Part shown: positions 1 through 64,000 of the stretch, piece by piece
Layout: every line of letters starts with the position of its first letter
Position numbering within the stretch: position 1 is the stretch's first letter
Virus record (IMG/VR): IMGVR_UViG_3300048089_000093
Coordinates: 21,241 to 85,240 of that record
DNA length: 64,000 bases
Source of the DNA: a virus
Lineage: Duplodnaviria > Caudoviricetes
Direction: 5' to 3' (one strand)
The notes under the pieces: generated by a model
Told to the model about the DNA's origin: nothing
The model's input: the letters and a program-made list of their open reading frames with translations, nothing else
The model's database searches: none
Program-made: the position numbers and the translations under genes

Positions 1-3000
1 ATCACCGGCGAGTGGTCGCGCTTTGGCGGGTCGGTCACCCGACTGCTGACCCTCTCGGGCACGTTCGACGGCGTCCTTGGGCTGGTAGGCGGCTCGATCC
101 TCGCCACCGGCCTCGCGATGGGTGCGCTCGCCGCCGCCGCGGTAAAGGGCGCGTCCGACCAGAACCAGCTGAACCTCGCGCTCGCTCAGACCGGCAACTA
201 TGCGGGTGTGACCGAGAGCGGCCTGAACGACATCGCTGAGTCGGCTACCCACATGGGCGGCACGATCGGCGAAGCTCGCGAGACCGTCCTGCAACTGGCG
301 CAGTCGGGCCGCTACACAGCTGACCAGATCAAACTGATCGCGGATGCCGCGTCGGCGATCGGCGGCGCTGGCGGCAACGTCGAGAACTTCCTGAAGCAGA
401 TCGACGGGCTGAAGGACAACCCGACAGACGGCGTCTACAAGCTCAACGAGCAGTTCCACTTCCTGACGGCCTCGACGTACGAGGCCATCGCCGCAGCCGA
501 GCGCCACGGCGACGCGATCAAGGCGTCGCAGCTCGCCATCGAGGCGTTCGCTGACACGCAGGAAGAACGCGGCAAGCAGGTGATCGAGAACGCCGGGCTC
601 ATCACGCGCGCGTGGCACGGCGTGAAGGACGCGATCAGCGAGGCGCTCGACAAGCTGCTGTCGATCGGCAAGGTCGAGACGACCGCCGAGAAAATCGCCA
701 CGCTGACGGCCAAGATCCAGGAGGTCAAGAACCGGCCAATCGGCGAGTACGGGATCAACGACACTTCCGGCATGGAACGCGACCTCGCGGACCTGCAGAA
801 GAAGATGGAGTTAGAGAACCAAAATGCGCAGACTCAAGGCAAGCTGGCTGAGGCCACGCTCAAGCAGGTGCAGGCTACGAAGCTGCTCGACGCGGAGCGC
901 AAGAAGCTGCGTACGCCGGCCGACAAGCGCAGGGACGAGGAGGAACTGCTCCGCAAGGGGCTCGCGCCGCTAGTCGGCCTGCCCGCGGATCAGGGCGGCA
1001 TCACGCAGAAGGACGTTGACGACCTCGTCGCGAAGGCTGCGCTCAAGTATCACGACAAGGCACCCAAGCGCGGTCACATCGACCCGACCGACTACAACGC
1101 TGCGCAGGAGCAGGCCAAACTCGACGCGGACGCGCTGAAGAACGCGCAGGATCTGCTCAACATCCGCAAGCAACTTGGGCTCGCAATCAGTGAGGAGAGC
1201 TACGCACATATCGAGCAGCTCGCCCTCATTGCGCAGGAGTCCGACTACGAGTCGCGCCGCGAGAAGATCCTCAAAGAGATCAAGAACGCCGAGCGCAACG
1301 GCAACCCGAACAGCAAGCGGCAGCTGCTGGACGAACTCGACATTCTGGACGAGCAGAACGACGCGAAGAAAAAGCAGATCGAGCTGGACTATGACCGCGA
1401 CGAGGTGCAGCGGAACATCCAGCGCGCGCTGCTCAACATCTCGACGATCGAGAACTCACGCACGGCGATCCTGCAGGCGCAGGACGCGCTCTACGGCAAC
1501 GCTGCCAGTATGGATACGGCGCGGCTGGACGCACTCGTCGAACGCGTCACGATCGAGAAGGCCCAGTATGACCAGGCGCTGCAGATGGAGCAGCTCAAGG
1601 ACTCGGGCGCCAGCGCGGACGAAGTGGCGTACGCACGCGAGGCCAACAGCCTGAAGCTCGCGCAGCAGATCTTCGAGATCGAGAAGGAGCGGCAGAAACT
1701 GCTGATGGACAACGCGTTCACGATTCAGAACGTGTACCAGCAGACGCTCAACTCGATCGACGCGCAGATCGCGGCGCTGGAGAAGGGCCGCACGACGCTC
1801 GCCGACCAGGCGGTGACGGGTTTCTCGGGCGGCTTCCAGAACGCGAACAACGCGCTGTTCCAGTCGTTCAAGAGCAAGGACGCCGCGAACAAGTTCACGG
1901 CGCAGAACTACACCGGCGAGATCGGCAGCTCGATCTACGACTCGATCACCAAGAGCCTGTCGCAGGAGCTGACGGAGTCCACGCTGAAGGGCTTCCAGGG
2001 GCTGCTGAAGACGACCGGCGCTGTGTCGCAGGCCGACGTCGCGCGCGACAAGGCGCAGCAGGATCTGGCGCTAAACACGCAGACGATGACGCAGGCGTTG
2101 TCGATCACGATCCCCGAGAAGCTCGACCAGCTGATCGGGCTGAACAACGGCACGATCACGCCGACCGGGCCGGTGGGCAACGCCGCACTCACGGGGGGTG
2201 CGCGGGCCGACGCCAATGCAGCAAGTGGCACGCTCGGCGCGGCCGACTTCACATCGCCCGAGGACGCCGCAAAGCTCTACCAGAGCACAGCCTCTGGCGC
2301 GGGCAAGGCCACCAACGCGATGTCGCAGTTCGGGCAGACCTCGGACAGCGTGCTCTCGCAGTTCGGGCTGACTGCGTCGAGCGCGGCGGGGCTGCTGTAC
2401 ACCGGCGTAGTCGCGGCAACTTCGGGCAGCTCCAAGGCGATCAAGAACTACGTGGTCTACGCGACGGCGCAGCTGCTCGAACTGTACGCGATCCAGAAGT
2501 TGGTCGGTCTATTCGGGTCGGCCGCGGGCGGGGGGATCAACGGCGCAGGCGTGCAGGTAGGCGCGGTAGCGACGCCGACAGTGACGGCCACCCCGCTCTA
2601 CGCCGACGGCGTCGCATCGGTCGACAAGGACGGCTACATCACGGCGCCGGGCGGCCCGCGCGACGACCGCGGCCTCGCATGGCTGTCGAACGGCGAGTCG
2701 GTGCTGACGGCTGCGGCCACGAAGTACTACGGCGCCGATCGCATCGCACGCATGAACAAGATGTCGCTGCCGCGCTTCGCTGACGGCCGCGTAGGCGCCG
2801 GCGCCGGTAGCGGCGCAGGCGGCTCGGGCATCTCCATCCAGATCGACGTCGATGCGTCAGGCGGAAAGGGGGGCAACAGCTCAGTGCAAGACGCGGCCCA
2901 GTCAGGGCAGCTGTCCCGTGAGCTGGAGAGTTCTGTACTCCAGGTGTTCCAGAAGTACTCGGGTCAGGGCGGCCCGATCTACACCACCATCAAACAGATC

Positions 3001-3012
3001 GCAGGACGGTAG
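1..3012 (+). CDS. Tail tape measure protein (5' end outside window)
   Basis: Frame 1 is open from base 1 to the stop at 3012. Long helical Ala/Gln/Glu-rich protein with a lambda-type TMP C-terminus (YADG...GGPRDD...WLSNGESV) directly upstream of minor tail genes. Confidence 0.92.
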   Translation: MTGEWSRFGGSVTRLLTLSGTFDGVLGLVGGSILATGLAMGALAAAAVKGASDQNQLNLALAQTGNYAGVTESGLNDIAESATHMGGTIGEARETVLQLAQSGRYTADQIKLIADAASAIGGAGGNVENFLKQIDGLKDNPTDGVYKLNEQFHFLTASTYEAIAAAERHGDAIKASQLAIEAFADTQEERGKQVIENAGLITRAWHGVKDAISEALDKLLSIGKVETTAEKIATLTAKIQEVKNRPIGEYGINDTSGMERDLADLQKKMELENQNAQTQGKLAEATLKQVQATKLLDAERKKLRTPADKRRDEEELLRKGLAPLVGLPADQGGITQKDVDDLVAKAALKYHDKAPKRGHIDPTDYNAAQEQAKLDADALKNAQDLLNIRKQLGLAISEESYAHIEQLALIAQESDYESRREKILKEIKNAERNGNPNSKRQLLDELDILDEQNDAKKKQIELDYDRDEVQRNIQRALLNISTIENSRTAILQAQDALYGNAASMDTARLDALVERVTIEKAQYDQALQMEQLKDSGASADEVAYAREANSLKLAQQIFEIEKERQKLLMDNAFTIQNVYQQTLNSIDAQIAALEKGRTTLADQAVTGFSGGFQNANNALFQSFKSKDAANKFTAQNYTGEIGSSIYDSITKSLSQELTESTLKGFQGLLKTTGAVSQADVARDKAQQDLALNTQTMTQALSITIPEKLDQLIGLNNGTITPTGPVGNAALTGGARADANAASGTLGAADFTSPEDAAKLYQSTASGAGKATNAMSQFGQTSDSVLSQFGLTASSAAGLLYTGVVAATSGSSKAIKNYVVYATAQLLELYAIQKLVGLFGSAAGGGINGAGVQVGAVATPTVTATPLYADGVASVDKDGYITAPGGPRDDRGLAWLSNGESVLTAAATKYYGADRIARMNKMSLPRFADGRVGAGAGSGAGGSGISIQIDVDASGGKGGNSSVQDAAQSGQLSRELESSVLQVFQKYSGQGGPIYTTIKQIAGR

Positions 3013-3014
3013 TA

Positions 3015-3368
3015 ATGGCGAGTGACCTCGAAATCTATGACTGGCTCGTGACCTACGGCGCGAAGAACACGGTCACGCCTGACGTCCTTTCCGCAGTGTT
3101 CGGCGACGGCTACTCGCAGGACATCCCTGACGGCATCAACTCGACCGCGGACTCGTGGAGCATCACCTCCAGACTGTCGCCTTCTGACGCCGATGACGCA
3201 TTCGAGTTTCTCCGCAGGCAGCGTGGCGCTACGCGGTTCTGGTGGACGCCGCCGCGCTACGTCAGCCCGATCAAGGTGAAGACGACGGGAGCTATCGAGA
3301 AGGGCGAGGAGAGCGCGGGGTTCGTCACCGTGACAGCCACATTCAAGCAGGTTTTTGATCCGGACTGA
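3015..3368 (+). CDS. Minor tail protein, lambda gpM-like
   Basis: FGDGYSQ...GIN and F.WTPP motifs, 117 aa, follows the TMP. Confidence 0.85.
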   Translation: MASDLEIYDWLVTYGAKNTVTPDVLSAVFGDGYSQDIPDGINSTADSWSITSRLSPSDADDAFEFLRRQRGATRFWWTPPRYVSPIKVKTTGAIEKGEESAGFVTVTATFKQVFDPD

Positions 3369-3372
3369 TGCC

Positions 3373-4074
3373 ATGACCACGACTAACACACTCCAGGCTG
3401 AGGTGATGAAGCTCGCGCCCGACGCGCTGATCGAGCTTTACATCCTGGACCTCAACACGATTGGCGTCGCCGCGATCGAATACTTCCATTGCGGCACGAA
3501 CGAGAACCGCCAGCCTGTTGTGTTTCAGGGCATCACCTACCAGCCTTTCCCGGTGCAGGTGACTGGGTTCGAAATGAACGGCCAGGGGCAGCTGCCGACG
3601 CCGAAGCTGGCCGTGAGCAACACGAACGGGGCGATCTCGCAGACGATCCTCCAGTATCAGGACATGGTCGGTGCGAAGGTCACGCGCAAGCGCACCTTCG
3701 CGAAGTTCCTCGACGGAGAGCCCGACGCGAACCCGACGCAGGAGTTCCCGCTCGACGTCTACTACGTCGGCCGCAAGACGGCGGAGAACGGCGACATCGT
3801 GCAGTTCGACCTGGTGAGCACCTTCGACCTCACCGGAATCACCCTGCCGTCTCGGCAGATCATCCAGAACAGCTGCACGTGGGTCTACAAGAGCGCGGAG
3901 TGCAGCTGGGTGCCCGTCACTGGCTACTACTTCGACGCGAACGATCAGCCAGTCCTGCCGGGCGCGGACATTTGTGGCAAGCGGCTCGACAGCTGCAAAT
4001 GCCGGTTCGCGCGCTTCGGCACCAACCCTGACCTCCCCTTTGGGGGCTTCCCCGGAGTACGCCGCTATGTCTGA
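3373..4074 (+). CDS. Minor tail protein, lambda gpL-like
   Basis: LIELY.LD, YQPFPVQ.TGFE.NG.G.LP.P, Cys-rich C-terminus (C.W.Y...EC, D.CGK....C..RF, PFGGFPG). ATG 3373 chosen over 3355. Confidence 0.9.
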   Translation: MTTTNTLQAEVMKLAPDALIELYILDLNTIGVAAIEYFHCGTNENRQPVVFQGITYQPFPVQVTGFEMNGQGQLPTPKLAVSNTNGAISQTILQYQDMVGAKVTRKRTFAKFLDGEPDANPTQEFPLDVYYVGRKTAENGDIVQFDLVSTFDLTGITLPSRQIIQNSCTWVYKSAECSWVPVTGYYFDANDQPVLPGADICGKRLDSCKCRFARFGTNPDLPFGGFPGVRRYV

Positions 4075-4810
4075 CGTTGACCTGATCCGAACGATGCTGG
4101 CTCTGGCCGAGCAGGAGAAAGAGGTACACCCGGACAGACAGCTCGAACGCTGCGGGGTGATCGTAGAGCGCGGCGACACGCGCGAGCTGATCGAGTGCGC
4201 CAACGTCTCGACCGAGCCCCACCAGCAGTTCCGGATCGCGGCGCTGGAGTGGGCGCGGCTCATCGTTGACGAGAAGGTCGTCGCGGTATGGCACACGCAC
4301 CCCACCACGCCAGCCGAGCCTACCCAGGCGGATCTCGTGTATCTCGAACGCACGGGCCTGCCGTGGCACATCGTGAGCGGGCTGGACCAAAGCCACAGCC
4401 TCACGCTGCCGACGGGCTACGTCGCTCCCTACGAGGGGCGCGAGTTCTACCACGGGACGCTGGACTGCTACGCACTCTGCCGGGACTGGTACAAGCGGGA
4501 GCTGGGGATCGACCTTCCCGACGTGGACCGCGAATACCTGTGGTGGAACAAGGGCGCGAATCTGTACATCGACCAGTTCAAACAGCACGGCTTCGTCGAA
4601 GTCGCGCCCGAGGTCGATGTGAAAAATCTGCGCCGCGGCGATGGGCTGCTGATGCAAGTCGCCTCACGTGTTCCGAATCATGGTGCAATTTACCTCGGCG
4701 ACGGTAAAATCCTGCACCACGTACAAGATAAGCTGTCCGAAATAACAAACTACGGTGGCGACTGGTTCAAGAGGACTACTCACCACCTACGACACTCAAG
4801 CCAGCTATGA
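4067..4810 (+). CDS. Tail tip assembly protein, gpK-like (MPN/JAB + NlpC/P60)
   Basis: E.CG, WHTH, D motif of the JAB domain; DCY and NH.AIYLG...ILHH of NlpC/P60. ATG 4067 overlaps the gpL stop. Confidence 0.9.
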   Translation: MSDVDLIRTMLALAEQEKEVHPDRQLERCGVIVERGDTRELIECANVSTEPHQQFRIAALEWARLIVDEKVVAVWHTHPTTPAEPTQADLVYLERTGLPWHIVSGLDQSHSLTLPTGYVAPYEGREFYHGTLDCYALCRDWYKRELGIDLPDVDREYLWWNKGANLYIDQFKQHGFVEVAPEVDVKNLRRGDGLLMQVASRVPNHGAIYLGDGKILHHVQDKLSEITNYGGDWFKRTTHHLRHSSQL

Positions 4811-5454
4811 GCCGCCACATTGACAACACGACGATTGAGGTGATCCTTGGCGGCGGCCTCGGCGATCGCTATGGGCGCAGTCACGAGCTGGTCGCCAGCA
4901 CCCCCATCGAGGCGTTCAAGCTGCTGTGCATGAACTACCCGGAGTTCAAGCAGGAGTTCATCGACGCGTCGCTGGCCGGCGCCGAGTACCAGCTCGTGGT
5001 CGACGACCGACGCGGCGTGGGAGAGATGGAGCTGACGATGCCTGTGGGCGGCCGGAAGCTCGTGATCGCCCCGGTGCTCGCCGGCGCCGGCGGGAAGATG
5101 TTCAGCGCGATCGAAGCGGTAGTCGGCGTGATTATTCTGGCTGTCGCCTGGTGGAACCCTCTCGGGTGGGCGGCAGGCGGCGCTCTGATGGCCGCTGCGG
5201 TCGGCACCGGCGTGTCCCTGACGCTCGGCGGCATCACAGGGCTGCTGACCACGGTCCCGAAGGCCAATAGCGCGGCGGCCGGCGGGGACAGCCTCAGCTC
5301 CTTCTACTTCAACGGCGCTGCCAATACGCAGCAGCAGGGCGCTCCGGTGACGCTCGTCTACGGCCGCATGCTGGTCGGCTCGACGGCCATCTCGGCCTCG
5401 CTACAGGCGATCGACATGTCGCAGGCACCAGCTGAAACGGGGAACCTCTCTTGA
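4807..5454 (+). CDS. Tail assembly protein, gpI-like
   Basis: L.G.LG.RYG start, central hydrophobic segment, FNGA.NT..QG.PV.LVYG...VGS. Confidence 0.88.
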   Translation: MSRHIDNTTIEVILGGGLGDRYGRSHELVASTPIEAFKLLCMNYPEFKQEFIDASLAGAEYQLVVDDRRGVGEMELTMPVGGRKLVIAPVLAGAGGKMFSAIEAVVGVIILAVAWWNPLGWAAGGALMAAAVGTGVSLTLGGITGLLTTVPKANSAAAGGDSLSSFYFNGAANTQQQGAPVTLVYGRMLVGSTAISASLQAIDMSQAPAETGNLS

Positions 5455-8400
5455 ACGCTCGCGTACCCTTCAACAGGCTCCCGCTCGCGGGCGGTATCCC
5501 TGCCCCGAAACGCGTCATCGCGCGCATCCCGAACGAGCCGCCCCGCGGCGCCGGTGGCGGCGGCAAAACAGGCGGCGGCTCAGGCACGACCCCGACGGAA
5601 GATCCGGATTCGCTGCAGTCCGTCGCCTTCGTATCGGTGCTCGACCTGCTGTGCGAGGGCGAAATCCAGGGGCTGGTGAAAGGCGGCTTCAACCCGAGCG
5701 TGGCCGGCGTGGAGTCGGACTCGATCTTTCTGGACAACGTGCCGGTCACGTCCAACGGCGCGCCGAATTTCAACGGCTACACGGTGGCGTGGGTCAACGG
5801 CACACAGGCGCAGGGCGTCATCCCCGGATTCGGCTCGGTCTACTCAGCCGTGAATCTCGGCTCCGAGGTCAAGGCCGGCGTGCCGATTCAGGCGTCGGTC
5901 GACAACCCGGAAGCGAACGCTGTGGTCGTCACGGCGTCGGTGGCGCAGCTGTACACAGTCAATACGTCCACGGGCGACGTCAAGGGATCAACAGTAGACC
6001 TGGTCTTCGAATACAGGCCCACGGGCAGCGTCACGTGGATTCAGGGCGCTGCGCTGACGATCACGGGCAAGACGCGCAGCAAGTATCAGCGCAGCCTGCG
6101 CTTCGATCTGACCGGCGCTGGTCCGTGGATCGTACGTTGCCGCCGCATCACCGCAGACTCCACCAGCTCGTCGCTGGTGAACAACACCTACTTCGACGTG
6201 GTCGAGTCGGTAGTCGATCAGCGGCTGCGCTATCCGAACTCAGCGCTCGTCGGCCTGAACATCGACGCGCGGCAATTCAGCAGCGTGCCTTCGCGCAGCT
6301 ACCTGATCGACGGTCTCATCATCCGCGTGCCGAACAACTACGATCCGGATCTGCGCACCTACAGCGGGGCGTGGAACGGGGGCTTCAAGCTCGCCTTCTC
6401 GAACAACCCGGCGTGGTGCTTCTACGACCTTGTCTCGTCGACGCGCTACGGACTGGGCAATTATCTGAATGACGCGACCGTCGACAAGACCGCGCTGTAC
6501 CAGATCGGCCAGTACTGCGACGAGATGGTGCCCGACGGGTTCGGCGGCATGGAGCCGAGGTTCACCTGCAACATGGTGATCAACAACCCGAAGGAAGCTT
6601 ACCAGTGCATCCAGGACATGATCTCGATCTTCCGGGGCATGACCTACTGGGCGGCTGGCAACATTCTCGTGACGCAGGACGCGCCGAAGACGCCGGCGAA
6701 GAAATTCTCGCGCGCGAACGTCGTCGGCGGCAAGTTCACGTATCAGGGCACCGCGCTCAAGGATCGCCACAGCGTCGCGCTCGTGCGCTGGAACGACCCC
6801 GACCAGCAGTATCAGCAGAACACCGAGTACGTCGAGAACGCGGACGCCCTCGCCCGCTTCGGCGTGAAGGTCACCGAGATCATGGCGGTGGGCTGCACCT
6901 CGCGCGGGCAGGCTCACAGGCTCGGCCAGTGGGCTCTCCTGAGCGAGCTGGCCGACACCGACCAGGTGACGTTCCAGGCTGGTATGGACGCTGCGATGCT
7001 CACGCCAGGCGAGGTGATCTACGTCGCGGACCCGGTGCGCAGCTCGAAGCGCATTGGCGGTCGCGTGCTCAAGGCCGACCTGAACACCGTGACGCTGGAC
7101 GCGCCGGTGGTGCTCGACGCTGGTCAGACGTACTCTCTGCTCTACTACGACGGCAACGGCGACAGCTACCAGACGCAGGTGCTCAACACCGCCAACACGA
7201 CGGCGCTGCTGACCTTCACGGCGCCGGTGACGAATCCGCCGCAGCCGGGCTTCATGTGGGTGCTCACAGGTTCGAACCTCGTGCCGCAGACTTTTCGCGT
7301 CCTTAACGTTAAGGAGTCCGAAAAGAACCTGTTCGACGTCACGGCCGTCACCTACAACGCATCGAAGTACGCTGCGATCGACTTCAATACCAAGCTGCAG
7401 ATGCCGCCGGTTGGCTATGGCGACGCGCTCGGTGCCGCGATCCCGAAATTCTGGAGCCTGACAGAGACGACGTTCCTCGCGGCGCCCGGCGTGATCGGCT
7501 CGAAGATCATCATGAGCTGGTCGGGCAACACGACGCACTTCATGATCCAGTGGCGCGTGAACGGCGGCATCTGGATGAGCGACACGACGCGCACGCCGGG
7601 CTACGAGATCGACGGCGTGACCAAGGGCGACATCTACGACTTCAAGATCTACGGTATCGCCGCGGATGGCGCGCTGTCGGCCTCGCTCGACGAGACGTAC
7701 ACGATCAACGGCAGCAGTGCGCCGCCCGGTGCGCCGACGTCGCTCACCGCGCAGGCCGACTTCCGCTCGGCGAAACTGAACTGGGCTGCGCCGCCCGACC
7801 TCGACCTGGCTTACTTTCAGGTGGCGTGGGCGGGATCGAACAACCTCGCCGCGGCAGGCATCGTCGGCGACAAGATCGGCAGCACGAGCTGGACAGTGGG
7901 CACTCTGACGCCGACGGTGCCTGTCTACTTCTGGGTGCGCGCGGTCGACACGAGCGGCAACGTCGGGCCGTGGAACAGCAACGTCGGCACGGTCTGCGTG
8001 CCGCTGCAAGGCGGCACGCTCGACATCGAGAACCTGGCGGTCACCAACGCGAAGATCGCGAACGCAGCGATCGGCACGGCGCAGATCCAGAACGCTGCGA
8101 TCACCTCGGCGCTGATTGCCAACGCGCAGATCGTCGCGGCGCACATCGCCAACGCGCAGATCCAGAACGCACACATCCAGGATCTGTCGGTCAGTACGTT
8201 CAAGATCGGCGCGAACCAGGTGACGACGATGGTTTCAGTTTCGTCGGGCAACAACGTCTCGACGTCGTACACCGGCAGCGGCGGCATGATCCTCGTTCTC
8301 GCCAGCGGGCCTCTGAGTTCGGCCAGCACCGCGAGCGTTACCTTGAACGGCGGCGCCATCGCCAGCGGCACGATCAGTACAGGTGGCGGGACGACTGTCT

Positions 8401-8510
8401 CAACCATCACGCTCACCGCGGTGACCTCCTTTAACGGGACCGTGACGATGGCTACCACAGGGTTTGGCCTTGGCGTGACGACCCTAACCATGTTTGAGGC
8501 TAAACGATGA
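5451..8510 (+). CDS. Central tail fibre/host specificity protein, gpJ-like
   Basis: LLCEGEIQG, YPNSAL.G...DA.QF...P.R.Y, NPAW, EPRF.C, C.SRGQA.R.G.W; FN3-like segment and (I)ANAQI pentapeptide run near the C-terminus. TTG start overlaps the upstream TGA. Confidence 0.92.
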   Translation: MNARVPFNRLPLAGGIPAPKRVIARIPNEPPRGAGGGGKTGGGSGTTPTEDPDSLQSVAFVSVLDLLCEGEIQGLVKGGFNPSVAGVESDSIFLDNVPVTSNGAPNFNGYTVAWVNGTQAQGVIPGFGSVYSAVNLGSEVKAGVPIQASVDNPEANAVVVTASVAQLYTVNTSTGDVKGSTVDLVFEYRPTGSVTWIQGAALTITGKTRSKYQRSLRFDLTGAGPWIVRCRRITADSTSSSLVNNTYFDVVESVVDQRLRYPNSALVGLNIDARQFSSVPSRSYLIDGLIIRVPNNYDPDLRTYSGAWNGGFKLAFSNNPAWCFYDLVSSTRYGLGNYLNDATVDKTALYQIGQYCDEMVPDGFGGMEPRFTCNMVINNPKEAYQCIQDMISIFRGMTYWAAGNILVTQDAPKTPAKKFSRANVVGGKFTYQGTALKDRHSVALVRWNDPDQQYQQNTEYVENADALARFGVKVTEIMAVGCTSRGQAHRLGQWALLSELADTDQVTFQAGMDAAMLTPGEVIYVADPVRSSKRIGGRVLKADLNTVTLDAPVVLDAGQTYSLLYYDGNGDSYQTQVLNTANTTALLTFTAPVTNPPQPGFMWVLTGSNLVPQTFRVLNVKESEKNLFDVTAVTYNASKYAAIDFNTKLQMPPVGYGDALGAAIPKFWSLTETTFLAAPGVIGSKIIMSWSGNTTHFMIQWRVNGGIWMSDTTRTPGYEIDGVTKGDIYDFKIYGIAADGALSASLDETYTINGSSAPPGAPTSLTAQADFRSAKLNWAAPPDLDLAYFQVAWAGSNNLAAAGIVGDKIGSTSWTVGTLTPTVPVYFWVRAVDTSGNVGPWNSNVGTVCVPLQGGTLDIENLAVTNAKIANAAIGTAQIQNAAITSALIANAQIVAAHIANAQIQNAHIQDLSVSTFKIGANQVTTMVSVSSGNNVSTSYTGSGGMILVLASGPLSSASTASVTLNGGAIASGTISTGGGTTVSTITLTAVTSFNGTVTMATTGFGLGVTTLTMFEAKR

Positions 8511-8920
8511 GCGATACGACAGTTACGCGCGACGAGACGCAGACCGACTACACGATCGTGGACGCGGCGGGCCGTGTGCAACAGGTCGGCAACATGCCTG
8601 CGTGGATGGTCGCTGACCAGGACGCGCACGTGCCTGACGGTGGCCACATTCTGCCGGGCAGGGCTGATTTCTACGCAGACTATGCCGACAGCAGCACCAC
8701 GCCGTGGTCGCTGAAGGCACGCCCTCAAAACTCTGCAGTCCTGAGCGGTATGAAAATCTCTAACGTGCCGAACCCCTCTGCCGTTACAATCGGCGGCGAT
8801 GAGCCGGTCATGGTCACCGACGGCGAGGTCGAGCTGGAATTCACCCAGCCGGGCACGTTCGATATTAAGGTGTCCTCATGGCCTATGCTAGACGTAACCT
8901 TTAGCGTGACCGTGCCGTGA
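8507..8920 (+). CDS. Hypothetical tail-associated protein
   Basis: Coupled ORF after gpJ with genome-typical codon use. Confidence 0.6.
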   Translation: MSDTTVTRDETQTDYTIVDAAGRVQQVGNMPAWMVADQDAHVPDGGHILPGRADFYADYADSSTTPWSLKARPQNSAVLSGMKISNVPNPSAVTIGGDEPVMVTDGEVELEFTQPGTFDIKVSSWPMLDVTFSVTVP

Positions 8921-9111
8921 AGATCACACACAACCCCGACCATCGACCGCTGCGCGCGGCGGCGTACCCCAGCGTTGGCGACCAGCTTGACGCGCTGTGG
9001 AAGATCGTTGAAGCGCTGACGACACACACCGCTCCCCCGCCTGACGCGCTGGCGGTGTACGCGCAGGTGCAGTCGGTGAAGGCGAAGTACAGGAACAGGA
9101 GTACGAAATGA
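8917..9111 (+). CDS. Small tail-associated protein
   Basis: GTG start overlapping the upstream stop; R..AYPS.GDQLDALW motif typical of small phage tail proteins. Confidence 0.6.
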   Translation: MKITHNPDHRPLRAAAYPSVGDQLDALWKIVEALTTHTAPPPDALAVYAQVQSVKAKYRNRSTK

Positions 9112-9515
9112 GCGGCGCTGCATATGACCTGAAGATCGAGCAGGGGGACGACTGGAGCCCGATCTGGACGCTGCGCTATCGCGGCTCGCAGCAGCCCTTC
9201 GATCTTACGGGCTACACCGCGAAGATGCAGATCCGCTCGACCTACTACGCAGCGGCGAAGCTGGTCGACCTGGTGTCGCCGGCGGGAATCATCCTCGGCG
9301 GCGTCGCCGGAACGGTTCAGCCGGTGATCAGCGACGCTCAGACGATGACGCTGATCCCGGCAGGGGCGCCGGCCCCGAACCCGGTGAACGTCAAGATCAA
9401 CGACCGGGCGTACACGCTGGTAGGCGTGTACGACCTGAAGATCACCAGCGCAGGCGGCGTGACGACGACTGTCGCCGGTGGCCGTGTGCTCGTGTCGCCC
9501 GACGTAACCCGATAA
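9108..9515 (+). CDS. Hypothetical virion protein
   Basis: I.QGDD, FDLTGYTAKMQIR and VYDL motifs, as in phage tail-fibre adaptor-like proteins. Confidence 0.6.
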   Translation: MSGAAYDLKIEQGDDWSPIWTLRYRGSQQPFDLTGYTAKMQIRSTYYAAAKLVDLVSPAGIILGGVAGTVQPVISDAQTMTLIPAGAPAPNPVNVKINDRAYTLVGVYDLKITSAGGVTTTVAGGRVLVSPDVTR

Positions 9516-9527
9516 ACAGGACCAGAC

Positions 9528-11927
9528 ATGGCATCGGATCTCGAACTTGTAGTAGACGAAACCGTCATCGAGCTGGTTGACTCTGACGTAGGCGGCACGG
9601 CTGCGGGCGCGGCTGCGGGCAGCGCAACTGCGGCTGCGGGCAGCGCAACTGCGGCGAGCGCTTCGAAGGACGCTGCAGCTACCAGCGCAGCCGCCGCACT
9701 CGCGTCGAAAAACGCAGCTGGCACCAGTGAGACGAACGCGGCCACGAGCGCAGCTGCCGCACTCGCGTCGAAAAACGCAGCTGGCACCAGTGAGACGAAT
9801 GCAGCTACCAGCGCAGCCGCCGCACTCGCGTCGAAAAACGCAGCTGGCACCAGTGAGACGAACGCGGCCACCTCAGCCGCGCAGGCGGCGTCGAGCGCAG
9901 CTGCGCTGGGCTCTGGCCTGCAGAACCTGCTGGTGAATAGTACAGGCGAACTCGGCGACCTGAACTGGCCGACGCAGGTCTACCACGGCGTACCCGGCAG
10001 CGCAGCGACTGGTGGCCCGTACTTCACCAACTCCCTCACGCCGCTGACTGGCTCGCCGTTGTACTCGTACTCGAACTACATGCCGGTCGCGGCGGGCGTG
10101 GTCCTCAATATCCAAGGCATTCTCAGCGCGGCGGGGCTCACGGCAGGCGCTGCGACAATCGGAATCGAGTTTCACGATGTATCGGGCACCTTGCTGAATG
10201 TCGTCTCGCCGTCGAACGTGAACTTCGGAACAGGGCCGACATTCCGCACGGCTAGCGGTTCAGGCACCGCAGGCACGACGCAGTTTCGTATCCGCATGGG
10301 CGCTACCAGTTCCCCGGTCGGCCCGGTCAACGCTGTCACGTTCCAGAATATCAAGGTTGCGCTCGGGACCGCACAATCGACCTACTCGCAGGAAGCGAAC
10401 GACCTGTGTTTTTCTCCCAACCCGCCCGCGAACCTATCACCCATCTTCCAGGCTGTGCAGGCTCTCGGAACGATCTCGGGAGTCAACAACCCGAACTTGC
10501 TTCCGAACAGCACTGGAGAACTCGGTCAGCTCGGGTGGGTGACTAGTAACTTCACGGTTGGCTCTGACGGGCACGGCTCGTGGTGGACTAACGGAGCAGC
10601 GATCTCCGGGACTACTACTGAGGATATCTCGCAGAACATTCCCATCGGCGCGGGTGTCACCCTCTCGCTGTCCTACATGATCTACACGGCGGGCGTTACG
10701 GCCGGGCGAGCTTTCGTGCGTATGGAGGCGTTCAACTCCAGCAACGCGTCGCTCGGGTCCGTGGGTACTGTCCCTATCCCCGCTAACGGCCAGCCGTGGG
10801 CCTACTACTCCATGTCGGGGGCCACGCCGGCCGGGACGACGTACGTCAAGGTTCACAAGTCGCTCGACACGAGCCCGACAGTGTCTCAGGGCGGCGTAGC
10901 GTTCGCGAGGATCAAGCTCGAACAGAGCGCGGTGCCGACGCTGTATTCGACGGAAGCCAGCGACATCTACAGCAACATGCAGTCTGCGACTGTCCCCACA
11001 GGCAACCGTAATGGCTTCATAGACGGGGCTTGCGCGACGTGGACTGACGGGGTCGCGGCAACGGGCGTCGCCCTGTCGGCTGTTGCCGGTTTTGTTGGTC
11101 CCGCGATGTGGCGCGTCTCGTGCGGCACTGGTGGCGCTGGCACCGTCAACTTGATAGATGAGCGGGTTACTGGCGCGCTGGCGTCCTTCGAAGGCTCGGA
11201 GACCACCAACAGCATCAACATCAACATCACCACGGCGTCGACGGGCACAGTCGCGGCTCGAACGACTCCACTCATCTATCAGAACATCGAGAGCGTCGCA
11301 AAGTACGCCGGCAAGTCTGTCACCTTTCAGGTAAAACTGAAAGTTGCATCGGGCAGCATCACAATTCCGTCAGTAATTTTGGGTCAGGGTTTCGGTACTG
11401 GCGGTAGCCCTTCGGCCTCTGTCAGCTTCGATAAGGCGGTATCGTGGGTTGTCGGAACAACGTGGAAGAAGTTCTCTGTCCGACTCGACGTTCCGTCAAT
11501 AGCTGGGAAGACAATAGGCACTAGCGGCAACGACGTGCTCGGTATCGGCCTTTTGTTCCCCCCTGGCTTGACATACTCAGTCACGATGGCGGAATTCCAG
11601 GTTGAGCTGTGCAGCCCGTTAGCGAGCAGCGATATTAACGGTCTCGGCGGTGCGCCGACGACGTTCGAACATCGCGGCGTTCAGGCAGAGCGGGCACGCG
11701 TCGATCGGTACTATCAGCGGGTTGACCAGGTATATACGATCACAGGCGGCGTTTATAACCAGCTTGCATTTATTGCGCGAATGCGGGCCGTACCCGCAGT
11801 AGCGCTAACCACTAACGCAGGCACGATCACTCTCGGCGGGGCCGTAGTCAACGGCATGTGGTTCACAATGTCCTATACATCGAATTACAACGTTGCAGTC
11901 GGCTGTGTAGCCGACTGCAGAGTCTAA
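9528..11927 (+). CDS. Tail fibre / receptor-binding protein
   Basis: Ala/Ser-rich repeated N-terminal stalk, two NLL.NSTGELG beta-sandwich-like modules and a C-terminal E...C.RYYQ-like motif (DRYYQ). Confidence 0.8.
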   Translation: MASDLELVVDETVIELVDSDVGGTAAGAAAGSATAAAGSATAASASKDAAATSAAAALASKNAAGTSETNAATSAAAALASKNAAGTSETNAATSAAAALASKNAAGTSETNAATSAAQAASSAAALGSGLQNLLVNSTGELGDLNWPTQVYHGVPGSAATGGPYFTNSLTPLTGSPLYSYSNYMPVAAGVVLNIQGILSAAGLTAGAATIGIEFHDVSGTLLNVVSPSNVNFGTGPTFRTASGSGTAGTTQFRIRMGATSSPVGPVNAVTFQNIKVALGTAQSTYSQEANDLCFSPNPPANLSPIFQAVQALGTISGVNNPNLLPNSTGELGQLGWVTSNFTVGSDGHGSWWTNGAAISGTTTEDISQNIPIGAGVTLSLSYMIYTAGVTAGRAFVRMEAFNSSNASLGSVGTVPIPANGQPWAYYSMSGATPAGTTYVKVHKSLDTSPTVSQGGVAFARIKLEQSAVPTLYSTEASDIYSNMQSATVPTGNRNGFIDGACATWTDGVAATGVALSAVAGFVGPAMWRVSCGTGGAGTVNLIDERVTGALASFEGSETTNSININITTASTGTVAARTTPLIYQNIESVAKYAGKSVTFQVKLKVASGSITIPSVILGQGFGTGGSPSASVSFDKAVSWVVGTTWKKFSVRLDVPSIAGKTIGTSGNDVLGIGLLFPPGLTYSVTMAEFQVELCSPLASSDINGLGGAPTTFEHRGVQAERARVDRYYQRVDQVYTITGGVYNQLAFIARMRAVPAVALTTNAGTITLGGAVVNGMWFTMSYTSNYNVAVGCVADCRV
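9678..9866 (+). repeat. 3 x 63-bp in-frame tandem repeat (ATSAAAALASKNAAGTSETNA)
   Basis: Units 9678-9740, 9741-9803, 9804-9866 read directly; also 2 x 21 bp at 9609-9650. Confidence 0.95.
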
Positions 11928-11941
11928 TCAAGGAGTGGCAC

Positions 11942-12130
11942 ATGACAATCCGTTTCCAGTATCGGTATGACGCATTTTCAGGGTCTTCTGAAATCGACCC
12001 CAACTACATCCTGTACTACGCCGAAGACGGGCAAGAGTGGCTTGTTCCGCTAAACGTCGGGAACTGGATAGAAACTGACATCTATCTGCCGTGGCTCGCG
12101 GCAGGCAACGTGCCCGAGCAGCCGTCGTAG
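11942..12130 (+). CDS. Small tail-fibre-associated protein
   Basis: AAGGAG SD upstream of ATG 11942; Y..WLAAGN.P motif. Confidence 0.65.
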   Translation: MTIRFQYRYDAFSGSSEIDPNYILYYAEDGQEWLVPLNVGNWIETDIYLPWLAAGNVPEQPS

Positions 12131-12263
12131 CATGCAGAGGTATCTGTAGTGCGTTTCAGGCGCACGCTGCCTGACCAGGAAAACCGCAGTTAGTTCGGAT
12201 TCCTATGTACAATGCGGGCAGCCGTCCCACCCGGCTGCCTACATGTACAGGACCGACAATTAA

Positions 12264-12680
12264 ATGGATGCCCCGACCATTGTCGCCGTCTTCGGAGTTG
12301 CTGTGCCCGTCTTCACGGGCGTATTCGGCTATCTGTGGAAGGTGCACCAAGACCGCATCAAGGCGCTGGAAGACGCGAACGCTGAGCAGGACACGGCGCT
12401 CTCCGACTTCAAGCTCTTGCACGAAAAGTCTATGGCCGAAATGCAACGTCAAACCGCCGAAGCAATCGCCGAAGTCGAGCGCAAGCAGTCCGCGTTCGAG
12501 CTTGAAGCGGCGAAGGTATTTGTCACGCAGCCAGCGCTGCTGCAGGTCATGAACTCTCTGGACAAGACGCTCACTGCGATGGGCACGATGATGCAGGAAA
12601 ACCAGAAAGAGACGCGGGCGGGATTGGACGCGCTGAACAAGCGCATTGACTACATCCTCAACCCAAGGCCCGCACAATGA
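12264..12680 (+). CDS. Single-TM coiled-coil membrane protein (holin/antiholin-like)
   Basis: N-terminal hydrophobic helix followed by a coiled coil; directly precedes the endolysin. Confidence 0.55.
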   Translation: MDAPTIVAVFGVAVPVFTGVFGYLWKVHQDRIKALEDANAEQDTALSDFKLLHEKSMAEMQRQTAEAIAEVERKQSAFELEAAKVFVTQPALLQVMNSLDKTLTAMGTMMQENQKETRAGLDALNKRIDYILNPRPAQ

Positions 12681-13213
12681 CCCCACGCTTTCTCACCTGC
12701 CTCAAGTCCGTCCTCGGTATCGAGGGCGGCGTCTCCAACGACCCGGCTGACCGCGGCGGCCTCACCAACGCCGGTGTGACGCAGGCCACCTACGACGCAT
12801 GGCGCACGAGCCAGCACCTCCCGCAGCAGCCTGTGACGACGATCTCGCTCATCGAGATCCAGCAGCTGTACTGGGAAGACTACTGGGGCGCTGCGCAGTG
12901 CTACGCGCTTCCGGAGCCCGTCGACGCCATCGCGTTCGATATGGCGGTGAACAGCGGAGCCAAGCAGGCTCGGATGACGCTGCAGCGCACGCTCGGGTTC
13001 ACGGACAAGGCCGTCGACGGCGTGATCGGCCCGAAGACGCTCGGCCGCATTGCGAGCTACCAGCCGCTCACGCTGGCCGACCAGTATCTCGACGCGCGCG
13101 AGCGCTTCTACTACGACATCTGCGCGCGCGACCCGAGCCAGAAGAAGTTCCTGTCGGGCTGGATCAACCGCATCAACACGCTGGGCAAGCAGCTCGGCAT
13201 CGCGCGGAGCTGA
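12677..13213 (+). CDS. Endolysin, glycoside hydrolase family 108 with PG-binding domain
   Basis: EGG.SNDP.DRGG.TN.GVT catalytic motif, FD.AVNSG, VDG.IGPKT, KFL.GW.NR. Confidence 0.92.
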   Translation: MTPRFLTCLKSVLGIEGGVSNDPADRGGLTNAGVTQATYDAWRTSQHLPQQPVTTISLIEIQQLYWEDYWGAAQCYALPEPVDAIAFDMAVNSGAKQARMTLQRTLGFTDKAVDGVIGPKTLGRIASYQPLTLADQYLDARERFYYDICARDPSQKKFLSGWINRINTLGKQLGIARS

Positions 13214-13215
13214 CC

Positions 13216-13482
13216 ATGTGGGCGACGCTCAAGAAGCTGGTGAAGGACTGCATCACCGAGAACGACGGCCAGAGCTATGACGTCATCCGCGTGATCGTGA
13301 TGCTCGTGGGCGCGTCGGGCTTTCCGACCTTCCTCGGGCTCGCGATCTACAGCGTGATCGCATCGCCCGAGCATCGCTTCGCCATGACCGAGTTCGGCGC
13401 GGCGATGTGCGCGATCCTCGTCGGGCTTTGCACGGCTGCGATCGGTGTTGGGCAGAAACAGAAGACGGACCACCTGGGGTAA
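13216..13482 (+). CDS. Holin-like protein (2 TM)
   Basis: 88 aa, two hydrophobic segments, charged C-terminus, lies between endolysin and spanins. Confidence 0.65.
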   Translation: MWATLKKLVKDCITENDGQSYDVIRVIVMLVGASGFPTFLGLAIYSVIASPEHRFAMTEFGAAMCAILVGLCTAAIGVGQKQKTDHLG

Positions 13483-13486
13483 CGAC

Positions 13487-14077
13487 ATGCCGAAGCTGAA
13501 TCCGTACGTAATCCTCGCCGAGCTGGCAATCGTGCTCGGGCTGTGTTTTGGGTCTTACCAGTGGGGAAGTCACAACGAAAGCCTCGTGTTCGAGGCGTAT
13601 AAGTCGCAGCAGGCATCCAAGGCCGAGGAGCAGGTCGCGGACAACAAGGGTGCATTGCTGGATCAGGAGCGGCAGCAGAGCGCTGCGCTCGCGAAGATAG
13701 TTCAAGACCAGAAGGGGAATATCAATGAAATCACTCAGCGCCGTGACGCTTTGCTTGCTGACAATCAGCATCTTTCTCTGCAGCTGCGCCGGTTCCTCAC
13801 CGGTTCCAGTAGCACAGCAGCTCTCGTGTCCAGCTCTACAGCCGGCACCCAAGGGCTTGATGGAGCCAGTGACGCCGCATTTTCAGAGCGACTGGCAAAA
13901 CTTTCTGAATTCAACACCGCCCAGTTCGGGGCCGCAGACCTCTACATTGCCCAGATCTCAGCCCTTCAAGCTGTCGTCGCCGAGGACCGCAAAATCTGCA
14001 ACGGGGTACTGCCTGGTGTAGGGACGAAAAAAAGCGCCGACGCAGTCCCACCCACATCGGCGCAACCCCCAGCTTAG
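13487..14077 (+). CDS. Rz: i-spanin (Rz-like)
   Basis: N-terminal TM helix plus long coiled coil, last in the lysis cassette, contains an embedded lipoprotein ORF. Confidence 0.8.
   Translation: MPKLNPYVILAELAIVLGLCFGSYQWGSHNESLVFEAYKSQQASKAEEQVADNKGALLDQERQQSAALAKIVQDQKGNINEITQRRDALLADNQHLSLQLRRFLTGSSSTAALVSSSTAGTQGLDGASDAAFSERLAKLSEFNTAQFGAADLYIAQISALQAVVAEDRKICNGVLPGVGTKKSADAVPPTSAQPPA
13725..14021 (+). CDS. Rz1: o-spanin (Rz1-like lipoprotein) embedded in Rz
   Basis: Signal peptide with lipobox (IFLCSC), Pro-rich mature part with a second Cys, in the +1 frame inside Rz. Confidence 0.78.
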   Translation: MKSLSAVTLCLLTISIFLCSCAGSSPVPVAQQLSCPALQPAPKGLMEPVTPHFQSDWQNFLNSTPPSSGPQTSTLPRSQPFKLSSPRTAKSATGYCLV

Positions 14078-14120
14078 CGGTTGCGCACTAACAGTCCGCG
14101 CAACCGTCCACCCTACCTGC

Positions 14121-14157
14121 AAAAGACCGGCGACCATCATCTGGTCGCCGGTCTTTT
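14121..14157. terminator. Bidirectional rho-independent terminator
   Basis: AAAAGACCGGCGACCA-tcatc-TGGTCGCCGGTCTTTT, perfect 16-bp arms between convergent operons. Confidence 0.9.
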
Positions 14158-14194
14158 TCGTCTGTGCCCTAGAGCACAAAACATCTGACCCTGC

Positions 14195-14524
14195 TTACTG
14201 CGTTTCTGGCTCGACAATCTGGAGCAGCGCCGAGCTGGCCGCCTGAGCCGCAGCCTTTAGAGCTTCCTTGTGAGTCTGATCGGGGAGTTCGTCAGCATTG
14301 GCTGACTCGACCGCGGCGCTGAGATTATCAGAGATAGCTTTCAACTCAGCGTTACCAAGTAGTCTAGGCTTAACCAAGGCTTGAAGATGAGGTTTCTTAA
14401 GCTCGTCATGAGCTTCGATGAGGGCTTGCAAGGCTCTACCCTCCCGGACTCTGTCGGAGTCCTCTGAGACTAGGAGGCGGTCCCTCAAAGTCACTAGCGA
14501 AGTTATTTCCAAGTCTGAAATCAT
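14195..14524 (-). CDS. Hypothetical protein (atypical codon usage)
   Basis: 109 aa ORF with AAGGA SD after thyA; many CTA/AGA/TTG codons. Confidence 0.55.
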   Translation of the reverse strand: MISDLEITSLVTLRDRLLVSEDSDRVREGRALQALIEAHDELKKPHLQALVKPRLLGNAELKAISDNLSAAVESANADELPDQTHKEALKAAAQAASSALLQIVEPETQ

Positions 14525-14535
14525 TTGGTCGTTCC

Positions 14536-15441
14536 TTAGATCGCCACTTGGGCGCGGATAATACTCTGAGGATTGTATTTAGACAACCTCACGGCGCCAG
14601 GGCCGAACTCTAGCAATTCTTCAAGACTGTCAAACTTTCGGGGTGTGTGACCGATACCGCGCTCGATCTCGACGACTGGGCCATCTCCGAAGTAGTGGCA
14701 ACCCGTGAACGGGGACGGCTCCCGGCGCAGCTGCTCGACGGCTTGCTCGCGGTGGTTCGAGTAGAGGTGGACGTCGCCGGCGGTCCAAATAAACCGGCCA
14801 GGCTTGAGGCCGACCAGATGAGCGACGATGTGACAAAGAAGTGCGTAAGATGCAAGATTAAAAGGAACGCCTAAGAAAATGTCGCAGCTGCGTTGATAAA
14901 GCTGCAAGTCTAACAAACCTGACGGCCTCACGCGGAATTGGAACAGGCAATGGCAAGGTGCGAGGGCCATTTTCCCTTGGTCAACATTCGCTTGAGGGGA
15001 GATTCGCTCGTCAGGGAGGTCCGTGACGTTCCAGGCGCTGATCACGTGGCGGCGGCTGTACGGCCGCTCCTTAAGGTTGGCGAGCAACTCAGCGATCTGG
15101 TCGACGCTGCTGCCCTCCTCGCCCGGCCAGCCGCGCCACTGCGCGCCGTACACCGGTCCCAGCTCGCCGGCCTCGTCCTGCCACTCGTCCCAAATGGTCG
15201 TGCCGTACTTCTCGCGCAGCTCCTTGGCGCTGGTTGACCCGCTGAGCATCCAGAACAGTTCGCCTACGACTGCCTTCCAGGCGACTTTCTTGGTCGTCAT
15301 CAGGGGGAACTCCTGTTGCAGGTCGACAACGATCTGGCGGCCAAAATCACTGTATGTGCCCACGCCGGTACGATCATTCTTGATCTCGTCGCCGCGTAGA
15401 AGCAGGTCGCGCAGCAGGTTCAGGTATTGGGTTTCCCACAT
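14536..15441 (-). CDS. thyA: Thymidylate synthase
   Basis: [53 protein letters not shown] motifs. Confidence 0.97.
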
Positions 15442-15467
15442 GGTATCGGTCCTTTCTTAACGGTTTC

Positions 15468-16088
15468 TTAGGCTGCCTTCAGCAGCGTCTGTTGTTCAAC
15501 GTAGGTGCCCCACTGATCCGCCATCGCAATCCCCACCCCGTCGTAGGTACGGCTGCGGATCTTCCAGCGATCCTTGCCCGGCGATGCAAAGTGCACCTTG
15601 GGGGTACGTCCGTCGACGATGTCGGTCGGCGTGAGCGGCGGCAGGTTCTTGAGCCAGAAGCACGTGCGCTTCACCTCGCCGTGGCCGTGCTGCCAAGGCT
15701 GCAGCGAGAACGTGAAGTCGGCGCCGATGATTTCCTTTGCGTATTTGTGCATCACCGGGTTCTCCAGAGCGATGTGCTCGATGTCCGCGTTGAGCAGCAT
15801 CTTGAAGAACTCGGCGCCCTCGCGCAGCTGGTCCCAGCGCTCGGGCCGCTTCGGGTCGTGCAGCCACCGCACGCCGCTGTTGCACAGGTACGTGCAGCTC
15901 GGGTGGGCGATCATCGCGTCGAAGCGGCCACGCTGCGCCAGCAGGTCGCGCACGTCGCCGCGGTAGTGGCGGTCGAGGTGTTTGCCCTCGCCGGGCTCGA
16001 AGTCGCATGAGATGACGTCGTGGCCTCGCTCGATGAGGGCGTCGCGCACGACGCCGGAATACTCACATGCCACAAGGAAGCGGGCCAT
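15468..16088 (-). CDS. Phage C5-cytosine DNA methyltransferase-like protein
   Basis: LVACEYSG SAM-binding-like start, GHD..SCD, GDVRD, IAHPSCT (motif IV-like), IALENPV (motif VI ENP/ENV). Confidence 0.7.
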   Translation of the reverse strand: MARFLVACEYSGVVRDALIERGHDVISCDFEPGEGKHLDRHYRGDVRDLLAQRGRFDAMIAHPSCTYLCNSGVRWLHDPKRPERWDQLREGAEFFKMLLNADIEHIALENPVMHKYAKEIIGADFTFSLQPWQHGHGEVKRTCFWLKNLPPLTPTDIVDGRTPKVHFASPGKDRWKIRSRTYDGVGIAMADQWGTYVEQQTLLKAA

Positions 16089-16459
16089 TATGCGGACCTC
16101 CCTTTGACTTCGGCGCGCGCGGCGAGCAGCGCGGTGTACAGGTTGCTGAGATGCTCCGCAGAGAACGTGCTCAACTCCTCGGCCCTCAACCCCTCCAGAT
16201 CTCTCACCGCCCTGTACCTCGCGTTGCGCTCGCGAACGTGCTCGGTCACCGGCTCGACCTTCCTGTACGACTTCTGCAGTATGAGGTCGTCTTTGCGCGC
16301 GCGGCGCTCGCGAATGGTGCCTTCGTTGAAGACTAGCAGCGTTGCGGTCTCGCGGCTGAACGTGACGATCTCGTAGGGCGTTTCGTACCGGTTGCCGATG
16401 AGTATGGCAGCCTGATCGCCGGGTTTAAGGGCTTTCGCCCATTCGTGGTTGTCGCTCAT
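16088..16459 (-). CDS. Hypothetical protein
   Basis: GGAG SD and ATG 16459; translationally coupled to neighbours. Confidence 0.6.
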   Translation of the reverse strand: MSDNHEWAKALKPGDQAAILIGNRYETPYEIVTFSRETATLLVFNEGTIRERRARKDDLILQKSYRKVEPVTEHVRERNARYRAVRDLEGLRAEELSTFSAEHLSNLYTALLAARAEVKGRSA

Positions 16460-16761
16460 CGGGTCTCCGTGACGATGGTTTCTGTTTTGTGCCGCGTGCA
16501 GTTTTTGCCGCACTGCTCCGTGTAGTTGCGCTCAGTAGTGACGACAGAGTTGGGGCACCGGGTGAAGTAGTGCGTGGTGCCCCGACCGCCGTCGTCTCGC
16601 CACGCATACACCTTGCAGCTGTCGACCTCCCGGACGATGTGAGGCTTCGACTCGGCGCGGTACTCCGCCTCCTGCGCGGCGTTCTGCGCCTTGCCCCAGT
16701 CGGAGAACTCGCAGCCGTAGATCAGGCCGGCAAGCACGGCCATAAATGCGATCGCGAACAT
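16456..16761 (-). CDS. Hypothetical exported/membrane protein
   Basis: Hydrophobic N-terminus with Cys; CKVY.W.D....HYFTRC segment; ATG 16761 overlaps the upstream stop. Confidence 0.55.
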   Translation of the reverse strand: MFAIAFMAVLAGLIYGCEFSDWGKAQNAAQEAEYRAESKPHIVREVDSCKVYAWRDDGGRGTTHYFTRCPNSVVTTERNYTEQCGKNCTRHKTETIVTETR

Positions 16762-17627
16762 TAGACGGGCCTCCGTGCGAGAGCCTCCGTGGCGACCGCT
16801 GCGCCGTACGCGCGCAACTTGTCGGCCTGGTCGCCGTCCGGGTGGTAGCTCGACACGCCTGCCGACTGCCACAGAACATCGAGCACTCTCGGCGGCAGGT
16901 CGACGGAGGGCGCAGCCGGCGCCAGCTCTCCCAGCTGCGTGGTCATCGAATAGACACCAGCACCTACCTTAACCCTCCCCGTCACGATACCGGCGCGGTT
17001 CAGCGCTTCAAGATCCACGCGGTCCTCGGCGGGCTCGTCGAAGTTCCGCTCGATACCGTCCTGCACGAGCAGGATCACGTCATGCTTCGCGCCGGGGTGA
17101 TCCATCGCTTCGGTGATCTTGCCGAAGATGCGGTGCTCTGCATCGTGGTCGCCGGTGCTCACGTCGACCGAGACTTCCATGCCCTCGACCAGCTCCGCCA
17201 GTTGCTCGCGGGTAGGCGGCACGAAGTGGCTGATCGGCTCACCTTCGCCGTTCTCCGGAAGCTCGATATCGTCCCCAGTCGCGCTCTCATACAGCCGCAC
17301 GTCCTCGCCGCAGAAGTGGCAGGCCCAGTACGGCTTCGTCTTGCTCGTGACCAGCAACCCTTCAGCGTCCTCCTCGCGGTAGAACTCGAACAGCTTCGGG
17401 TACGGCGTGACGTGCTCACAGCCCGAGTCGCAGCAGAACTCGAAGCCCGCGGGCGGCACGCATACGAAGCGTGGGCCGCTCCCCGCGCGCGAGAAGAACA
17501 CAGCAGCCGGCCGCGACCACACCTGCCCGTCGTCGCTGCGATAGATGACGAGGATGTCGTGCGATGCTTCATCTTTGGCGAGCGTGACCAGATCGTATTC
17601 GCCGCCTTTGTAGTGTTTGAATTTCAT
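16761..17627 (-). CDS. DUF1653-like domain protein
   Basis: F.HYKGG.Y...A....E...VIYR....VW.RP...F N-terminal motif. Confidence 0.65.
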   Translation of the reverse strand: MKFKHYKGGEYDLVTLAKDEASHDILVIYRSDDGQVWSRPAAVFFSRAGSGPRFVCVPPAGFEFCCDSGCEHVTPYPKLFEFYREEDAEGLLVTSKTKPYWACHFCGEDVRLYESATGDDIELPENGEGEPISHFVPPTREQLAELVEGMEVSVDVSTGDHDAEHRIFGKITEAMDHPGAKHDVILLVQDGIERNFDEPAEDRVDLEALNRAGIVTGRVKVGAGVYSMTTQLGELAPAAPSVDLPPRVLDVLWQSAGVSSYHPDGDQADKLRAYGAAVATEALARRPV

Positions 17628-17628
17628 C

Positions 17629-19812
17629 TCAGATCTCCACGATATTTTGGAACACCTCTTCCGTGCCGCTTTCATGCGTAATCACGATCGTCTGCCCGAA
17701 GCCGGCGCTCGCTGCGAACGCGAGGCACGCCTGCGTACGATCCGCGCTGCACGCGCTGAACGGCTCGTCGAGCACCAGCATGTCGGCGCCGGGCACGAAG
17801 ACCTTGGTCAGGCCGACGCGGATGCCGAGCCCCAGCAGGTCCAAGGCGCTGCCGCTGTAGCTCGTGTAGGGCTTGCCATTGATCAGGAACGTCTTGCCCT
17901 CCCGCGTGACCTCAGACGGCTCACGGCGCATGCGCGTGAGGTACGTCGAGACTGCGCTCAGGATCATGTTCCAGAGCTGGTTGCCCACCACCGGCCGAGC
18001 GCGGCGCAACGCTGCGATCAGGTCGTTGTTGAACTGATACTTCGCAGCCTTCGCTTCGTCCTCAGCCAGCAGTTGCTTCAGGCGCGCGAGCATCTGCTTG
18101 TGACGCGCCTCGTTTTCCGTGAGCGACTTCAGCTGGCCCTGAAGCTCGCCGAGGCTGCCCGTGATGTCATTCAGCTTCGCGCGCAGCGTTGCGTTCTGCT
18201 GCTCCAGCTTTTCGATCAGTTCGTTCAGCTGACCCTCGGTCTCGTCGCGCTTCGTCTTGCGGTGCTCCGCCAGCTCGTAGCGCGCGTCGTCGAGGCGCTT
18301 GGCAGCCTGCTCAGCCGCAGATCGGGCAGCCGCGATGTCGCTCTCCGCGCGCTGGATGCTGCGTACCTCCTGCTCAATGCGCGCGATCCCCGGGGTGCTG
18401 TCGTGCTGAGCGCCTTCCGTATCCTTCGGGCCGATCCACTTCATGCGGAACGGTACGAACGTCGAGTCGATCTCGAACAGGTCGGGAAACTGGAGTGCGG
18501 TCTCGAAGCGCGGCGTGCGCAGGATCGCCTCGCCTGCCTCGACGCTCTCCGTCGCCTCCGTAAGCGCGGCGACGAGTTCGTGCCGGGCGCGATCGAGCGC
18601 CTCGATGTCCACGTACCAGGCGCTGATCTGCGCCTGCAGCGCGTCGTTCTTCGTCTTGACTTCAGGAAGCTGGCTCACGTCCTTGCCGCAAAGCCCGCAG
18701 GCGCTTGATGTGATCTTCTGGCTCTGAGCGACGGCGATCTTCTTCTCTAGCGCAGCCTTTGCGCTGGTGTTATCCAGCAGGTCGTTCCTGCGCGCAGACG
18801 CAGCGGCACGGTGCTCGTTGATGAACTCGCGCAGCCCCTCCTCGCCGGTCTCCGACCACTCCGTTTCCGGCGCCACGTACGCGTCGAACTTCCGCTTCGC
18901 TGCAACCACCGACGCCCACTGCTTCTCCTGCTCCAGCTCGCGGCGCAGCTGCACGAGCTGAGGCTCCAGATCCGACATCTTGGGTAGCTGCCCGAACGCC
19001 GTGATCTGCGAGGTGACCTTCTCGAACGCTTCGGCGTGATCCTGCTCTGCGCGGGCGACGTTGCGGCCAAGCTGCGTCTCGGCTGCGAAGTATTGGCCCA
19101 GCTCGCGCAACCGCGTGCGGGCCTCCTTGAGCGGCTCCACGCGCTTGTTCAGCGCCTCGACGTACTCGGCCTGCTTTGCGACCAGCGGCGCGATGCTCGT
19201 GTTGATGTCGGCAATCGCAGCTGCGTGGTCGACTGCCTCAGCGTCCGCGATCTGCTCGCGCGTCGACGCGATGCGGTCGTCGATCGTGCCGGTCGGGCCG
19301 CATTCGCCCTTGCCTTCAATCTGCCCGATGATCCACTCGACGATGTCCAGGCCGCTCATCTTCTCGATGAACTCGACCGCCTTGGTGTTGCCCTCATCGA
19401 GCAGGCCGCCGATCTCCTTCTGGCCGGCGAACGACATCTTCTCGACGATATCGAGCGGCGCGCCGAACTGTTCGGTGAACCACGCGGTGACCTCGTTCTG
19501 GCCGGTGACGGTCGGCTTCGGTGCGTCGGCCGGCACGTAGATCTCCGCGCCGTTCTTGCCGCGCGTGGCACGCACCGAGATACCGTTGAACGTGAACACG
19601 CCTTCGACCTTCGTCGAACTGGCCTTCGCGCCCCACGTCGTGAAGTCGCTGTTACGGCAGCGCTTGGAGCCGCCCATCAGGTACATCACCGACTCGATGA
19701 TGGTCGTCTTGCCTGCTTCGTTCTCGCCGCGCAGTGCGGTGTTGCCGGGCAGAAAGTGGACCGCCTTGCTGGTGTGCTGGCGGAAGTTGGTGAGGTGGAT
19801 TGAGTTAAGCAT
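17629..19812 (-). CDS. sbcC: SbcC/Rad50-like SMC ATPase
   Basis: Walker A GENEAGKTT, coiled coils, C..C zinc hook (CGLC), signature YSGS, Walker B LVLDEP. Confidence 0.92.
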   Translation of the reverse strand: MLNSIHLTNFRQHTSKAVHFLPGNTALRGENEAGKTTIIESVMYLMGGSKRCRNSDFTTWGAKASSTKVEGVFTFNGISVRATRGKNGAEIYVPADAPKPTVTGQNEVTAWFTEQFGAPLDIVEKMSFAGQKEIGGLLDEGNTKAVEFIEKMSGLDIVEWIIGQIEGKGECGPTGTIDDRIASTREQIADAEAVDHAAAIADINTSIAPLVAKQAEYVEALNKRVEPLKEARTRLRELGQYFAAETQLGRNVARAEQDHAEAFEKVTSQITAFGQLPKMSDLEPQLVQLRRELEQEKQWASVVAAKRKFDAYVAPETEWSETGEEGLREFINEHRAAASARRNDLLDNTSAKAALEKKIAVAQSQKITSSACGLCGKDVSQLPEVKTKNDALQAQISAWYVDIEALDRARHELVAALTEATESVEAGEAILRTPRFETALQFPDLFEIDSTFVPFRMKWIGPKDTEGAQHDSTPGIARIEQEVRSIQRAESDIAAARSAAEQAAKRLDDARYELAEHRKTKRDETEGQLNELIEKLEQQNATLRAKLNDITGSLGELQGQLKSLTENEARHKQMLARLKQLLAEDEAKAAKYQFNNDLIAALRRARPVVGNQLWNMILSAVSTYLTRMRREPSEVTREGKTFLINGKPYTSYSGSALDLLGLGIRVGLTKVFVPGADMLVLDEPFSACSADRTQACLAFAASAGFGQTIVITHESGTEEVFQNIVEI

Positions 19813-20005
19813 TTTTATTGTCCTTGGCGATACGTGCGATGCGAGTCACGTCATCAGTGCGTACGCGGAAAGTGTTGTCCTTGTCGACCAGCGCAAAACG
19901 ACTCACACGCCAACCGGTCGCGCTGCACACGCGTTGAATGAACTCCTGTTCTTCAGCCTCGCGTGTCAGCTCCGGGTACTCGTCATAGTGGCCGGGGTTA
20001 GACAT
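19805..20005 (-). CDS. Hypothetical protein
   Basis: GGAG SD, fills the gap between sbcD and sbcC. Confidence 0.55.
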   Translation of the reverse strand: MSNPGHYDEYPELTREAEEQEFIQRVCSATGWRVSRFALVDKDNTFRVRTDDVTRIARIAKDNKNA

Positions 20006-21071
20006 CCTCGGTCTCCTTGCGCGTCGCAACGATCGCGTCCACAGCCCCTTGCTGCTCGGGCGTCAGGTTGTCCTTCAGGAAGGTCAGCACGTCGAACCGC
20101 TGCACGTTCTCGACCGCCTCCAGCGCGCTCACGTCCATCGAGCGGCCGTCGACTTCCACCGCGTTGGTGATGACGAACGCGTTGTGCGACTTGCGCAGCG
20201 TCGACACCGCGGCGAGCACGTCGGCCGCCTGCTCGGCCGTCGCTTCGCCCTTCACGCGGATGAACTCGATCTCGGCCGGCACGGTGCTGAGCTTCGTCCA
20301 GTCGACTTCCATGTAGCTGCCGCGGTCTTCCCACGTCGTGATCGTCGTCATGCTGTGCTGCTCGACACGCAGCGCCCGCTTCGTGCTGTTGCCCAGGCAG
20401 TCCGAGATCGACGTCGGGAACTGGTTGCCCACCACGAACACGCCGCTCGCCTCCTGACGCTGCTGGTGCTCGTGGCCGAAGATGATCGACTTCACGCCGG
20501 CGCGGTGCAGGCGTTCGGCCTGAACCTTCGACATGTTCAGCGAGTGGTCCGCTTCTTCAGCGAAGCCGTTGTCGAAGTTCGCGTGCACGAACAGGTAGGG
20601 CCGCGGGTTCTTTCCGATGTCGTCGAGCGCAAGGTTGAACAGCTCCTGATTCGGCAGGTGCGGAAGAATCCACACCGGGCCTGCGTCAGTGATCACCTGC
20701 TCATAGTCGATGACGACGATCACGCGCTCGATGCCGAGCGCTGCCGTGAGCATCGAGCCGAACACGTCGAACGAGCTGAGCTTCTCGCTGTTCTTCGAGA
20801 TGTCGTGGTTGCCGCGCGAGAGGATCAACTTGCGGATCTTGCCGAGGCGGAACGCGTCGAGCACTGTGTTGAACGCGCGAACGAGGTCGTTGTTCGAGAT
20901 GATGAAACCGTCGAACAGGTCGCCATTGATGAGCACGTCCTCGTCAGGCTCAGCCAGATCGAGCAGCTGCGCGAAGCAGTCGTGCGCGTAATTGCTCAGC
21001 AGGGCGTAGGAGATCGGCGTAGTGCCGCCGGTACGGTGTGGTCCGATGTGCAGGTCGTTGAGTGTCAGCAT
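19998..21071 (-). CDS. sbcD: SbcD/Mre11-like metallophosphoesterase nuclease
   Basis: DLH, GDLFD, GNHD, H, GHEH motifs; true start ATG 21071 behind an AGGAAAGG SD. Confidence 0.9.
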   Translation of the reverse strand: MLTLNDLHIGPHRTGGTTPISYALLSNYAHDCFAQLLDLAEPDEDVLINGDLFDGFIISNNDLVRAFNTVLDAFRLGKIRKLILSRGNHDISKNSEKLSSFDVFGSMLTAALGIERVIVVIDYEQVITDAGPVWILPHLPNQELFNLALDDIGKNPRPYLFVHANFDNGFAEEADHSLNMSKVQAERLHRAGVKSIIFGHEHQQRQEASGVFVVGNQFPTSISDCLGNSTKRALRVEQHSMTTITTWEDRGSYMEVDWTKLSTVPAEIEFIRVKGEATAEQAADVLAAVSTLRKSHNAFVITNAVEVDGRSMDVSALEAVENVQRFDVLTFLKDNLTPEQQGAVDAIVATRKETEDV

Positions 21072-21649
21072 TGTTCTGTTTCCTTTCCTGCGTTGATGAA
21101 GCACTCGCGGTAGCGCGCGAGGAACTGTTCGTACGCGATCTCGGGGATCATCGGCTCGTCGATGTGGAACTTGTCGATTGCTTCGCAGCCGTAGACTCCG
21201 AGCAGCGAGCCCCACGCGTCCGTGTTGTGCATGATGTCGCGCTGCTCAATTGCGAGAGCGATCAGGTCAGCAGTGCGCGTGCCGTGCTCGTTGAACACCG
21301 CACCCGGCGCGAGCCGATCCATCAGGTAACGCTGCACCTCAGCCTCGATCTCGACGTACCCCGGCAGCAGGCTCTTGAGCGGCGAGGTAATGTCACCCAG
21401 CAGCGCCTCGCTCGCGTCGTGCATCAGGCCGCCGAACACGACGCTCGCGGGCGCGTCTGCACGCTGCAGGATGTCGGCCACGAGGATGCTGTGCTCAGCG
21501 ACGCTATAGAAGCGTTCACACTGCCCTGCGAACCGGCACACGTTGGACAGACCCTTGGCGATATCGGGGATCTCGACTTCGTTCGACCAGATGTTCGTGA
21601 AGTCGAAGTAGCGGCCGGTGAAGGTGATGATGTCTTTGCGGATAGTCAT
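21065..21649 (-). CDS. HD-domain phosphohydrolase (YfbR/YfdR-like deoxynucleotidase)
   Basis: DIA..LS..CRF.G, YSVAEHS, LMHDASEA..GDI.SP.K. Confidence 0.85.
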   Translation of the reverse strand: MTIRKDIITFTGRYFDFTNIWSNEVEIPDIAKGLSNVCRFAGQCERFYSVAEHSILVADILQRADAPASVVFGGLMHDASEALLGDITSPLKSLLPGYVEIEAEVQRYLMDRLAPGAVFNEHGTRTADLIALAIEQRDIMHNTDAWGSLLGVYGCEAIDKFHIDEPMIPEIAYEQFLARYRECFINAGKETEQC

Positions 21650-23013
21650 GCGATCACTCCCGGTGCCGCCACCAGATCGCGGAACTTGATCTTGCGTGCA
21701 TGCCGCAGCGCGCCGCTCGGCATCGTGCCGTTGCTTTCCACGTCGATCAGACGGCCGATTACATAGAACTCGGAGTCAGGCACCGCCACGTGCTCCGTGA
21801 CCACACGCAGGCCCGTAGCCTTGTCCTGAGCGATGCTCGTCCACTTCACAGGTTGCCCCGTGTGAGCTGCCCATATCAGCGCGCGTTCTTCAGGGGTCCA
21901 GCCGCCGCCAACGTTCGAGGGCACACCGTTCTTCGTGACCACGACGCCGCCGAGCGAGTGTTCGAACTGGCCGCCGACTTCACCGCCGTACACCGCACCG
22001 ATCTCCAGCGTGTCGGCATCTTCGCCCTTCAGCTTCAACCAGTCCGCGCTGCGCTTCTTCGAGTAGCGCGACGCTGCGTTCTTGAACACGCCGCCTTCGA
22101 AGCCCGCGTCCATCCACGCGTCGCCCATAGCGAGCATCGCGGTCGCGTCATCACCGAACGACGTGTGCGACAGGTAGCGCACGTTTTCCGGCTCGTTGCC
22201 GCGGAAGTAAGCCTGCAGCTCCAGCAACCGATCTTCAAGCGCTGCGCCAACCACATCGCCGCCGCGCGTATCGTTGAACAGGTCGAACGGGATGATGTCG
22301 AAGCACTGCAGGATCGTGGTCGACTTCAGGCTCTCGATGTTGACCGTGCGGCGCAGCTGCCCGATCGAGTCGAGGAAATCCACGCCCACGCCCTCAGCGT
22401 CGACCACGAGGTGCCGGCCGCCGAACACTTCAAGCACCTGCGGCTCCAGATGCTTCAGCGCCGGGATTTCGTTACCGCTGCGGGTGAAAAATGTCGCGCT
22501 GTTGTCGCGCACTACGGCCAGCGAACGCATGCCGTCGAACTTGATCGAGCCGAGCCAGTTGGAACCCGGCTTGATGCGCTTCGCTTCGAACGGCTTGGCG
22601 AGCGCACAGGTGAATACCGGGATGTGGAAGTCGAGACCGAGCTGGTTGATCGTCTTGATGCCGACGCCGCACTTCAGCTCCTTGTCGAGCGCGCGGTTCA
22701 GCAAGTCCACAGCGATCTGGCTGTAGTGCTGGCCGAAGTTCATCAGCGCCGTCTTCGCAGCGTTGCCGGTGATCTCGCGTTGAGCGAGCGAGTCGAGCAG
22801 CGTGTAGCAGCCCTCATCCCATTCGCACTGACCGCCGCCCCACGCGACCTTGCCCTTCTGGCCGTAGGTGATGCTGGGGTCGAGCACGGCCATGATGTAG
22901 CGCCGCACGTTGTCGCCGGCGGGGCCGTTGTAGGAGAGCAGGCTTTTGACTTTAGATTCGAGAGCGCTGCCGCTGACTGATGCGAACTGGCTCAGGACGT
23001 CGTAGATACTCAT
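21646..23013 (-). CDS. ATP-dependent DNA ligase
   Basis: KFDG.R (motif I), D.E (III), FDI (IIIa), EG...K (IV), W.KLK (V). Confidence 0.9.
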   Translation of the reverse strand: MSIYDVLSQFASVSGSALESKVKSLLSYNGPAGDNVRRYIMAVLDPSITYGQKGKVAWGGGQCEWDEGCYTLLDSLAQREITGNAAKTALMNFGQHYSQIAVDLLNRALDKELKCGVGIKTINQLGLDFHIPVFTCALAKPFEAKRIKPGSNWLGSIKFDGMRSLAVVRDNSATFFTRSGNEIPALKHLEPQVLEVFGGRHLVVDAEGVGVDFLDSIGQLRRTVNIESLKSTTILQCFDIIPFDLFNDTRGGDVVGAALEDRLLELQAYFRGNEPENVRYLSHTSFGDDATAMLAMGDAWMDAGFEGGVFKNAASRYSKKRSADWLKLKGEDADTLEIGAVYGGEVGGQFEHSLGGVVVTKNGVPSNVGGGWTPEERALIWAAHTGQPVKWTSIAQDKATGLRVVTEHVAVPDSEFYVIGRLIDVESNGTMPSGALRHARKIKFRDLVAAPGVIA

Positions 23014-23054
23014 TGCGGGTTCCTTTGGGTGGGTAAAGGAGTTGTGGGGGTGAA

Positions 23055-24569
23055 TCAGTAACCGATGATTGCGTCGAAACGGGCGCGGGTGACCGCCACG
23101 TACAGCGCTGTGTTGTACTCAAAGGTCGTGGGCATCTGCATCAGGTTCGGCAGATCGATCAGCGCGATGTCGAACGTGCTGCCCTGCGACTTGTGCGTGG
23201 TCATCGCGAACGTGTGGCGGATATCAGCGAAGCTGTTCTTGTAGAGCCACGCAGCGCCGCGCGCCTGCGTGTACTTTTCCTTCAGCTGGATGTTGCGCGG
23301 CTCGCGCTGGTGCTGATACTTCAGATCCTGCACTTCGGCGAACATCTCTCCGAGGCGCGAGTTCAGTGCGTTCATCAGCTTCGGCGTGTACACCTTCACG
23401 TAGTTGCCGAGGTCGTCCTTCAGGACCATCACGTAGCAGGTGAAGCCGGGGTACTTGTGGTGCTCGCCCATCTCGACGTGCTCGATCACCAGCTCCTCGC
23501 TCGTCACCAGATCGACGTCCTTGCCGGTGTCGATGTTCTCGCCCTTGGTCGCGCTCTGCACGATCACGCGCTCGCCTACAGAGAACATCAGCGGCACCGA
23601 CTCCGGGTATAGGTCGAAGTGGATCTCGCGGTTGTAGTCGAGCACAGCGCGGTTCATGTACGCGAGAATCCGCGCGTCGCGTCCTTCACGCTGCAGATCG
23701 AGCGCCATGCCGTAGAGGCGGTTGCGCTTGACCATCGAGTCGGGCAGCAGGTCCATCAGGTCGCTGACCTGCACGCGGTCTTCCTGCCCGAGAGAGCGGA
23801 TGATGCGCTCCTGCTCGTCGACGGTCGGCGCAGCGAGGATGTCTTCAATGCGATTCTTGCGCCGGATGAACATCGACGCCTCGATCAGCGGGTTGCCCTC
23901 AGCCTGCCGGATGATCTTCGTCATCGTGGCCTTCTGCGGCAGCGCGAACACGCGCGACATGCCAGCCTCCATCACCGGCTTCAGCTGACCGGGGTCGCCG
24001 ACGAACAGCACCAGCGTACGGCCGCGGCTGTTCTGGATCGCCTGCAGCAGCATCTTCGAGTCGACCATCGACGCCTCGTCGACGATCAGCAGGTTCACGC
24101 CGTCGAACTTCGAGTAGCCGGTGCTGGAGATCTTCAGCTCGCCGTCATCGCTCTCGACCATGCGCAGCCCACAGATGCTGTGCAGGCTGCTGAACGTAGC
24201 GTTGACCACGCGCGCCTTGGCAATGGCGCGGACCTTCTCCTGCAGGATCGAGACCGCCTTGTTGGTCGGCGCTGTGACCGCGAGGTTCCAGTCGTGGGCC
24301 GACGCTTCCATGATCAGCTCGCCGACGAGCACCGTCTTGCCGACGCCAGCGAAGCCGCGCAGCACGTAGTAGTCGTCGGGGTTGTCGGAGAACCACTCCT
24401 CGGAGTCCTCGGGCATCCGGAAAGCAGGCTTCTTCCACTTGAGTTCGTCGCCGCCTTCCTGCCGCGGGTCGCGGCGCACCATCCAGGTGAGGATCTTGTC
24501 GAGTTCAGTCCGCTGTTCAGCGGACAAACCCTCATAGGACGCGACGGCGTCCTGGGTGATCGTGCTCAT
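23055..24569 (-). CDS. SF1B DNA helicase, Dda/RecD-like
   Basis: GFAGVGKT, APTNKA, DEASM, GD..QL.PV, T.HKSQGSTF, YVAVTRAR. Confidence 0.92.
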   Translation of the reverse strand: MSTITQDAVASYEGLSAEQRTELDKILTWMVRRDPRQEGGDELKWKKPAFRMPEDSEEWFSDNPDDYYVLRGFAGVGKTVLVGELIMEASAHDWNLAVTAPTNKAVSILQEKVRAIAKARVVNATFSSLHSICGLRMVESDDGELKISSTGYSKFDGVNLLIVDEASMVDSKMLLQAIQNSRGRTLVLFVGDPGQLKPVMEAGMSRVFALPQKATMTKIIRQAEGNPLIEASMFIRRKNRIEDILAAPTVDEQERIIRSLGQEDRVQVSDLMDLLPDSMVKRNRLYGMALDLQREGRDARILAYMNRAVLDYNREIHFDLYPESVPLMFSVGERVIVQSATKGENIDTGKDVDLVTSEELVIEHVEMGEHHKYPGFTCYVMVLKDDLGNYVKVYTPKLMNALNSRLGEMFAEVQDLKYQHQREPRNIQLKEKYTQARGAAWLYKNSFADIRHTFAMTTHKSQGSTFDIALIDLPNLMQMPTTFEYNTALYVAVTRARFDAIIGY

Positions 24570-24619
24570 GTTTTTCTCCCGGCGACATTTTCAGTCGCCT
24601 CGAATCTGCTATCTGAATA

Positions 24620-25135
24620 CTAAAGGGTGTTATTGAACCAGGGTCTCAGCTCGGCGTCAAGCGCGGCCTTCGCAGTGGGGTACGAAGGCCAGCCGTCTGT
24701 TGCGAAGTCGCCCTTCGTCTGCTCGAAGAAGGGGTCAATCAGCATCGCCACCCACCGGTCGTTGTCCCCGGTGTGATGCACGAGCACCACGACGGGCACG
24801 CCAGCCAGAGAGCGGCGCTTCAGGCGGTTGATCTGCGGACGCGGGAAGTTCTTCGAGGGCAGCTTGTCGAAGCTGGTCTCCTTCACTTCGAGCGTCAGCA
24901 GCCTGCCGGTCCACATCATGTCGTAGTCGCCCACCACGGCCTTCACAACACCGCCCGCTTCACGCGTATCGACCGGGCGGTCCCAGGCGAACCCCATGCC
25001 GCGCTTCAGCTGCTCAGCCTTGAGCCACTGCTTCACGGCGTTCTCGCTCGCCTTACCCTTCTGGCCTTGCTTCTTGCGTCGCGCGCGGTCGTCGCGCCAC
25101 GCAGTGAAGGCTGTGTTGTCGGCGGTTTCAGACAT
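24620..25135 (-). CDS. PD-(D/E)xK nuclease, RecU/Holliday junction resolvase-like
   Basis: G..SE, DYD....G....LEVKET motif, replication-module context. Confidence 0.7.
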   Translation of the reverse strand: MSETADNTAFTAWRDDRARRKKQGQKGKASENAVKQWLKAEQLKRGMGFAWDRPVDTREAGGVVKAVVGDYDMMWTGRLLTLEVKETSFDKLPSKNFPRPQINRLKRRSLAGVPVVVLVHHTGDNDRWVAMLIDPFFEQTKGDFATDGWPSYPTAKAALDAELRPWFNNTL

Positions 25136-25397
25136 ACCGGAAGCGCCCCGACAATCCGGTGTGGAACTCGCCGTCCCAATCGAGCGGGTAGACGTCCTGC
25201 AGCGCTCGCTGGTTCGGCGTGCCTGCTGCGTCGACCACGTTCACATCGATCCTGAACGCCCGCGCCTCAGCGCTCCACTTCACCTCGCGGCTCGTGACCT
25301 TGACGGGCACCGGCGCCTTGCGCGAGTTCAGTTTGATCAGCACCTCGGTGCCCACTTCCGGCAGTCCTGCGCCGTTCCAGTTTTTCTTTACGCCCAT
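25128..25397 (-). CDS. Hypothetical protein
   Basis: Coupled ORF with typical codon use. Confidence 0.6.
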   Translation of the reverse strand: MGVKKNWNGAGLPEVGTEVLIKLNSRKAPVPVKVTSREVKWSAEARAFRIDVNVVDAAGTPNQRALQDVYPLDWDGEFHTGLSGRFRYV

Positions 25398-25657
25398 GAT
25401 TTCTGCCCCCGGTTACCAATACGTTTTTCGTGGTCCTGCTGACACTCTGACTTTCCACCGCTGACGAGCGGCGGGCAGTAGAGCGTGCCCTTGTCGATGG
25501 ATTCCCGGCAGTTGAGGCATACACCTGCTGCGAGATTTCTTTCTTCATGCTCCTTGCGCTCTCGGGCGATTTTTTCGGCGGCCTTGCGTTGAACTGACAA
25601 GCTCGCTGCCAGCTCAATCTCGACCGTGTCGTTTGCTGCATCTGCAATATCTGGCAT
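25388..25657 (-). CDS. TraR/DksA-family C4 zinc-finger protein
   Basis: M.D.AD.A N-terminal acidic tip; C..C.E.I ... C......C...E. Confidence 0.72.
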   Translation of the reverse strand: MPDIADAANDTVEIELAASLSVQRKAAEKIARERKEHEERNLAAGVCLNCRESIDKGTLYCPPLVSGGKSECQQDHEKRIGNRGQKSWA

Positions 25658-25721
25658 CTCTGAACCCCATATATCTTGTGGAATACCCGGTCTTTGCCGG
25701 GCATTCGTATCGTACTCCGAA

Positions 25722-25907
25722 CTACTTTAGCGCTCTATAGATCCACGGCGTACCGTTCGGGCTATAGGTCACCAGCTCGCCCTGCTGAAGCACGGGCACA
25801 GCACGGCTGTTCGGGCGGCCCGGTTGCAGGTGAGCGATGCGGCGCACTTCCTCGCGACCATTGGCGACCACCAGAACCTCGGTGAAGATGTCGTACCTAC
25901 GCTGCAT
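25722..25907 (-). CDS. Hypothetical protein
   Basis: 61 aa ORF coupled to polA. Confidence 0.45.
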   Translation of the reverse strand: MQRRYDIFTEVLVVANGREEVRRIAHLQPGRPNSRAVPVLQQGELVTYSPNGTPWIYRALK

Positions 25908-28900
25908 GCTTCACCCCCGAATCGTTCGCTGCGTGTTGCGGCCAGAGCTGGTCGATTGCACCCTGGATCTTGTCGGTGCTCGGCACCTCGCCGATCTCGA
26001 TCAGGTTCAGGAAGTCGTGGCCGATGCCGATGCTCGACTCGATCGGGATAGTCATGTTTGCGTACTGCATCGTCATCAGTGCGTGCAGCTCCTGCGTGAA
26101 CTTGACGATATCACCGCGACCGACGCTGAACACCAGCTCGTCGTGCACCACGCCGATGAACGTTGCGTCGTAACGAACCAGCAACTTCGCGCGCCAGATC
26201 CGACCCATCGCGAGCTTCGTCATCTCGGCGCAGCTGCCCTGAATGACGAAGTTCACCGCCTGACGCTCGGCCCGGCTGCGAATCCACCATTCCGACGATG
26301 CGAACGCGCTCGCGAGATGGCGCCGGCCGCCGAGCAGCGTGAGGCTGTAGCCCTGGCGCTTGGCCTGCGGAATGATCTCCTCCTTTTTCCATTCTTCCGC
26401 GCGCCAGAACGTGCCGTGCTTTGCGTCGAGATAGGCTTGCGCTTCTTCTTCCGGAACCATCAGCGTTGCAGCCATCTTCGGGGCCATCGCGCCGTACTCC
26501 GAAGCGAAGTTCGTCGTCTTGGCCTTTTTGCGCAGCGCCTTGATCTGCTTGTGCAGCGGGTGGTTCACGTCCTTCTCGACCGCAGCGAACCACTCGTACG
26601 TGACTTCCTCGTTGACCTCGATCTCCTTGGTCTGAGCCTTGCGCTGCGTGATCGACACGCCGGTGAGGTGGTGCATATCGCGCTTGTTGTCGCCCACGAA
26701 GCACGACGTCATCGCTTCGTCGCCTGACGCGTCGGCGATCACGCGCAGCTCCTGCGCCTTGAAGTCGAGCGCCACAATCGCTGCGTCGTGGTGGTGTGGC
26801 TTGATCGTCGCGCGGAAGTCGCCCTTCTCGCCCTTCGGCCATTGCGCCTTGTTCGGCTTGTTCGGCGCGAACCGGCGCGTCACCGTGCGGCACTGACCGT
26901 CGCTGCCATGCACGCTGCCATCCATCCAGTGCGGCAACGCACGGTACGGGCGGTAATACATCTTGCGCCGCGTGCCGACGGCTCGCATGTCGTGGATTGC
27001 GTCGAGCATCGCGACTTCCGTCGGGTGCGTTTCGCTGTCGTAGAACTTCGCCGACGCAATCGCGAGCGCGTCGGTCTTCGGCGTGCCCACAGCGCTACGG
27101 CCCTGCTCCGCCTTCATTGCCTTGGTCGGGCGGTTGCGAGCGCGCACAGGCAGACTCATGACTTCGTACAGCAGCCGGGACATCTGCTTCGGGCTGTCGC
27201 TGTTCAGCTCGGGCTCGCCCTTATAGAAGCGCCGCACGTACGCTTCGACGTGAGACATGTTGCCGTCGGCAGTCTTGATTGCAGCGTCGTACAGGTCAGC
27301 CAGCGTCGCCGCGTCGTCGTTCTCGCGCATCACTGCGGTGATCTTCGACGGCGTGCGCGCCTTGCACTCCAGCTCGACGCCGGTAACGATCTGATACATC
27401 ACCTTCATCGACGCGGGTTCGAGCGTCACAGCGGGCAGCTCGACGCCGTCCCACTTCTTCTCGATCAGGTACGAGCGCAGTTTCGCCCACGCTGCGTCGT
27501 AGAGCTTGTCGTCTGCACGCTCCTGCTTGCGCATTTCTTCGCGGCTGAAGTTGACGCCAGTGATGAAGCCCGCCGCGCTCAGGTACGCTGCGTCGATCTC
27601 GACCTCGCGGTACAGGTCGAACGTACGCTCCAGCTGCATCACGATCTCGTAGTAGTTGCGCAGCGCCGCGGTGACGATCGTGTCGTCGGTGCCGTATGCA
27701 AACGCCTCCTGCGGCGTGAGCTGGTTCATCTTGCGGCCCTGCGTCACTTCCTCGTACGAGACCTGCTCATAGCCCAGCACCATCTGCGCCTGCTGCTTGA
27801 GGCCGAGCGACACGTTCTCGTCGACGTAGCTCGCCATGAAGAACGTGTCGTCGATGCGCGGCATGAAGCCGTTGTCGAACTGATCGTCGCCGTCCGTCCA
27901 CTCGATCAGGTTCATGAACCACACCGGCAGTTCGAACGCGCTGTTGTGTACAGGGAAGCGAATCTCCACGTCCTCGCGGATGAGTCGCGCGAGGAACTGG
28001 TACAGGTTGTGCATCGAGATGTTTTTGTCGGTCTTGTGGTTGACCGTCAGGTACAGCGTGTGCTCGGTGTTTTCGCCCAGCGTCACGCCCATGCTGACGA
28101 TCCTCGAAGCCAGCACATCAACGCCGCCTGCGCGCTTCTTCGCAACAGCTTCCTGCGGATCTTCGTCCTCGTCGTCGCTCTCGATCTCCTCGACATAGTC
28201 AGGGTCGTTCACCTGCGCGAGCCACTCATCGGACTCGGGCGGTGTCGCCGTTTCAAGGTCAAGCGTCACGTAGGGCGACTTGCGGATGCGTGCCCACAGA
28301 CCGCTTGCCATCAGTTGCGCAAAGTTGCCGCTCGTGACCAGCGTGCGAGTCTGATACCAGTGATCGAAGCGCTCGTCCTTGGGCTCGCCTTCCGGCTTCT
28401 CCGTCACCATGCCGACGTCCCACTGCAGCTCCTTGCCCGGCTGGCCGATCTCATCGTCGAAGAACTGCACGCACTGGTAGCAACGGCGCACGACGTCCTT
28501 GTGTTCGAGCAGCTTGGCGAGGGGCTTGAAGTCCGCAGCTGCGACCTCGATCGACTTCCAGTCGGCCTTCACGATGACGTCTTCCAGCTCGCGCATGCCG
28601 TCGGCGTCTGCCGCGCAGTACAGGTCGGTGAACGCTGCCACGCCAAAGCCGTGCGCGCCGGGCAGCGTGTCGCTCTTGTCGCCGACCAGCGCCTTGTACA
28701 GGCGGTTGAATTCGAGCGGCCACGGCCCGAGCGGATTCTCGTTCGGGTCGATGACCTTCGACTGGTAGCGGATCTTCACGTCGGGCAGCGTCGCGAGGAT
28801 CAGCATGTCACCGTCGTCGGCCACGCCGACGCGCGGACCCTGCAGGTTCTTCATCAGGTACGCGAACACGTCGTCGGCCTCGCGGCCGTCGAGCTTCACG

Positions 28901-29259
28901 AACACGCTGCCCAGTCGCTTGAAGAACTCGACGACCTTGTTCTCCATCAGCAGGTACTGCTCCAGCTGCTCGGGCGGCTTTTCCTTCTTCTGCTTGTAGC
29001 CTGCGAAGATGTTGCGGCGCAGCTGCGAGCCGTTCTCGCCTTCGCGGATGAAGATGATGTCCATCGGCGTGGCGTCGTGCTCGCGCAGCGTTTTCTCGAC
29101 GCTGTTCAGGAAGTTCTCGAAGCCGTATTGCCAGCCGTTGACATGCTCGGACTTCTCGTTGAACGTGACCTTGAAGCCGAACTCTTTGTCCTGGCCGGCG
29201 AAGTAGCAGCGCTTGGCGACGCTGCTGAGGTCGTAGACGATGCGGGTGCGCTTACGCAT
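25897..29259 (-). CDS. polA: DNA polymerase, family A, with N-terminal 5'-3' exonuclease and 3'-5' exonuclease
   Basis: FEN-like YK, EADD, D.D, LVGD.SD..PG..G.G; Exo DLE, HN..FE, Y...D; motif A DFKAQELR, motif B K..NF...YG, motif C VHDE. Confidence 0.95.
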   Translation of the reverse strand: MRKRTRIVYDLSSVAKRCYFAGQDKEFGFKVTFNEKSEHVNGWQYGFENFLNSVEKTLREHDATPMDIIFIREGENGSQLRRNIFAGYKQKKEKPPEQLEQYLLMENKVVEFFKRLGSVFVKLDGREADDVFAYLMKNLQGPRVGVADDGDMLILATLPDVKIRYQSKVIDPNENPLGPWPLEFNRLYKALVGDKSDTLPGAHGFGVAAFTDLYCAADADGMRELEDVIVKADWKSIEVAAADFKPLAKLLEHKDVVRRCYQCVQFFDDEIGQPGKELQWDVGMVTEKPEGEPKDERFDHWYQTRTLVTSGNFAQLMASGLWARIRKSPYVTLDLETATPPESDEWLAQVNDPDYVEEIESDDEDEDPQEAVAKKRAGGVDVLASRIVSMGVTLGENTEHTLYLTVNHKTDKNISMHNLYQFLARLIREDVEIRFPVHNSAFELPVWFMNLIEWTDGDDQFDNGFMPRIDDTFFMASYVDENVSLGLKQQAQMVLGYEQVSYEEVTQGRKMNQLTPQEAFAYGTDDTIVTAALRNYYEIVMQLERTFDLYREVEIDAAYLSAAGFITGVNFSREEMRKQERADDKLYDAAWAKLRSYLIEKKWDGVELPAVTLEPASMKVMYQIVTGVELECKARTPSKITAVMRENDDAATLADLYDAAIKTADGNMSHVEAYVRRFYKGEPELNSDSPKQMSRLLYEVMSLPVRARNRPTKAMKAEQGRSAVGTPKTDALAIASAKFYDSETHPTEVAMLDAIHDMRAVGTRRKMYYRPYRALPHWMDGSVHGSDGQCRTVTRRFAPNKPNKAQWPKGEKGDFRATIKPHHHDAAIVALDFKAQELRVIADASGDEAMTSCFVGDNKRDMHHLTGVSITQRKAQTKEIEVNEEVTYEWFAAVEKDVNHPLHKQIKALRKKAKTTNFASEYGAMAPKMAATLMVPEEEAQAYLDAKHGTFWRAEEWKKEEIIPQAKRQGYSLTLLGGRRHLASAFASSEWWIRSRAERQAVNFVIQGSCAEMTKLAMGRIWRAKLLVRYDATFIGVVHDELVFSVGRGDIVKFTQELHALMTMQYANMTIPIESSIGIGHDFLNLIEIGEVPSTDKIQGAIDQLWPQHAANDSGVKHAA

Positions 29260-29830
29260 TGGCTGTCTCCCTCGCCGCGGCGACTACGCGGTCGACCAGA
29301 TCGCGAACATCGTCGTTGAGCATCTTCAGGCTGCCGAGGTTGGGCAGGTTGTAGTCGCCGCGCACCTTCGGTAGCGGGGTGTTGCTGCTGTGCGCGTGGC
29401 TGACATCGGCGCGGCGCTGCGGGCCGCTCATGTGAACCAGCATGCCGCCGCGCTCGCGAATCCAATTCGCCTCGCTCTCAAAACGCACGTCCGTCACGAC
29501 GAACATGCCGAAATACTGCGTGTCGGCCTCCATCGCCATCTCCAGACGCCTGACCCAAAAGTCCGCGCCGAAGGTGCCACGGAACGCCTCGGTGCCCGCC
29601 AGCTGGAACATCTCGCGCGGCGTCAGCTTCCAGTACGGATGCGTGACAGTCTTGAGGTCGTCCTGCAGCCATTCGTCGGAGAGTCCGAACGCCGCCTTTA
29701 CGGCAGCCTTGAGCGCATCGCCGAACGCGAGTCGCTGTGTCTCCACGGGGCTGATCAGGCGAATGATGTTGCACACCGTGTCCTTGCCTACCCCGGTAGG
29801 GCCATGCAGCCCGATTAGAATTGGTTTCAT
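29252..29830 (-). CDS. Deoxynucleoside monophosphate kinase
   Basis: IGL.G..G.GKDT, AFGD.LK, PRE..Q..GTE..R, DFWV, VTDVRF..E. Confidence 0.9.
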   Translation of the reverse strand: MKPILIGLHGPTGVGKDTVCNIIRLISPVETQRLAFGDALKAAVKAAFGLSDEWLQDDLKTVTHPYWKLTPREMFQLAGTEAFRGTFGADFWVRRLEMAMEADTQYFGMFVVTDVRFESEANWIRERGGMLVHMSGPQRRADVSHAHSSNTPLPKVRGDYNLPNLGSLKMLNDDVRDLVDRVVAAARETANA

Positions 29831-30033
29831 GCTGGTTCCTTGCTCGTTTCATTCAGTGCGATGCACATCGCCTTCGCGTCGTTCCGGTCGTGGCACTCGG
29901 CCACGGCGTAGAAACGCCACGCTTCGGGCGTGTACGGGTTGCCCATCGAGTCGCGGGTCGTATCAACGACCGTCGCCTGGAAAGCGCTGTAGCCGGCCTG
30001 GGAGCCTTCGATAACCTTGAATCGCTCAGTCAT
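29827..30033 (-). CDS. Hypothetical protein
   Basis: GGAG SD; ATG overlaps the upstream TGA. Confidence 0.55.
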   Translation of the reverse strand: MTERFKVIEGSQAGYSAFQATVVDTTRDSMGNPYTPEAWRFYAVAECHDRNDAKAMCIALNETSKEPA

Positions 30034-30734
30034 CACAGCTCCTTCAGCGCGCGGCGCAGTTCCCAGCTGGTCGTGTCGCAGTCGGTCAGCAACCACTCGA
30101 CGTAGGACTCGGGCAAGTTCTCCAGCCGCTGCCCTTTGTACTTGCCGAAGCTGATGTTCGTGAGGCGCTCGCACATCACGTCCACCAGCAACTCCCAGCC
30201 GGTGCCGAAGCTGAGGATGTAGTTGATGAGCACGAGGCAGCGCTCGCAGTCGCCAATCGCGCTGTGTGCGTTCTTCATCTTCGGCAGCGTCAGGCCGTGC
30301 GTCGCCTCAAGCGTCTCCAGCAACGCTGCGAGCTTGTACGTAGGCATGTCCTTGACGAAGCGCCTGGCGCCGCGCAGCGTACAGCCGACATCCGCGCCCT
30401 CGGGCACGTAGTAGTCGATGTACTTCATGTCGAAGCTCGGGAAGCTGTGGCCGAAGATGTAGAACTTCTCGGTGGGCAGAACACCAAACGCGGCAGGCAA
30501 CACTTCGCTGATCGTCGGCGCCTGCTTGACCTGGTGGTCGTAGATGCCGTGAACAGCCGAAGCGTTAGGGTCGATAGGTCGCAGGGGGTTGACCAGTGTT
30601 TCAAAGCGTCGAACCGGTTCGAGTTTGGTGATGAACTCGCCGATGTCGAGGCGGCACTCGATGAATGCCAGTTCGCAGACCTTGTCGTCGCGGGACATGC
30701 CCGTGCACTCCAGGTCCATAACAAAAATTTTCAT
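30033..30734 (-). CDS. DEDDh 3'-5' exonuclease (ExoX/DnaQ-like)
   Basis: DLECTG, P..PI...AS..HGI, H...FD, H.A..D; C-terminal FGKYKG.......Y..WL module. Confidence 0.88.
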   Translation of the reverse strand: MKIFVMDLECTGMSRDDKVCELAFIECRLDIGEFITKLEPVRRFETLVNPLRPIDPNASAVHGIYDHQVKQAPTISEVLPAAFGVLPTEKFYIFGHSFPSFDMKYIDYYVPEGADVGCTLRGARRFVKDMPTYKLAALLETLEATHGLTLPKMKNAHSAIGDCERCLVLINYILSFGTGWELLVDVMCERLTNISFGKYKGQRLENLPESYVEWLLTDCDTTSWELRRALKEL

Positions 30735-30750
30735 GTGGGTGGGTTCCATG

Positions 30751-30778
30751 AAAAGAGCCGCTCCCGAAAGAGCGGCTC
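30751..30778 (-). terminator. Rho-independent terminator
   Basis: Minus strand GAGCCGCTC-tttcgg-GAGCGGCTC-TTTT. Confidence 0.8.
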
Positions 30779-30799
30779 ACTGCTATAGGACTGCAGTGC

Positions 30800-31870
30800 T
30801 TACAGCTGCGGCGCTTCAGTCAGACCGTCGGACGGCAGGAGGTTGAAGTAACTCTTGTTGTCCTTACCCTTCGTGCGTTCCGTGGTGAAGCGAACCACCG
30901 GATTGCCCGAGTCTTCCTTGATCTTGCCCATGCGCGCCTTCACGGCGCGGTTGAGGATGTAGTTGTCGAACTTGCCCTTGGACGTGGGCGAGAGCGAAAC
31001 CGACACGATCTCGTTCATGAAAGCGAAGTCCGCTTTCTCGGCAGCCATTGCGATGCCGAACACGTTCAGGTACTCCTTGACTGCGGCCTTTTCGAAGCCG
31101 TTGTCGCGCAGCCAGTCGCGATACTCGGTACACGTCTTGCCGTCGTGCTCGTCGTCCTCACCAGCGCCGCGGATCGTCAAGCCGTCATCCGAGAAGCGTA
31201 CGGCCTTCTTGCCTTCCTCGCTGTCGTCACCCGCCGACACCGTCCAGCTGGAGCTGTACGACACGACTGCGAGTTCGAGGAACGTGCCTGCTTCCTTGCC
31301 GTCCTGCGTGGAGATGATGCCTGCGTCGACGCGCAGCCGCTGGAAGGTGTTGTAGTCGATCGGGATGCCTGCCTTGGCAAACGCATCGCGCAGATCGGCC
31401 AGCGGGTTCGGGATGTCCTTGCCACCCGACAGGAAGTTCGACAGCACCTTGCGCTGCGGAACAGCGACAGCCGTCGTCTTGACTTCGGCCGCTTCGACCT
31501 TGTCCCCGCCCTTCTCGCCGGCTGCCGGGATAGCTGCCTCAGTTTCCTGCTTGACCTTCGCTTCCTTCGGCGCTGCCGCCTTCGAGAGCGCTGCCGCCGC
31601 ACCGGCCGCTGCCTTCGCGTTGACGACTTCCGTCACTTCCGTTTCAACCGGAGCAGCGGCACGCGGCACGCTGCGCACCGTTTCGGTGTGCTGAACGTCC
31701 GTGACACCGCCTTGTTCGGCGCCGGCGTTTGCGCCCGATGCCTCGACTTCGCGCTCGACAACGGCGGTGTCTCCGCCGCGGTCTTCACCTGCCTCAAATG
31801 CCGGGGCTTGAGCAGCTGCCTTCGTTTCCTGAGCAGCTTGGGACTGTGCTTTGTTTTTGAGGATAGACAT
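30800..31870 (-). CDS. Hypothetical protein (possible ssDNA-binding/replication accessory)
   Basis: Own promoter and terminator, low-complexity Ala/Glu N-terminus, beta-rich C-terminal domain. Function inferred from context only. Confidence 0.6.
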   Translation of the reverse strand: MSILKNKAQSQAAQETKAAAQAPAFEAGEDRGGDTAVVEREVEASGANAGAEQGGVTDVQHTETVRSVPRAAAPVETEVTEVVNAKAAAGAAAALSKAAAPKEAKVKQETEAAIPAAGEKGGDKVEAAEVKTTAVAVPQRKVLSNFLSGGKDIPNPLADLRDAFAKAGIPIDYNTFQRLRVDAGIISTQDGKEAGTFLELAVVSYSSSWTVSAGDDSEEGKKAVRFSDDGLTIRGAGEDDEHDGKTCTEYRDWLRDNGFEKAAVKEYLNVFGIAMAAEKADFAFMNEIVSVSLSPTSKGKFDNYILNRAVKARMGKIKEDSGNPVVRFTTERTKGKDNKSYFNLLPSDGLTEAPQL

Positions 31871-31938
31871 GACTAAATTTCCTGAACGATTTTCAATTTA
31901 AGGTGAACGATCTGCGCACTAGGGGATGCGCGGTACGA

Positions 31939-31967
31939 ACTCTAAACTACCATCTGACGAATTTCAA
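31939..31967 (-). promoter_or_regulatory. Sigma70-like promoter
   Basis: Minus strand TTGAAA-17-TAGAGT in an AT-rich intergenic gap. Confidence 0.55.
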
Positions 31968-31993
31968 TAGCCAGATTTACTGCCACTTCAAAA

Positions 31994-34882
31994 TTATTTA
32001 CCGTCGCCGATCTTGAACGTTCCTAAGTTGTACTGAGCGAGCAGTTCACTTGAAAAACGAACGACGCGTGCTGCCTGCCCAACGCCTGCTTTAACGATCA
32101 GCGGAGAGTCGGGCGGCTGCTTCTCGGAGATCAGCGAGCTGACCTGAACGCCCATCAGGAACGACTCGACGTCATTGAATTCTGGCACCACGCTGCGTCG
32201 TGTGCACGCAACGCGATAGCGGCCGAAGAACGCGTCGACGTTGATATCGAGATCCAGAGCCGGCGTGTAGGCGAACTCGACGCCGTGCCGCACGTTGTGA
32301 TCGAGTCCAGCTTCGTCCTGCCAGCTGATCGTCGCCATGAAGCGCAGGATGCGCACCATCGACGGGATCGAGACGAGCGACGGGTGGTTGTCCATGCAGA
32401 GCATCGCATCCTGCAGCTCAGAAAAGCGCGGCAGGAACTTCTCGTCAAAGACTGCAGCACCGAACGCGTGGCGCAGCACCTTGCCGAGGAATTTCAGCCC
32501 GCTGAGCGCGACGCCCAGGTTGTAGACGATCCGCGAGTTGCCGGTCATCGTCAGGTGGTCGGCTGCCGTCGCATGGCTTTCTTCGATCAGCTTGCGAATC
32601 ACTTCTGGCTTGCCCGACATCGTCGCCTGCATCATCGACTTGCCGATGCTGGTGAGGACTGCCTGGTTTCTGAACAGCGTCTCGAACGCAGCCTTCGCGC
32701 GCCCCTGTCTGTTCCGCTTGCTGAACGCCGCGGCGATCGTGCGCTCCTGGATCGCCGCCTCGGCCTCGGCGGTCTCGGTCGAGAACACCATCGGCGTGGT
32801 CTTCGTCTCGAACGCGAGGTCGTGCCAGTTTCCGCCCGCGACGCCGTTGCCATTGCCGCCGCCGCGGGGTGCCTGCATGCTGGGCGTGTACATCTCGTGG
32901 ATCAGCGTGCGGATCTCGCGCACCAGCTCCTGCGACATCTGCTTGGGCTTGAACTCATCCATGAAGTACGGGATCGTCGAGCTGCTGGTCAGCATCATGC
33001 GCCGGCCGTAGCTCGTGCCCTGCGAGGCATTGGTCGCCTTGGGCTCGGCCTTCAGGTAGAACATGCGCAGCAACAGCAGGATCAGCGCTGTCTTGCCCGC
33101 GCCGGCCTCGCCGAACACCTGCAGCAACGGGAAGCTCGTGCCGAACTTGTGGTGCAGCGTTTTCAGCCAGCATGCGCCGAGCCAGCCAAGTACACATGCG
33201 ACGGTCGTCGGCTCGTTGTTGAAGTGCAGCAGCGCGTCGACCACTTCCATCGCGTTCGCGTGGTCGACGAGCGGCAGGGCATCAGCCACGTCGCTGCGGT
33301 AGTTACCGATCTCCGTGCCGCTTGGGCTGCGGTAACGGTACGAGCGCGACGAGTCCGGTGCGAAGCAGCCCTCGCTGGACGCCCACACCATTTTCTCGTC
33401 GCCCGACTCGTCGCGCACGAGGTTGAAGCCTTCCTTCATGAGCGCGAAGATCTTCGGGTTGGCGCGCGCAGCCTGCATCACCGACGCGAACACACCGCCG
33501 GCCTTGAACGAGTCGAGCTTCGGCGCGACGCCGCCCTGCGTGGTGATGAACTTCTTCGCGGAGTCGCCGCTGAGGAACACGCTGCCGTCAATCTGCACTT
33601 CGCCCTGGGCCACGCCGGCGCACAACGATTCGACCATGTAGCCGCGCGTTTTCATGTCGACTGCATCGATCACCTCGACCGCGCTCGAACTGTCGAAGTG
33701 CCAGTTCGTTTCGCGACGCATCGAGTCCTCGCCCTTCGTCGAGTAGACGCCGAACGAGCCGTTGATGATGCCGCCCATCAGGTCCGACAGGTCGCCCTTG
33801 GCCGCACGCTCAGCCTGCTTGCCGCCCTTCGTCGGGTCACCGCGCAGGTCGTTGACGTCGGCCGTGTCGTCCATGATCGTGGTCATGGCGTTCGGCGAGT
33901 ACTGGTAGGCGATGTTGCCCGCAGCGTAGCGGAACATGCGCTTCAGTTCCGAGCGCACAGCGGACGTCGTGCCGTGGCCGTCGCCGCGGTAGTTCTGGAT
34001 CAGCCCCAGGCACGATTCGATATGCTCATCGAGTGACTTGCCCAGCGCGTTAGACAGGATGCCCAGCTGCAGGGCGATCTTGTTCAGTCCGACATTCGGG
34101 TTGATGTTGTGGCCGCCCATGATCGCTTTGACCGAGTCGGGCCAGTCACCGTTGAGCGCCTTCACAGCCTCAGTGGTGTCGCTGGCCTTCTTGCGGTTCT
34201 CGCTGTAACGCTGTGCGATCTTCTTGCGGAAGTTATCGAACTTCGACCCGAGCTGCGGCGAATACACCGGCTCAGCGAGTTTCGAAAACAGGCGCGGCGC
34301 GCTCGTCAGTTCCATGTACAGCTCAGGCGTCATCTCCTGCAGCTGCTGGAACGTGATAGGCACCTTGAAGCGGCCAGCCGTCTCGCGCTCGACGTTCGGC
34401 GTGCGCCACATGCGGCCACGCTTTGCGCTGTAGACGGCCATGTCCATGTCTTCCGTGTACAGCTCGTTCGCGAGTTCGCGGTAGACCTGTGGAAGGTACT
34501 GGACGCCGCCCAGGATCGTCGGCTCGTGCGAGCAGAACGTCCGGAACGGCAACTCGATGTGATAGCCGCGACCGCCTGTGGCGTACATCTGCACGCTCAG
34601 GGGATCAACGTCGTATTCATCAAGGAGGGTCTGGAGAAAACGCTTGACTGAAGCCGCGCCGATCATCAGATCGTCGCAGTCCCAGTCAGCGTAAAACGGA
34701 CCCGTGTAACGGGTCTTAAGCTGGTCTTCGAGAGACGAGTCATCATCGAGCAGCTCCGACAGATCGAGTACGGTGACGTACTTCGGCTGCTTCGTTTCGA
34801 TGATCGTTTCTCGCTGGTCGGATTTACCCGACGACCAGCCGCTGGACTTCTCAGAAGTCCAGTAGAAAAACTTATCAGTCAT
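31994..34882 (-). CDS. Primase-helicase fusion (AEP-like primase + P-loop helicase)
   Basis: FYADWD and GGRGYH (AEP motifs I/II), VYS...GRMWR.PN; C-terminal GEAGAGKT and YFMDEFK. Confidence 0.8.
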   Translation of the reverse strand: MTDKFFYWTSEKSSGWSSGKSDQRETIIETKQPKYVTVLDLSELLDDDSSLEDQLKTRYTGPFYADWDCDDLMIGAASVKRFLQTLLDEYDVDPLSVQMYATGGRGYHIELPFRTFCSHEPTILGGVQYLPQVYRELANELYTEDMDMAVYSAKRGRMWRTPNVERETAGRFKVPITFQQLQEMTPELYMELTSAPRLFSKLAEPVYSPQLGSKFDNFRKKIAQRYSENRKKASDTTEAVKALNGDWPDSVKAIMGGHNINPNVGLNKIALQLGILSNALGKSLDEHIESCLGLIQNYRGDGHGTTSAVRSELKRMFRYAAGNIAYQYSPNAMTTIMDDTADVNDLRGDPTKGGKQAERAAKGDLSDLMGGIINGSFGVYSTKGEDSMRRETNWHFDSSSAVEVIDAVDMKTRGYMVESLCAGVAQGEVQIDGSVFLSGDSAKKFITTQGGVAPKLDSFKAGGVFASVMQAARANPKIFALMKEGFNLVRDESGDEKMVWASSEGCFAPDSSRSYRYRSPSGTEIGNYRSDVADALPLVDHANAMEVVDALLHFNNEPTTVACVLGWLGACWLKTLHHKFGTSFPLLQVFGEAGAGKTALILLLLRMFYLKAEPKATNASQGTSYGRRMMLTSSSTIPYFMDEFKPKQMSQELVREIRTLIHEMYTPSMQAPRGGGNGNGVAGGNWHDLAFETKTTPMVFSTETAEAEAAIQERTIAAAFSKRNRQGRAKAAFETLFRNQAVLTSIGKSMMQATMSGKPEVIRKLIEESHATAADHLTMTGNSRIVYNLGVALSGLKFLGKVLRHAFGAAVFDEKFLPRFSELQDAMLCMDNHPSLVSIPSMVRILRFMATISWQDEAGLDHNVRHGVEFAYTPALDLDINVDAFFGRYRVACTRRSVVPEFNDVESFLMGVQVSSLISEKQPPDSPLIVKAGVGQAARVVRFSSELLAQYNLGTFKIGDGK

Positions 34883-34969
34883 CTTGTTGTTCGGGGCAGG
34901 GTGGGACTGTGGAACAACCGACCGGGCGCCAAGGGTGGGATTAGCGCTTCAGTCAGGGGGTGAGGCCGG

Positions 34970-35005
34970 ATTGTACTCTCGCTTTTTCTATCTAACAATT
35001 TGTTA
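34970..35005 (-). promoter_or_regulatory. Sigma70-like promoter with palindrome over the -35
   Basis: Minus strand TTGTTA-17-TACAAT; the -35 is one arm of TAACAA-T-TTGTTA (34993-35005). Confidence 0.55.
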
Positions 35006-35129
35006 CATGTCTTTTTTTACCTACGTAGGGTCCACCCTAAGACTCGCGCCCCAATTGCCGCCGAGCGTGGTCAATGCTCAACGAATCGATCGTCAGATCA
35101 ATGGGCAATTACTCGCTCTTTTCGGCCAA

Positions 35130-36542
35130 TTAAGCCTGGCCCAGGAGCTGCGCACGGAGGTCAGCCGTGCTCGGAACGACTTGTTGAATCAGTCCGTTGT
35201 TCTGCACCAGATTCTTGCGCAGCGTCACCTGCACCGTGCCGAGCGCGGTCGCCACGCGGATGTCGCAAACGAACTTCTGGCCCGGCCGCTCGATGCGCTT
35301 CACAGCCTGGAAGAAGTCCTTGGAAACGCTGGGGATCTCCAGGAATAGCGCGTGGTTGCAGCAGTCCTGCAGGCCGTCGACGCCGACGCCGCCCGATAGC
35401 GGGTTCATCACCGCCACCGTGCACGCCGGATTGAATTTGAAGCGCTCGACGTTCTTGTCCTTCTGCGTCTTGCTGATATCGCCATTCACTGCGACCGCAT
35501 CGACGCCCTGCCTGAGCAGGTAGTCCATGATCGCCTTCACCGACATCTTGTAGTTCGCGAAGACGAGCAGCTTCTGGCCGCGCAGCTCCGCGAGGAACTC
35601 GTCGAGCAGCTGGAACCCGTACGGCACCATCGTCTCGTCCTGCGCGAAGTACGCAGCGTTCAACACGACCTGCTGCAGCGCGACGTGCAGCTTGTTCGCT
35701 GTGGTCGCGTCGATCGCGAAGCCGCTCTCATACACCAGCATCTGTTGATCGACGAGCGTGCGATACAGCTTCATGTGCTGCGCTTCGAGGTCGTAGATCA
35801 CCGGGCTGATGTTCGCGCGCGGCATGTCCGGATGAACCTCGGGTGTGCTGATGAACGACGCGTTGAGCGCGAGGTTGCGCGCCAGCATGTCGAGCTTGCG
35901 CCACCGGATCGGCCGCTTATATGCGTCGTACTTCTCGACGTGGATTGTCTCGAACTGGCTGTAGCTGCGGTACACACCGGGCGACACCAGCTTGATGTAT
36001 GCGTAGGCGTCGCGCGGCGTCGACAGCGGTGAGCCGGTCATCGGCAGAACGCCGCCGCCGGCCGCCATCTGCAGTACTGCGCGAAAGGTGCCCGACTCGA
36101 AGTTCTTCGCGCACGTTGCCTCGTCGTTCTTCACCATCACCGGGCGCTTGCTGAACACCTCGTACAACCTGTCGAAGTCGTTCTTGAGCATCTGCGGCGT
36201 GGTGATGAAGTAGTTCGTGTCCGGGTCGAGGTCGATCTTCGCGCGCTGCGCCTTCGTGCCGTAGTAGACCTTGTTCGAGATGCCGCAGCTGTTGAGCCAC
36301 GACTGCCACTGCTTGAGCAGGATCGGCGGCGCCAGCTGGATCATCTGCGCGCCCGTCTGTTCGCGGCGAATCATTGCGTAGAGCGTGGAGCCGAACGTCT
36401 TGCCGGCGCCCATGTCCCAGTACATGCCGAAGCGGTCCCCGGACTCGATCACGCCGCGGTTGACTTCGTCACGTTGGTAAATCCAGGGTGTCTTGGGGAA
36501 TGCAACTTTCTTGCAGATCTGCGCGACGTAGTCAGTAGTCAT
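35130..36542 (-). CDS. SNF2-like (SF2) helicase
   Basis: DMGAGKT, NDEA, MTGSP, LVFANY, ING, GVGVDGLQ, QA.KRI.R.GQ. Confidence 0.88.
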   Translation of the reverse strand: MTTDYVAQICKKVAFPKTPWIYQRDEVNRGVIESGDRFGMYWDMGAGKTFGSTLYAMIRREQTGAQMIQLAPPILLKQWQSWLNSCGISNKVYYGTKAQRAKIDLDPDTNYFITTPQMLKNDFDRLYEVFSKRPVMVKNDEATCAKNFESGTFRAVLQMAAGGGVLPMTGSPLSTPRDAYAYIKLVSPGVYRSYSQFETIHVEKYDAYKRPIRWRKLDMLARNLALNASFISTPEVHPDMPRANISPVIYDLEAQHMKLYRTLVDQQMLVYESGFAIDATTANKLHVALQQVVLNAAYFAQDETMVPYGFQLLDEFLAELRGQKLLVFANYKMSVKAIMDYLLRQGVDAVAVNGDISKTQKDKNVERFKFNPACTVAVMNPLSGGVGVDGLQDCCNHALFLEIPSVSKDFFQAVKRIERPGQKFVCDIRVATALGTVQVTLRKNLVQNNGLIQQVVPSTADLRAQLLGQA

Positions 36543-36582
36543 GATAATTTCCGGCGGGCGGCCGGTACACGGCCGCCCTTTG

Positions 36583-37059
36583 TTACGCGGGTTCCTTCAC
36601 GCGGTGCATCGCATTCTGCGACACCAGCAGGCCCGTTGCAATGTCAGGCATCATCAGGTGCCGAACCAGAACCTGCGACGCGAACATCGGCGCCGCCGCA
36701 ATGCCGGGGTCGTTGAGCATGATCGCGTGAAGGATCAGCGGCTCGTACTTCAGCGCTGCGTCGCCCAGCGTGATCATGCTCTCCTCGCCTACCGCCCTCG
36801 ATCCATCCATCGAAACGAAGTAGCCGAGGTTGTTGAACACGGCGATGAACAGGGGGTCGAAGTTCTTCCGCTGTTGCATCGCGCCACGGTTGCGCGATGC
36901 GCCCTCATACGTCAGATCCCAGTCGTGCATCTGCGGCTCCATCACCGTGACGATGTTGAACGCAGCCTGCGACCGGCGGGCGATGCGCATCATGATGGGG
37001 TCGGACTTCACGCCATACATGAACGACCGCTCTATCGGGTACTTCAGATAGCTCAGCAA
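36583..37059 (-). CDS. Hypothetical protein
   Basis: AAGGAG SD, typical codon use. Confidence 0.6.
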   Translation of the reverse strand: MLSYLKYPIERSFMYGVKSDPIMMRIARRSQAAFNIVTVMEPQMHDWDLTYEGASRNRGAMQQRKNFDPLFIAVFNNLGYFVSMDGSRAVGEESMITLGDAALKYEPLILHAIMLNDPGIAAAPMFASQVLVRHLMMPDIATGLLVSQNAMHRVKEPA

Positions 37060-37868
37060 GATTTTGCTCCTTTGGGCTGGGGGACAGTTTCAAGGTCTTT
37101 CTCCCAAGCAAACTTTGATGGCTGCTCGGGCACTGTGATGATGCGACCTCGTGGGCGGTCGCTATCAGCATCTACTACTGCAAATTTGTGCGCGGCGACG
37201 AGATGGCGCTTGAGCAGCGGCGAGGCCGGGAACTTCGCCTGCATCTCGGGGCCGGTCATCAGCTCGCCGGTAGCGTGCAGCCTGCCAAACTCCTGCAGCG
37301 CTGCGCCGGGGGCGATCGTCATCTGGACGTGGATGATCTCCTTCTGCTCGGTCCAGACGTTCTCGATCACGCGGTACGTGTCGATGCGCCCGCGCCGCAC
37401 CGCGCCCTGAATCAGCGCGGGCGGCAGCCACTTATGCACACCGCCGCGCGTGGCCTGCTGCCGGAAGATGTCGGGCGACTCCAGCGGCCGGCCGATGATC
37501 GCCACCTCTGCCGCGCGCTCGGCCACCTCGCGCGCCTTGAGTGCCTCCGTCACGCGCAGATCCGTACTCTTTTGCTGGATCGTCGGGATCAGGTTCTTCG
37601 CGACGTGGTCATGCAGCTCGACGCCGGGCTTCGCGTGGTCGGTGATCCACCGGTCCAGATCACGAGGCATGAGCGCGAGCGCGCTGTTCGTGCGGTTGCC
37701 CTTCACGCCGACGGCGCCGTACGCGACTGGCAGCTGCTTGCTGATCGTGCTCCAGTGCAGCCCGAGCAGCTGCACGATGTTGCGCATCACGATGCGGCCT
37801 TCGGAGACGACCACGGGCAGCGTGTGCGCTTCCTTGTTCACGACGTACGTGAAGTCGATCGTCTCCAT
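37053..37868 (-). CDS. Antirepressor-like DNA-binding protein (P22 Ant N-terminal-like)
   Basis: LPVV.....VMR.IV..LGL.W......L ... L.....L..W pattern at the N-terminus. Confidence 0.5.
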   Translation of the reverse strand: METIDFTYVVNKEAHTLPVVVSEGRIVMRNIVQLLGLHWSTISKQLPVAYGAVGVKGNRTNSALALMPRDLDRWITDHAKPGVELHDHVAKNLIPTIQQKSTDLRVTEALKAREVAERAAEVAIIGRPLESPDIFRQQATRGGVHKWLPPALIQGAVRRGRIDTYRVIENVWTEQKEIIHVQMTIAPGAALQEFGRLHATGELMTGPEMQAKFPASPLLKRHLVAAHKFAVVDADSDRPRGRIITVPEQPSKFAWEKDLETVPQPKGAKSC

Positions 37869-37871
37869 CCG

Positions 37872-38654
37872 TTACTCCGCCGGCACTGCTTCGAGTTTGG
37901 CGATCACCGCGCTCGCCGGCACGATCAGGGCGCGCACCGGCTCGGGGATGAACGGCACGTGCTTCTTCAGCTCCGGGAAGTCTTCGATGAACCGCTCGAT
38001 CGTCTTGCGCTGCTCGAACGCGGCCAACAGCTCGCGGCTGAGCAACGCCTGCTCGGTGTAGACCTCCAGCATCCTGACCTGCAGCTCGCACGCCTGCAGC
38101 CAGTCCGCGTCGCGCACGAACTTCGTGGCGTTGCCGTACTCCTTGCCCTTCTCCCACGATGACTTGGGCTTCAGAAACAGAGCCGAGTGCCCGACCGGGC
38201 CGACGCGCGGATACCGGTTGGACATTGCCATCTCCATCGGCCCCTTAATCAGCGTGTCGCTCCTGTTGAGGAACGTCGGGCCGCCTCCGTTGAACTCGCG
38301 ATTGCCGCACGGAGCCTTGTCGAACTTCGGAGAAAGATAGAAGCTGCTGTCGTGACTGGTCGACCCCTTCAGTGACTTCGCGCACGCGGCGATCCGGTCG
38401 GTGAGCGGCTTCATGTTCGTCGGCCTCATCCAATCCAGCGCGAACGCGGTCTTGTTCATCGTTGCTGCGACGCCGGGCTTCTCGTCGTAGATCTGTTGCG
38501 CTTCGGCGTCGAACAGCGAGGGAAGCAGGCGCTGCTCCAGCGCGGCCACTTTCTTTGCGTGGTCCTTATTAACTTTTGCGTAACGCTCTGCAATTACGCT
38601 CTGCACAATTCCAGCAAGGTGGGGTATGATGCTGGTGCGTCGTAGTTGGGACAT
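37872..38654 (-). CDS. Nmad5-like protein
   Basis: C-terminal TI.R.IE.FPE.K...P...P....LIV pattern; size and phage context fit. Confidence 0.5.
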   Translation of the reverse strand: MSQLRRTSIIPHLAGIVQSVIAERYAKVNKDHAKKVAALEQRLLPSLFDAEAQQIYDEKPGVAATMNKTAFALDWMRPTNMKPLTDRIAACAKSLKGSTSHDSSFYLSPKFDKAPCGNREFNGGGPTFLNRSDTLIKGPMEMAMSNRYPRVGPVGHSALFLKPKSSWEKGKEYGNATKFVRDADWLQACELQVRMLEVYTEQALLSRELLAAFEQRKTIERFIEDFPELKKHVPFIPEPVRALIVPASAVIAKLEAVPAE

Positions 38655-38690
38655 GTGGGGTTCCTCTGGGACTGGGACGTAAGGGACAGG

Positions 38691-38723
38691 AAGGCCCGCT
38701 ATCGAAAGGTAGCGGGCTTTTTC
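38691..38723. terminator. GC hairpin / terminator (U-tract on the + strand)
   Basis: GCCCGCTA-tcgaaagg-TAGCGGGC followed by TTTTT. Confidence 0.55.
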
Positions 38724-39121
38724 TATTTCAGTTCGGCTTCAGCTCGCACACGTTGCAGTGCTAAGTACAGCCACGTGCCGTCGAGGCGCGGAAGCATAGC
38801 ATCGACTGTGTTCACTGCGGTAGTAATCGGCAGGCGTTCGTAGGGCGTCACCGCTATCGGCAGGCCGCGCTCGCAGAGCGCACGCAGTGCGAGCGAGCCC
38901 GAGTTCAGCAGGACGACCTCGTCCTTGAACTGGGGTTTACCCTCCACTGCGAAGCGCGCCATGTCCAGCCCTTCCTGTAGCTGCTCGATCGTCTCCCATG
39001 AGGCGTAAGCAGTGCTGAGCACCACGAGCGCGCTGTGAAGTCCCATGCGGACCTGGTCAGCAAGCTCCTTCGTCACCGGCAGCCTCTTGAGCCGAACCTT
39101 GCGGTGGGCGCTCTTTCTCAT
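38723..39121 (-). CDS. Hypothetical protein
   Basis: ATG overlaps the upstream TGA (ATGA coupling). Confidence 0.6.
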   Translation of the reverse strand: MRKSAHRKVRLKRLPVTKELADQVRMGLHSALVVLSTAYASWETIEQLQEGLDMARFAVEGKPQFKDEVVLLNSGSLALRALCERGLPIAVTPYERLPITTAVNTVDAMLPRLDGTWLYLALQRVRAEAELK

Positions 39122-39705
39122 TGCAGCCGCTGCCCGCCGCTGTCGACCAGCGTCACGCCTTCTTTCTTCCAAGCGATGGGCGCGGTCACGAACGCTTCGG
39201 GCATCGTCGAGATGAACCCGACCATGCGCTCCAGCTCCTTGTTCAGCTCATACGCGCCGGCACGACCGCGGCGGTGTTCGAGCAGCGCATCGGCCGCGAG
39301 CAGCACGACGTGCATCGCCGTCGCCTTCCTCTCGACCAGATCGGGGATCACCGAGTCGGTCACCATCGTCAGCAGGTCGCCGACCGTGGTGCTCTGCGCA
39401 GCTGCTGCGTGCTGCTGGTAGCCCATGTTCAGGTAGGTCGACATCTGCTGCACGAAGCTGAGCTGCACTTCGAGTGTGCCGTCGGGCACCTTCACCGTCC
39501 ACGCGCCCTTGTGCTCAGCCGGCATGTCCATCTGGCCGGTATCGCTGATCGGGTACTGGCGGTACAGGTAGATGTTGCCCGTGCGGATGTTGCCCAGCGG
39601 GATCACATTGCGGTTGAACGATGCGAACACATCGCCGGTATCTGGATCGAATATCACGCGCTGCGCCACGTCGTAGACCTGTGCAGCCATTTGCTTGTTT
39701 TCCAT
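39118..39705 (-). CDS. Hypothetical protein
   Basis: 195 aa, typical codon use. Confidence 0.65.
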   Translation of the reverse strand: MENKQMAAQVYDVAQRVIFDPDTGDVFASFNRNVIPLGNIRTGNIYLYRQYPISDTGQMDMPAEHKGAWTVKVPDGTLEVQLSFVQQMSTYLNMGYQQHAAAAQSTTVGDLLTMVTDSVIPDLVERKATAMHVVLLAADALLEHRRGRAGAYELNKELERMVGFISTMPEAFVTAPIAWKKEGVTLVDSGGQRLQ

Positions 39706-39716
39706 TTCTGGTCCTG

Positions 39717-39923
39717 TCAGGGCTTGAAGCCTGGTTGAAGTTCGTACCCTTCTTCGACGACCTTGAAATAGCGTGGCGCCTCTGCGTGCTGGACGCTGTT
39801 GATCGCCTTGCAGATCGTTTCCGCCTGCTCCTTGCGAAACAGTGGGGGTAGGTTTTCTACGAACTTTTCGTTCGGATAATCGCCAGCGAAATTGTCGGTG
39901 TTGACGATGAGAAATCTGGTCAT
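39717..39923 (-). CDS. Hypothetical protein
   Basis: GAGG SD; D.F.GDYP.E.F motif seen in small phage proteins. Confidence 0.6.
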   Translation of the reverse strand: MTRFLIVNTDNFAGDYPNEKFVENLPPLFRKEQAETICKAINSVQHAEAPRYFKVVEEGYELQPGFKP

Positions 39924-39930
39924 GCGCACC

Positions 39931-40329
39931 TCAAAGCGGAATGAAGTCAGGCTCGTACAGATCCTCTGCAGCCGCGCAGTACTGTACGAACTCCAGAAAC
40001 GACTCGCGCGACATCGTGCGTGGCGGCTCCTCCAGACCTCGGGTCGTGTAGATGCTGCCTTCGATGATGTGCGCGCGAGCCGCGTCCGTGAGACGCACTG
40101 GCACAGGGTACGGCGCGATGTTCGGCATCTCGTTGTCGAGATAGAGCGAGCGCACGCCCGCTTCCGTCAGGACCGTCACGAGCTTGGGCCGCCCGGCCTT
40201 GACGTTCGGAAGCTGGATCGTCCGCGCGTACCGTGCGTGAGTGTGCGCGATCCGGCCGCGGTAGCTCGTCAGCGCGTCGCGCATCTCCTTGTCCCGGTGG
40301 ACGTCGGCCACGTCGTACCACTTTTCCAT
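39931..40329 (-). CDS. Hypothetical protein
   Basis: AAGGAG SD. Confidence 0.6.
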   Translation of the reverse strand: MEKWYDVADVHRDKEMRDALTSYRGRIAHTHARYARTIQLPNVKAGRPKLVTVLTEAGVRSLYLDNEMPNIAPYPVPVRLTDAARAHIIEGSIYTTRGLEEPPRTMSRESFLEFVQYCAAAEDLYEPDFIPL

Positions 40330-40339
40330 GTGCTTCTCC

Positions 40340-40987
40340 TTAGCTGTTGCGCGCGTCGGCGCCGCCCTTATCGGCGCGCGCCTCAGCCGCTGCGTTGCTG
40401 TAGCCCGCGCTGCCGTAGCGGCCCTTGTCGCCCTGCAGCTTGTCGATGTTCTGCTGCAGCACGTCCTCGAAGCTCGCGCCGATCAGGTGGCAGGCGTCCT
40501 GAATCAGTTTGATGATCGAGCACATGACGGTCTGTGCGTGGGTATCGGAGCCCTCCATGTTCTGGATGTAGCGGCCGATCTCGACGCCCAGCGTGAGGGT
40601 CACGTCAAGCAGCAGGGCGCTGCGCACTGCGTCGTTCAGGCTGCCGAGTTCCTCAACCGTCAGGACGGGGAAGCCCATCTGCGCAGCTGTGATCATCGCC
40701 CACGAGCTGTCAGTGTTCAGAACGTCGCCCGCGACCGTGCCGAACACGTTGAACGGGATCACTGCGTAGAACATCGCGTCGCCCAGTTCTTCGATCATGT
40801 GGTCGACGAGCGTCTTGCCGTCCTTCACGTCGAGCAGTTTCTTTTCGTAGACCGAGACGCGCTTGACCTGCGTTGCGAACTCGCCGATTTCCGTCTGCAG
40901 GCCGATCGCCGCGTGACTCAGGCGCATCTCGCGCGGATACTGTTTCTCAGTTTTCTGAGAGAGGGACTGATAGAGGTTGAGGTCCAT
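40340..40987 (-). CDS. mazG: MazG-like NTP pyrophosphohydrolase
   Basis: H...G..TE.GE....VK, EELGD..FY, E.....NI.KL...RY. Confidence 0.85.
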   Translation of the reverse strand: MDLNLYQSLSQKTEKQYPREMRLSHAAIGLQTEIGEFATQVKRVSVYEKKLLDVKDGKTLVDHMIEELGDAMFYAVIPFNVFGTVAGDVLNTDSSWAMITAAQMGFPVLTVEELGSLNDAVRSALLLDVTLTLGVEIGRYIQNMEGSDTHAQTVMCSIIKLIQDACHLIGASFEDVLQQNIDKLQGDKGRYGSAGYSNAAAEARADKGGADARNS

Positions 40988-41063
40988 GTTTTTATCCGAT
41001 TAAAGGGATTGATAGCTTACTACAGGGTGGGTTCGTTTGTTAGGGGTACTGACCGTTTTGTTG

Positions 41064-41252
41064 CTACGAGTCAACGAACTCGATCTTCTCGCCGCGGCGG
41101 TGCGCCTCGGCGTACAACTCCTTCATCGACAGCGGCTCACCAACGCTGCCGTCGCGGTCCTCGATTCGGTAGCGCGTCGACAGGATGTCGTGCTGCTCGC
41201 GCGTCCCCACGCCACGGTTCGGCCTGGCGCGGATCTCCGTAATAACTCGCAT
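41064..41252 (-). CDS. Hypothetical protein
   Basis: GGAG SD, 62 aa. Confidence 0.45.
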   Translation of the reverse strand: MRVITEIRARPNRGVGTREQHDILSTRYRIEDRDGSVGEPLSMKELYAEAHRRGEKIEFVDS

Positions 41253-41661
41253 GGGTCATCTCCCAGACCGCGCTCACCGGCTGCGGTCGTTTGTCGATCA
41301 GTTCTTGAGGCAACAGGTCTGGAGTGATCCAGTCCGCGAGGGGCTCCGGCCCGCAGACCAGGCTGTACATCAGCCACGTATCGGTCTTCATCCAGGTAGC
41401 GACGCGGCGCTCCAACGCTGCGAAGTCCACGCTGAACGGTTTGCACGGCGGGAAGTCGTGGCACAGCGCCAACATCAACCTGTCGTTGTTTTCGCCCTGC
41501 TCTACCCAGTTCGGTGCGCCACGAAATTGGTCAACACTGAGAGAACGGATGCGTCCGGTCGGCCCGAAGTACTCGATCAGCGGAGGCTGCGGGTACCCAC
41601 GCATAAACCCCATCTCGTCCACGATGTCCAAGGGGTAAGCCCTTTCGTCGAAGTTCGGCAT
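41137..41661 (-). CDS. Hypothetical protein
   Basis: 3' part of the 443-aa track ORF, starting MPNFDER after the upstream gene's stop. Confidence 0.5.
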   Translation of the reverse strand: MPNFDERAYPLDIVDEMGFMRGYPQPPLIEYFGPTGRIRSLSVDQFRGAPNWVEQGENNDRLMLALCHDFPPCKPFSVDFAALERRVATWMKTDTWLMYSLVCGPEPLADWITPDLLPQELIDKRPQPVSAVWEMTHASYYGDPRQAEPWRGDARAARHPVDALPNRGPRRQRW

Positions 41662-41663
41662 GG

Positions 41664-42143
41664 TCACAGGTCCGTGTAGCGTGGGACCACCGTCGCGTCG
41701 CTCTCGTACAGCAGCGTCGCATCCGCGCCCTTCAACTCCTCGCGCAGCGCCTTCGAGTCTTCCGCCACCGCGTACTCGTTGCCCATCTTCAGGAGCACGA
41801 ACGGGATCAGGTTCTCGAAGCAGTACGCCATCACGAACCAGAGCATGCCTCGCGGGTTGGCGTCGTACTGCACGTGGTTGTCGGTGAACGACTTCACGAT
41901 CGCCTCCTTCGCCGCGCCCTTCCACTTGCCCTTCGGCTTGAACTGCACGAGCACGGCCGGCAGCGGCGTCTTCACGTGCTCCACGAACATGTGCTGAGCT
42001 ACGGTGTGGGCGTAGCCGAGCCGCGTATCTCCTGCCACCACCTCGTCCTTCCACCAGTCGATGGGAAACTTGGGGTGCTCGACGTCGCCGCGCTGTTCGA
42101 GGATCTCGCGCCAGTGCGCGGCGAGTGGCTTGTTTCGTCTCAT
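41664..42143 (-). CDS. Hypothetical protein (palindrome-associated start)
   Basis: Preceded by TCGGAAATTTCCGA-AGGAA. Confidence 0.7.
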   Translation of the reverse strand: MRRNKPLAAHWREILEQRGDVEHPKFPIDWWKDEVVAGDTRLGYAHTVAQHMFVEHVKTPLPAVLVQFKPKGKWKGAAKEAIVKSFTDNHVQYDANPRGMLWFVMAYCFENLIPFVLLKMGNEYAVAEDSKALREELKGADATLLYESDATVVPRYTDL

Positions 42144-42209
42144 GATGCGGTTCCTTCGGAAATTTCCGAAAAAATTTGGGCTGGTCCGGACACCTGTTCG
42201 GACCCCTAT

Positions 42210-42716
42210 TTAATCGTTGGCGAGCACCTTGGTCCTGGTGATCGCGCGGTGCTGCGCGGGCAGCTCCTTGGTCATGACGCCGCGGTCGTACTGGCCTGCG
42301 AAGATGTGCCAGATCTCGCCGCTGCAGTGCGCGAAGCTCGCGATCAGGTCGCCGCGACCGACGGCCGCTGGCATGGGTTCGCCGCAGCGCACGCGGTAGA
42401 AGGTGCGAGGGTCCATGCGCGTCGCAGAGACGTTCTCGATCACGTGCAACTCCACAGCGTCGGGGCACTCGCAGTCGCGGACGTAGAGCACGTCTGCGTC
42501 TTTTGGTAGGTCGACCAGTGCGATACCGTCGTCGCTAAACCACAGCATGTGAACGTGCAGGTGGTGGCTCATGTGCTTCCCCGTTTGTTGTTGGTCGTTA
42601 GCCGCGCGTCGGATCTCTCCCGCGCAGATCTTCGCGGCGCTGCGGAACAGGTGGTTTCGGGACTGCCCCACTACCTGTTCGCATATCTGCGCTGCAGCTT
42701 CCAGATCGTTAGTCAC
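42210..42716 (-). CDS. Hypothetical protein
   Basis: 168 aa, coupled to the upstream gene. Confidence 0.55.
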   Translation of the reverse strand: MTNDLEAAAQICEQVVGQSRNHLFRSAAKICAGEIRRAANDQQQTGKHMSHHLHVHMLWFSDDGIALVDLPKDADVLYVRDCECPDAVELHVIENVSATRMDPRTFYRVRCGEPMPAAVGRGDLIASFAHCSGEIWHIFAGQYDRGVMTKELPAQHRAITRTKVLAND

Positions 42717-43036
42717 GGTCCCTCGCTTTCTTCCAGTTTTGGTGCCGCGTTAAACAGCTGCTCGTACACCTGCACGCCGACCGTCGTCAGACACCAGTCG
42801 TTGCGCCGATGCTCGGTTGTGGCGCGCGTCAGGCCCATGCGTCGCAGCGCCTTGAACGCGCCGTAGACAAATACCATGTTGCCGCTTGCCGGCGCCCCGC
42901 GCCGCGCCTCGGGCATCAGTACTTCCTTGGCGCGCGCCGGGCCTTGCTCGCCGATCGCTTTCAGCACCTCGATGTGCCCTCGTGAGAGCGACAGGGCGAT
43001 CTGAAACGTCGCAATTTCGGGGTGCGAGGTCGTCAT
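42713..43036 (-). CDS. Putative winged helix-turn-helix DNA-binding protein
   Basis: VLKAI...GP....EV ... VY.AFK.LRRMGL ... W.LT..G..VY pattern of MarR/PadR-type wHTH. Confidence 0.5.
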   Translation of the reverse strand: MTTSHPEIATFQIALSLSRGHIEVLKAIGEQGPARAKEVLMPEARRGAPASGNMVFVYGAFKALRRMGLTRATTEHRRNDWCLTTVGVQVYEQLFNAAPKLEESEGP

Positions 43037-43045
43037 AAAAACTCC

Positions 43046-43074
43046 AGATTAATTGGGAATTACTAGTTTGTCAA
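43046..43074 (-). promoter_or_regulatory. Near-consensus sigma70 promoter
   Basis: Minus strand TTGACA(43074-43069)-17-TAATCT(43051-43046) directly upstream of the wHTH gene. Confidence 0.75.
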
Positions 43075-43080
43075 ACAGCC

Positions 43081-44067
43081 TTATTCTGCTGTGTGAATCT
43101 CAGCGGCAGTGCTTGCCGCTTCCTCGTAGACACCGATCTCGCGAGCGAAGCGTTCGATCTCGGCCCACGTGACGTTGTGGCAGCCTGCGCGGAAGTCGCC
43201 GTTCGGCTCGATCTCGTCGACCTGGAAGTGGCCGACCGGGACGCGGTGGCCGTTCTTCTGCCAGCGCGTGCCACTCATGCGAACCCACTTCACGAACTGG
43301 AACACGCGGACGGCGTGCTTCAGCGGCACTTCGGCGCCGAGCGAGGTCTGGACCGTGTCGTCGCCCTTCATGCGGAACATGACCGGCACGTTGCGGCCGA
43401 AACGGATGTTCTTGCCTGCGCGCCAGTCGTTCAGCTCGCCCTCCAGCGCCTTCAGTCGCGCAGCCTCCTGCACGGCCTTCGCCGCGTCACGCTTCTCCTT
43501 CTCGGCCTTGCGCCTGGCCTTCATTTCCGGCGTGTTGCGGTTTTCCCACGCCCGCTTGATCTCGATGAAGTCCACGTCCACCGACAGCCGCGGCGCCTTC
43601 AGATCGAACCAGTCGCAGTATTTACTGACGGTGTCCGCGGTATCAGCCATCTCGCTGATCGACGGCTCGCCGCGGTTGCGGGCCTGCCGCGCCTTGGCCT
43701 CCTCGTACCGCTCGACCAGGTACTTGAGGTTGCCCTCGTGCATCTCCTGTGCAGAGTACGCTGAGGGCGCCTTGCCGCCGTTCTCGCCGATGTAGGGCAC
43801 GCGCAGGTACATGTTCGGCATCAGCGCGTCACTGAGGCCGCTCAGCTGCTTGGTCTTCGTCGCGACCGAGTAGCCATCGCTCGTGATCAGCACGACAGAG
43901 CGGCCCCTGCTGATGCGGTGCCACTTCGCGATCGGCGTCTGATAGCTGTAGAGACGGTTGCCGACGAACCAGAACGTGCCTTCTCCGTTTTTGCCTCCGC
44001 TGCTCGCGTCCGACTCAGGATTCTGCTGTGCGAACAGGTGGCGGATCTGTGCGTTGGTGTGTGCCAT
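43081..44067 (-). CDS. Conserved phage hypothetical protein (palindrome-associated)
   Basis: F.GN.LYSY.T.IA and QTS.GA.VP...A ... GCH...W.EI motifs; palindrome+AGGAG upstream. Confidence 0.75.
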   Translation of the reverse strand: MAHTNAQIRHLFAQQNPESDASSGGKNGEGTFWFVGNRLYSYQTPIAKWHRISRGRSVVLITSDGYSVATKTKQLSGLSDALMPNMYLRVPYIGENGGKAPSAYSAQEMHEGNLKYLVERYEEAKARQARNRGEPSISEMADTADTVSKYCDWFDLKAPRLSVDVDFIEIKRAWENRNTPEMKARRKAEKEKRDAAKAVQEAARLKALEGELNDWRAGKNIRFGRNVPVMFRMKGDDTVQTSLGAEVPLKHAVRVFQFVKWVRMSGTRWQKNGHRVPVGHFQVDEIEPNGDFRAGCHNVTWAEIERFAREIGVYEEAASTAAEIHTAE

Positions 44068-44127
44068 TTTGAAACTCCTTCGGAAATTTCCGATAGTTGG
44101 TGCGGCCCCGCTCGGGGCCGCTGTTGC

Positions 44128-44559
44128 TTACGCCGCGCGCGGCGAGTCGGACCGCAGAACCTGAGCGATGTGATCCAGATCGCTCAGGCTGACCTTCACG
44201 GATGGCGCCGGCGCGGCGCCCTGATACGCGAGTGGCCGCAGACGCTCCAGACGGTCACGCAGCATCTTGACCTTGGCGCACATCTCCTCGGCCTGAGCTT
44301 CCACCTCCAGCAGCTCCAGACGCGCTCTGGCGGCCCCGCGCTTCACCCGGCTGTCCAGCAGGTCGCCGTCACTCTCGCGGCCCTCCAGACGGCGGATACG
44401 GCCCCGCAGCAGCGTCGCTTTCGCGCAGAACTCCTCAGCCATCCCTTCGGCTTCGAGCAGCTGCATGTCGGTGCGGTGTAGTTCGCGTTCCGCCTTCAGG
44501 ATCGGCGTGTCGCCGACGATTCCCCAGACGATGCCGAGATCACGAAGCGCTCGAAGCAT
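44128..44559 (-). CDS. Hypothetical coiled-coil protein
   Basis: GGAGGT SD; internal duplicated motif AEEFCAK/AEEMCAK. Confidence 0.6.
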   Translation of the reverse strand: MLRALRDLGIVWGIVGDTPILKAERELHRTDMQLLEAEGMAEEFCAKATLLRGRIRRLEGRESDGDLLDSRVKRGAARARLELLEVEAQAEEMCAKVKMLRDRLERLRPLAYQGAAPAPSVKVSLSDLDHIAQVLRSDSPRAA

Positions 44560-44752
44560 GGCTCACCTCCGACTTGCCGAAGTTGAACATCACGCGGTGA
44601 TTGACCGTGTGCTCGATGTAGCCGTAAGCGCCCTTCTTTTCCAGCTCGGCCGCTTTCTTCTTCAGGTTCTCCAGGCTCGCGCCTTCGTTGACCTGATATT
44701 TTCCGGTCTTCAGCGTCGCGCGAATCCGGTATTTCTTTTCTGCGAGTGCCAT
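44540..44752 (-). CDS. Hypothetical basic protein
   Basis: AAGGAG SD. Confidence 0.55.
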   Translation of the reverse strand: MALAEKKYRIRATLKTGKYQVNEGASLENLKKKAAELEKKGAYGYIEHTVNHRVMFNFGKSEVSHASSAS

Positions 44753-44802
44753 TCAAGTTCTCCTTCGAGGTGGGACTGCTTCGTTCAACGAACGAATTGA
44801 AA

Positions 44803-45030
44803 TTATGCCAGGGTCTTTGCTTCGTCGGGCACGGTCCAGAACCACGCCTGATCGTGTTGCTCCAGCACAACGCCGAACTGCGCGGCGAAGCTGTTGATCA
44901 GGTCGTCGGTTCCGGCCGCAGCCTCCTGTCCAGCGCGCCACGTAGGGTAGCCGCGGCGCACATAGTCCAGTTCGACGACGGCCCCGTCAAACGCTGCGTT
45001 GGCGTCTGCGTAGGGTCCATATCTCATCAT
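44803..45030 (-). CDS. Hypothetical protein
   Basis: GAGGT SD after the ardA stop. Confidence 0.5.
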   Translation of the reverse strand: MMRYGPYADANAAFDGAVVELDYVRRGYPTWRAGQEAAAGTDDLINSFAAQFGVVLEQHDQAWFWTVPDEAKTLA

Positions 45031-45034
45031 TACC

Positions 45035-45676
45035 TCACAAGTCGCGGAAAAAGTGACCACCGGACTCGGAGTGACCATGTCGCAGCTCTCCGTCCCAGTA
45101 GCGCTCCCAGTCGATGTAACTGAAGAACGGGTTGTCTGATTCGATCGAACCAGTCTCCAACGCCCACTCTTCGGCGAACTTTGCTGGGCTGTCGTAGTAG
45201 CCGATATATGCCTCGCGAAACTTCTCGACCGTCACGTCCTTGATGTCGCCGCTCTGCATGTCGTTGACGTAGATCATGAACGCTTCGATCTCATCGTCGT
45301 CGTTCAGGTCTCCGAGCTTTTCTTCGAGATCAGCGATCTCGGACATCGAGGTGTACTCGCCGATCAGTCCGCTAGGGAAACCTTCATGGTCGTGGATCGC
45401 GTACTCTTCGGAGGCCGGAAGCTTGCCTTCACCTTTGCAGCGAGAGCACGCTACAGCGGCGCTCTCGTCACTCAGCTCGACGCTGCTCTCGCCTTCGCAG
45501 TCCGGGCAATCGATCATGACGTTCGGAAACTTGCTAGTGAGAAACACCTTGTCGCGGATCTCATTCGACAGATCGTCCGCGTCCATGCCTTCAGTCTCGA
45601 TCCACGTGCCATGCAGAACGCCGTTGTTATACGACGCGAGGCATGCCACGTAGACGCGGCGTGTTGTTGTGCTCAT
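45035..45676 (-). CDS. ardA: Antirestriction protein ArdA (DNA mimic) with Cys4 insertion
   Basis: VYVACL.SYN.G.L.G.W, EYAIHD.EG, GEY, Y.G.Y.S...FAEE, YID.E.Y; very acidic. Confidence 0.88.
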   Translation of the reverse strand: MSTTTRRVYVACLASYNNGVLHGTWIETEGMDADDLSNEIRDKVFLTSKFPNVMIDCPDCEGESSVELSDESAAVACSRCKGEGKLPASEEYAIHDHEGFPSGLIGEYTSMSEIADLEEKLGDLNDDDEIEAFMIYVNDMQSGDIKDVTVEKFREAYIGYYDSPAKFAEEWALETGSIESDNPFFSYIDWERYWDGELRHGHSESGGHFFRDL

Positions 45677-45715
45677 GATGCTCTCCGTTCGGAAGTTTCC
45701 GAAAAGTGCTGCTGG

Positions 45716-46066
45716 TTAATGCGTCGGGATGTCGAGGATCTTTACCTCGTACGAGTCAACGTTGAAACCAAGTCGGTCGATAAACGCTCGAACCTGAGAC
45801 TCGTTATCGAACGGCCCGTAGAACTGGTAACCGTCAGATATGGTGCCGCGGACCACGAGCAGTGGGCATTCGCCGCTTCCGCGCTGCCAGGCAGGCGTGT
45901 TGGGGTCAGCCGGCTCGTCGCTGCACGCTTCCTTAATGCGAGAAAGCAGTTGATCAACGGCAGGCACGCCCGCGCCGAGCCTAGGCTCTAACCGCTCGAC
46001 CATAGTCTCCAGCGCTTCCTGCAGAATGCTGCACTCAGTCCCGCTCAGATCGAGGAATGCCATCAC
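45716..46066 (-). CDS. Hypothetical protein
   Basis: Coupled to the upstream stop. Confidence 0.55.
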   Translation of the reverse strand: MMAFLDLSGTECSILQEALETMVERLEPRLGAGVPAVDQLLSRIKEACSDEPADPNTPAWQRGSGECPLLVVRGTISDGYQFYGPFDNESQVRAFIDRLGFNVDSYEVKILDIPTH

Positions 46067-46629
46067 ATGTACTCCCGCAGGTTCGGCTGCTCGATCTCAT
46101 CCAGCAGCGCGATTCGATAGATGTCAGCCAGGTACTCCTTCGTCATGTTCCGGTCGCGGCCGGTTACGCGGCTGATCTCGATCTTGCCGATGAACGAGGG
46201 CTTCACGAAGATCGTGTAGTCTTCCCAGCCGACGTACATGCCGTGCTCGTTCATGTGGTGGTAGGCGCAATCGAACACGAGCATGTCGCGGCGCAGCGAC
46301 GTGACGCGGTCGAGCTTCGTGCCGTTGTCGACGCCGCTGCCGCTGGGCAGGTGGTTCTTCACCATGTCGTCGATGTACATATCCCACGCCTGCTCCATGC
46401 TGCGGCGGTCGTTCCCGCCGCGCTTGCAGTTGTCCCACGCCGACAGCGCGCTGAACAGCATCTCGTAGACGGGGCGCTTCTGCGTGGGGGCCGGGTTCAA
46501 CTCGCGACAGACGACCTTCGCCTGCTCCGCGTTCAACCCCACAACGAATGTGCGCTGTGGGGTGGCCTGCGTGTCCTTGACCTCCCACCCGTGGGGGATG
46601 TTCTCGTACGCTTCGTAGCGCTTGCTCAT
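46063..46629 (-). CDS. Conserved phage hypothetical protein (palindrome-associated)
   Basis: LPSGSG.D.GTK.D...HHMNE.G.Y.GW motif; palindrome+AGGAG upstream. Confidence 0.75.
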   Translation of the reverse strand: MSKRYEAYENIPHGWEVKDTQATPQRTFVVGLNAEQAKVVCRELNPAPTQKRPVYEMLFSALSAWDNCKRGGNDRRSMEQAWDMYIDDMVKNHLPSGSGVDNGTKLDRVTSLRRDMLVFDCAYHHMNEHGMYVGWEDYTIFVKPSFIGKIEISRVTGRDRNMTKEYLADIYRIALLDEIEQPNLREYM

Positions 46630-46664
46630 GATGCTCTCCTTCGGAAATTTCCGATCAGGTTGGG

Positions 46665-47018
46665 TTAGGCACGCACCCAATACGTCGCGCCGTCGTAGTC
46701 GACCCGCTTGTAGTCCTGCTTCAGCGCGTCAGCCGCCTTGGTCCAGTCGATGCAGTCATACGGCCAGCCGCTGGTCGGACCCATGTCGCCCGCATAATCC
46801 TCTGCCCACTCCAGAAAGTGGTCGTCACGAATCAGGTGCCAGTCCGCGCGGCGGCCCGTTGCACTGTCGGCTTCTTCGAGCACGCCGCGCAGATTCGTCA
46901 GCTCGTCCATGTCGTCGAAGTCTGCGGGGTTCTCTTTCAGCTCGCCAGCGTAGTAGGCGATTGCCATGAGTACTTCGGCGCGCGTGATCGTGTTGTTCTG
47001 GTTCGTTACGTCAGCCAT
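46665..47018 (-). CDS. Acidic ArdA-like (C-terminal domain) protein
   Basis: LIRD..F.E.AED.......WP..CIDW..AA..L..DY..VD.DG.TYW, resembling the ArdA C-terminal domain. Confidence 0.55.
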   Translation of the reverse strand: MADVTNQNNTITRAEVLMAIAYYAGELKENPADFDDMDELTNLRGVLEEADSATGRRADWHLIRDDHFLEWAEDYAGDMGPTSGWPYDCIDWTKAADALKQDYKRVDYDGATYWVRA

Positions 47019-47049
47019 GTTGCTCTCCTTCGGAAATTTCCGATTGTGA

Positions 47050-47445
47050 TTACTGCTCGCCCTTGTTGTTCTGAGTCGTCCGCTTCATCGCAGGCTTCTC
47101 ATCCGTTTTGATCAGGTAGTCGTCGCGATTACCGACGATCCAGCCCGGTTGATGCCCCCGGCCACTCCACGTCTTGCCTGTGTTCGGGTCCACATACTTC
47201 GGTGGGCTCACGCTCTTGGGCTTCTTCACCGCGAACGTCTTGTCGCTCTGCTTGATCTTCTTCGCGGGCACCTGCTGTGCTTTCACGAAGCCGAGGTCGA
47301 CGGTGGTCAACTCGAACTCCTCGATCAGCGCTTTGCATGTAGCGATTGCGTCTTTCGCAGCGTGGCGCTTTGCGATCTCGATTTCCGCGTCGATCTTTTT
47401 ACGCCGCGCGAGTAGTTCGCGGTAGTGGTCTTTCTGCTTGGTCAC
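47050..47445 (-). CDS. hns: H-NS family nucleoid-associated protein
   Basis: Y.ELL.....I..EIE.A oligomerisation helix; PPKY.DP.TGKTWSGRG..P.W DNA-binding motif. Confidence 0.92.
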   Translation of the reverse strand: MTKQKDHYRELLARRKKIDAEIEIAKRHAAKDAIATCKALIEEFELTTVDLGFVKAQQVPAKKIKQSDKTFAVKKPKSVSPPKYVDPNTGKTWSGRGHQPGWIVGNRDDYLIKTDEKPAMKRTTQNNKGEQ

Positions 47446-48086
47446 ACCAATCCTCCATTAAGGCGTTTGCGCAGCCACTTCTTCAGGTCGGTGCCGCTGC
47501 GCAGGGTGATTTCAATTTCAGGTATCTCGAAGTGCGCCGCGCCACCCCAAAATTCGTCGGGCTTCGTGCCGACCATTAGCGCCTTGCTCTGCGTCTGGTC
47601 GTAGTAGCCGTAAGCAACGAACGCATGGACGATGCGATGCCGCAACTCTCTACGGCTGAATTTCTCGTCTTGCCAGCCGCACGCTGCGAACGCGTTGCGC
47701 ACTCGCGTGTCGCCGAGCTTCTCGTCGACGTTGACGGTCAGTTCCTCGATCCAGAACAGGTTGTCGGGGCCGCCCGCGTCGCTGCAGGGCGTGACGCGCC
47801 ACGCGTCCACGTAGTTCGGCCAGTTGTCGAGGTTGTAGAAGTAGCCGCCGTTCTCGATGCTCATGTCGCCGCTATAGAACCAGCGCGGCTTTTTGCGGCC
47901 CTTGCTGATATAGGACATGTAGCGGCGAACCTCGGGGTCGAGTCTCATCTTCTCGACGCGCTCGCGGTGACGCTTGAACACGCCCTCGTTGTGCGCTGCC
48001 GACGAAGTTACCGTCTTGCGCGCGTCGTATTCGCCTGTGTCGACGTACAGACCTTTCTCGATGCTGTACTTCAGCTTGTTAGGCAT
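47442..48086 (-). CDS. Hypothetical protein (palindrome-associated)
   Basis: Palindrome+AGGAG upstream; 214 aa. Confidence 0.72.
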   Translation of the reverse strand: MPNKLKYSIEKGLYVDTGEYDARKTVTSSAAHNEGVFKRHRERVEKMRLDPEVRRYMSYISKGRKKPRWFYSGDMSIENGGYFYNLDNWPNYVDAWRVTPCSDAGGPDNLFWIEELTVNVDEKLGDTRVRNAFAACGWQDEKFSRRELRHRIVHAFVAYGYYDQTQSKALMVGTKPDEFWGGAAHFEIPEIEITLRSGTDLKKWLRKRLNGGLV

Positions 48087-48122
48087 TTGAGTCTCCTTCG
48101 GAAATTTCCGATTGTTCGCGGC

Positions 48123-48377
48123 TCAGACTTCGAGTTGCGGGTTGTCACGCACGTACGCAGCGATGTCGCCTTTGTTGCCGCCGGTGTCGTCCATTGCGAG
48201 GTACATCATCACGCGCTGCGCCTTGTCGAGCAGCTGCTCGGCGAACGCCTTGCCTTCACCTTCATCGAACACCTGGAAGCCGTGGTTGCCTTCCTTGTCG
48301 ATCCACTCGACCACGTCGTAGTTGAAGCGCTCGCTGCTGGTGAGGTCGACCTGCAGACCCATCTCAATCGTTGCCAT
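48123..48377 (-). CDS. Hypothetical protein (palindrome-associated)
   Basis: Palindrome+AGGAG upstream; true start lies inside the track ORF. Confidence 0.7.
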   Translation of the reverse strand: MATIEMGLQVDLTSSERFNYDVVEWIDKEGNHGFQVFDEGEGKAFAEQLLDKAQRVMMYLAMDDTGGNKGDIAAYVRDNPQLEV

Positions 48378-48493
48378 CATTTTCTCCTTCGGAAATTTCC
48401 GATAATTCTCACACCATGCGCAGGCACATGGCCGCTCCAGCGGTCTGCACTTTGCGCAATGGCACTCTCCTACGTGTGTACCGTCATGGCCGC

Positions 48494-48763
48494 TCATTGC
48501 ATCAACTTCCAAACGCTGCCGATTAGCGAGATCGCATCCGCCTGGCTGTGTCCGTTGCGCAGCAGCGCATCGGCGTGCGGCCGCACTGCATCGCGCATCT
48601 GCTTCTGCATCTCGGGCGTCATAGGCTGGCCCTTGAAGGGTTGAAGGACGCGTGCTGTTTCCATCATCAGGTACGCGTCAGTGTTCTGGATTGGTTGTGG
48701 CACGTCAGTCTCTCCCGTCAAGCCATTCGATTTCACACACGGCCACGGCGTCGAGAGAGACAA
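48494..48763 (-). CDS. Hypothetical protein
   Basis: Track ORF; start uncertain. Confidence 0.4.
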   Translation of the reverse strand: MSLSTPWPCVKSNGLTGETDVPQPIQNTDAYLMMETARVLQPFKGQPMTPEMQKQMRDAVRPHADALLRNGHSQADAISLIGSVWKLMQ

Positions 48764-49004
48764 AGATCACGCGCTCGATATCTTCCGGCTCCCACAGCCG
48801 CATCATGAAGCCGCCCACGATACGGACGGACGTCGATACGTCCTGCCCTGTTGCAGTCGGTGCGCGCGGCGGCGCTACCGTGCCGCGGTACTTCCGCCCG
48901 TTGATCTCGAACTTCAGCAGGAACGCACGGTCGACGTTCTGCCTCACCTCGGTCTCGTATAGCGCTGCCATGACTGCGCTCATGACTTTCTCCACTTTGC
49001 GCAC
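48705..49004 (-). CDS. Hypothetical protein
   Basis: Typical codon use; start uncertain. Confidence 0.5.
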   Translation of the reverse strand: MRKVEKVMSAVMAALYETEVRQNVDRAFLLKFEINGRKYRGTVAPPRAPTATGQDVSTSVRIVGGFMMRLWEPEDIERVIFVSLDAVAVCEIEWLDGRD

Positions 49005-49648
49005 TCTTTCCAGATCTCGCGATCGAGCGGCGTTGCTTCGTAGAGGCTGTCACAGACGAACGTCGAGCCGCCCATGCACTGATCGCCGTGCCAGCCACTT
49101 GCGTGGCTGCTCGCCAGCCTCACGAGTGCCGTTGAGCCGTTGCCATAGCGCACGAGTAAGCCCGCATGTAGATCGTCTTTGAACAGGCGCTTTCCGAACG
49201 CGCCGAACGTCGTTTCGTTGTAGCGCTGCGTCGCGGTCTTCGGCTTAACTTCCGACATGGTCTCCTTCCACGCAGCGAAGCCGATGTATGCCGTCTTGTC
49301 CTTCTCGCATTGCAGCTTGTACGTCACGTAGCGTTCGAACAGCGCGGCGTTCGCGATCTGGTCCTCAGCCTGCTCGTGTGCGTCGACCGCACGGAACACA
49401 CCCGTCACGTGCTCGTCCTCGATCTGCTCGTAGATCCGGTTCGGCACCTCGCTTGCCGCTGCCGCGAGATCCTTGATGTACTGGAAGACCTCGTCACTCG
49501 CCTCGTCGCTCATCTCCTTGCCGTCGAGCATGGCGCGCTCAAGTCGGGTCTGGACTTCCCAGAACTGGACCTGCAGCGACACTGCCTGACGCAGCAGTTC
49601 GAGGACTCGGGCTCGACGCGCATTGGCGTCGATCATGTTTGCTGGCAT
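48980..49648 (-). CDS. Hypothetical protein (palindrome-associated)
   Basis: Palindrome+AGGAG upstream. Confidence 0.72.
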   Translation of the reverse strand: MPANMIDANARRARVLELLRQAVSLQVQFWEVQTRLERAMLDGKEMSDEASDEVFQYIKDLAAAASEVPNRIYEQIEDEHVTGVFRAVDAHEQAEDQIANAALFERYVTYKLQCEKDKTAYIGFAAWKETMSEVKPKTATQRYNETTFGAFGKRLFKDDLHAGLLVRYGNGSTALVRLASSHASGWHGDQCMGGSTFVCDSLYEATPLDREIWKECAKWRKS

Positions 49649-49674
49649 GTTGCTCTCCTTCGGAAATTTCCGAT

Positions 49675-49908
49675 TTACGCCTTCATGGACTTTTCGCTAC
49701 TTTTCTTCAGTATGCGCAGGTAGCGGTCGTTCAACGCGATGCAGCGCTTGTCGCGCTTCTTCTTCGCTTTGCGCTCGTCGTCGTCCAGCTCGCTCGGGTG
49801 ATCTACCAGGCTATCGTGCGCCTGATCGAGTTCGCTGTAGAGGGTGTCGAGCTGCTCGTACAGCGCGAGCGGGATGTAGTCGACGCCGTCGATGTTGATT
49901 ATCTTCAT
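49675..49908 (-). CDS. Hypothetical protein (palindrome-associated)
   Basis: Palindrome+AGGAG upstream; stop 1 nt from the next palindrome. Confidence 0.7.
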   Translation of the reverse strand: MKIINIDGVDYIPLALYEQLDTLYSELDQAHDSLVDHPSELDDDERKAKKKRDKRCIALNDRYLRILKKSSEKSMKA

Positions 49909-49934
49909 GTTGCTCTCCTTCGGAAATTTCCGAT

Positions 49935-50264
49935 CTATGCTGCGTTCTTCACACCGCGCAGCGTTATACCACCCACTGTCCCGTCGTAGTGCACGACGTG
50001 AGCGAGGGACCACGCACTTCGGCGGTCGTCGCTCAACTTGCACGCCCACTCGACGGCTTCCTTCACATCGCCGAACGTCGTCTGCCCGTAGACCCCGTCC
50101 TTGGCGTACCGCACCTCCACCTTGGCGGCGCCGTGCTGGATGTTCGTGATGAGGACGCACAGGACACCGCCACGCTTTCGCGCATGCTGCATGAGAATGT
50201 CGAGGCTCTTGCCGACGCCAAGCATGCGGCCGTCGGCGCTGTAGATGAAGGTTTTGCTCTCCAT
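49935..50264 (-). CDS. Hypothetical protein
   Basis: AGGAG SD; stop 1 nt from the next palindrome. Confidence 0.6.
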   Translation of the reverse strand: MESKTFIYSADGRMLGVGKSLDILMQHARKRGGVLCVLITNIQHGAAKVEVRYAKDGVYGQTTFGDVKEAVEWACKLSDDRRSAWSLAHVVHYDGTVGGITLRGVKNAA

Positions 50265-50265
50265 G

Positions 50266-50748
50266 TCAGACTCCTGCGAGTTCGTCGGGCACATCAACCT
50301 CAGCGCCGAACTGTGATGCGACGTAGCAGCGCATCGCTGCGATCCCCGGCGTCGGGCCGATGAAGCGGCAACGGCGCTTGCGGACCTGATACGAGTACTC
50401 GCCATAGCGCTCACCACCGCGCACCGTCATCTCATCCCACCGCGCGATGATGCCGTCGCCGATATCCGAGCTGAGCATCGCGTACCAGTTGCCGGTCTTC
50501 GCATGCCTGCGAAGCGCAATGCCCTCGCGCTCGATGATCTCCATCGTGTGCAGGCGATCGACCGAGGGGCAGAAGCGATGGAAGTACGGTACGGAGCCGG
50601 GGCTGTTCTCGCGCTCGATCCAGAACGGCGTGCCCGGTTCGCGCTGACAGACCTTGATGACGCGGTCTTCCTTCCACTGCTTGTTTAGCGCGGCGGCGAC
50701 CGCCCAGTCGAGTGCTGGGCCGATCAGTTCGTGTGTCTTGATGTTCAT
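50266..50748 (-). CDS. DUF2591-like phage protein
   Basis: KT.EL.G.ALDWAVA, F.PS.D......IIERE.I, GPT..IAAMRC.V.S..G.EV..P. Confidence 0.75.
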   Translation of the reverse strand: MNIKTHELIGPALDWAVAAALNKQWKEDRVIKVCQREPGTPFWIERENSPGSVPYFHRFCPSVDRLHTMEIIEREGIALRRHAKTGNWYAMLSSDIGDGIIARWDEMTVRGGERYGEYSYQVRKRRCRFIGPTPGIAAMRCYVASQFGAEVDVPDELAGV

Positions 50749-50752
50749 CACG

Positions 50753-51154
50753 TCACCCGAACACGATGTCGTTGTACAGACCCGCCTGCACGATCGAGTC
50801 CACCAGCTCGCCGTCGATATCATCCGTCTCGTCGTTGATGATCCCGTACAGCAGCGTGCCGAGACTACCCGCGTTGAGGTTGACCTCGCCGGTGAGCAGC
50901 CGCTTGATACCCTCGCGGATCACCGACCCGTCGATCGTCTGCTGCGCTGCGAACCCCGGAACGGGTTCGTCTTCGACGATGATGCGGATCTCGGTAATGT
51001 GCTCGCCGTCGAACGTCTGGTACTCATCGTTGCTGTCGAGATCCGGATTGCACCAGTACTCGATCGAGCCGCCCTCGCAGGCGGTCTGCATGATGTAGTG
51101 GACGAAGTCGTTGTCGACCTCGCGGTTGAATTGAAACTGGATTGGCATGACCAT
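50753..51154 (-). CDS. Highly acidic hypothetical protein (palindrome-associated)
   Basis: Palindrome+AGGAG upstream; D/E-rich; DID....D.IVQ.GL...I.FG terminus. Confidence 0.72.
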   Translation of the reverse strand: MVMPIQFQFNREVDNDFVHYIMQTACEGGSIEYWCNPDLDSNDEYQTFDGEHITEIRIIVEDEPVPGFAAQQTIDGSVIREGIKRLLTGEVNLNAGSLGTLLYGIINDETDDIDGELVDSIVQAGLYNDIVFG

Positions 51155-51190
51155 GATGTTGCTCCTTCGGAAATTTCCGATTGTGTTGCG

Positions 51191-51478
51191 TTACGCCTTC
51201 TCGATGTAGAAGAACGCCAGCAGCTTCTGGAACCACTCCTCTCTGTCGTGTTCTTTACTGTCACTATTGAACTTGACACCTTCGGGCGTGGTGCCGAAGA
51301 ACCGGCCGTTGACCGTGTTGAACATTACCCGGCCGCTGGAGTTGTCGCCCTTAATCGACGTGATGACCACGTGGTCGGAACCTTCGAGAACCCACTTCGA
51401 CATATCGAGGTGGATGCCAGCCTTTGCACACTGCCTCTCGATCAGTTCGAGCGTCTTGACGCCTGCCCACTTTTTCAT
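51191..51478 (-). CDS. Hypothetical protein (palindrome-associated)
   Basis: Palindrome+AGGAG upstream. Confidence 0.7.
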   Translation of the reverse strand: MKKWAGVKTLELIERQCAKAGIHLDMSKWVLEGSDHVVITSIKGDNSSGRVMFNTVNGRFFGTTPEGVKFNSDSKEHDREEWFQKLLAFFYIEKA

Positions 51479-51505
51479 GGTGTTTCTCCTTCGGAAATTT
51501 CCGAT

Positions 51506-51688
51506 TTAACCTGACTTCACGTGGGCGTTGAGTGCACGCGACGCTTCCTTGTGGCCTTCCAGCCACAGCCAGTTGATGCACGTGACCGTGTCCTTGAAGT
51601 AGCGCAGTTCCTTTTTGTCTTCGTCGGACAGCAGGATGTGCGCGGTGCCCTGCCACGCGTGCCAGTGTTCGAAGGTGAAGGGTTTCAT
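51506..51688 (-). CDS. Hypothetical protein
   Basis: GAGGTGA SD; stop 1 nt from palindrome. Confidence 0.55.
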   Translation of the reverse strand: MKPFTFEHWHAWQGTAHILLSDEDKKELRYFKDTVTCINWLWLEGHKEASRALNAHVKSG

Positions 51689-51864
51689 CCCGTCACCTCG
51701 ATCGAATACGGATACACGAGTTGGTTCGGAGAGCATGCGTGGAGTTGACCTCCACACCCCGGACGGAACCCGCCGCGGCACTTCACGAAAACTGCGCCAT
51801 TGACCTCGAACTGAAACGCCGAGCCTGATTTGAGTTTGGCGAACGTTATGCGCGGGTCGTTCAT
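51685..51864 (-). CDS. Hypothetical protein
   Basis: GGAG SD, coupled. Confidence 0.5.
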   Translation of the reverse strand: MNDPRITFAKLKSGSAFQFEVNGAVFVKCRGGFRPGCGGQLHACSPNQLVYPYSIEVTG

Positions 51865-52079
51865 CACTGCGACTCCAGGTGATGTCGCGTGTCCACCAGC
51901 GCTACCAGATCGAGAAACGACATCTTCGCGACGTCGTCCGTTGTCTTGCGGCGGCACGACTTGATACGGTTGCCGTGGTTGTTCCGTTGGTGGAGTTTTC
52001 TCGCAGTGATCTCGATCGAGTACACCCCGACCATCTGCGCCTCGTACATCGGAGGCACTACTAGTGTGGCTGTGCTCAT
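51864..52079 (-). CDS. Hypothetical protein
   Basis: GGAG SD, coupled. Confidence 0.45.
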   Translation of the reverse strand: MSTATLVVPPMYEAQMVGVYSIEITARKLHQRNNHGNRIKSCRRKTTDDVAKMSFLDLVALVDTRHHLESQ

Positions 52080-52279
52080 GACTGGCTCCCGCGGTATGAG
52101 GTGACAGTCATCGGGCCGAAGCCCGTTGCACGCATGCCACCCGCTGTCATGTTTTCCGGTGCATCGAGCGAGCCGCACATCGAGAAGATATGCAGCGGCT
52201 CGGCACCGCCCAAGGTTTCGCGCCATACTGCTTCATCGCTGAAGCAGGCGCGCACACCGACGCGCTCCTGGCCGGTCAT
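52076..52279 (-). CDS. Hypothetical protein
   Basis: AGGAG SD, ATGA coupling. Confidence 0.4.
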   Translation of the reverse strand: MTGQERVGVRACFSDEAVWRETLGGAEPLHIFSMCGSLDAPENMTAGGMRATGFGPMTVTSYRGSQS

Positions 52280-52572
52280 CGCAGTGCTCCTTCCTTCGTG
52301 TACAGATCCGCTGACAGATCGCCACCGTACAGCGTGTCGTTCTTCGTGTTCCAGCCGGGCGGGCAGCGGTCGCTGCGGTTGCGCATCGAGAGGAACGCCG
52401 CATGCCCGCGGACTTCCGACGCGCTGACTTCCGAGCGCTTTACCAGCGCGTCTGCAAACGTCCCAACGAACTCGTCGTTGTAGTATGTCCTCGACCCCAT
52501 CGCAATAGCGACGGAGCCGATCTCCTGCTTGGCAGGGTAAAGCGTGATGCGGAAGGTGTAGGTCTTTGCCAT
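52276..52572 (-). CDS. Hypothetical protein (palindrome-associated)
   Basis: Palindrome+AGGAG upstream. Confidence 0.7.
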   Translation of the reverse strand: MAKTYTFRITLYPAKQEIGSVAIAMGSRTYYNDEFVGTFADALVKRSEVSASEVRGHAAFLSMRNRSDRCPPGWNTKNDTLYGGDLSADLYTKEGALR

Positions 52573-52610
52573 GATGCTGCTCCTTCGGAAATTTCCGATT
52601 TGTGCCGCGG

Positions 52611-52901
52611 TTAATCGCCAATGTAAAACGTCGCGAGCTTGTACCCTTTACGGTCGCCCAGCTCGAAAGCGATCGTCACATTCTCGTTGCGCAGAAGCTG
52701 GTTCAGATCCACCTTGTCACGGAACTGACCGGTGCCGATCTTCTGCTTGATGTTGTCGCGCAGATCGCCGCCGTTCGCCTGCCTGTTTAGGTAGTCGAAC
52801 CTCGCGCGAGGACTGAGGTTGAGCATGCCGACAATCGAGCCCCCATTGCCGTTGTAGAAGGCATCGCTCAGGTTCTTAAGCGTGTAGGTTACTTTGATCA
52901 C
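52611..52901 (-). CDS. Hypothetical protein (palindrome-associated)
   Basis: Palindrome+AGGAG upstream; GTG start. Confidence 0.7.
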   Translation of the reverse strand: MIKVTYTLKNLSDAFYNGNGGSIVGMLNLSPRARFDYLNRQANGGDLRDNIKQKIGTGQFRDKVDLNQLLRNENVTIAFELGDRKGYKLATFYIGD

Positions 52902-52927
52902 ACTGCGCTCCTTCGGAAATTTCCGAT

Positions 52928-53686
52928 TTAATGCTGTTCGTCAATCGTGCCGTTGATGCGCAACGTCGCGGCGATCTCCAGCTCATCGCCCGGTTCCTCG
53001 CGGCACACGTCCTCCGCTTCCTGAGCGTCTTTCGCCCACAGCGCGCGACTCCAGCGCGACGTGTCGTCACCGTACAGGCCGAACACGTGATAGAACTGCA
53101 CGCGCACGAGCTGCCCTTCTTCGAACGTCACCGCTGAGTCGAGATTGACGCGTTCGATCACGCCGTCCTCGATAACGCAGGCGCGGCACTCATACTTCCA
53201 GCCGTCGCCCCGCACCTCATTAACGACCTCGAACAGATGCTCCGACCACACACTGGTCGAGCGCACGTGGTCACCTTCGCGGAACTGCGCGCAGCGTTCC
53301 AGCGAGCTAGTGTCGACCGGGTACGTGCTGTCGTTAGTGCCGCCGGTATGCTTCACGCGGCGCATATCCGGATGCCCTGTGACGTAGCTGACGACTTCAA
53401 CTTCTCTGTGGCTCAGGTAGCCGCCGAACTTATGCACGGCTATCGTGCCCACCGGGAACTGATCCACCGCCTTGACGCCTGCGAGGATATCCGTGATGAG
53501 CACGCGCTCCACTTCTTCGTTGCTGCCGACCAGCACGCGCTCGGCGTGCACATCAATTTTCTTCATGTCGAGTGTCATTTGCTGGACTGAGCCGCAATCC
53601 ATCTTCATGTACACGAGCGCGGATCGCTGTCCGTCGCTGAGGACGAGGCGGCACATGTCACTGATGGCGAGTTCGTTGAAACGCAT
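52928..53686 (-). CDS. Hypothetical protein (palindrome-associated)
   Basis: Palindrome+AGGGAG upstream; stop 1 nt from the next palindrome. Confidence 0.7.
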   Translation of the reverse strand: MRFNELAISDMCRLVLSDGQRSALVYMKMDCGSVQQMTLDMKKIDVHAERVLVGSNEEVERVLITDILAGVKAVDQFPVGTIAVHKFGGYLSHREVEVVSYVTGHPDMRRVKHTGGTNDSTYPVDTSSLERCAQFREGDHVRSTSVWSEHLFEVVNEVRGDGWKYECRACVIEDGVIERVNLDSAVTFEEGQLVRVQFYHVFGLYGDDTSRWSRALWAKDAQEAEDVCREEPGDELEIAATLRINGTIDEQH

Positions 53687-53726
53687 GGTGATACTCCCTT
53701 CGGAAATTTCCGATATGTGCTTCGAT

Positions 53727-54350
53727 TTACCAGTACTGGATGACCGCGCCACCCAGGTCGTTACTGCGAATCTCGTTCAGCGCGAACTGCTCGACCTCGA
53801 CGATCGTTCTGTCAGGCCACGTCGTCTCGCGGCTGTAGTCCAGACCCTCCTTCGTCTTGAAGATGATCTGCCAGCGCGCGTTCGGCCAGTTCGGATCGGT
53901 GAGCCGCGATTCGTCGTAATCACGCACGACGTTGTTCTCCAGCACGTCACAGAAGTGCATCGCCGCGCGCGGCTCGATGTGGTCGTGCAGATCCCAGCCG
54001 TTCGGGTACGTCGCGAGCAGGTCCGGATGCGGCGGCAGCGACACGCCGAATACTTCGATGCGGCCGTCGGGCAACACACCCGTACGAACGTCGGGCTTGA
54101 AGCTGCGCACGCCCTCGGGGCCGTTGCGCCTGGCGATCTTCTCGATGAACTGCTGCATCTGCGCGGTTTTTGCCTGCGCGTAGCGATCAGCGAGCTTTTG
54201 CAGCCGCTCGTCGCTGCCGCTCCACCGGCAGCGCTTGAGTGCTGCCACCAGCTCCGCCAGCGACTCGTCGTCCATACTGCCGTAGTTGGCGGCGATCGCT
54301 TTCTGTGCAGCGGCGATGAGTTGGTCGCGGGGGTCGATGTACTTGTCCAT
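53727..54350 (-). CDS. Hypothetical protein (palindrome-associated)
   Basis: Palindrome+AGGAG upstream. Confidence 0.72.
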   Translation of the reverse strand: MDKYIDPRDQLIAAAQKAIAANYGSMDDESLAELVAALKRCRWSGSDERLQKLADRYAQAKTAQMQQFIEKIARRNGPEGVRSFKPDVRTGVLPDGRIEVFGVSLPPHPDLLATYPNGWDLHDHIEPRAAMHFCDVLENNVVRDYDESRLTDPNWPNARWQIIFKTKEGLDYSRETTWPDRTIVEVEQFALNEIRSNDLGGAVIQYW

Positions 54351-54387
54351 GTCTCTCTCCTTCGGAAATTTCCGAAAAGTGTTGCTG

Positions 54388-54660
54388 TTATTTCAGGTAG
54401 TGCTGGATCAGGCCGAGCGCGAGCACGACGCTGAAGCCGACGACGTACAGCTTGTTGCTCAGCCGCGTTTCCATGTTGTCGACGTGCACACGGAGCACGG
54501 CAATCTCGCCCTTGACCTCCGCGATATCCGCCTTGGTCGCGATCGCTTCCATCAACCCTCTGTTAAGCGCGGTCACCAGAATCTCAGCGCCGCGCTCGCT
54601 CATGCCGCCTTCCGCAGCGAGCTGTTTGATGACTTCGTGTGTGTCGTTGAATACGGGCAT
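54388..54660 (-). CDS. DUF1640/CCDC90-like coiled-coil membrane protein
   Basis: F.DTH.....L...G.....AE, ATKAD, C-terminal TM helix. Confidence 0.7.
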   Translation of the reverse strand: MPVFNDTHEVIKQLAAEGGMSERGAEILVTALNRGLMEAIATKADIAEVKGEIAVLRVHVDNMETRLSNKLYVVGFSVVLALGLIQHYLK

Positions 54661-54661
54661 C

Positions 54662-54829
54662 TCAGGCTCCCAGTCTGCTGTCGAGATATTCGAGCAGGTA
54701 CTTCGCATAGGACACGAGCAGGTCGTGCCCCTCGAACTGAAACACTTCCTTGCCGGCCGCGAGCGCTGCGTTGTATGCCTTGCGCAGCTGGTCGCGCTTG
54801 GCGCGGTCCCATGTTATTTCGCCTGCCAC
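54662..54829 (-). CDS. Small hypothetical protein not in the ORF track (55 aa)
   Basis: GGAG SD + GTG; MAGEITWDRAKRDQLRKAYNAALAAGKEVFQFEGHDLLVSYAKYLLEYLDSRLGA fills the gap exactly. Confidence 0.6.
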   Translation of the reverse strand: MAGEITWDRAKRDQLRKAYNAALAAGKEVFQFEGHDLLVSYAKYLLEYLDSRLGA

Positions 54830-54830
54830 G

Positions 54831-55136
54831 TTACTCTCCTGATTCGTCTTTCGGCCACTCGAACACGGTGCACATGTCGTCGACGAACAGCATGGCGCGA
54901 GCGTGCGAGTCGTTGAGTACTTTCGTTTCGTTGACGTGCTGCGCAGCGAGATCGAACAGGTTGCGCATGTCCGCGCTTGCGTCGTTATCCGGCGTGTACA
55001 GGACCGTGTTCGTGCTGAATCCCGTCAGGTCGATCACCGACTCGAACACGTTCGACAGCGCCTCCAGATTGGACGATACAACCTGCTCGGGCAGGCCGTC
55101 GGGGAAGTCCATTTCGATGAACATCATTCGTTTCAT
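54831..55136 (-). CDS. Hypothetical protein (palindrome-associated)
   Basis: Palindrome+AGGAG upstream. Confidence 0.7.
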   Translation of the reverse strand: MKRMMFIEMDFPDGLPEQVVSSNLEALSNVFESVIDLTGFSTNTVLYTPDNDASADMRNLFDLAAQHVNETKVLNDSHARAMLFVDDMCTVFEWPKDESGE

Positions 55137-55505
55137 TTAAAGCTCCTTCGGAAATTTCCGATTAAACGACTTCTGGTACGAACGGACCCGCCCACGCAGG
55201 TAGAAAAACGCCTCGCTGCGCCACGGCTCATCCCCGTTCGAGTTCTCGGTGAACCACCACAGCGCGTCCACCAGCTCCATGCCGTCGAGGAGTTTCTTGA
55301 CGTCCTCGAAGTCGAGCGCCGCGAACTCTTTCGCGTAACGTTCAACAGCTATCACGAGCGCGCGCTTGAAGTCGCCCTCATCAAACAGAGAACTCTGGAC
55401 CATCTCACAGCGCAGCCCCTGAACTGTGCGCTTCTCAGGGTTCGTCGACAGTGCGTTCAGGGAGTGCTGCGCGTAGGCCGGCAGCTGCTCGAATTTGATT
55501 TTCAC
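55137..55505 (-). CDS. Hypothetical protein (palindrome-associated)
   Basis: Palindrome+AGGAG upstream; GTG start; C-terminus reads through the next palindrome (NRKFPKEL). Confidence 0.65.
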   Translation of the reverse strand: MKIKFEQLPAYAQHSLNALSTNPEKRTVQGLRCEMVQSSLFDEGDFKRALVIAVERYAKEFAALDFEDVKKLLDGMELVDALWWFTENSNGDEPWRSEAFFYLRGRVRSYQKSFNRKFPKEL

Positions 55506-55542
55506 TTCTACTCTCCTTCGGAAATTTCCGAAACGCGCTGCG

Positions 55543-55935
55543 TTAATCAACCTTGTCGATGCCCTGCTGCACGGCATAACCGATCAGGTGCTCCCACTTG
55601 AACGAGTAGCGCTTGCCGCTCGTCTTGCTCTCGATCACCGGGTTGCCCGAGAGGTTCGTGGCGAGGCCGTACTGATGCGCATCGCTGCCCGCCTCGCCCA
55701 CGTGCACGGTCATGATCATCGACTTCTTCGGGATCATGGTGCCCATCTGCGCAGGCTCGCGCTCGAAGTGCGCTTCGATATCGGCGATGCGGTTGCGCAT
55801 TGTCTCGCGGTCCTCGTCGGTGTACTCGTGATACTCACCGCCCTCCATGTTGTCGAGGTCCGCGCGCAACGTGGCGAGCAGCTCGTCACGGATATAGCTT
55901 TCGACTGCTGCGTCGTCTTCAAAGTGTTTGTACAT
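55543..55935 (-). CDS. Hypothetical protein (palindrome-associated)
   Basis: Palindrome+AGGAG upstream. Confidence 0.7.
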   Translation of the reverse strand: MYKHFEDDAAVESYIRDELLATLRADLDNMEGGEYHEYTDEDRETMRNRIADIEAHFEREPAQMGTMIPKKSMIMTVHVGEAGSDAHQYGLATNLSGNPVIESKTSGKRYSFKWEHLIGYAVQQGIDKVD

Positions 55936-55998
55936 GTCCTGCTCCTTCGGAAATTTCCGATTAAACACGCAGGGCGGCTCGCACCGCCCCTCCTCTTT

Positions 55999-56199
55999 TC
56001 AGTGCAACACGCGATGGTCGTCGTGGATCTTCAGGATACGTCCCACGTCCGACCAGTCCGAATCGTCACTGATGTGATAGTGAACCAATCCACCGTGCAG
56101 ATGACACCGGTGAATCACCCCCTCCTGCAGCAGCGCCTCTGCCTGGTCATCTTCGAGCAGGCAGGGCACGCTGTCGTCTTCTAGCAACATTGCCGACAT
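55999..56199 (-). CDS. Hypothetical protein
   Basis: 66 aa, acidic and His-rich. Confidence 0.45.
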   Translation of the reverse strand: MSAMLLEDDSVPCLLEDDQAEALLQEGVIHRCHLHGGLVHYHISDDSDWSDVGRILKIHDDHRVLH

Positions 56200-56211
56200 T
56201 GCATTGCTGCC

Positions 56212-56490
56212 TTACTGCGCAGCGACGGTCGTCTTGCTGATGTGCACCCACGCCGGCCATTCAGCCTTCGCACTCGGCACGGATTTCTGCGTCGGTTGCA
56301 GCGCGACGACGGCTTCGCGCTGCACCGGGTTCATGGTCTGCCAGTTATCGACATAGCCAAGCACAGCGACGCCCGCGCCGGCATTGCCCGAATTGCGGGC
56401 GCCCGAGCCCGCGGTGCCGTTGCCGCTCGAACCCTGAGCGTGGGCGGCGGTGGAGAAGGCGATGACGAAAAGAATGATGACGGTCTTCAT
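56212..56490 (-). CDS. Secreted/periplasmic small protein
   Basis: AGGAG SD; Sec signal MKTVIILFVIAFSTAAHA followed by a Gly/Ser/Asn-rich linker. Confidence 0.6.
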   Translation of the reverse strand: MKTVIILFVIAFSTAAHAQGSSGNGTAGSGARNSGNAGAGVAVLGYVDNWQTMNPVQREAVVALQPTQKSVPSAKAEWPAWVHISKTTVAAQ

Positions 56491-56525
56491 TGTTATGCTC
56501 CTTGGGTACTGCGTTGGTGGGACTG

Positions 56526-56663
56526 CTAAGGGACTGCGAAAAGTACTGCAAGAACGACCAGTGCTATGGTCGAAAGCAGGGCCGCTATCGTGCGGCCCGG
56601 CCACCGGAATAATGACACGAGCACCAGCCCGAGAACTATTGGGTTAGTCACGAAGCGGATCAT
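56526..56663 (-). CDS. Small 2-TM membrane peptide
   Basis: GGAG SD; MIRFVTNPIVLGLVLVSLFRWPGRTIAALLSTIALVVLAVLFAVP. Confidence 0.45.
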   Translation of the reverse strand: MIRFVTNPIVLGLVLVSLFRWPGRTIAALLSTIALVVLAVLFAVP

Positions 56664-56786
56664 TGTGTCGGATCTCCGCGACAGTGACGAGGTAGTCCCC
56701 GAGCACGGCGATTGCGGCCAGCGCAAGGATGATGGTTGCTGTGGTGAGCATTCGGAAATTTCCGAAAGTGGTGAAGCGTTGGTGGG

Positions 56787-57188
56787 TTACTGCCCGATCT
56801 TCTCGACCAGCGCATCGGCCGCGCGCTGATACTGCGCCTGCTCCCAGTACTGGGTGCCGATCAGGTGTGCGAGCTGGTGCACGATCAGCTGCACAGCCGG
56901 ATCGTTACTGATCTCGTCCGTGCCCATGTTCTCAGCGCGGCACATGGCAACTGCGTCGGCCAGCGAGTTCACGATCGCGATCGGATTGCAGGCGCCCATC
57001 TGGATTGCCTGAGCAGCGCGGAAGCGGTTGCGTTCGATCGTTGCATGCACCGCTGCGTTGACGAACATCGTCGTGCACTTCTCATTAGCGCCGGCCGCGT
57101 CATCAGCCATGCAATCCCAGCTCTGCGTGGCGCCGAGGCTATCGTCAGCGGCGCGCAGTTTGAAGTGGACTCGGAAGTGTTTGTTCAT
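56787..57188 (-). CDS. Hypothetical protein (palindrome-associated)
   Basis: Palindrome+ACGGAG upstream. Confidence 0.68.
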   Translation of the reverse strand: MNKHFRVHFKLRAADDSLGATQSWDCMADDAAGANEKCTTMFVNAAVHATIERNRFRAAQAIQMGACNPIAIVNSLADAVAMCRAENMGTDEISNDPAVQLIVHQLAHLIGTQYWEQAQYQRAADALVEKIGQ

Positions 57189-57235
57189 GGTCAGGCTCCG
57201 TTCGGAAATTTCCGAAAAGTACTGCGGCTGGTGTG

Positions 57236-57267
57236 AAAAGCGCCGATCGTTTCGTGTCGATCGGCGC
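57236..57267 (-). terminator. Rho-independent terminator
   Basis: Minus strand GCGCCGATCG-acacgaaa-CGATCGGCGC-TTTT. Confidence 0.7.
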
Positions 57268-57310
57268 ACAGTTTATCAGATTGAAGCGGTAGAACAACGG
57301 CGGGTGAAAA

Positions 57311-58378
57311 CTACTCAGGCTTGATGTTTTTCAACATCTCCGAGTAGCTTCCCATCTCTTTCTGGGCAGTCTGCTCGGCTTCGGCCCGATTGCGTTCCTG
57401 CGCCTTCAGGCTTTCGTACGGTCTGGGGTTCCAGTCGCTCGTCTGCAACGGCGCTCTCGTCGCGCGCGGCGATTCGATTTCATCGCGCCTGATGGGCGCG
57501 CGTCGGCCGGGCGGCTGCATGTCGCGGAACTCTTTCTGGCGATTACCGTAACGAGTGGCCTCGTCGCGCCACTGGTCAGTCAGGCTTCGCCCCTTGTCCG
57601 TGTGCTTGATGATCGCGACCTGTGCCGAATGCGCGCCCCAAACCGCGCAGATGTGCTCGAACAGGCGCAGGCTGACGACTACCACGTCCTCCCGGTTGAC
57701 GGCGCGCTCACGTCGAATATGATCCCGGCTCTCGCGGAAAAATCGCTGGATCTGTCCGAGGTGTGACGACGGCGTCAGGTTGTACCCCTCGCTCATAAAG
57801 CTAAAGGCGCTCGCCCATGACACGTAGACAGATAGCCTGTCGGGCTGCTGCTCGTCTTCGGCCACGTAGAGCAGATACACGGTCTTGTCGTCCAGGATCA
57901 CAGCCCGATGAAACCGCTCCTCCTGACGCTGCTCCTGTGTCATGTGCACACGACTGGCCTTCACGCGATGGCTCGGGTCATCGACGGCCGGCTGAATGCT
58001 GCGCGGAACCTCGACACGATGCGGCTTCAGCCATGACGGTGCAGGCGAAATCGGAAATTTCCGAAAAATCGCCCACTCGTCGAGAGCGCGTGCCGTGGGC
58101 ATGTGCTCAAGACGGACTGGCGCGGAGAGCCAGTGTTTAACGACCGAGTGAGTGGTGAAGCGCAACGGCAGGCGCGCACGACCACCTCCAGCGACGAGCT
58201 TCGTATGCTCAGGCGCCAGATTCTGAAGCTGCGTGCTGTTCGCGCCGGTGAGCCCGATCAGCTTCACGAGGTCTGAGGCACACCACATCAAACCCAGCTC
58301 GTCGTCTACAACATAGCGCAAATGGCCGTGCGTCCTTGCAGTAGGGGCGGGTGGGCCATCGTACTTGAAAATTGTCAT
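57311..58378 (-). CDS. Bro-N-like DNA-binding protein
   Basis: LRYVV.......W.ASDL...IG.....  N-terminal pattern resembling Bro-N; start could extend to TTG 58405. Confidence 0.5.
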   Translation of the reverse strand: MTIFKYDGPPAPTARTHGHLRYVVDDELGLMWCASDLVKLIGLTGANSTQLQNLAPEHTKLVAGGGRARLPLRFTTHSVVKHWLSAPVRLEHMPTARALDEWAIFRKFPISPAPSWLKPHRVEVPRSIQPAVDDPSHRVKASRVHMTQEQRQEERFHRAVILDDKTVYLLYVAEDEQQPDRLSVYVSWASAFSFMSEGYNLTPSSHLGQIQRFFRESRDHIRRERAVNREDVVVVSLRLFEHICAVWGAHSAQVAIIKHTDKGRSLTDQWRDEATRYGNRQKEFRDMQPPGRRAPIRRDEIESPRATRAPLQTSDWNPRPYESLKAQERNRAEAEQTAQKEMGSYSEMLKNIKPE

Positions 58379-58510
58379 ATTAAAATCCAGAAGTTGCAGG
58401 GCCAAAATTCAAACTCCAAACCCTGGACAGCGCTAGGGAATTTGGACGAAGCCGGAAAATACAGGCAGCGTTCCTGGGAAGTTTGAATTTCCAGAGCGAA
58501 AGACAGTGCG

Positions 58511-58555
58511 TTCAATTATAAATTTAATCTTTTTTAAAAGATATTAAATATTGAA
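58511..58555. other. Extremely AT-rich imperfect palindrome (candidate DNA-unwinding element)
   Basis: TTCAATTATAAATTTAATCTTTTTTAAAAGATATTAAATATTGAA, 4 G/C in 45 nt. Confidence 0.7.
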
Positions 58556-58667
58556 CGTCAGTTTTCGGGTGCTGCGGAGTCGTGTTTCGCTGCGGATTCG
58601 GCTCGCTGCAAGTTTTCGGAAATTTCCGACGCTGTGAAATCGCTGAAAGCCATGCTGGGCGGCGGGT

Positions 58668-59063
58668 GCACAAGTCGCGGCAGGCTCCGCACAAGTCGCT
58701 GCGGCGTTGCTGAAAATGAGACAATTCTCGCTGTAAAAGGTATTGCTAGTGGCGGATGTGGTGTATTAGGTCGAAAATTTGCAACAATCGAACGTGTGTG
58801 CAAATGCGCTTTCGAACTATATATGTCACATTACTAGCAGGTCGCCTTGACTTGTGCGAAAAGCGGCCTGACTTGTGCGCAATTGCTAGTGCAAAAGCAC
58901 TGATTTTCCGCACAAGTCGACCCAAAATCCGCACAAGTCGCGGTTACAAACACCTTTCAAGGGTTGAATCTTCCACGTTTTCGGAAATTTCCGAACGAAT
59001 ATGCTCAGAAACTGCCGAAAACATCGGAAACGACTTGTGCACTTTCAATGCACAAGTCGTTTC
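58668..59063. repeat. Iteron-like GCACAAGTC(G) array, 8 copies
   Basis: Forward at 58668, 58689, 58910, 58931, 59050; reverse at 58849, 58870, 59031. Three pairs are spaced exactly 21 bp; the last two form a 15-bp inverted repeat (59027-59063). Confidence 0.9.
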
Positions 59064-59231
59064 TTCTCCTGACAAACGTCGGAAAAGAGAATTCTCCTCA
59101 CGCTGCGGAACACCAGATCACGCCCCACGCGAGACCCAGAATGAGGCCGGCCGTGCACGCTGCGACCACGCACAAATCGCCCCGTACGTACACCACAGCG
59201 AGCTTCGGAAATTTCCGAAACAGAACGCGCT

Positions 59232-59309
59232 TCACTGCGCATCTCCAGCCATTGCACGCGCCGCTACTTCGTCGCTGTTTTCCAGCGCATGAACCAGATC
59301 GTCAACCAT
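59232..59309 (-). CDS. 25-aa small ORF (palindrome-associated)
   Basis: Variant palindrome + AAGGAG + ATG; MVDDLVHALENSDEVAARAMAGDAQ. Confidence 0.45.
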   Translation of the reverse strand: MVDDLVHALENSDEVAARAMAGDAQ

Positions 59310-59361
59310 AAGGACTCCTTCGGAAATTTGCGAAAATGATGCACTCAGAAAGCGGGCGTGA

Positions 59362-59823
59362 TTAGTCCCCGCCAGGCAGATGACAGCACATGTACAGCGC
59401 TGCGGCGCGCTGCAATAACAGCGCGCGCCGATTGGTTTCAATCGAACGCTTGCCGCGCCGTGTAGTGACGCGCTGGCGGGTCGTTTCGTCGTCCGCACAC
59501 TGCGCCGCTTGTTCGAGTAATTCGGAAATTTCCGAATCGAATTCGTATCGGCCGCGCTCGCCAATCAACTCGTCAGTCAGCGCGTCGCGCATCTCTACAT
59601 ACGCTGCGCCTTTCGGAAATTTCCGAAAGATCGATAACGCCCGTTGACGATCGGCGCCGCGATAAATAGCGGACCATGCACCGTTACCCGTACGCCAGAA
59701 AGTGGCGTAACGCGCACGGTGCATATCGAACGGGCGTGGCGCGCCATACACTTTCGGGTATGCGCCGCCCACTTGCGAGCCAATGCGCGATAAGGCGCTT
59801 AGCTCTTTGTGCATGTCATCCAT
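59362..59823 (-). CDS. Possible hypothetical protein carrying two internal palindromes
   Basis: 153-aa ORF with atypical codon use; may not be real. Confidence 0.3.
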   Translation of the reverse strand: MDDMHKELSALSRIGSQVGGAYPKVYGAPRPFDMHRARYATFWRTGNGAWSAIYRGADRQRALSIFRKFPKGAAYVEMRDALTDELIGERGRYEFDSEISELLEQAAQCADDETTRQRVTTRRGKRSIETNRRALLLQRAAALYMCCHLPGGD

Positions 59824-59921
59824 GCGAACCCCCAAAAAGCACGATGGAACGCGTAAGCGCTCGCTACAGGCAAGCGCTTACGTGTGCGCACGCTTACGCA
59901 TGCGCGCACCGTACTAGATGC

Positions 59922-60665
59922 TTACGCGAGCGTTTCCAGCGTCGCGCGCAGCGTGTTGAGTTCGCCTGCCCATGCACCCAGGGTATCGGAACCCAGGGTA
60001 GCGGCGTTCGCTGCTGCATCGCTGATAGCGTTCGCGATGGTCGCCATACGCTCCAACGTTGCCGCGATATCGGCCGCGCGCGACGTTGCACCCGCTACCA
60101 GTTCCGCACGCGCCGCTTGCTCTGCATCCGGCGCGCCAGTAAGGCCCGCATTGCCCAGTGGTGCGGATTCGACCGGCGTTTTCTCTACTGCGGGCGCTTT
60201 GGGTTGCAGGGCATGGAGCGACGCAAACCCGCTCACGTTGCGCACGGCGTCCAAGTGCCCCGCTTCAATCGCTTTTGCGCACATGCGGAAAACTTTGAGC
60301 GCGTACTCACGGCGCGCGTCTTTCGAATCCGCCCAGGCGTCGCGCACGATACCGCGCGCGGACTCGTCACCAACGTGCAGATACAGCGCGACGGACGAGA
60401 GAAAGAAACGACCCTTCGACGACTCGTAAGCGTTACCGTCTGCAACGAAAATGTCACGCGCGGTCATATCGTCTTGGAACAGCGCGGCAACCTTGCCCAC
60501 GGGGGAAAGTGCGCTGTAGTGGGCGCGCGCGTCGCGGGGGAGTGCTGCGCGGACTTCAGCAATAACGGCGTGCTCTGCGGTAACAGCGTGCTGCGCGGCA
60601 ACCTTGCCGAAAGTGGCGAACACGTTATTGGACTTAGCGATAACAGCGGAAGAAAGAGCTTTCAT
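59922..60665 (-). CDS. Ala-rich hypothetical protein, first gene of the leftward region
   Basis: GAGGT SD; 247 aa. Confidence 0.65.
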   Translation of the reverse strand: MKALSSAVIAKSNNVFATFGKVAAQHAVTAEHAVIAEVRAALPRDARAHYSALSPVGKVAALFQDDMTARDIFVADGNAYESSKGRFFLSSVALYLHVGDESARGIVRDAWADSKDARREYALKVFRMCAKAIEAGHLDAVRNVSGFASLHALQPKAPAVEKTPVESAPLGNAGLTGAPDAEQAARAELVAGATSRAADIAATLERMATIANAISDAAANAATLGSDTLGAWAGELNTLRATLETLA

Positions 60666-60855
60666 GACATACCTCTTTGAGGGTAGCGAATCGTCGCTAG
60701 GCGTCGCGCCAGGTAGGGCGCTTACTTCAGATACAACGTACTACAGGACGAATAATACACGATAAATAGTGCTATTGATAATAACCCTACAATATCTAAG
60801 GCTATTTAATGCGGGGTATCGCACACTTCAGACAACACTCTTTCAACTACCTTAC

Positions 60856-60888
60856 ACACGACATTATAGAAGTAATGTCGTGTTGACA
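60856..60888. promoter_or_regulatory. 11-bp inverted repeat abutting a TTGACA box
   Basis: ACACGACATTA-tagaag-TAATGTCGTGT (60856-60883), TTGACA at 60883-60888. Confidence 0.6.
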
Positions 60889-61076
60889 TGCCAGAACTAA
60901 GGCGAGTGAATACTTAGCGCTTTGCGAGGGGGAGCGGGCAGACCATCGGAAAATTACGATGCAGGGGCGCTTACCTACCCTGGCGTTTTCTCCAGACCGC
61001 GCGCGAGGGGGCGTAACCACCCCCCACGAAAATTTTTGCTCTAGAAATTTCCCCTACCCTTACAAACCCCTTACGC

Positions 61077-61105
61077 TTGACATTCAGCCCCAATAAATCT
61101 ACCCT
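61077..61105 (+). promoter_or_regulatory. Sigma70-like promoter (predicted +1 at or near ATG 61112)
   Basis: TTGACA(61077-82)-17-TACCCT(61100-05). Confidence 0.55.
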
Positions 61106-61111
61106 CTCGCC

Positions 61112-61558
61112 ATGAAATTCAATGACGACAACCTTTTCGACGAAGAACCGACGCTGCACCGGGTCGATTCCCGCGCGCAGGACGTCATCAAGCAGATCGC
61201 GGACCTCAGCCCTGAGGACCAGCTGCTCGTGATGATGGCCGCGCGCGCGATGAACCCGGTGAGCGCGGAGGACATCGACCTCGAACAGGAGATCGCCGAG
61301 CAGCTCCGCGCGGCGCAGTACCTCATGACCGAGGTGCTGGTGAGCAAGGCCAACACGGCGAGCAAGACCGGCGCGCTCTCGGCGGTCTCGCGCGCGATCA
61401 AGCAGCTCACGGACCTGCAGGTGAAGACCTACAACATCAACCGCCTGCGCGCGCTGGAGAAGGCGCTGGTGACGACGCTGCACGGCCACGCTGACGGTGA
61501 GCAGCTGCTCGCGCAATGGCGCGAGACCTTTGAACGAATGAGAGCCTCGGGGGCATGA
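61112..61558 (+). CDS. Hypothetical helical protein
   Basis: 148 aa, strong GC3 codon use, no SD; function unknown. Confidence 0.7.
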   Translation: MKFNDDNLFDEEPTLHRVDSRAQDVIKQIADLSPEDQLLVMMAARAMNPVSAEDIDLEQEIAEQLRAAQYLMTEVLVSKANTASKTGALSAVSRAIKQLTDLQVKTYNINRLRALEKALVTTLHGHADGEQLLAQWRETFERMRASGA

Positions 61559-61586
61559 TGGAACTGACTGACAGCGAGATTCAGGC

Positions 61587-62375
61587 ATGACCTCAAACAC
61601 CAACAGGCTCGACGGAATGGATATGACAGATGAACTGATCAACCTACTACGCGAGATTCGCCCGAGCTTCAGCGATGTCGGCTCGCGCGATGTGGATACG
61701 CTCCGCAAGCAAAACCAGATTGACCGCGCGCTCGAACTGCTATCTGCAAGCAAGCCTGCCGTGATTGAAGGGTGGAGGCTGGTGCCGGTTGAGCCAACTA
61801 ACGCGATGACGTACGTAGGTCAGAAACACCGCTACGAACCCGTCTGGAGCATCGGGGCGATCTATCGCGCCATGCTCGCCGCATCCCCTGCCGCGCCAGC
61901 GCAATCGGGGGAGCCGATCTATCAGATTCGCGGCACGTTGCGAGAAGGTCATCCGTGGCACGACGTTGGAATAGAAGGCTTCAGGCAGGCTGAAAGTCGG
62001 CACAACTATGAGCGCCGCATCGTCTACGCCGCCCCTCAATCATCCCAGCCCGCGCCCTCTGCCGTGGTGCTGGACGATGAGCGGGCGGCGCTGATGTGCG
62101 AGCGCCTCCGGAGTATGGGGCTCGCGACATGCAACGAAGCAGCGGACATGGTTGAACAGCTTGTTCGCGCCGCACCTGCCCCCATCCTGAAGATTCAGGA
62201 GGCCATCGAAGCGGCGTTGGACGAACTGCCCGCCGGTGAGGTGGTGGCGTTCATCACCGGCTCGTTCGTCGGCCTGATCGAGGCACTTGCCAAGGTCAAC
62301 GATCACGACCCGAGCGTGGACATCAGGATCGACGGCGGCACGTCGCGCGACATCACGATTCACGCACCGAAATGA
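61587..62375 (+). CDS. Ead/Eaa-like mosaic phage protein
   Basis: GW.LVP.EPT..M ... YRAMLAA.P motif typical of lambdoid ea/ead-type modules. Confidence 0.55.
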   Translation: MTSNTNRLDGMDMTDELINLLREIRPSFSDVGSRDVDTLRKQNQIDRALELLSASKPAVIEGWRLVPVEPTNAMTYVGQKHRYEPVWSIGAIYRAMLAASPAAPAQSGEPIYQIRGTLREGHPWHDVGIEGFRQAESRHNYERRIVYAAPQSSQPAPSAVVLDDERAALMCERLRSMGLATCNEAADMVEQLVRAAPAPILKIQEAIEAALDELPAGEVVAFITGSFVGLIEALAKVNDHDPSVDIRIDGGTSRDITIHAPK

Positions 62376-62587
62376 CCGACCACACCCTGACCGGCGACCA
62401 GTCCACCCACATGCCGACGACAGCCAGCGAGTACATCGCGATGGGTCTGACGACGCCCGAGCAGGTGCAGCGTCACCGCGAGTGGATGGACGCCCAGCGA
62501 ACCGCCGAGCGCGTCGCCATCAACCACTACCGCATCCAGCTGGCGGGCTTCATCGCGCGCCTGCACAACACATGGCCGCACATATGA
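62372..62587 (+). CDS. Hypothetical protein
   Basis: Coupled ORF. Confidence 0.5.
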   Translation: MTDHTLTGDQSTHMPTTASEYIAMGLTTPEQVQRHREWMDAQRTAERVAINHYRIQLAGFIARLHNTWPHI

Positions 62588-63201
62588 TCAGCCACCCCTA
62601 CACCAGCGCTCAGCGCGGCACATGGTACCGCCACACCGCCAACGATCACACGCTCTGGTGGGATCAGCGCCCGCGCGCCCGATTCACTGACCCCAGCATG
62701 GAGCCGTGGACCGAGCACGAGCAGCCGGCGATCGTCCGCGCGCGCATCGCCGACGGTTGGATCACGGACAAGGTGCGCGGCGAGCCGTGGCTTCGAGCCG
62801 GCAACTTCGGCCGTGCCCCCGCGCTGGAGGCCGGCAGACCGAGCCCCGCGCACGCATGGATGATCATTTGTGCGTTCAGCTACCGCATAGTCGAGGGCGA
62901 CGCGTTGGCCTTACGCAGGGAGCTGATTGACGTCATGCGCAATGGCGATCACATCAGGCAGGTAATGCGTGGTGACGAGAAAGTGTTCGTCACCTACGAC
63001 GAGGCAGGTATCTCCGTCGCGAAGGAGCACCCGGACGGCACGATCGAGATCCTCGACTGCGCGGTGCTCCCGCAGAGCAAGCAGACCGGCTTCATATTTG
63101 ACAGCGGCCCGCGGCGCGCCTACATGATTGAGCCGTGCAAATGGCCGGGCGCGGCCCGTAACCCGGACAACTTCGGCTTTCCACCGATAGACACTGAATG
63201 A
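62584..63201 (+). CDS. Hypothetical protein
   Basis: ATG 62584 overlaps the upstream stop. Confidence 0.55.
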   Translation: MISHPYTSAQRGTWYRHTANDHTLWWDQRPRARFTDPSMEPWTEHEQPAIVRARIADGWITDKVRGEPWLRAGNFGRAPALEAGRPSPAHAWMIICAFSYRIVEGDALALRRELIDVMRNGDHIRQVMRGDEKVFVTYDEAGISVAKEHPDGTIEILDCAVLPQSKQTGFIFDSGPRRAYMIEPCKWPGAARNPDNFGFPPIDTE

Positions 63202-63536
63202 AACCGCGAGCAAAACGCCACTACCCTCCCCGCGCCGTCGGTGTCATTTCCGTACCGATCGCCCTCGTGCGCAGCGTCTCCGAGCGCACCGGCGTGCCGG
63301 AAGACACCGTGCGGCTGATCATCACGACCGCGCTCGAAGACATCAAGACGGCCGCGCGCACCACGCGCGTGTCGTTCCGCAACTTCGGCACGTTCCAGTC
63401 GACGACCTACAAGGGCACGACGCGGGCGATGCCGAGCGACCCGAGCACGCTGGTGACGTTCCCGACGCGGCGCCGCCTCGTGCTGAAGGCTGTGTCTGAA
63501 CCTGAGTCTGACGACCCCCAAAGGAGCCTGCTATGA
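63198..63536 (+). CDS. HU/IHF-like histone-like DNA-binding protein
   Basis: L...V.E.TG......V..II....E.I ... V.F.NFGTF ... P.......P.R...... Confidence 0.72.
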   Translation: MKPRAKRHYPPRAVGVISVPIALVRSVSERTGVPEDTVRLIITTALEDIKTAARTTRVSFRNFGTFQSTTYKGTTRAMPSDPSTLVTFPTRRRLVLKAVSEPESDDPQRSLL

Positions 63537-63648
63537 GACGATTCCCCCGCCCTTCCCGCGAAGACCGCTCGCTGGCGTTCTCCTACCACCACTTCATCCA
63601 CCGCAGTCGCGCGCGGGCGACTCTGTTCGCCTACACGGGGATCTGGCT

Positions 63649-63852
63649 GTGAGGTGGACGAGTGAACAGCCCACGCAACCAGGCTTCTACTGGATGAAGA
63701 TAGGTCCGGACGACCCAGAGCCTGTCGTGGTGGAGATCAGCGGCACAGACAGGCTGTACGTGCACGAGTCGGGTGTGGAGCGGGACTACTCAGTCGAGGC
63801 CGTGCCCTACGCGCTCTGGTGCGGCCCGCTCACGCCTCCGGAGGCAGAGTGA
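63649..63852 (+). CDS. Hypothetical protein
   Basis: W....PT.PG.YW motif common in small phage proteins; GTG start. Confidence 0.55.
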   Translation: MRWTSEQPTQPGFYWMKIGPDDPEPVVVEISGTDRLYVHESGVERDYSVEAVPYALWCGPLTPPEAE

Positions 63853-64000
63853 AATTTCAGTCGATCGAGACGTGGTACTTGAGGTCTCGCGATCTGACCG
63901 GCTTCGTCGTGCGCTGCCCGCTGTTCGGTCGGCGCGACGAAGTGACGGCGCTGCTGACAGGCGACCATGAGATCGACGGAGTGATGAGGACGGTCGTCGC
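63849..64000 (+). CDS. Hypothetical protein (runs off the window)
   Basis: GGAGG SD, GTG overlapping the upstream stop, open to the window end. Confidence 0.4.
   Translation, partial: MKFQSIETWYLRSRDLTGFVVRCPLFGRRDEVTALLTGDHEIDGVMRTVV

Follow-up and report, generated by a model that had tools for sequence, protein, structure and literature searches.

An invariant 14-bp palindrome, mostly fused to SD sequences, in the early gene block of a phage-plasmid

A 14-bp palindrome, TCGGAAATTTCCGA, recurs among the small early genes next to the promoter in an uncultured phage-plasmid, and the analysis supports a cis-element under strong selection and peculiar to this gene block. The window analysed comprised 64,000 nucleotides, bases 21241-85240 of a virus record of 85,240 bp. 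Scanning the window yielded 25 exact and two one-mismatch copies (45689 and 59320), all within 42156-59626, reproducing the predicted count, and one extra match with two mismatches at 60946. The same 27 copies were recovered from the whole record, with none beyond 42156-59626, so that the term "phage-wide" used in the original prediction was too broad for a motif restricted to one 17.5-kb arm. A control scan of the record with the reversed pattern gave 0 matches, and shuffled sequences gave a mean of 0.22, with 28 matches being reached in 0 of 100 shuffles.

As predicted, 20 of the 27 copies (Table 1) read on the minus strand as the motif, an A and GGAG or a similar SD, followed by an ATG or GTG 8-13 nt past the motif. 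One further copy (56752) adjoins an ATG without SD, and six have no start linkage. Among genes with 25 nt or more of free sequence upstream, as defined by heuristic gene calls, the motif precedes 19/25 in the zone versus 0/14 in the replication module. The motif-bearing block encodes ArdA and an H-NS-like protein and otherwise mostly ORFans, and all copies share a single transcription direction within one transcription unit.

Table 1. Copies of the palindrome and neighbouring features, with positions in the window.
Feature	Position	Strand	Remarks
Copy, SD-linked (AGGAA)	42156..42169	-	start 42143 of gene 41664-42143; zone's last copy; preceded by terminator-like hairpin 42183-42204 and T-run; orthologous copies in L122, L124, L161
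Winged-helix-like gene, 107 aa	42713..43080	-	own TTGACA-17-TAATCT promoter; in zone, without motif
Copy, SD-linked	44080..44093	-	start 44067, 328-aa phrog_7247 protein; preceded by GC-rich hairpin 44102-44121; exact in L122-125, L130, L161
One-mismatch copy, SD-linked	45689..45702	-	start 45676 of the ArdA-like anti-restriction gene; T to C at the centre, mRNA strand
Copy, SD-linked	46641..46654	-	start 46629
Copy, SD-linked	47030..47043	-	start 47018
Copy, SD-linked	48098..48111	-	start 48086; H-NS-like gene 47050-47445 coupled downstream
Copy, SD-linked	48389..48402	-	start 48380 or 48377
Copy, SD-linked	49660..49673	-	start 49648
Copy, SD-linked	49920..49933	-	start 49908
Copy, SD-linked	51167..51180	-	start 51154
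Copy, SD-linked	51491..51504	-	start 51478
Copy, SD-linked	52585..52598	-	start 52572
Copy, SD-linked	52913..52926	-	GTG start 52901
Copy, SD-linked (AGGGAG)	53700..53713	-	start 53686
Copy, SD-linked	54362..54375	-	start 54350
Copy, SD-linked	55148..55161	-	start 55136; motif and SD within 3' end of preceding ORF 55137-55505
Copy, SD-linked	55518..55531	-	GTG start 55505
Copy, SD-linked	55947..55960	-	start 55935; preceded by GC-rich hairpin 55972-55989
Copy abutting ATG 56751	56752..56765	-	35-aa hydrophobic ORF, without SD; right breakpoint of segment replaced in L168
Copy, SD-linked (ACGGAG)	57202..57215	-	start 57188
Copy within long ORF	58051..58064		355/364-aa ORF 57311-58405; reads (F/I/L)RKFPI
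Control/origin-like region	58400..59070		eight CGACTTGTGC iteron-like boxes (58668-59059), conserved core
Non-coding copy	58616..58629		promoter side of iteron-like array; left breakpoint of segment replaced in L168; exact in L168, L169
Non-coding copy	58981..58994		other side of array; just past 17-bp-stem hairpin 59027-59063; exact in L168, L169
Copy behind small ORF	59205..59218		then possible 32-aa hydrophobic ORF without SD; exact in L168, L169
One-mismatch copy (G4 to C), SD-linked	59320..59333	-	start 59309, 29-aa ORF; exact in near-identical relative L168
Copy inside conserved 150-aa gene 59362-59814	59522..59535		reads DSEISE, rare codons
Copy inside 150-aa gene 59362-59814	59613..59626		reads FRKFPK; in the window, part of 20-bp perfect palindrome CTTTCGGAAATTTCCGAAAG

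The identical 14-mer is retained in relatives whose proteins are 46-92% identical. In the window and its relatives, 72 distinct contexts were compared: each of the 14 positions, loop included, was at least 98% invariant, with five single-base variants, and no pair changed on both sides, in keeping with the near-invariant, uncompensated centre noted originally. In contrast, a GC-rich hairpin next to the motif alters its sequence across relatives while keeping its pairing, and the iterons beside the copies without SD also differ between relatives. Invariance of the motif next to a hairpin that changes and still pairs favours sequence-specific recognition over a plain RNA stem. To this extent the earlier proposal holds, in which a putative dimeric protein would bind dsDNA. 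The central four nucleotides, AATT, are themselves palindromic (chance 1 in 16), although a hairpin in RNA would form equally well with another loop. Phage repressor operators usually diverge between relatives; that this motif does not counts against an operator, and suggests that any protein reading it is host-encoded or unusually constrained.

In the mRNA, the core is predicted to fold into a 5-bp hairpin with an AAUU loop abutting the SD (dG -4.9 kcal/mol in context, mean pair probability 0.85). Motif-to-GGAG spacing is fixed at 1-2 nt, the arrangement motif-A-GGAG being found in 46/50 contexts, and the start codon lies 11-12 nt past the motif in 42/50. The flanks differ between both classes of copies: those without SD linkage carry T at -1 in 18/20 and A at +1 in 17/20, generating the 16-bp perfect palindrome TTCGGAAATTTCCGAA, whereas T at -1 is present in 18/52 SD-linked copies and C at -2 in none. 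The 16-bp form, earlier said to be frequent, is thus characteristic of the copies without SD linkage: it is the free form of a site whose 14-bp core is invariant. The predicted probability of an unpaired SD is 0.35 with T at -1 and 0.59 with A; as the hairpin abuts the SD, SD-linked copies avoid flanks that would lengthen the stem into it.

Copies without SD are also conserved in position and held by rare codons, showing selection at the nucleotide level. Two intergenic ones keep 14/14 motif positions between flanks only ~28% identical. The copy in the long ORF (58051) is preserved without change in three alleles of 46-49% identity, all of which use the rare codons CGG-AAA-TTT-CCG (joint usage 1.8e-3 in each allele). 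The -1 position of these alleles is kept as T through rare codons, TTT, ATT and CTT (usage 0.13, 0.11 and 0.05), and +1 is also T, leaving the T at -1 without a partner in its own hairpin, as would fit half-site recognition. Upstream of the zone's first long gene, the control region includes TATAAT, near 58510, in an AT-rich stretch, and its architecture is the same in L169 with other iterons (GACTCGCTCC). Iteron-containing, AT-rich regions upstream of a promoter are a typical location for DNA sites, and such a role is supported by the two copies that flank the iterons and AT-rich sequence ahead of the predicted early promoter.

The reading that we favour, with a probability of about 45%, is that the motif is a dsDNA operator through which a conserved dimeric regulator silences the early cassettes in a stoperator-like manner, with the hairpin constraining its flanks and the repeats serving as a homology patch for shuffling. 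A dimeric regulator, phage- or host-encoded, would recognise the motif as double-stranded DNA at ~27 sites spread along the leftward early operon. The operon head, comprising the 150-aa gene, small ORFs and the control region, holds six of these, including the pair on either side of the origin-like iteron array; another lies within the first long gene, and nearly all cassettes that are translated independently have a copy immediately in front. Once bound, these sites would silence or roadblock the anti-defence and host-takeover genes individually, for example during maintenance as a plasmid prophage; as a side effect, the repeated motif and SD would offer homology for cassette gain, loss and replacement. 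Perfect dyad symmetry through the centre, AATT included, counts for an operator, as does the association with a single gene class. Moreover, Cluster A mycobacteriophages provide an established precedent, in which many dispersed operators block elongation (PMC9283540, PMC6550527), although the site proposed here is symmetric. Against an operator, the fixed GGAG spacing and start distance in ~50 contexts are superfluous for a DNA roadblock and fit a translation-level role better, unless they are inherited along with the cassette junction; a hairpin is also predicted in the mRNA, and the single transcription direction may leave an RNA-level role to any copy.

Such a role, which we consider possible but rather doubtful, would make the motif a tag in the early polycistronic mRNA, with a sequence-specific factor, either an RNA-binding protein or an endoribonuclease, reading the hairpin by the SD. 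Possible modes are translational repression (resembling T4 RegA or a coat-protein operator), a RegB-like cut beside GGAG, or a protective or insulating 5' hairpin after processing, any of which would set or stop early expression for each cistron separately. The constant juxtaposition with SD and start agrees with this, being held even where motif and SD are nested in the preceding ORF (at 55148 and also at 4093 and 4373 of L161), and so do the predicted hairpin, flanks suggesting that selection "sees" the stem and frees the SD, and the confinement of all copies to one temporal class and one transcription unit. The palindromic loop, however, has no RNA reason, and neither covariation nor G-U tolerance was seen, each variant breaking a pair or hitting the loop, although this comparison has low power. 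Conserved SD-less copies lie inside ORFs and in an iteron-rich spacer, probably poorly transcribed, behind a strong hairpin; T at -1 is retained without pairing partner; and no Rfam match was obtained. The unpaired T would be explained if two copies paired with each other, the T at -1 finding its partner in the A that nearly every other copy has at +1, to form a 14-18-bp duplex for RNase III-type processing or RNA-RNA regulation. Full self-complementarity is exactly what this needs, and at -20.6 kcal/mol the predicted duplex is far stabler than a pair of separate hairpins (2 x -4.9); as co-transcriptional folding favours local hairpins and we know of no precedent in phage mRNAs, we regard it as very unlikely.

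The motif is also a recombination junction of gene cassettes, gene gain, loss and replacement between relatives breaking exactly at it. Between L161 and L166, indels and replacements begin 0, -2 or -8 from the motif start and end 18-21 nt past it, that is, at the end of motif and SD, two ends being extended into the first codons (+32); of the 14 internal boundaries between blocks, seven fall in a 41-nt interval around a motif, compared with ~7% expected. Homology blocks between the window and L161 or L166 begin at the motif, and the segment replaced relative to L168 is delimited by two copies (Table 1). These boundaries could suggest that the motif has no regulatory role and persists as an exchange junction among co-infecting relatives, homogenised by recombination. 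We find this improbable, since a palindrome is unnecessary for exchange, 14-19 bp is short for general homologous recombination, the genome encodes no tyrosine or serine recombinase, and homogenisation explains neither the invariance beside ~50% diverged neighbours nor the identical rare-codon copies in divergent ORF alleles. Least credible is a promoter or transcription-start element for each cassette, used by a phage-modified or phage-encoded RNA polymerase. Terminator-like hairpins do precede several copies (42156, 44080 and 55947), and another gene of the zone has its promoter merely 9 nt from the ATG; yet no RNA polymerase gene was found in the genome, no -10/-35 pattern occurs in or near the motif, promoter-like sites are unenriched, a start 7 nt past the AAATTT centre would land inside the SD, and a symmetric site would fire in both directions.

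The genome is that of a phage-plasmid: it encodes an initiator of the Rep_3 type (E 1e-34) together with a ParA-like ATPase, and the record ends are joined in L168. With a plasmid-prophage lifestyle, early genes would need tight silencing, as the operator reading proposes. Regarding its regulator, no Pfam match to HTH_3, ParB_N, Bro-N or recombinase was obtained in the genome, and the Bro-N and Ant-like binders suggested originally had no Pfam or PHROG support. The other suggested binder (42713-43036) does have a winged-helix fold; as a 65% identical homologue is carried by TrfA plasmids in which 19 kb contain no motif, this 107-aa protein is a weak candidate. The 890-aa ORF is a primase and no RNA polymerase. 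Among extrachromosomal elements, RK2 KorA/KorB and P1 C1 each illustrate one regulator co-ordinating many operons through 7-17 dispersed operators, some of them far from promoters or intragenic; those of P1 are asymmetric and none is RBS-fused. Dispersed and partly intragenic sites are shared with the present motif, which differs in its SD fusion and in a genome encoding no KorB/ParB-type protein.

By analogy, the motif appears to be a variant of repeat types known from phages. Cluster O mycobacteriophages carry 17-bp dyad repeats, TGTTCGGNNNCCGAACA, of unknown function (PMC4351075), which are likewise near-invariant short palindromes. Each genome has >30, at a higher density in the leftward non-structural arm; many are intergenic and some intragenic, and they too have TTCGG/CCGAA arms around an A/T centre. 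They differ in having three central bases instead of six, in being genome-wide and, as stated for them, not closely start-linked, whereas here 20/27 are SD-fused in one arm, and in belonging to an unrelated host and phage lineage. The SAS of Cluster K (PMC3203893) is an AGGAG-containing element a few bases before the ATG of non-structural genes only, conserved across subclusters ahead of unrelated genes, and its ESAS adds an inverted repeat immediately upstream, a possible DNA-binding site according to the authors. However, the SAS is asymmetric and the ESAS is an imperfect, subcluster-specific 17-bp inverted repeat with a variable spacer, compared with one perfect, invariant, spacer-less palindrome that is also conserved without start codons. 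Stoperators of the temperate Cluster A phages (L5 gp71, TipsytheTRex) occur as dozens of nearly identical sites in short gaps between genes, with proven gene-by-gene silencing through an elongation block, the mechanism proposed here; unlike this motif, they are asymmetric 13-mers oriented along transcription, monomer-bound, genome-wide and co-varying with the repressor between immunity groups (PMC9283540, PMC6550527). Finally, the PeSL of T4-type phages (PMC2839356, PMC4122927) also flank small early ORFan cassettes with a short conserved regulatory motif and a stem-loop, at which indels and replacements between close relatives break; they span ~50 bp with an early sigma70 promoter and a terminator-like stem-loop, whereas the present element is a promoter-less perfect palindrome of 14-19 bp fused to the SD.

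A scan of the window for the palindrome TCGGAAATTTCCGA returned 25 exact and two one-mismatch copies, all of them within a block of small early genes on the minus strand (the motif zone), against 0.22 hits expected at up to two mismatches in dinucleotide-preserving shuffles. In 20 of the 27 copies the minus strand reads the motif, an A and a GGAG-like Shine-Dalgarno (SD) sequence, followed by ATG or GTG 8–13 nt past the motif, so that both the copy number and the linkage to SD and start codon put forward in the original prediction were borne out. One further copy directly adjoins an ATG but has no SD, bringing the start-codon-adjacent copies to 21/27, and six lie away from starts. The window makes up bases 21241–85240 of the 85,240-bp record, whose remaining 21 kb contained no further copies, and the whole-genome scan thus yielded 27 copies confined to the early arm. 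Among genes preceded by a free gap of 25 nt or more (our own heuristic gene calls), 19 of 25 in the zone carry the motif and one more has it embedded, compared with 0 of 14 in the replication module; the equal frequency that would have spoken against an early regulon was not observed. The motif-free genes of the zone are of three sorts. Most sit against or overlap their upstream neighbour, to which their translation is coupled; the 107-aa gene is driven by a promoter of its own (TTGACA-17-TAATCT); and a few that come after long gaps are probably mis-annotated. We conclude that the motif is a real, strongly selected and cleanly delimited feature. A suspected second motif, CAGTCCCAC, was not over-represented (14 hits versus 14 expected).

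Copies linked to an SD and free copies, which lack one, differ in their surroundings. The SD-linked unit has the form W-W-TCGGAAATTTCCGA-A-GGAG, and in 42 of 50 contexts the start codon follows the motif at 11–12 nt. The gap between the preceding stop and the motif varies and that between motif and SD is constant; moreover, three motif–SD pairs are embedded in the 3' end of the ORF before them, indicating that what is conserved is the placement relative to the start downstream. Two of the free copies are located in the conserved 150-aa gene, one in the first long gene (355 aa) and three in the upstream stretch of small ORFs and non-coding sequence, where two of them bracket an iteron array beside an AT-rich stretch. 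All are exact 14-mers both in L168, a metagenome contig near-identical to the window, and in the divergent contig L169, with which the window shares an ungapped flank identity of 50% overall and about 28% for two intergenic free copies. Gene-internal copies are spelled by rare codons, with a joint usage of 1.8e-3 for CGG-AAA-TTT-CCG and 8e-5 for GAT-TCG-GAA-ATT-TCC-GAA. Free copies carry T at −1 in 18/20 and A at +1 in 17/20 contexts, from which it follows that the unconstrained site is a 16-bp palindrome, whereas among SD-linked copies T at −1 is seen in only 18/52 (Fisher 4e-5, with partly non-independent rows) and C at −2 never. The 16-bp extension originally described is thus typical of the free copies and not of the SD-linked ones. 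T at −1 would lengthen the mRNA stem into the SD, and mean predicted SD accessibility is 0.35 with T at this position versus 0.59 with A. Flank bias and accessibility together indicate that the mRNA hairpin is visible to selection, at least as a translation hazard.

No close relatives were found in INPHARED, PLSDB, IMG/VR or GTDB genomes. Single-protein scans of IMG/VR gave no relatives either, a profile scan of the same database gave only distant SNF2 relatives (21–30%) bearing repeats of their own, and PolA was only 25–28% identical to its counterparts in 80–88-kb Vibrio and Pseudomonas phages. Protein look-ups, in turn, brought up metagenome contigs that represent at least four lineages (L122–125, L130, L161–169), in which shared proteins are 46–92% identical. 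The identical 14-mer occurs in all these lineages, at orthologous as well as new positions. One of them, L161, has 14 copies in an 11-kb stretch of early genes but lacks them in the 9.4 kb of replication genes that follow, and its last copy precedes the same gene as the last copy of the window. Across 72 distinct 30-nt contexts from the window and its relatives, each of the 14 positions was 98–100% conserved, with five single-base variants; no pair was altered on both sides and every stem variant unpairs, so that the absence of compensatory changes noted in the window alone held in this larger set. A GC-rich hairpin upstream of copy 44080 (copies are named by their left coordinate) has changed in sequence and kept its pairing in L122 and L161, and the iteron-like boxes beside copies 58616 and 58981 have been swapped for another repeat in L169. 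As hairpin and iterons change while the palindrome remains invariant, the latter is most simply explained as being read by a sequence-specific, constrained factor, beyond mere structure.

Outside these lineages, the 19-mer comprising motif and SD was absent from other IMG/VR contigs and gave only single chance-level matches in metagenome contigs and GTDB species genomes. A 30-mer matched INPHARED phages and PLSDB plasmids at chance level only, the 14-mer itself matched IMG/VR at large mostly as single chance occurrences, and it was not found in the published literature.

Alignments between close relatives showed directly that the motif is a cassette junction in evolution. Between the close variants L161 and L166, blocks of 92–99% identity run on to 18–21 nt past a motif start, where the motif–SD unit ends, and resume at 0, −2 or −8 from a motif start; whole genes stand between two copies in one genome where the other has a single copy. 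Seven of the 14 internal boundaries fall within 41-nt intervals around motifs, which together make up about 7% of the sequence. The motif is likewise where the homology blocks that the window shares with L161 or L166 begin. In the comparison of the window with L168, otherwise 98–99% identical, a diverged segment has copy 58616 as one limit and a point 18 nt upstream of copy 56752 as the other; neither copy is SD-linked.

The first 35 kb of the genome hold plus-strand morphogenesis genes. A long minus-strand unit runs from about 60.7 kb of the window down to 14.5 kb, and its head consists of the ~40 small genes of the motif zone, among them one for an ArdA-like anti-restriction protein and one for an H-NS C-terminal-domain protein, nearly all others being ORFans. 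The replication module downstream encodes an SNF2 helicase, primase, PolA, ligase, SF1 helicase and SbcC-like ATPase. The genome has no RNA polymerase gene, its biggest non-structural ORFs being PolA and primase, and no integrase, with neither a Phage_integrase nor a Resolvase domain detected. Since genes for a Rep_3 initiator (E 1e-34) and a ParA-like ATPase lie at the left end, and the two record ends are contiguous in L168, we consider the element a circular phage-plasmid. Its closest plasmid Rep_3 homologues, 38–43% identical, belong to Burkholderiaceae, a weak hint as to the host. The array of repeated boxes in the motif zone looks like a replication origin or centromere with a co-evolving specificity, unlike the invariant palindrome.

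Coordinates of features in the window (unless another sequence is named) and in related contigs and plasmids
Feature	Position	Observation
Motif zone	42156–59626 (−)	Small early genes; all exact and one-mismatch copies
DUF7352 gene	42210–42716	E 2e-6; coupled to the winged-helix gene; terminator-like hairpin after the pair
107-aa gene	42713–43080 (−)	Winged-helix candidate
107-aa gene on TrfA/relaxase plasmids	L164 8763–9086; L165 10001–10324	Shared leader, TTAATCTGGAG ahead of the ATG; directly upstream of a tyrosine recombinase
Tiny hydrophobic ORF	56644–56751	35 aa, after an SD-less copy; kept in L168
First long ORF	57311–58405	355 aa
Box array	58668–59059	Eight CGACTTGTGC boxes, paired 21 bp apart, beside an AT-rich stretch
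Box array of L169	L169 3650–4170	Same architecture, box GACTCGCTCC
Perfect hairpin	59027–59063	17-bp stem built of two inverted CGACTTGTGC boxes
Tiny hydrophobic ORF	59110–59205	~32 aa, after an SD-less copy; kept in L168 and L169
150-aa gene	59362–59814	Conserved; two free copies inside
Two-mismatch copy	60946–60959	TCGTAATTTTCCGA, in the divergent region separating leftward and rightward units; at this place L168 has another two-mismatch version, GCGGAATTTTCCGA, adjoining a short variable segment
Rep_3 and ParA-like ATPase genes	G000 1104–3337 (L154); L168 1010–3279	With a 102-aa partner gene; in the window genome and L168, adjoin siphovirus morphogenesis genes
Early genes of a distant 41-kb podophage-like contig sharing the phrog_7247 protein	L126 8470–16200	No palindrome in the contig; conserved CAACGGAGAAA(A/C)GA leader ahead of many early genes

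The mechanism stands between recognition of DNA and recognition of RNA. Our preferred reading, to which we assign a probability of about 0.45, is that the motif would act as a DNA operator, a double-stranded site for a dimeric regulator. The dyad symmetry, which extends through the four central bases, was counted in its favor, as was the location of free copies in an origin-like spacer, upstream of a predicted early promoter and past the hairpin with the 17-bp stem. The same applies to the copy in the long ORF, where T at −1 is held by the rare codons TTT, ATT and CTT in three alleles and has no partner in the copy's own hairpin because +1 is also T. Furthermore, a phage-plasmid would have to silence its early genes. 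Recognition of the motif hairpin as a tag in early mRNA seems somewhat less likely to us, with several observations on its side: the fixed juxtaposition of motif and SD, a hairpin that is predicted to form stably (dG −4.9 kcal/mol, pair probability 0.85), the SD-sparing bias of the flanks and the single transcription direction of all copies. The fixed SD spacing could, however, be inherited, given that the motif–SD unit is the exact place of cassette exchange. The rest of the probability is shared by a pure recombination adaptor, RNA–RNA duplexes, a promoter or something else. No promoter-like hexamers were present at the motif copies, and the idea of a phage RNA polymerase with its promoters was rejected, the 890-aa ORF being the primase.

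Regarding the exchange itself, short homology or stimulation by the binder of the site could account for it, and an integron-like process is ruled out because no tyrosine or serine recombinase is encoded. We regard it as rather unlikely that a single 16-bp palindrome combines two functions, serving a silencing protein as its operator and a gene-cassette system without integrase as its exchange point. If so, operator, hairpin and ribosome-binding site would form a standardized plug for swapping anti-defence and host-takeover genes across a phage-plasmid family, and each incoming gene would automatically be subject to the silencing in lysogeny and the control of early expression that govern the others. 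Such a dual role would explain how the accessory arrays of temperate elements can be both plastic and tightly controlled.

As for the regulator that a DNA operator would require, no binder or repressor was identified in the genome: HTH_3 and ParB_N lacked family support, and so did the Bro-N and Ant-like proteins proposed in the original prediction. The 107-aa protein, also proposed there, is conserved in relatives (64–88% identical) and does show a winged-helix fold in its predicted structure (pLDDT 76), with RosR, MarR, PadR and TubR as best PDB neighbours (TM 0.5–0.6, weak E-values). Its candidacy as the binder fared worse, as TrfA plasmids carry, beside a tyrosine recombinase, a homologue 65% identical to it whose putative recognition helix and wing are nearly unchanged, with no motif within 19 kb. 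This gene appears, from its distribution, to be a mobile regulator module; given its own promoter and the trailing hairpin, it makes up, together with the DUF7352 gene, a self-contained stretch of the early operon that runs from promoter to terminator. The predicted structure of the 150-aa protein (pLDDT 48) was too poor for use. Invariance of the site across lineages is compatible with a host factor.

To our knowledge, among the short dispersed repeats of phages a mechanism has been demonstrated only for stoperators. Repeats of this kind recur at gene junctions in mycobacteriophages of Clusters O, K and A and, as PeSLs, in T4-type phages. The 27 copies described here resemble Cluster A stoperators in being many, dispersed, near-identical and placed in short intergenic spaces, and the silencing proposed here is the mechanism demonstrated there; but stoperators are asymmetric 13-bp sites oriented with transcription and spread genome-wide, bound by the phage immunity repressor, with which their consensus co-varies between relatives (PMC9283540, PMC6550527), whereas our motif is a perfect 14–16-bp palindrome, the same across relatives and restricted to one early arm. 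Cluster K start-associated sequences (SAS) are likewise start-linked, with an AGGAG element shortly ahead of non-structural genes and an inverted repeat upstream (PMC3203893). However, the SAS is asymmetric and the extended form (ESAS) is an inverted repeat of 17 bp that is imperfect, has a variable spacer and differs in consensus between subclusters, in contrast to a motif that is perfect, spacer-less, invariant, unrelated in sequence and limited to the early arm. Cluster O dyad repeats are invariant 17-bp palindromes with similar TTCGG/CCGAA arms (PMC4351075), but they consist of 7-bp inverted repeats 3 bp apart (TGTTCGGNNNCCGAACA), differing in spacing and length, and are unlinked to starts, compared with 20/27 here. 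PeSLs mediate cassette shuffling (PMC2839356, PMC4122927) and share with our motif the coincidence of indel and replacement junctions between close relatives, yet they combine a sigma70 early promoter with a terminator-like stem-loop, and here there is a 5-bp stem with neither promoter nor U-tract.

Systems of other kinds differ further. Integron cassettes depend on an IntI tyrosine recombinase beside the array, which this genome lacks, and attC sites are 57–141 bp long, imperfect, conserved in structure and located at the cassette 3' end, as opposed to an invariant 14–16 bp at the 5' end. Intrinsic terminators have a GC-rich stem and a U-tract instead of a 5-bp stem (dG −4.9) followed by AGGAG; N4-type hairpin and T7-type promoters need a cognate phage RNA polymerase, which was not found here; and Rfam covariance models gave 0 matches in the window. 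As the motif lacks at least one defining feature of each of the four phage elements, we regard it as related to them in kind without assigning it to any one family. It is an unusually clean case: the palindrome is perfect and invariant across lineages diverged to ~50% protein identity, its SD-fused and free contexts differ interpretably in their flanks, and cassette breakpoints map to the base, all of which would allow a sharp separation of DNA-level from RNA-level function.

Several other contigs carry repeats of their own. Five from IMG/VR (L023, L027, L034, L070 and L052) contain non-coding tandem arrays such as ATTTCCGAAATTTCGGAAATTTCCGAAGTTGCGGAAG, with units of ~9 bp (AARTTKCSG) that yield the palindrome by overlap; having only one lysis gene in common with the phage, they were judged unrelated to it, and their arrays may serve a protein that binds a similar half-site. 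Among distant SNF2-bearing viral contigs, lineage-specific dispersed repeats seem to be common: the 12-mer AATTACAAGAAT occurs 13 times in L176, GCAGGGGCCGGAGC four to five times in each of L175, L178 and L179, and the kindred GGCTCCGGCCCC five times in L170, and L184 likewise has over-represented 12-mers of its own.
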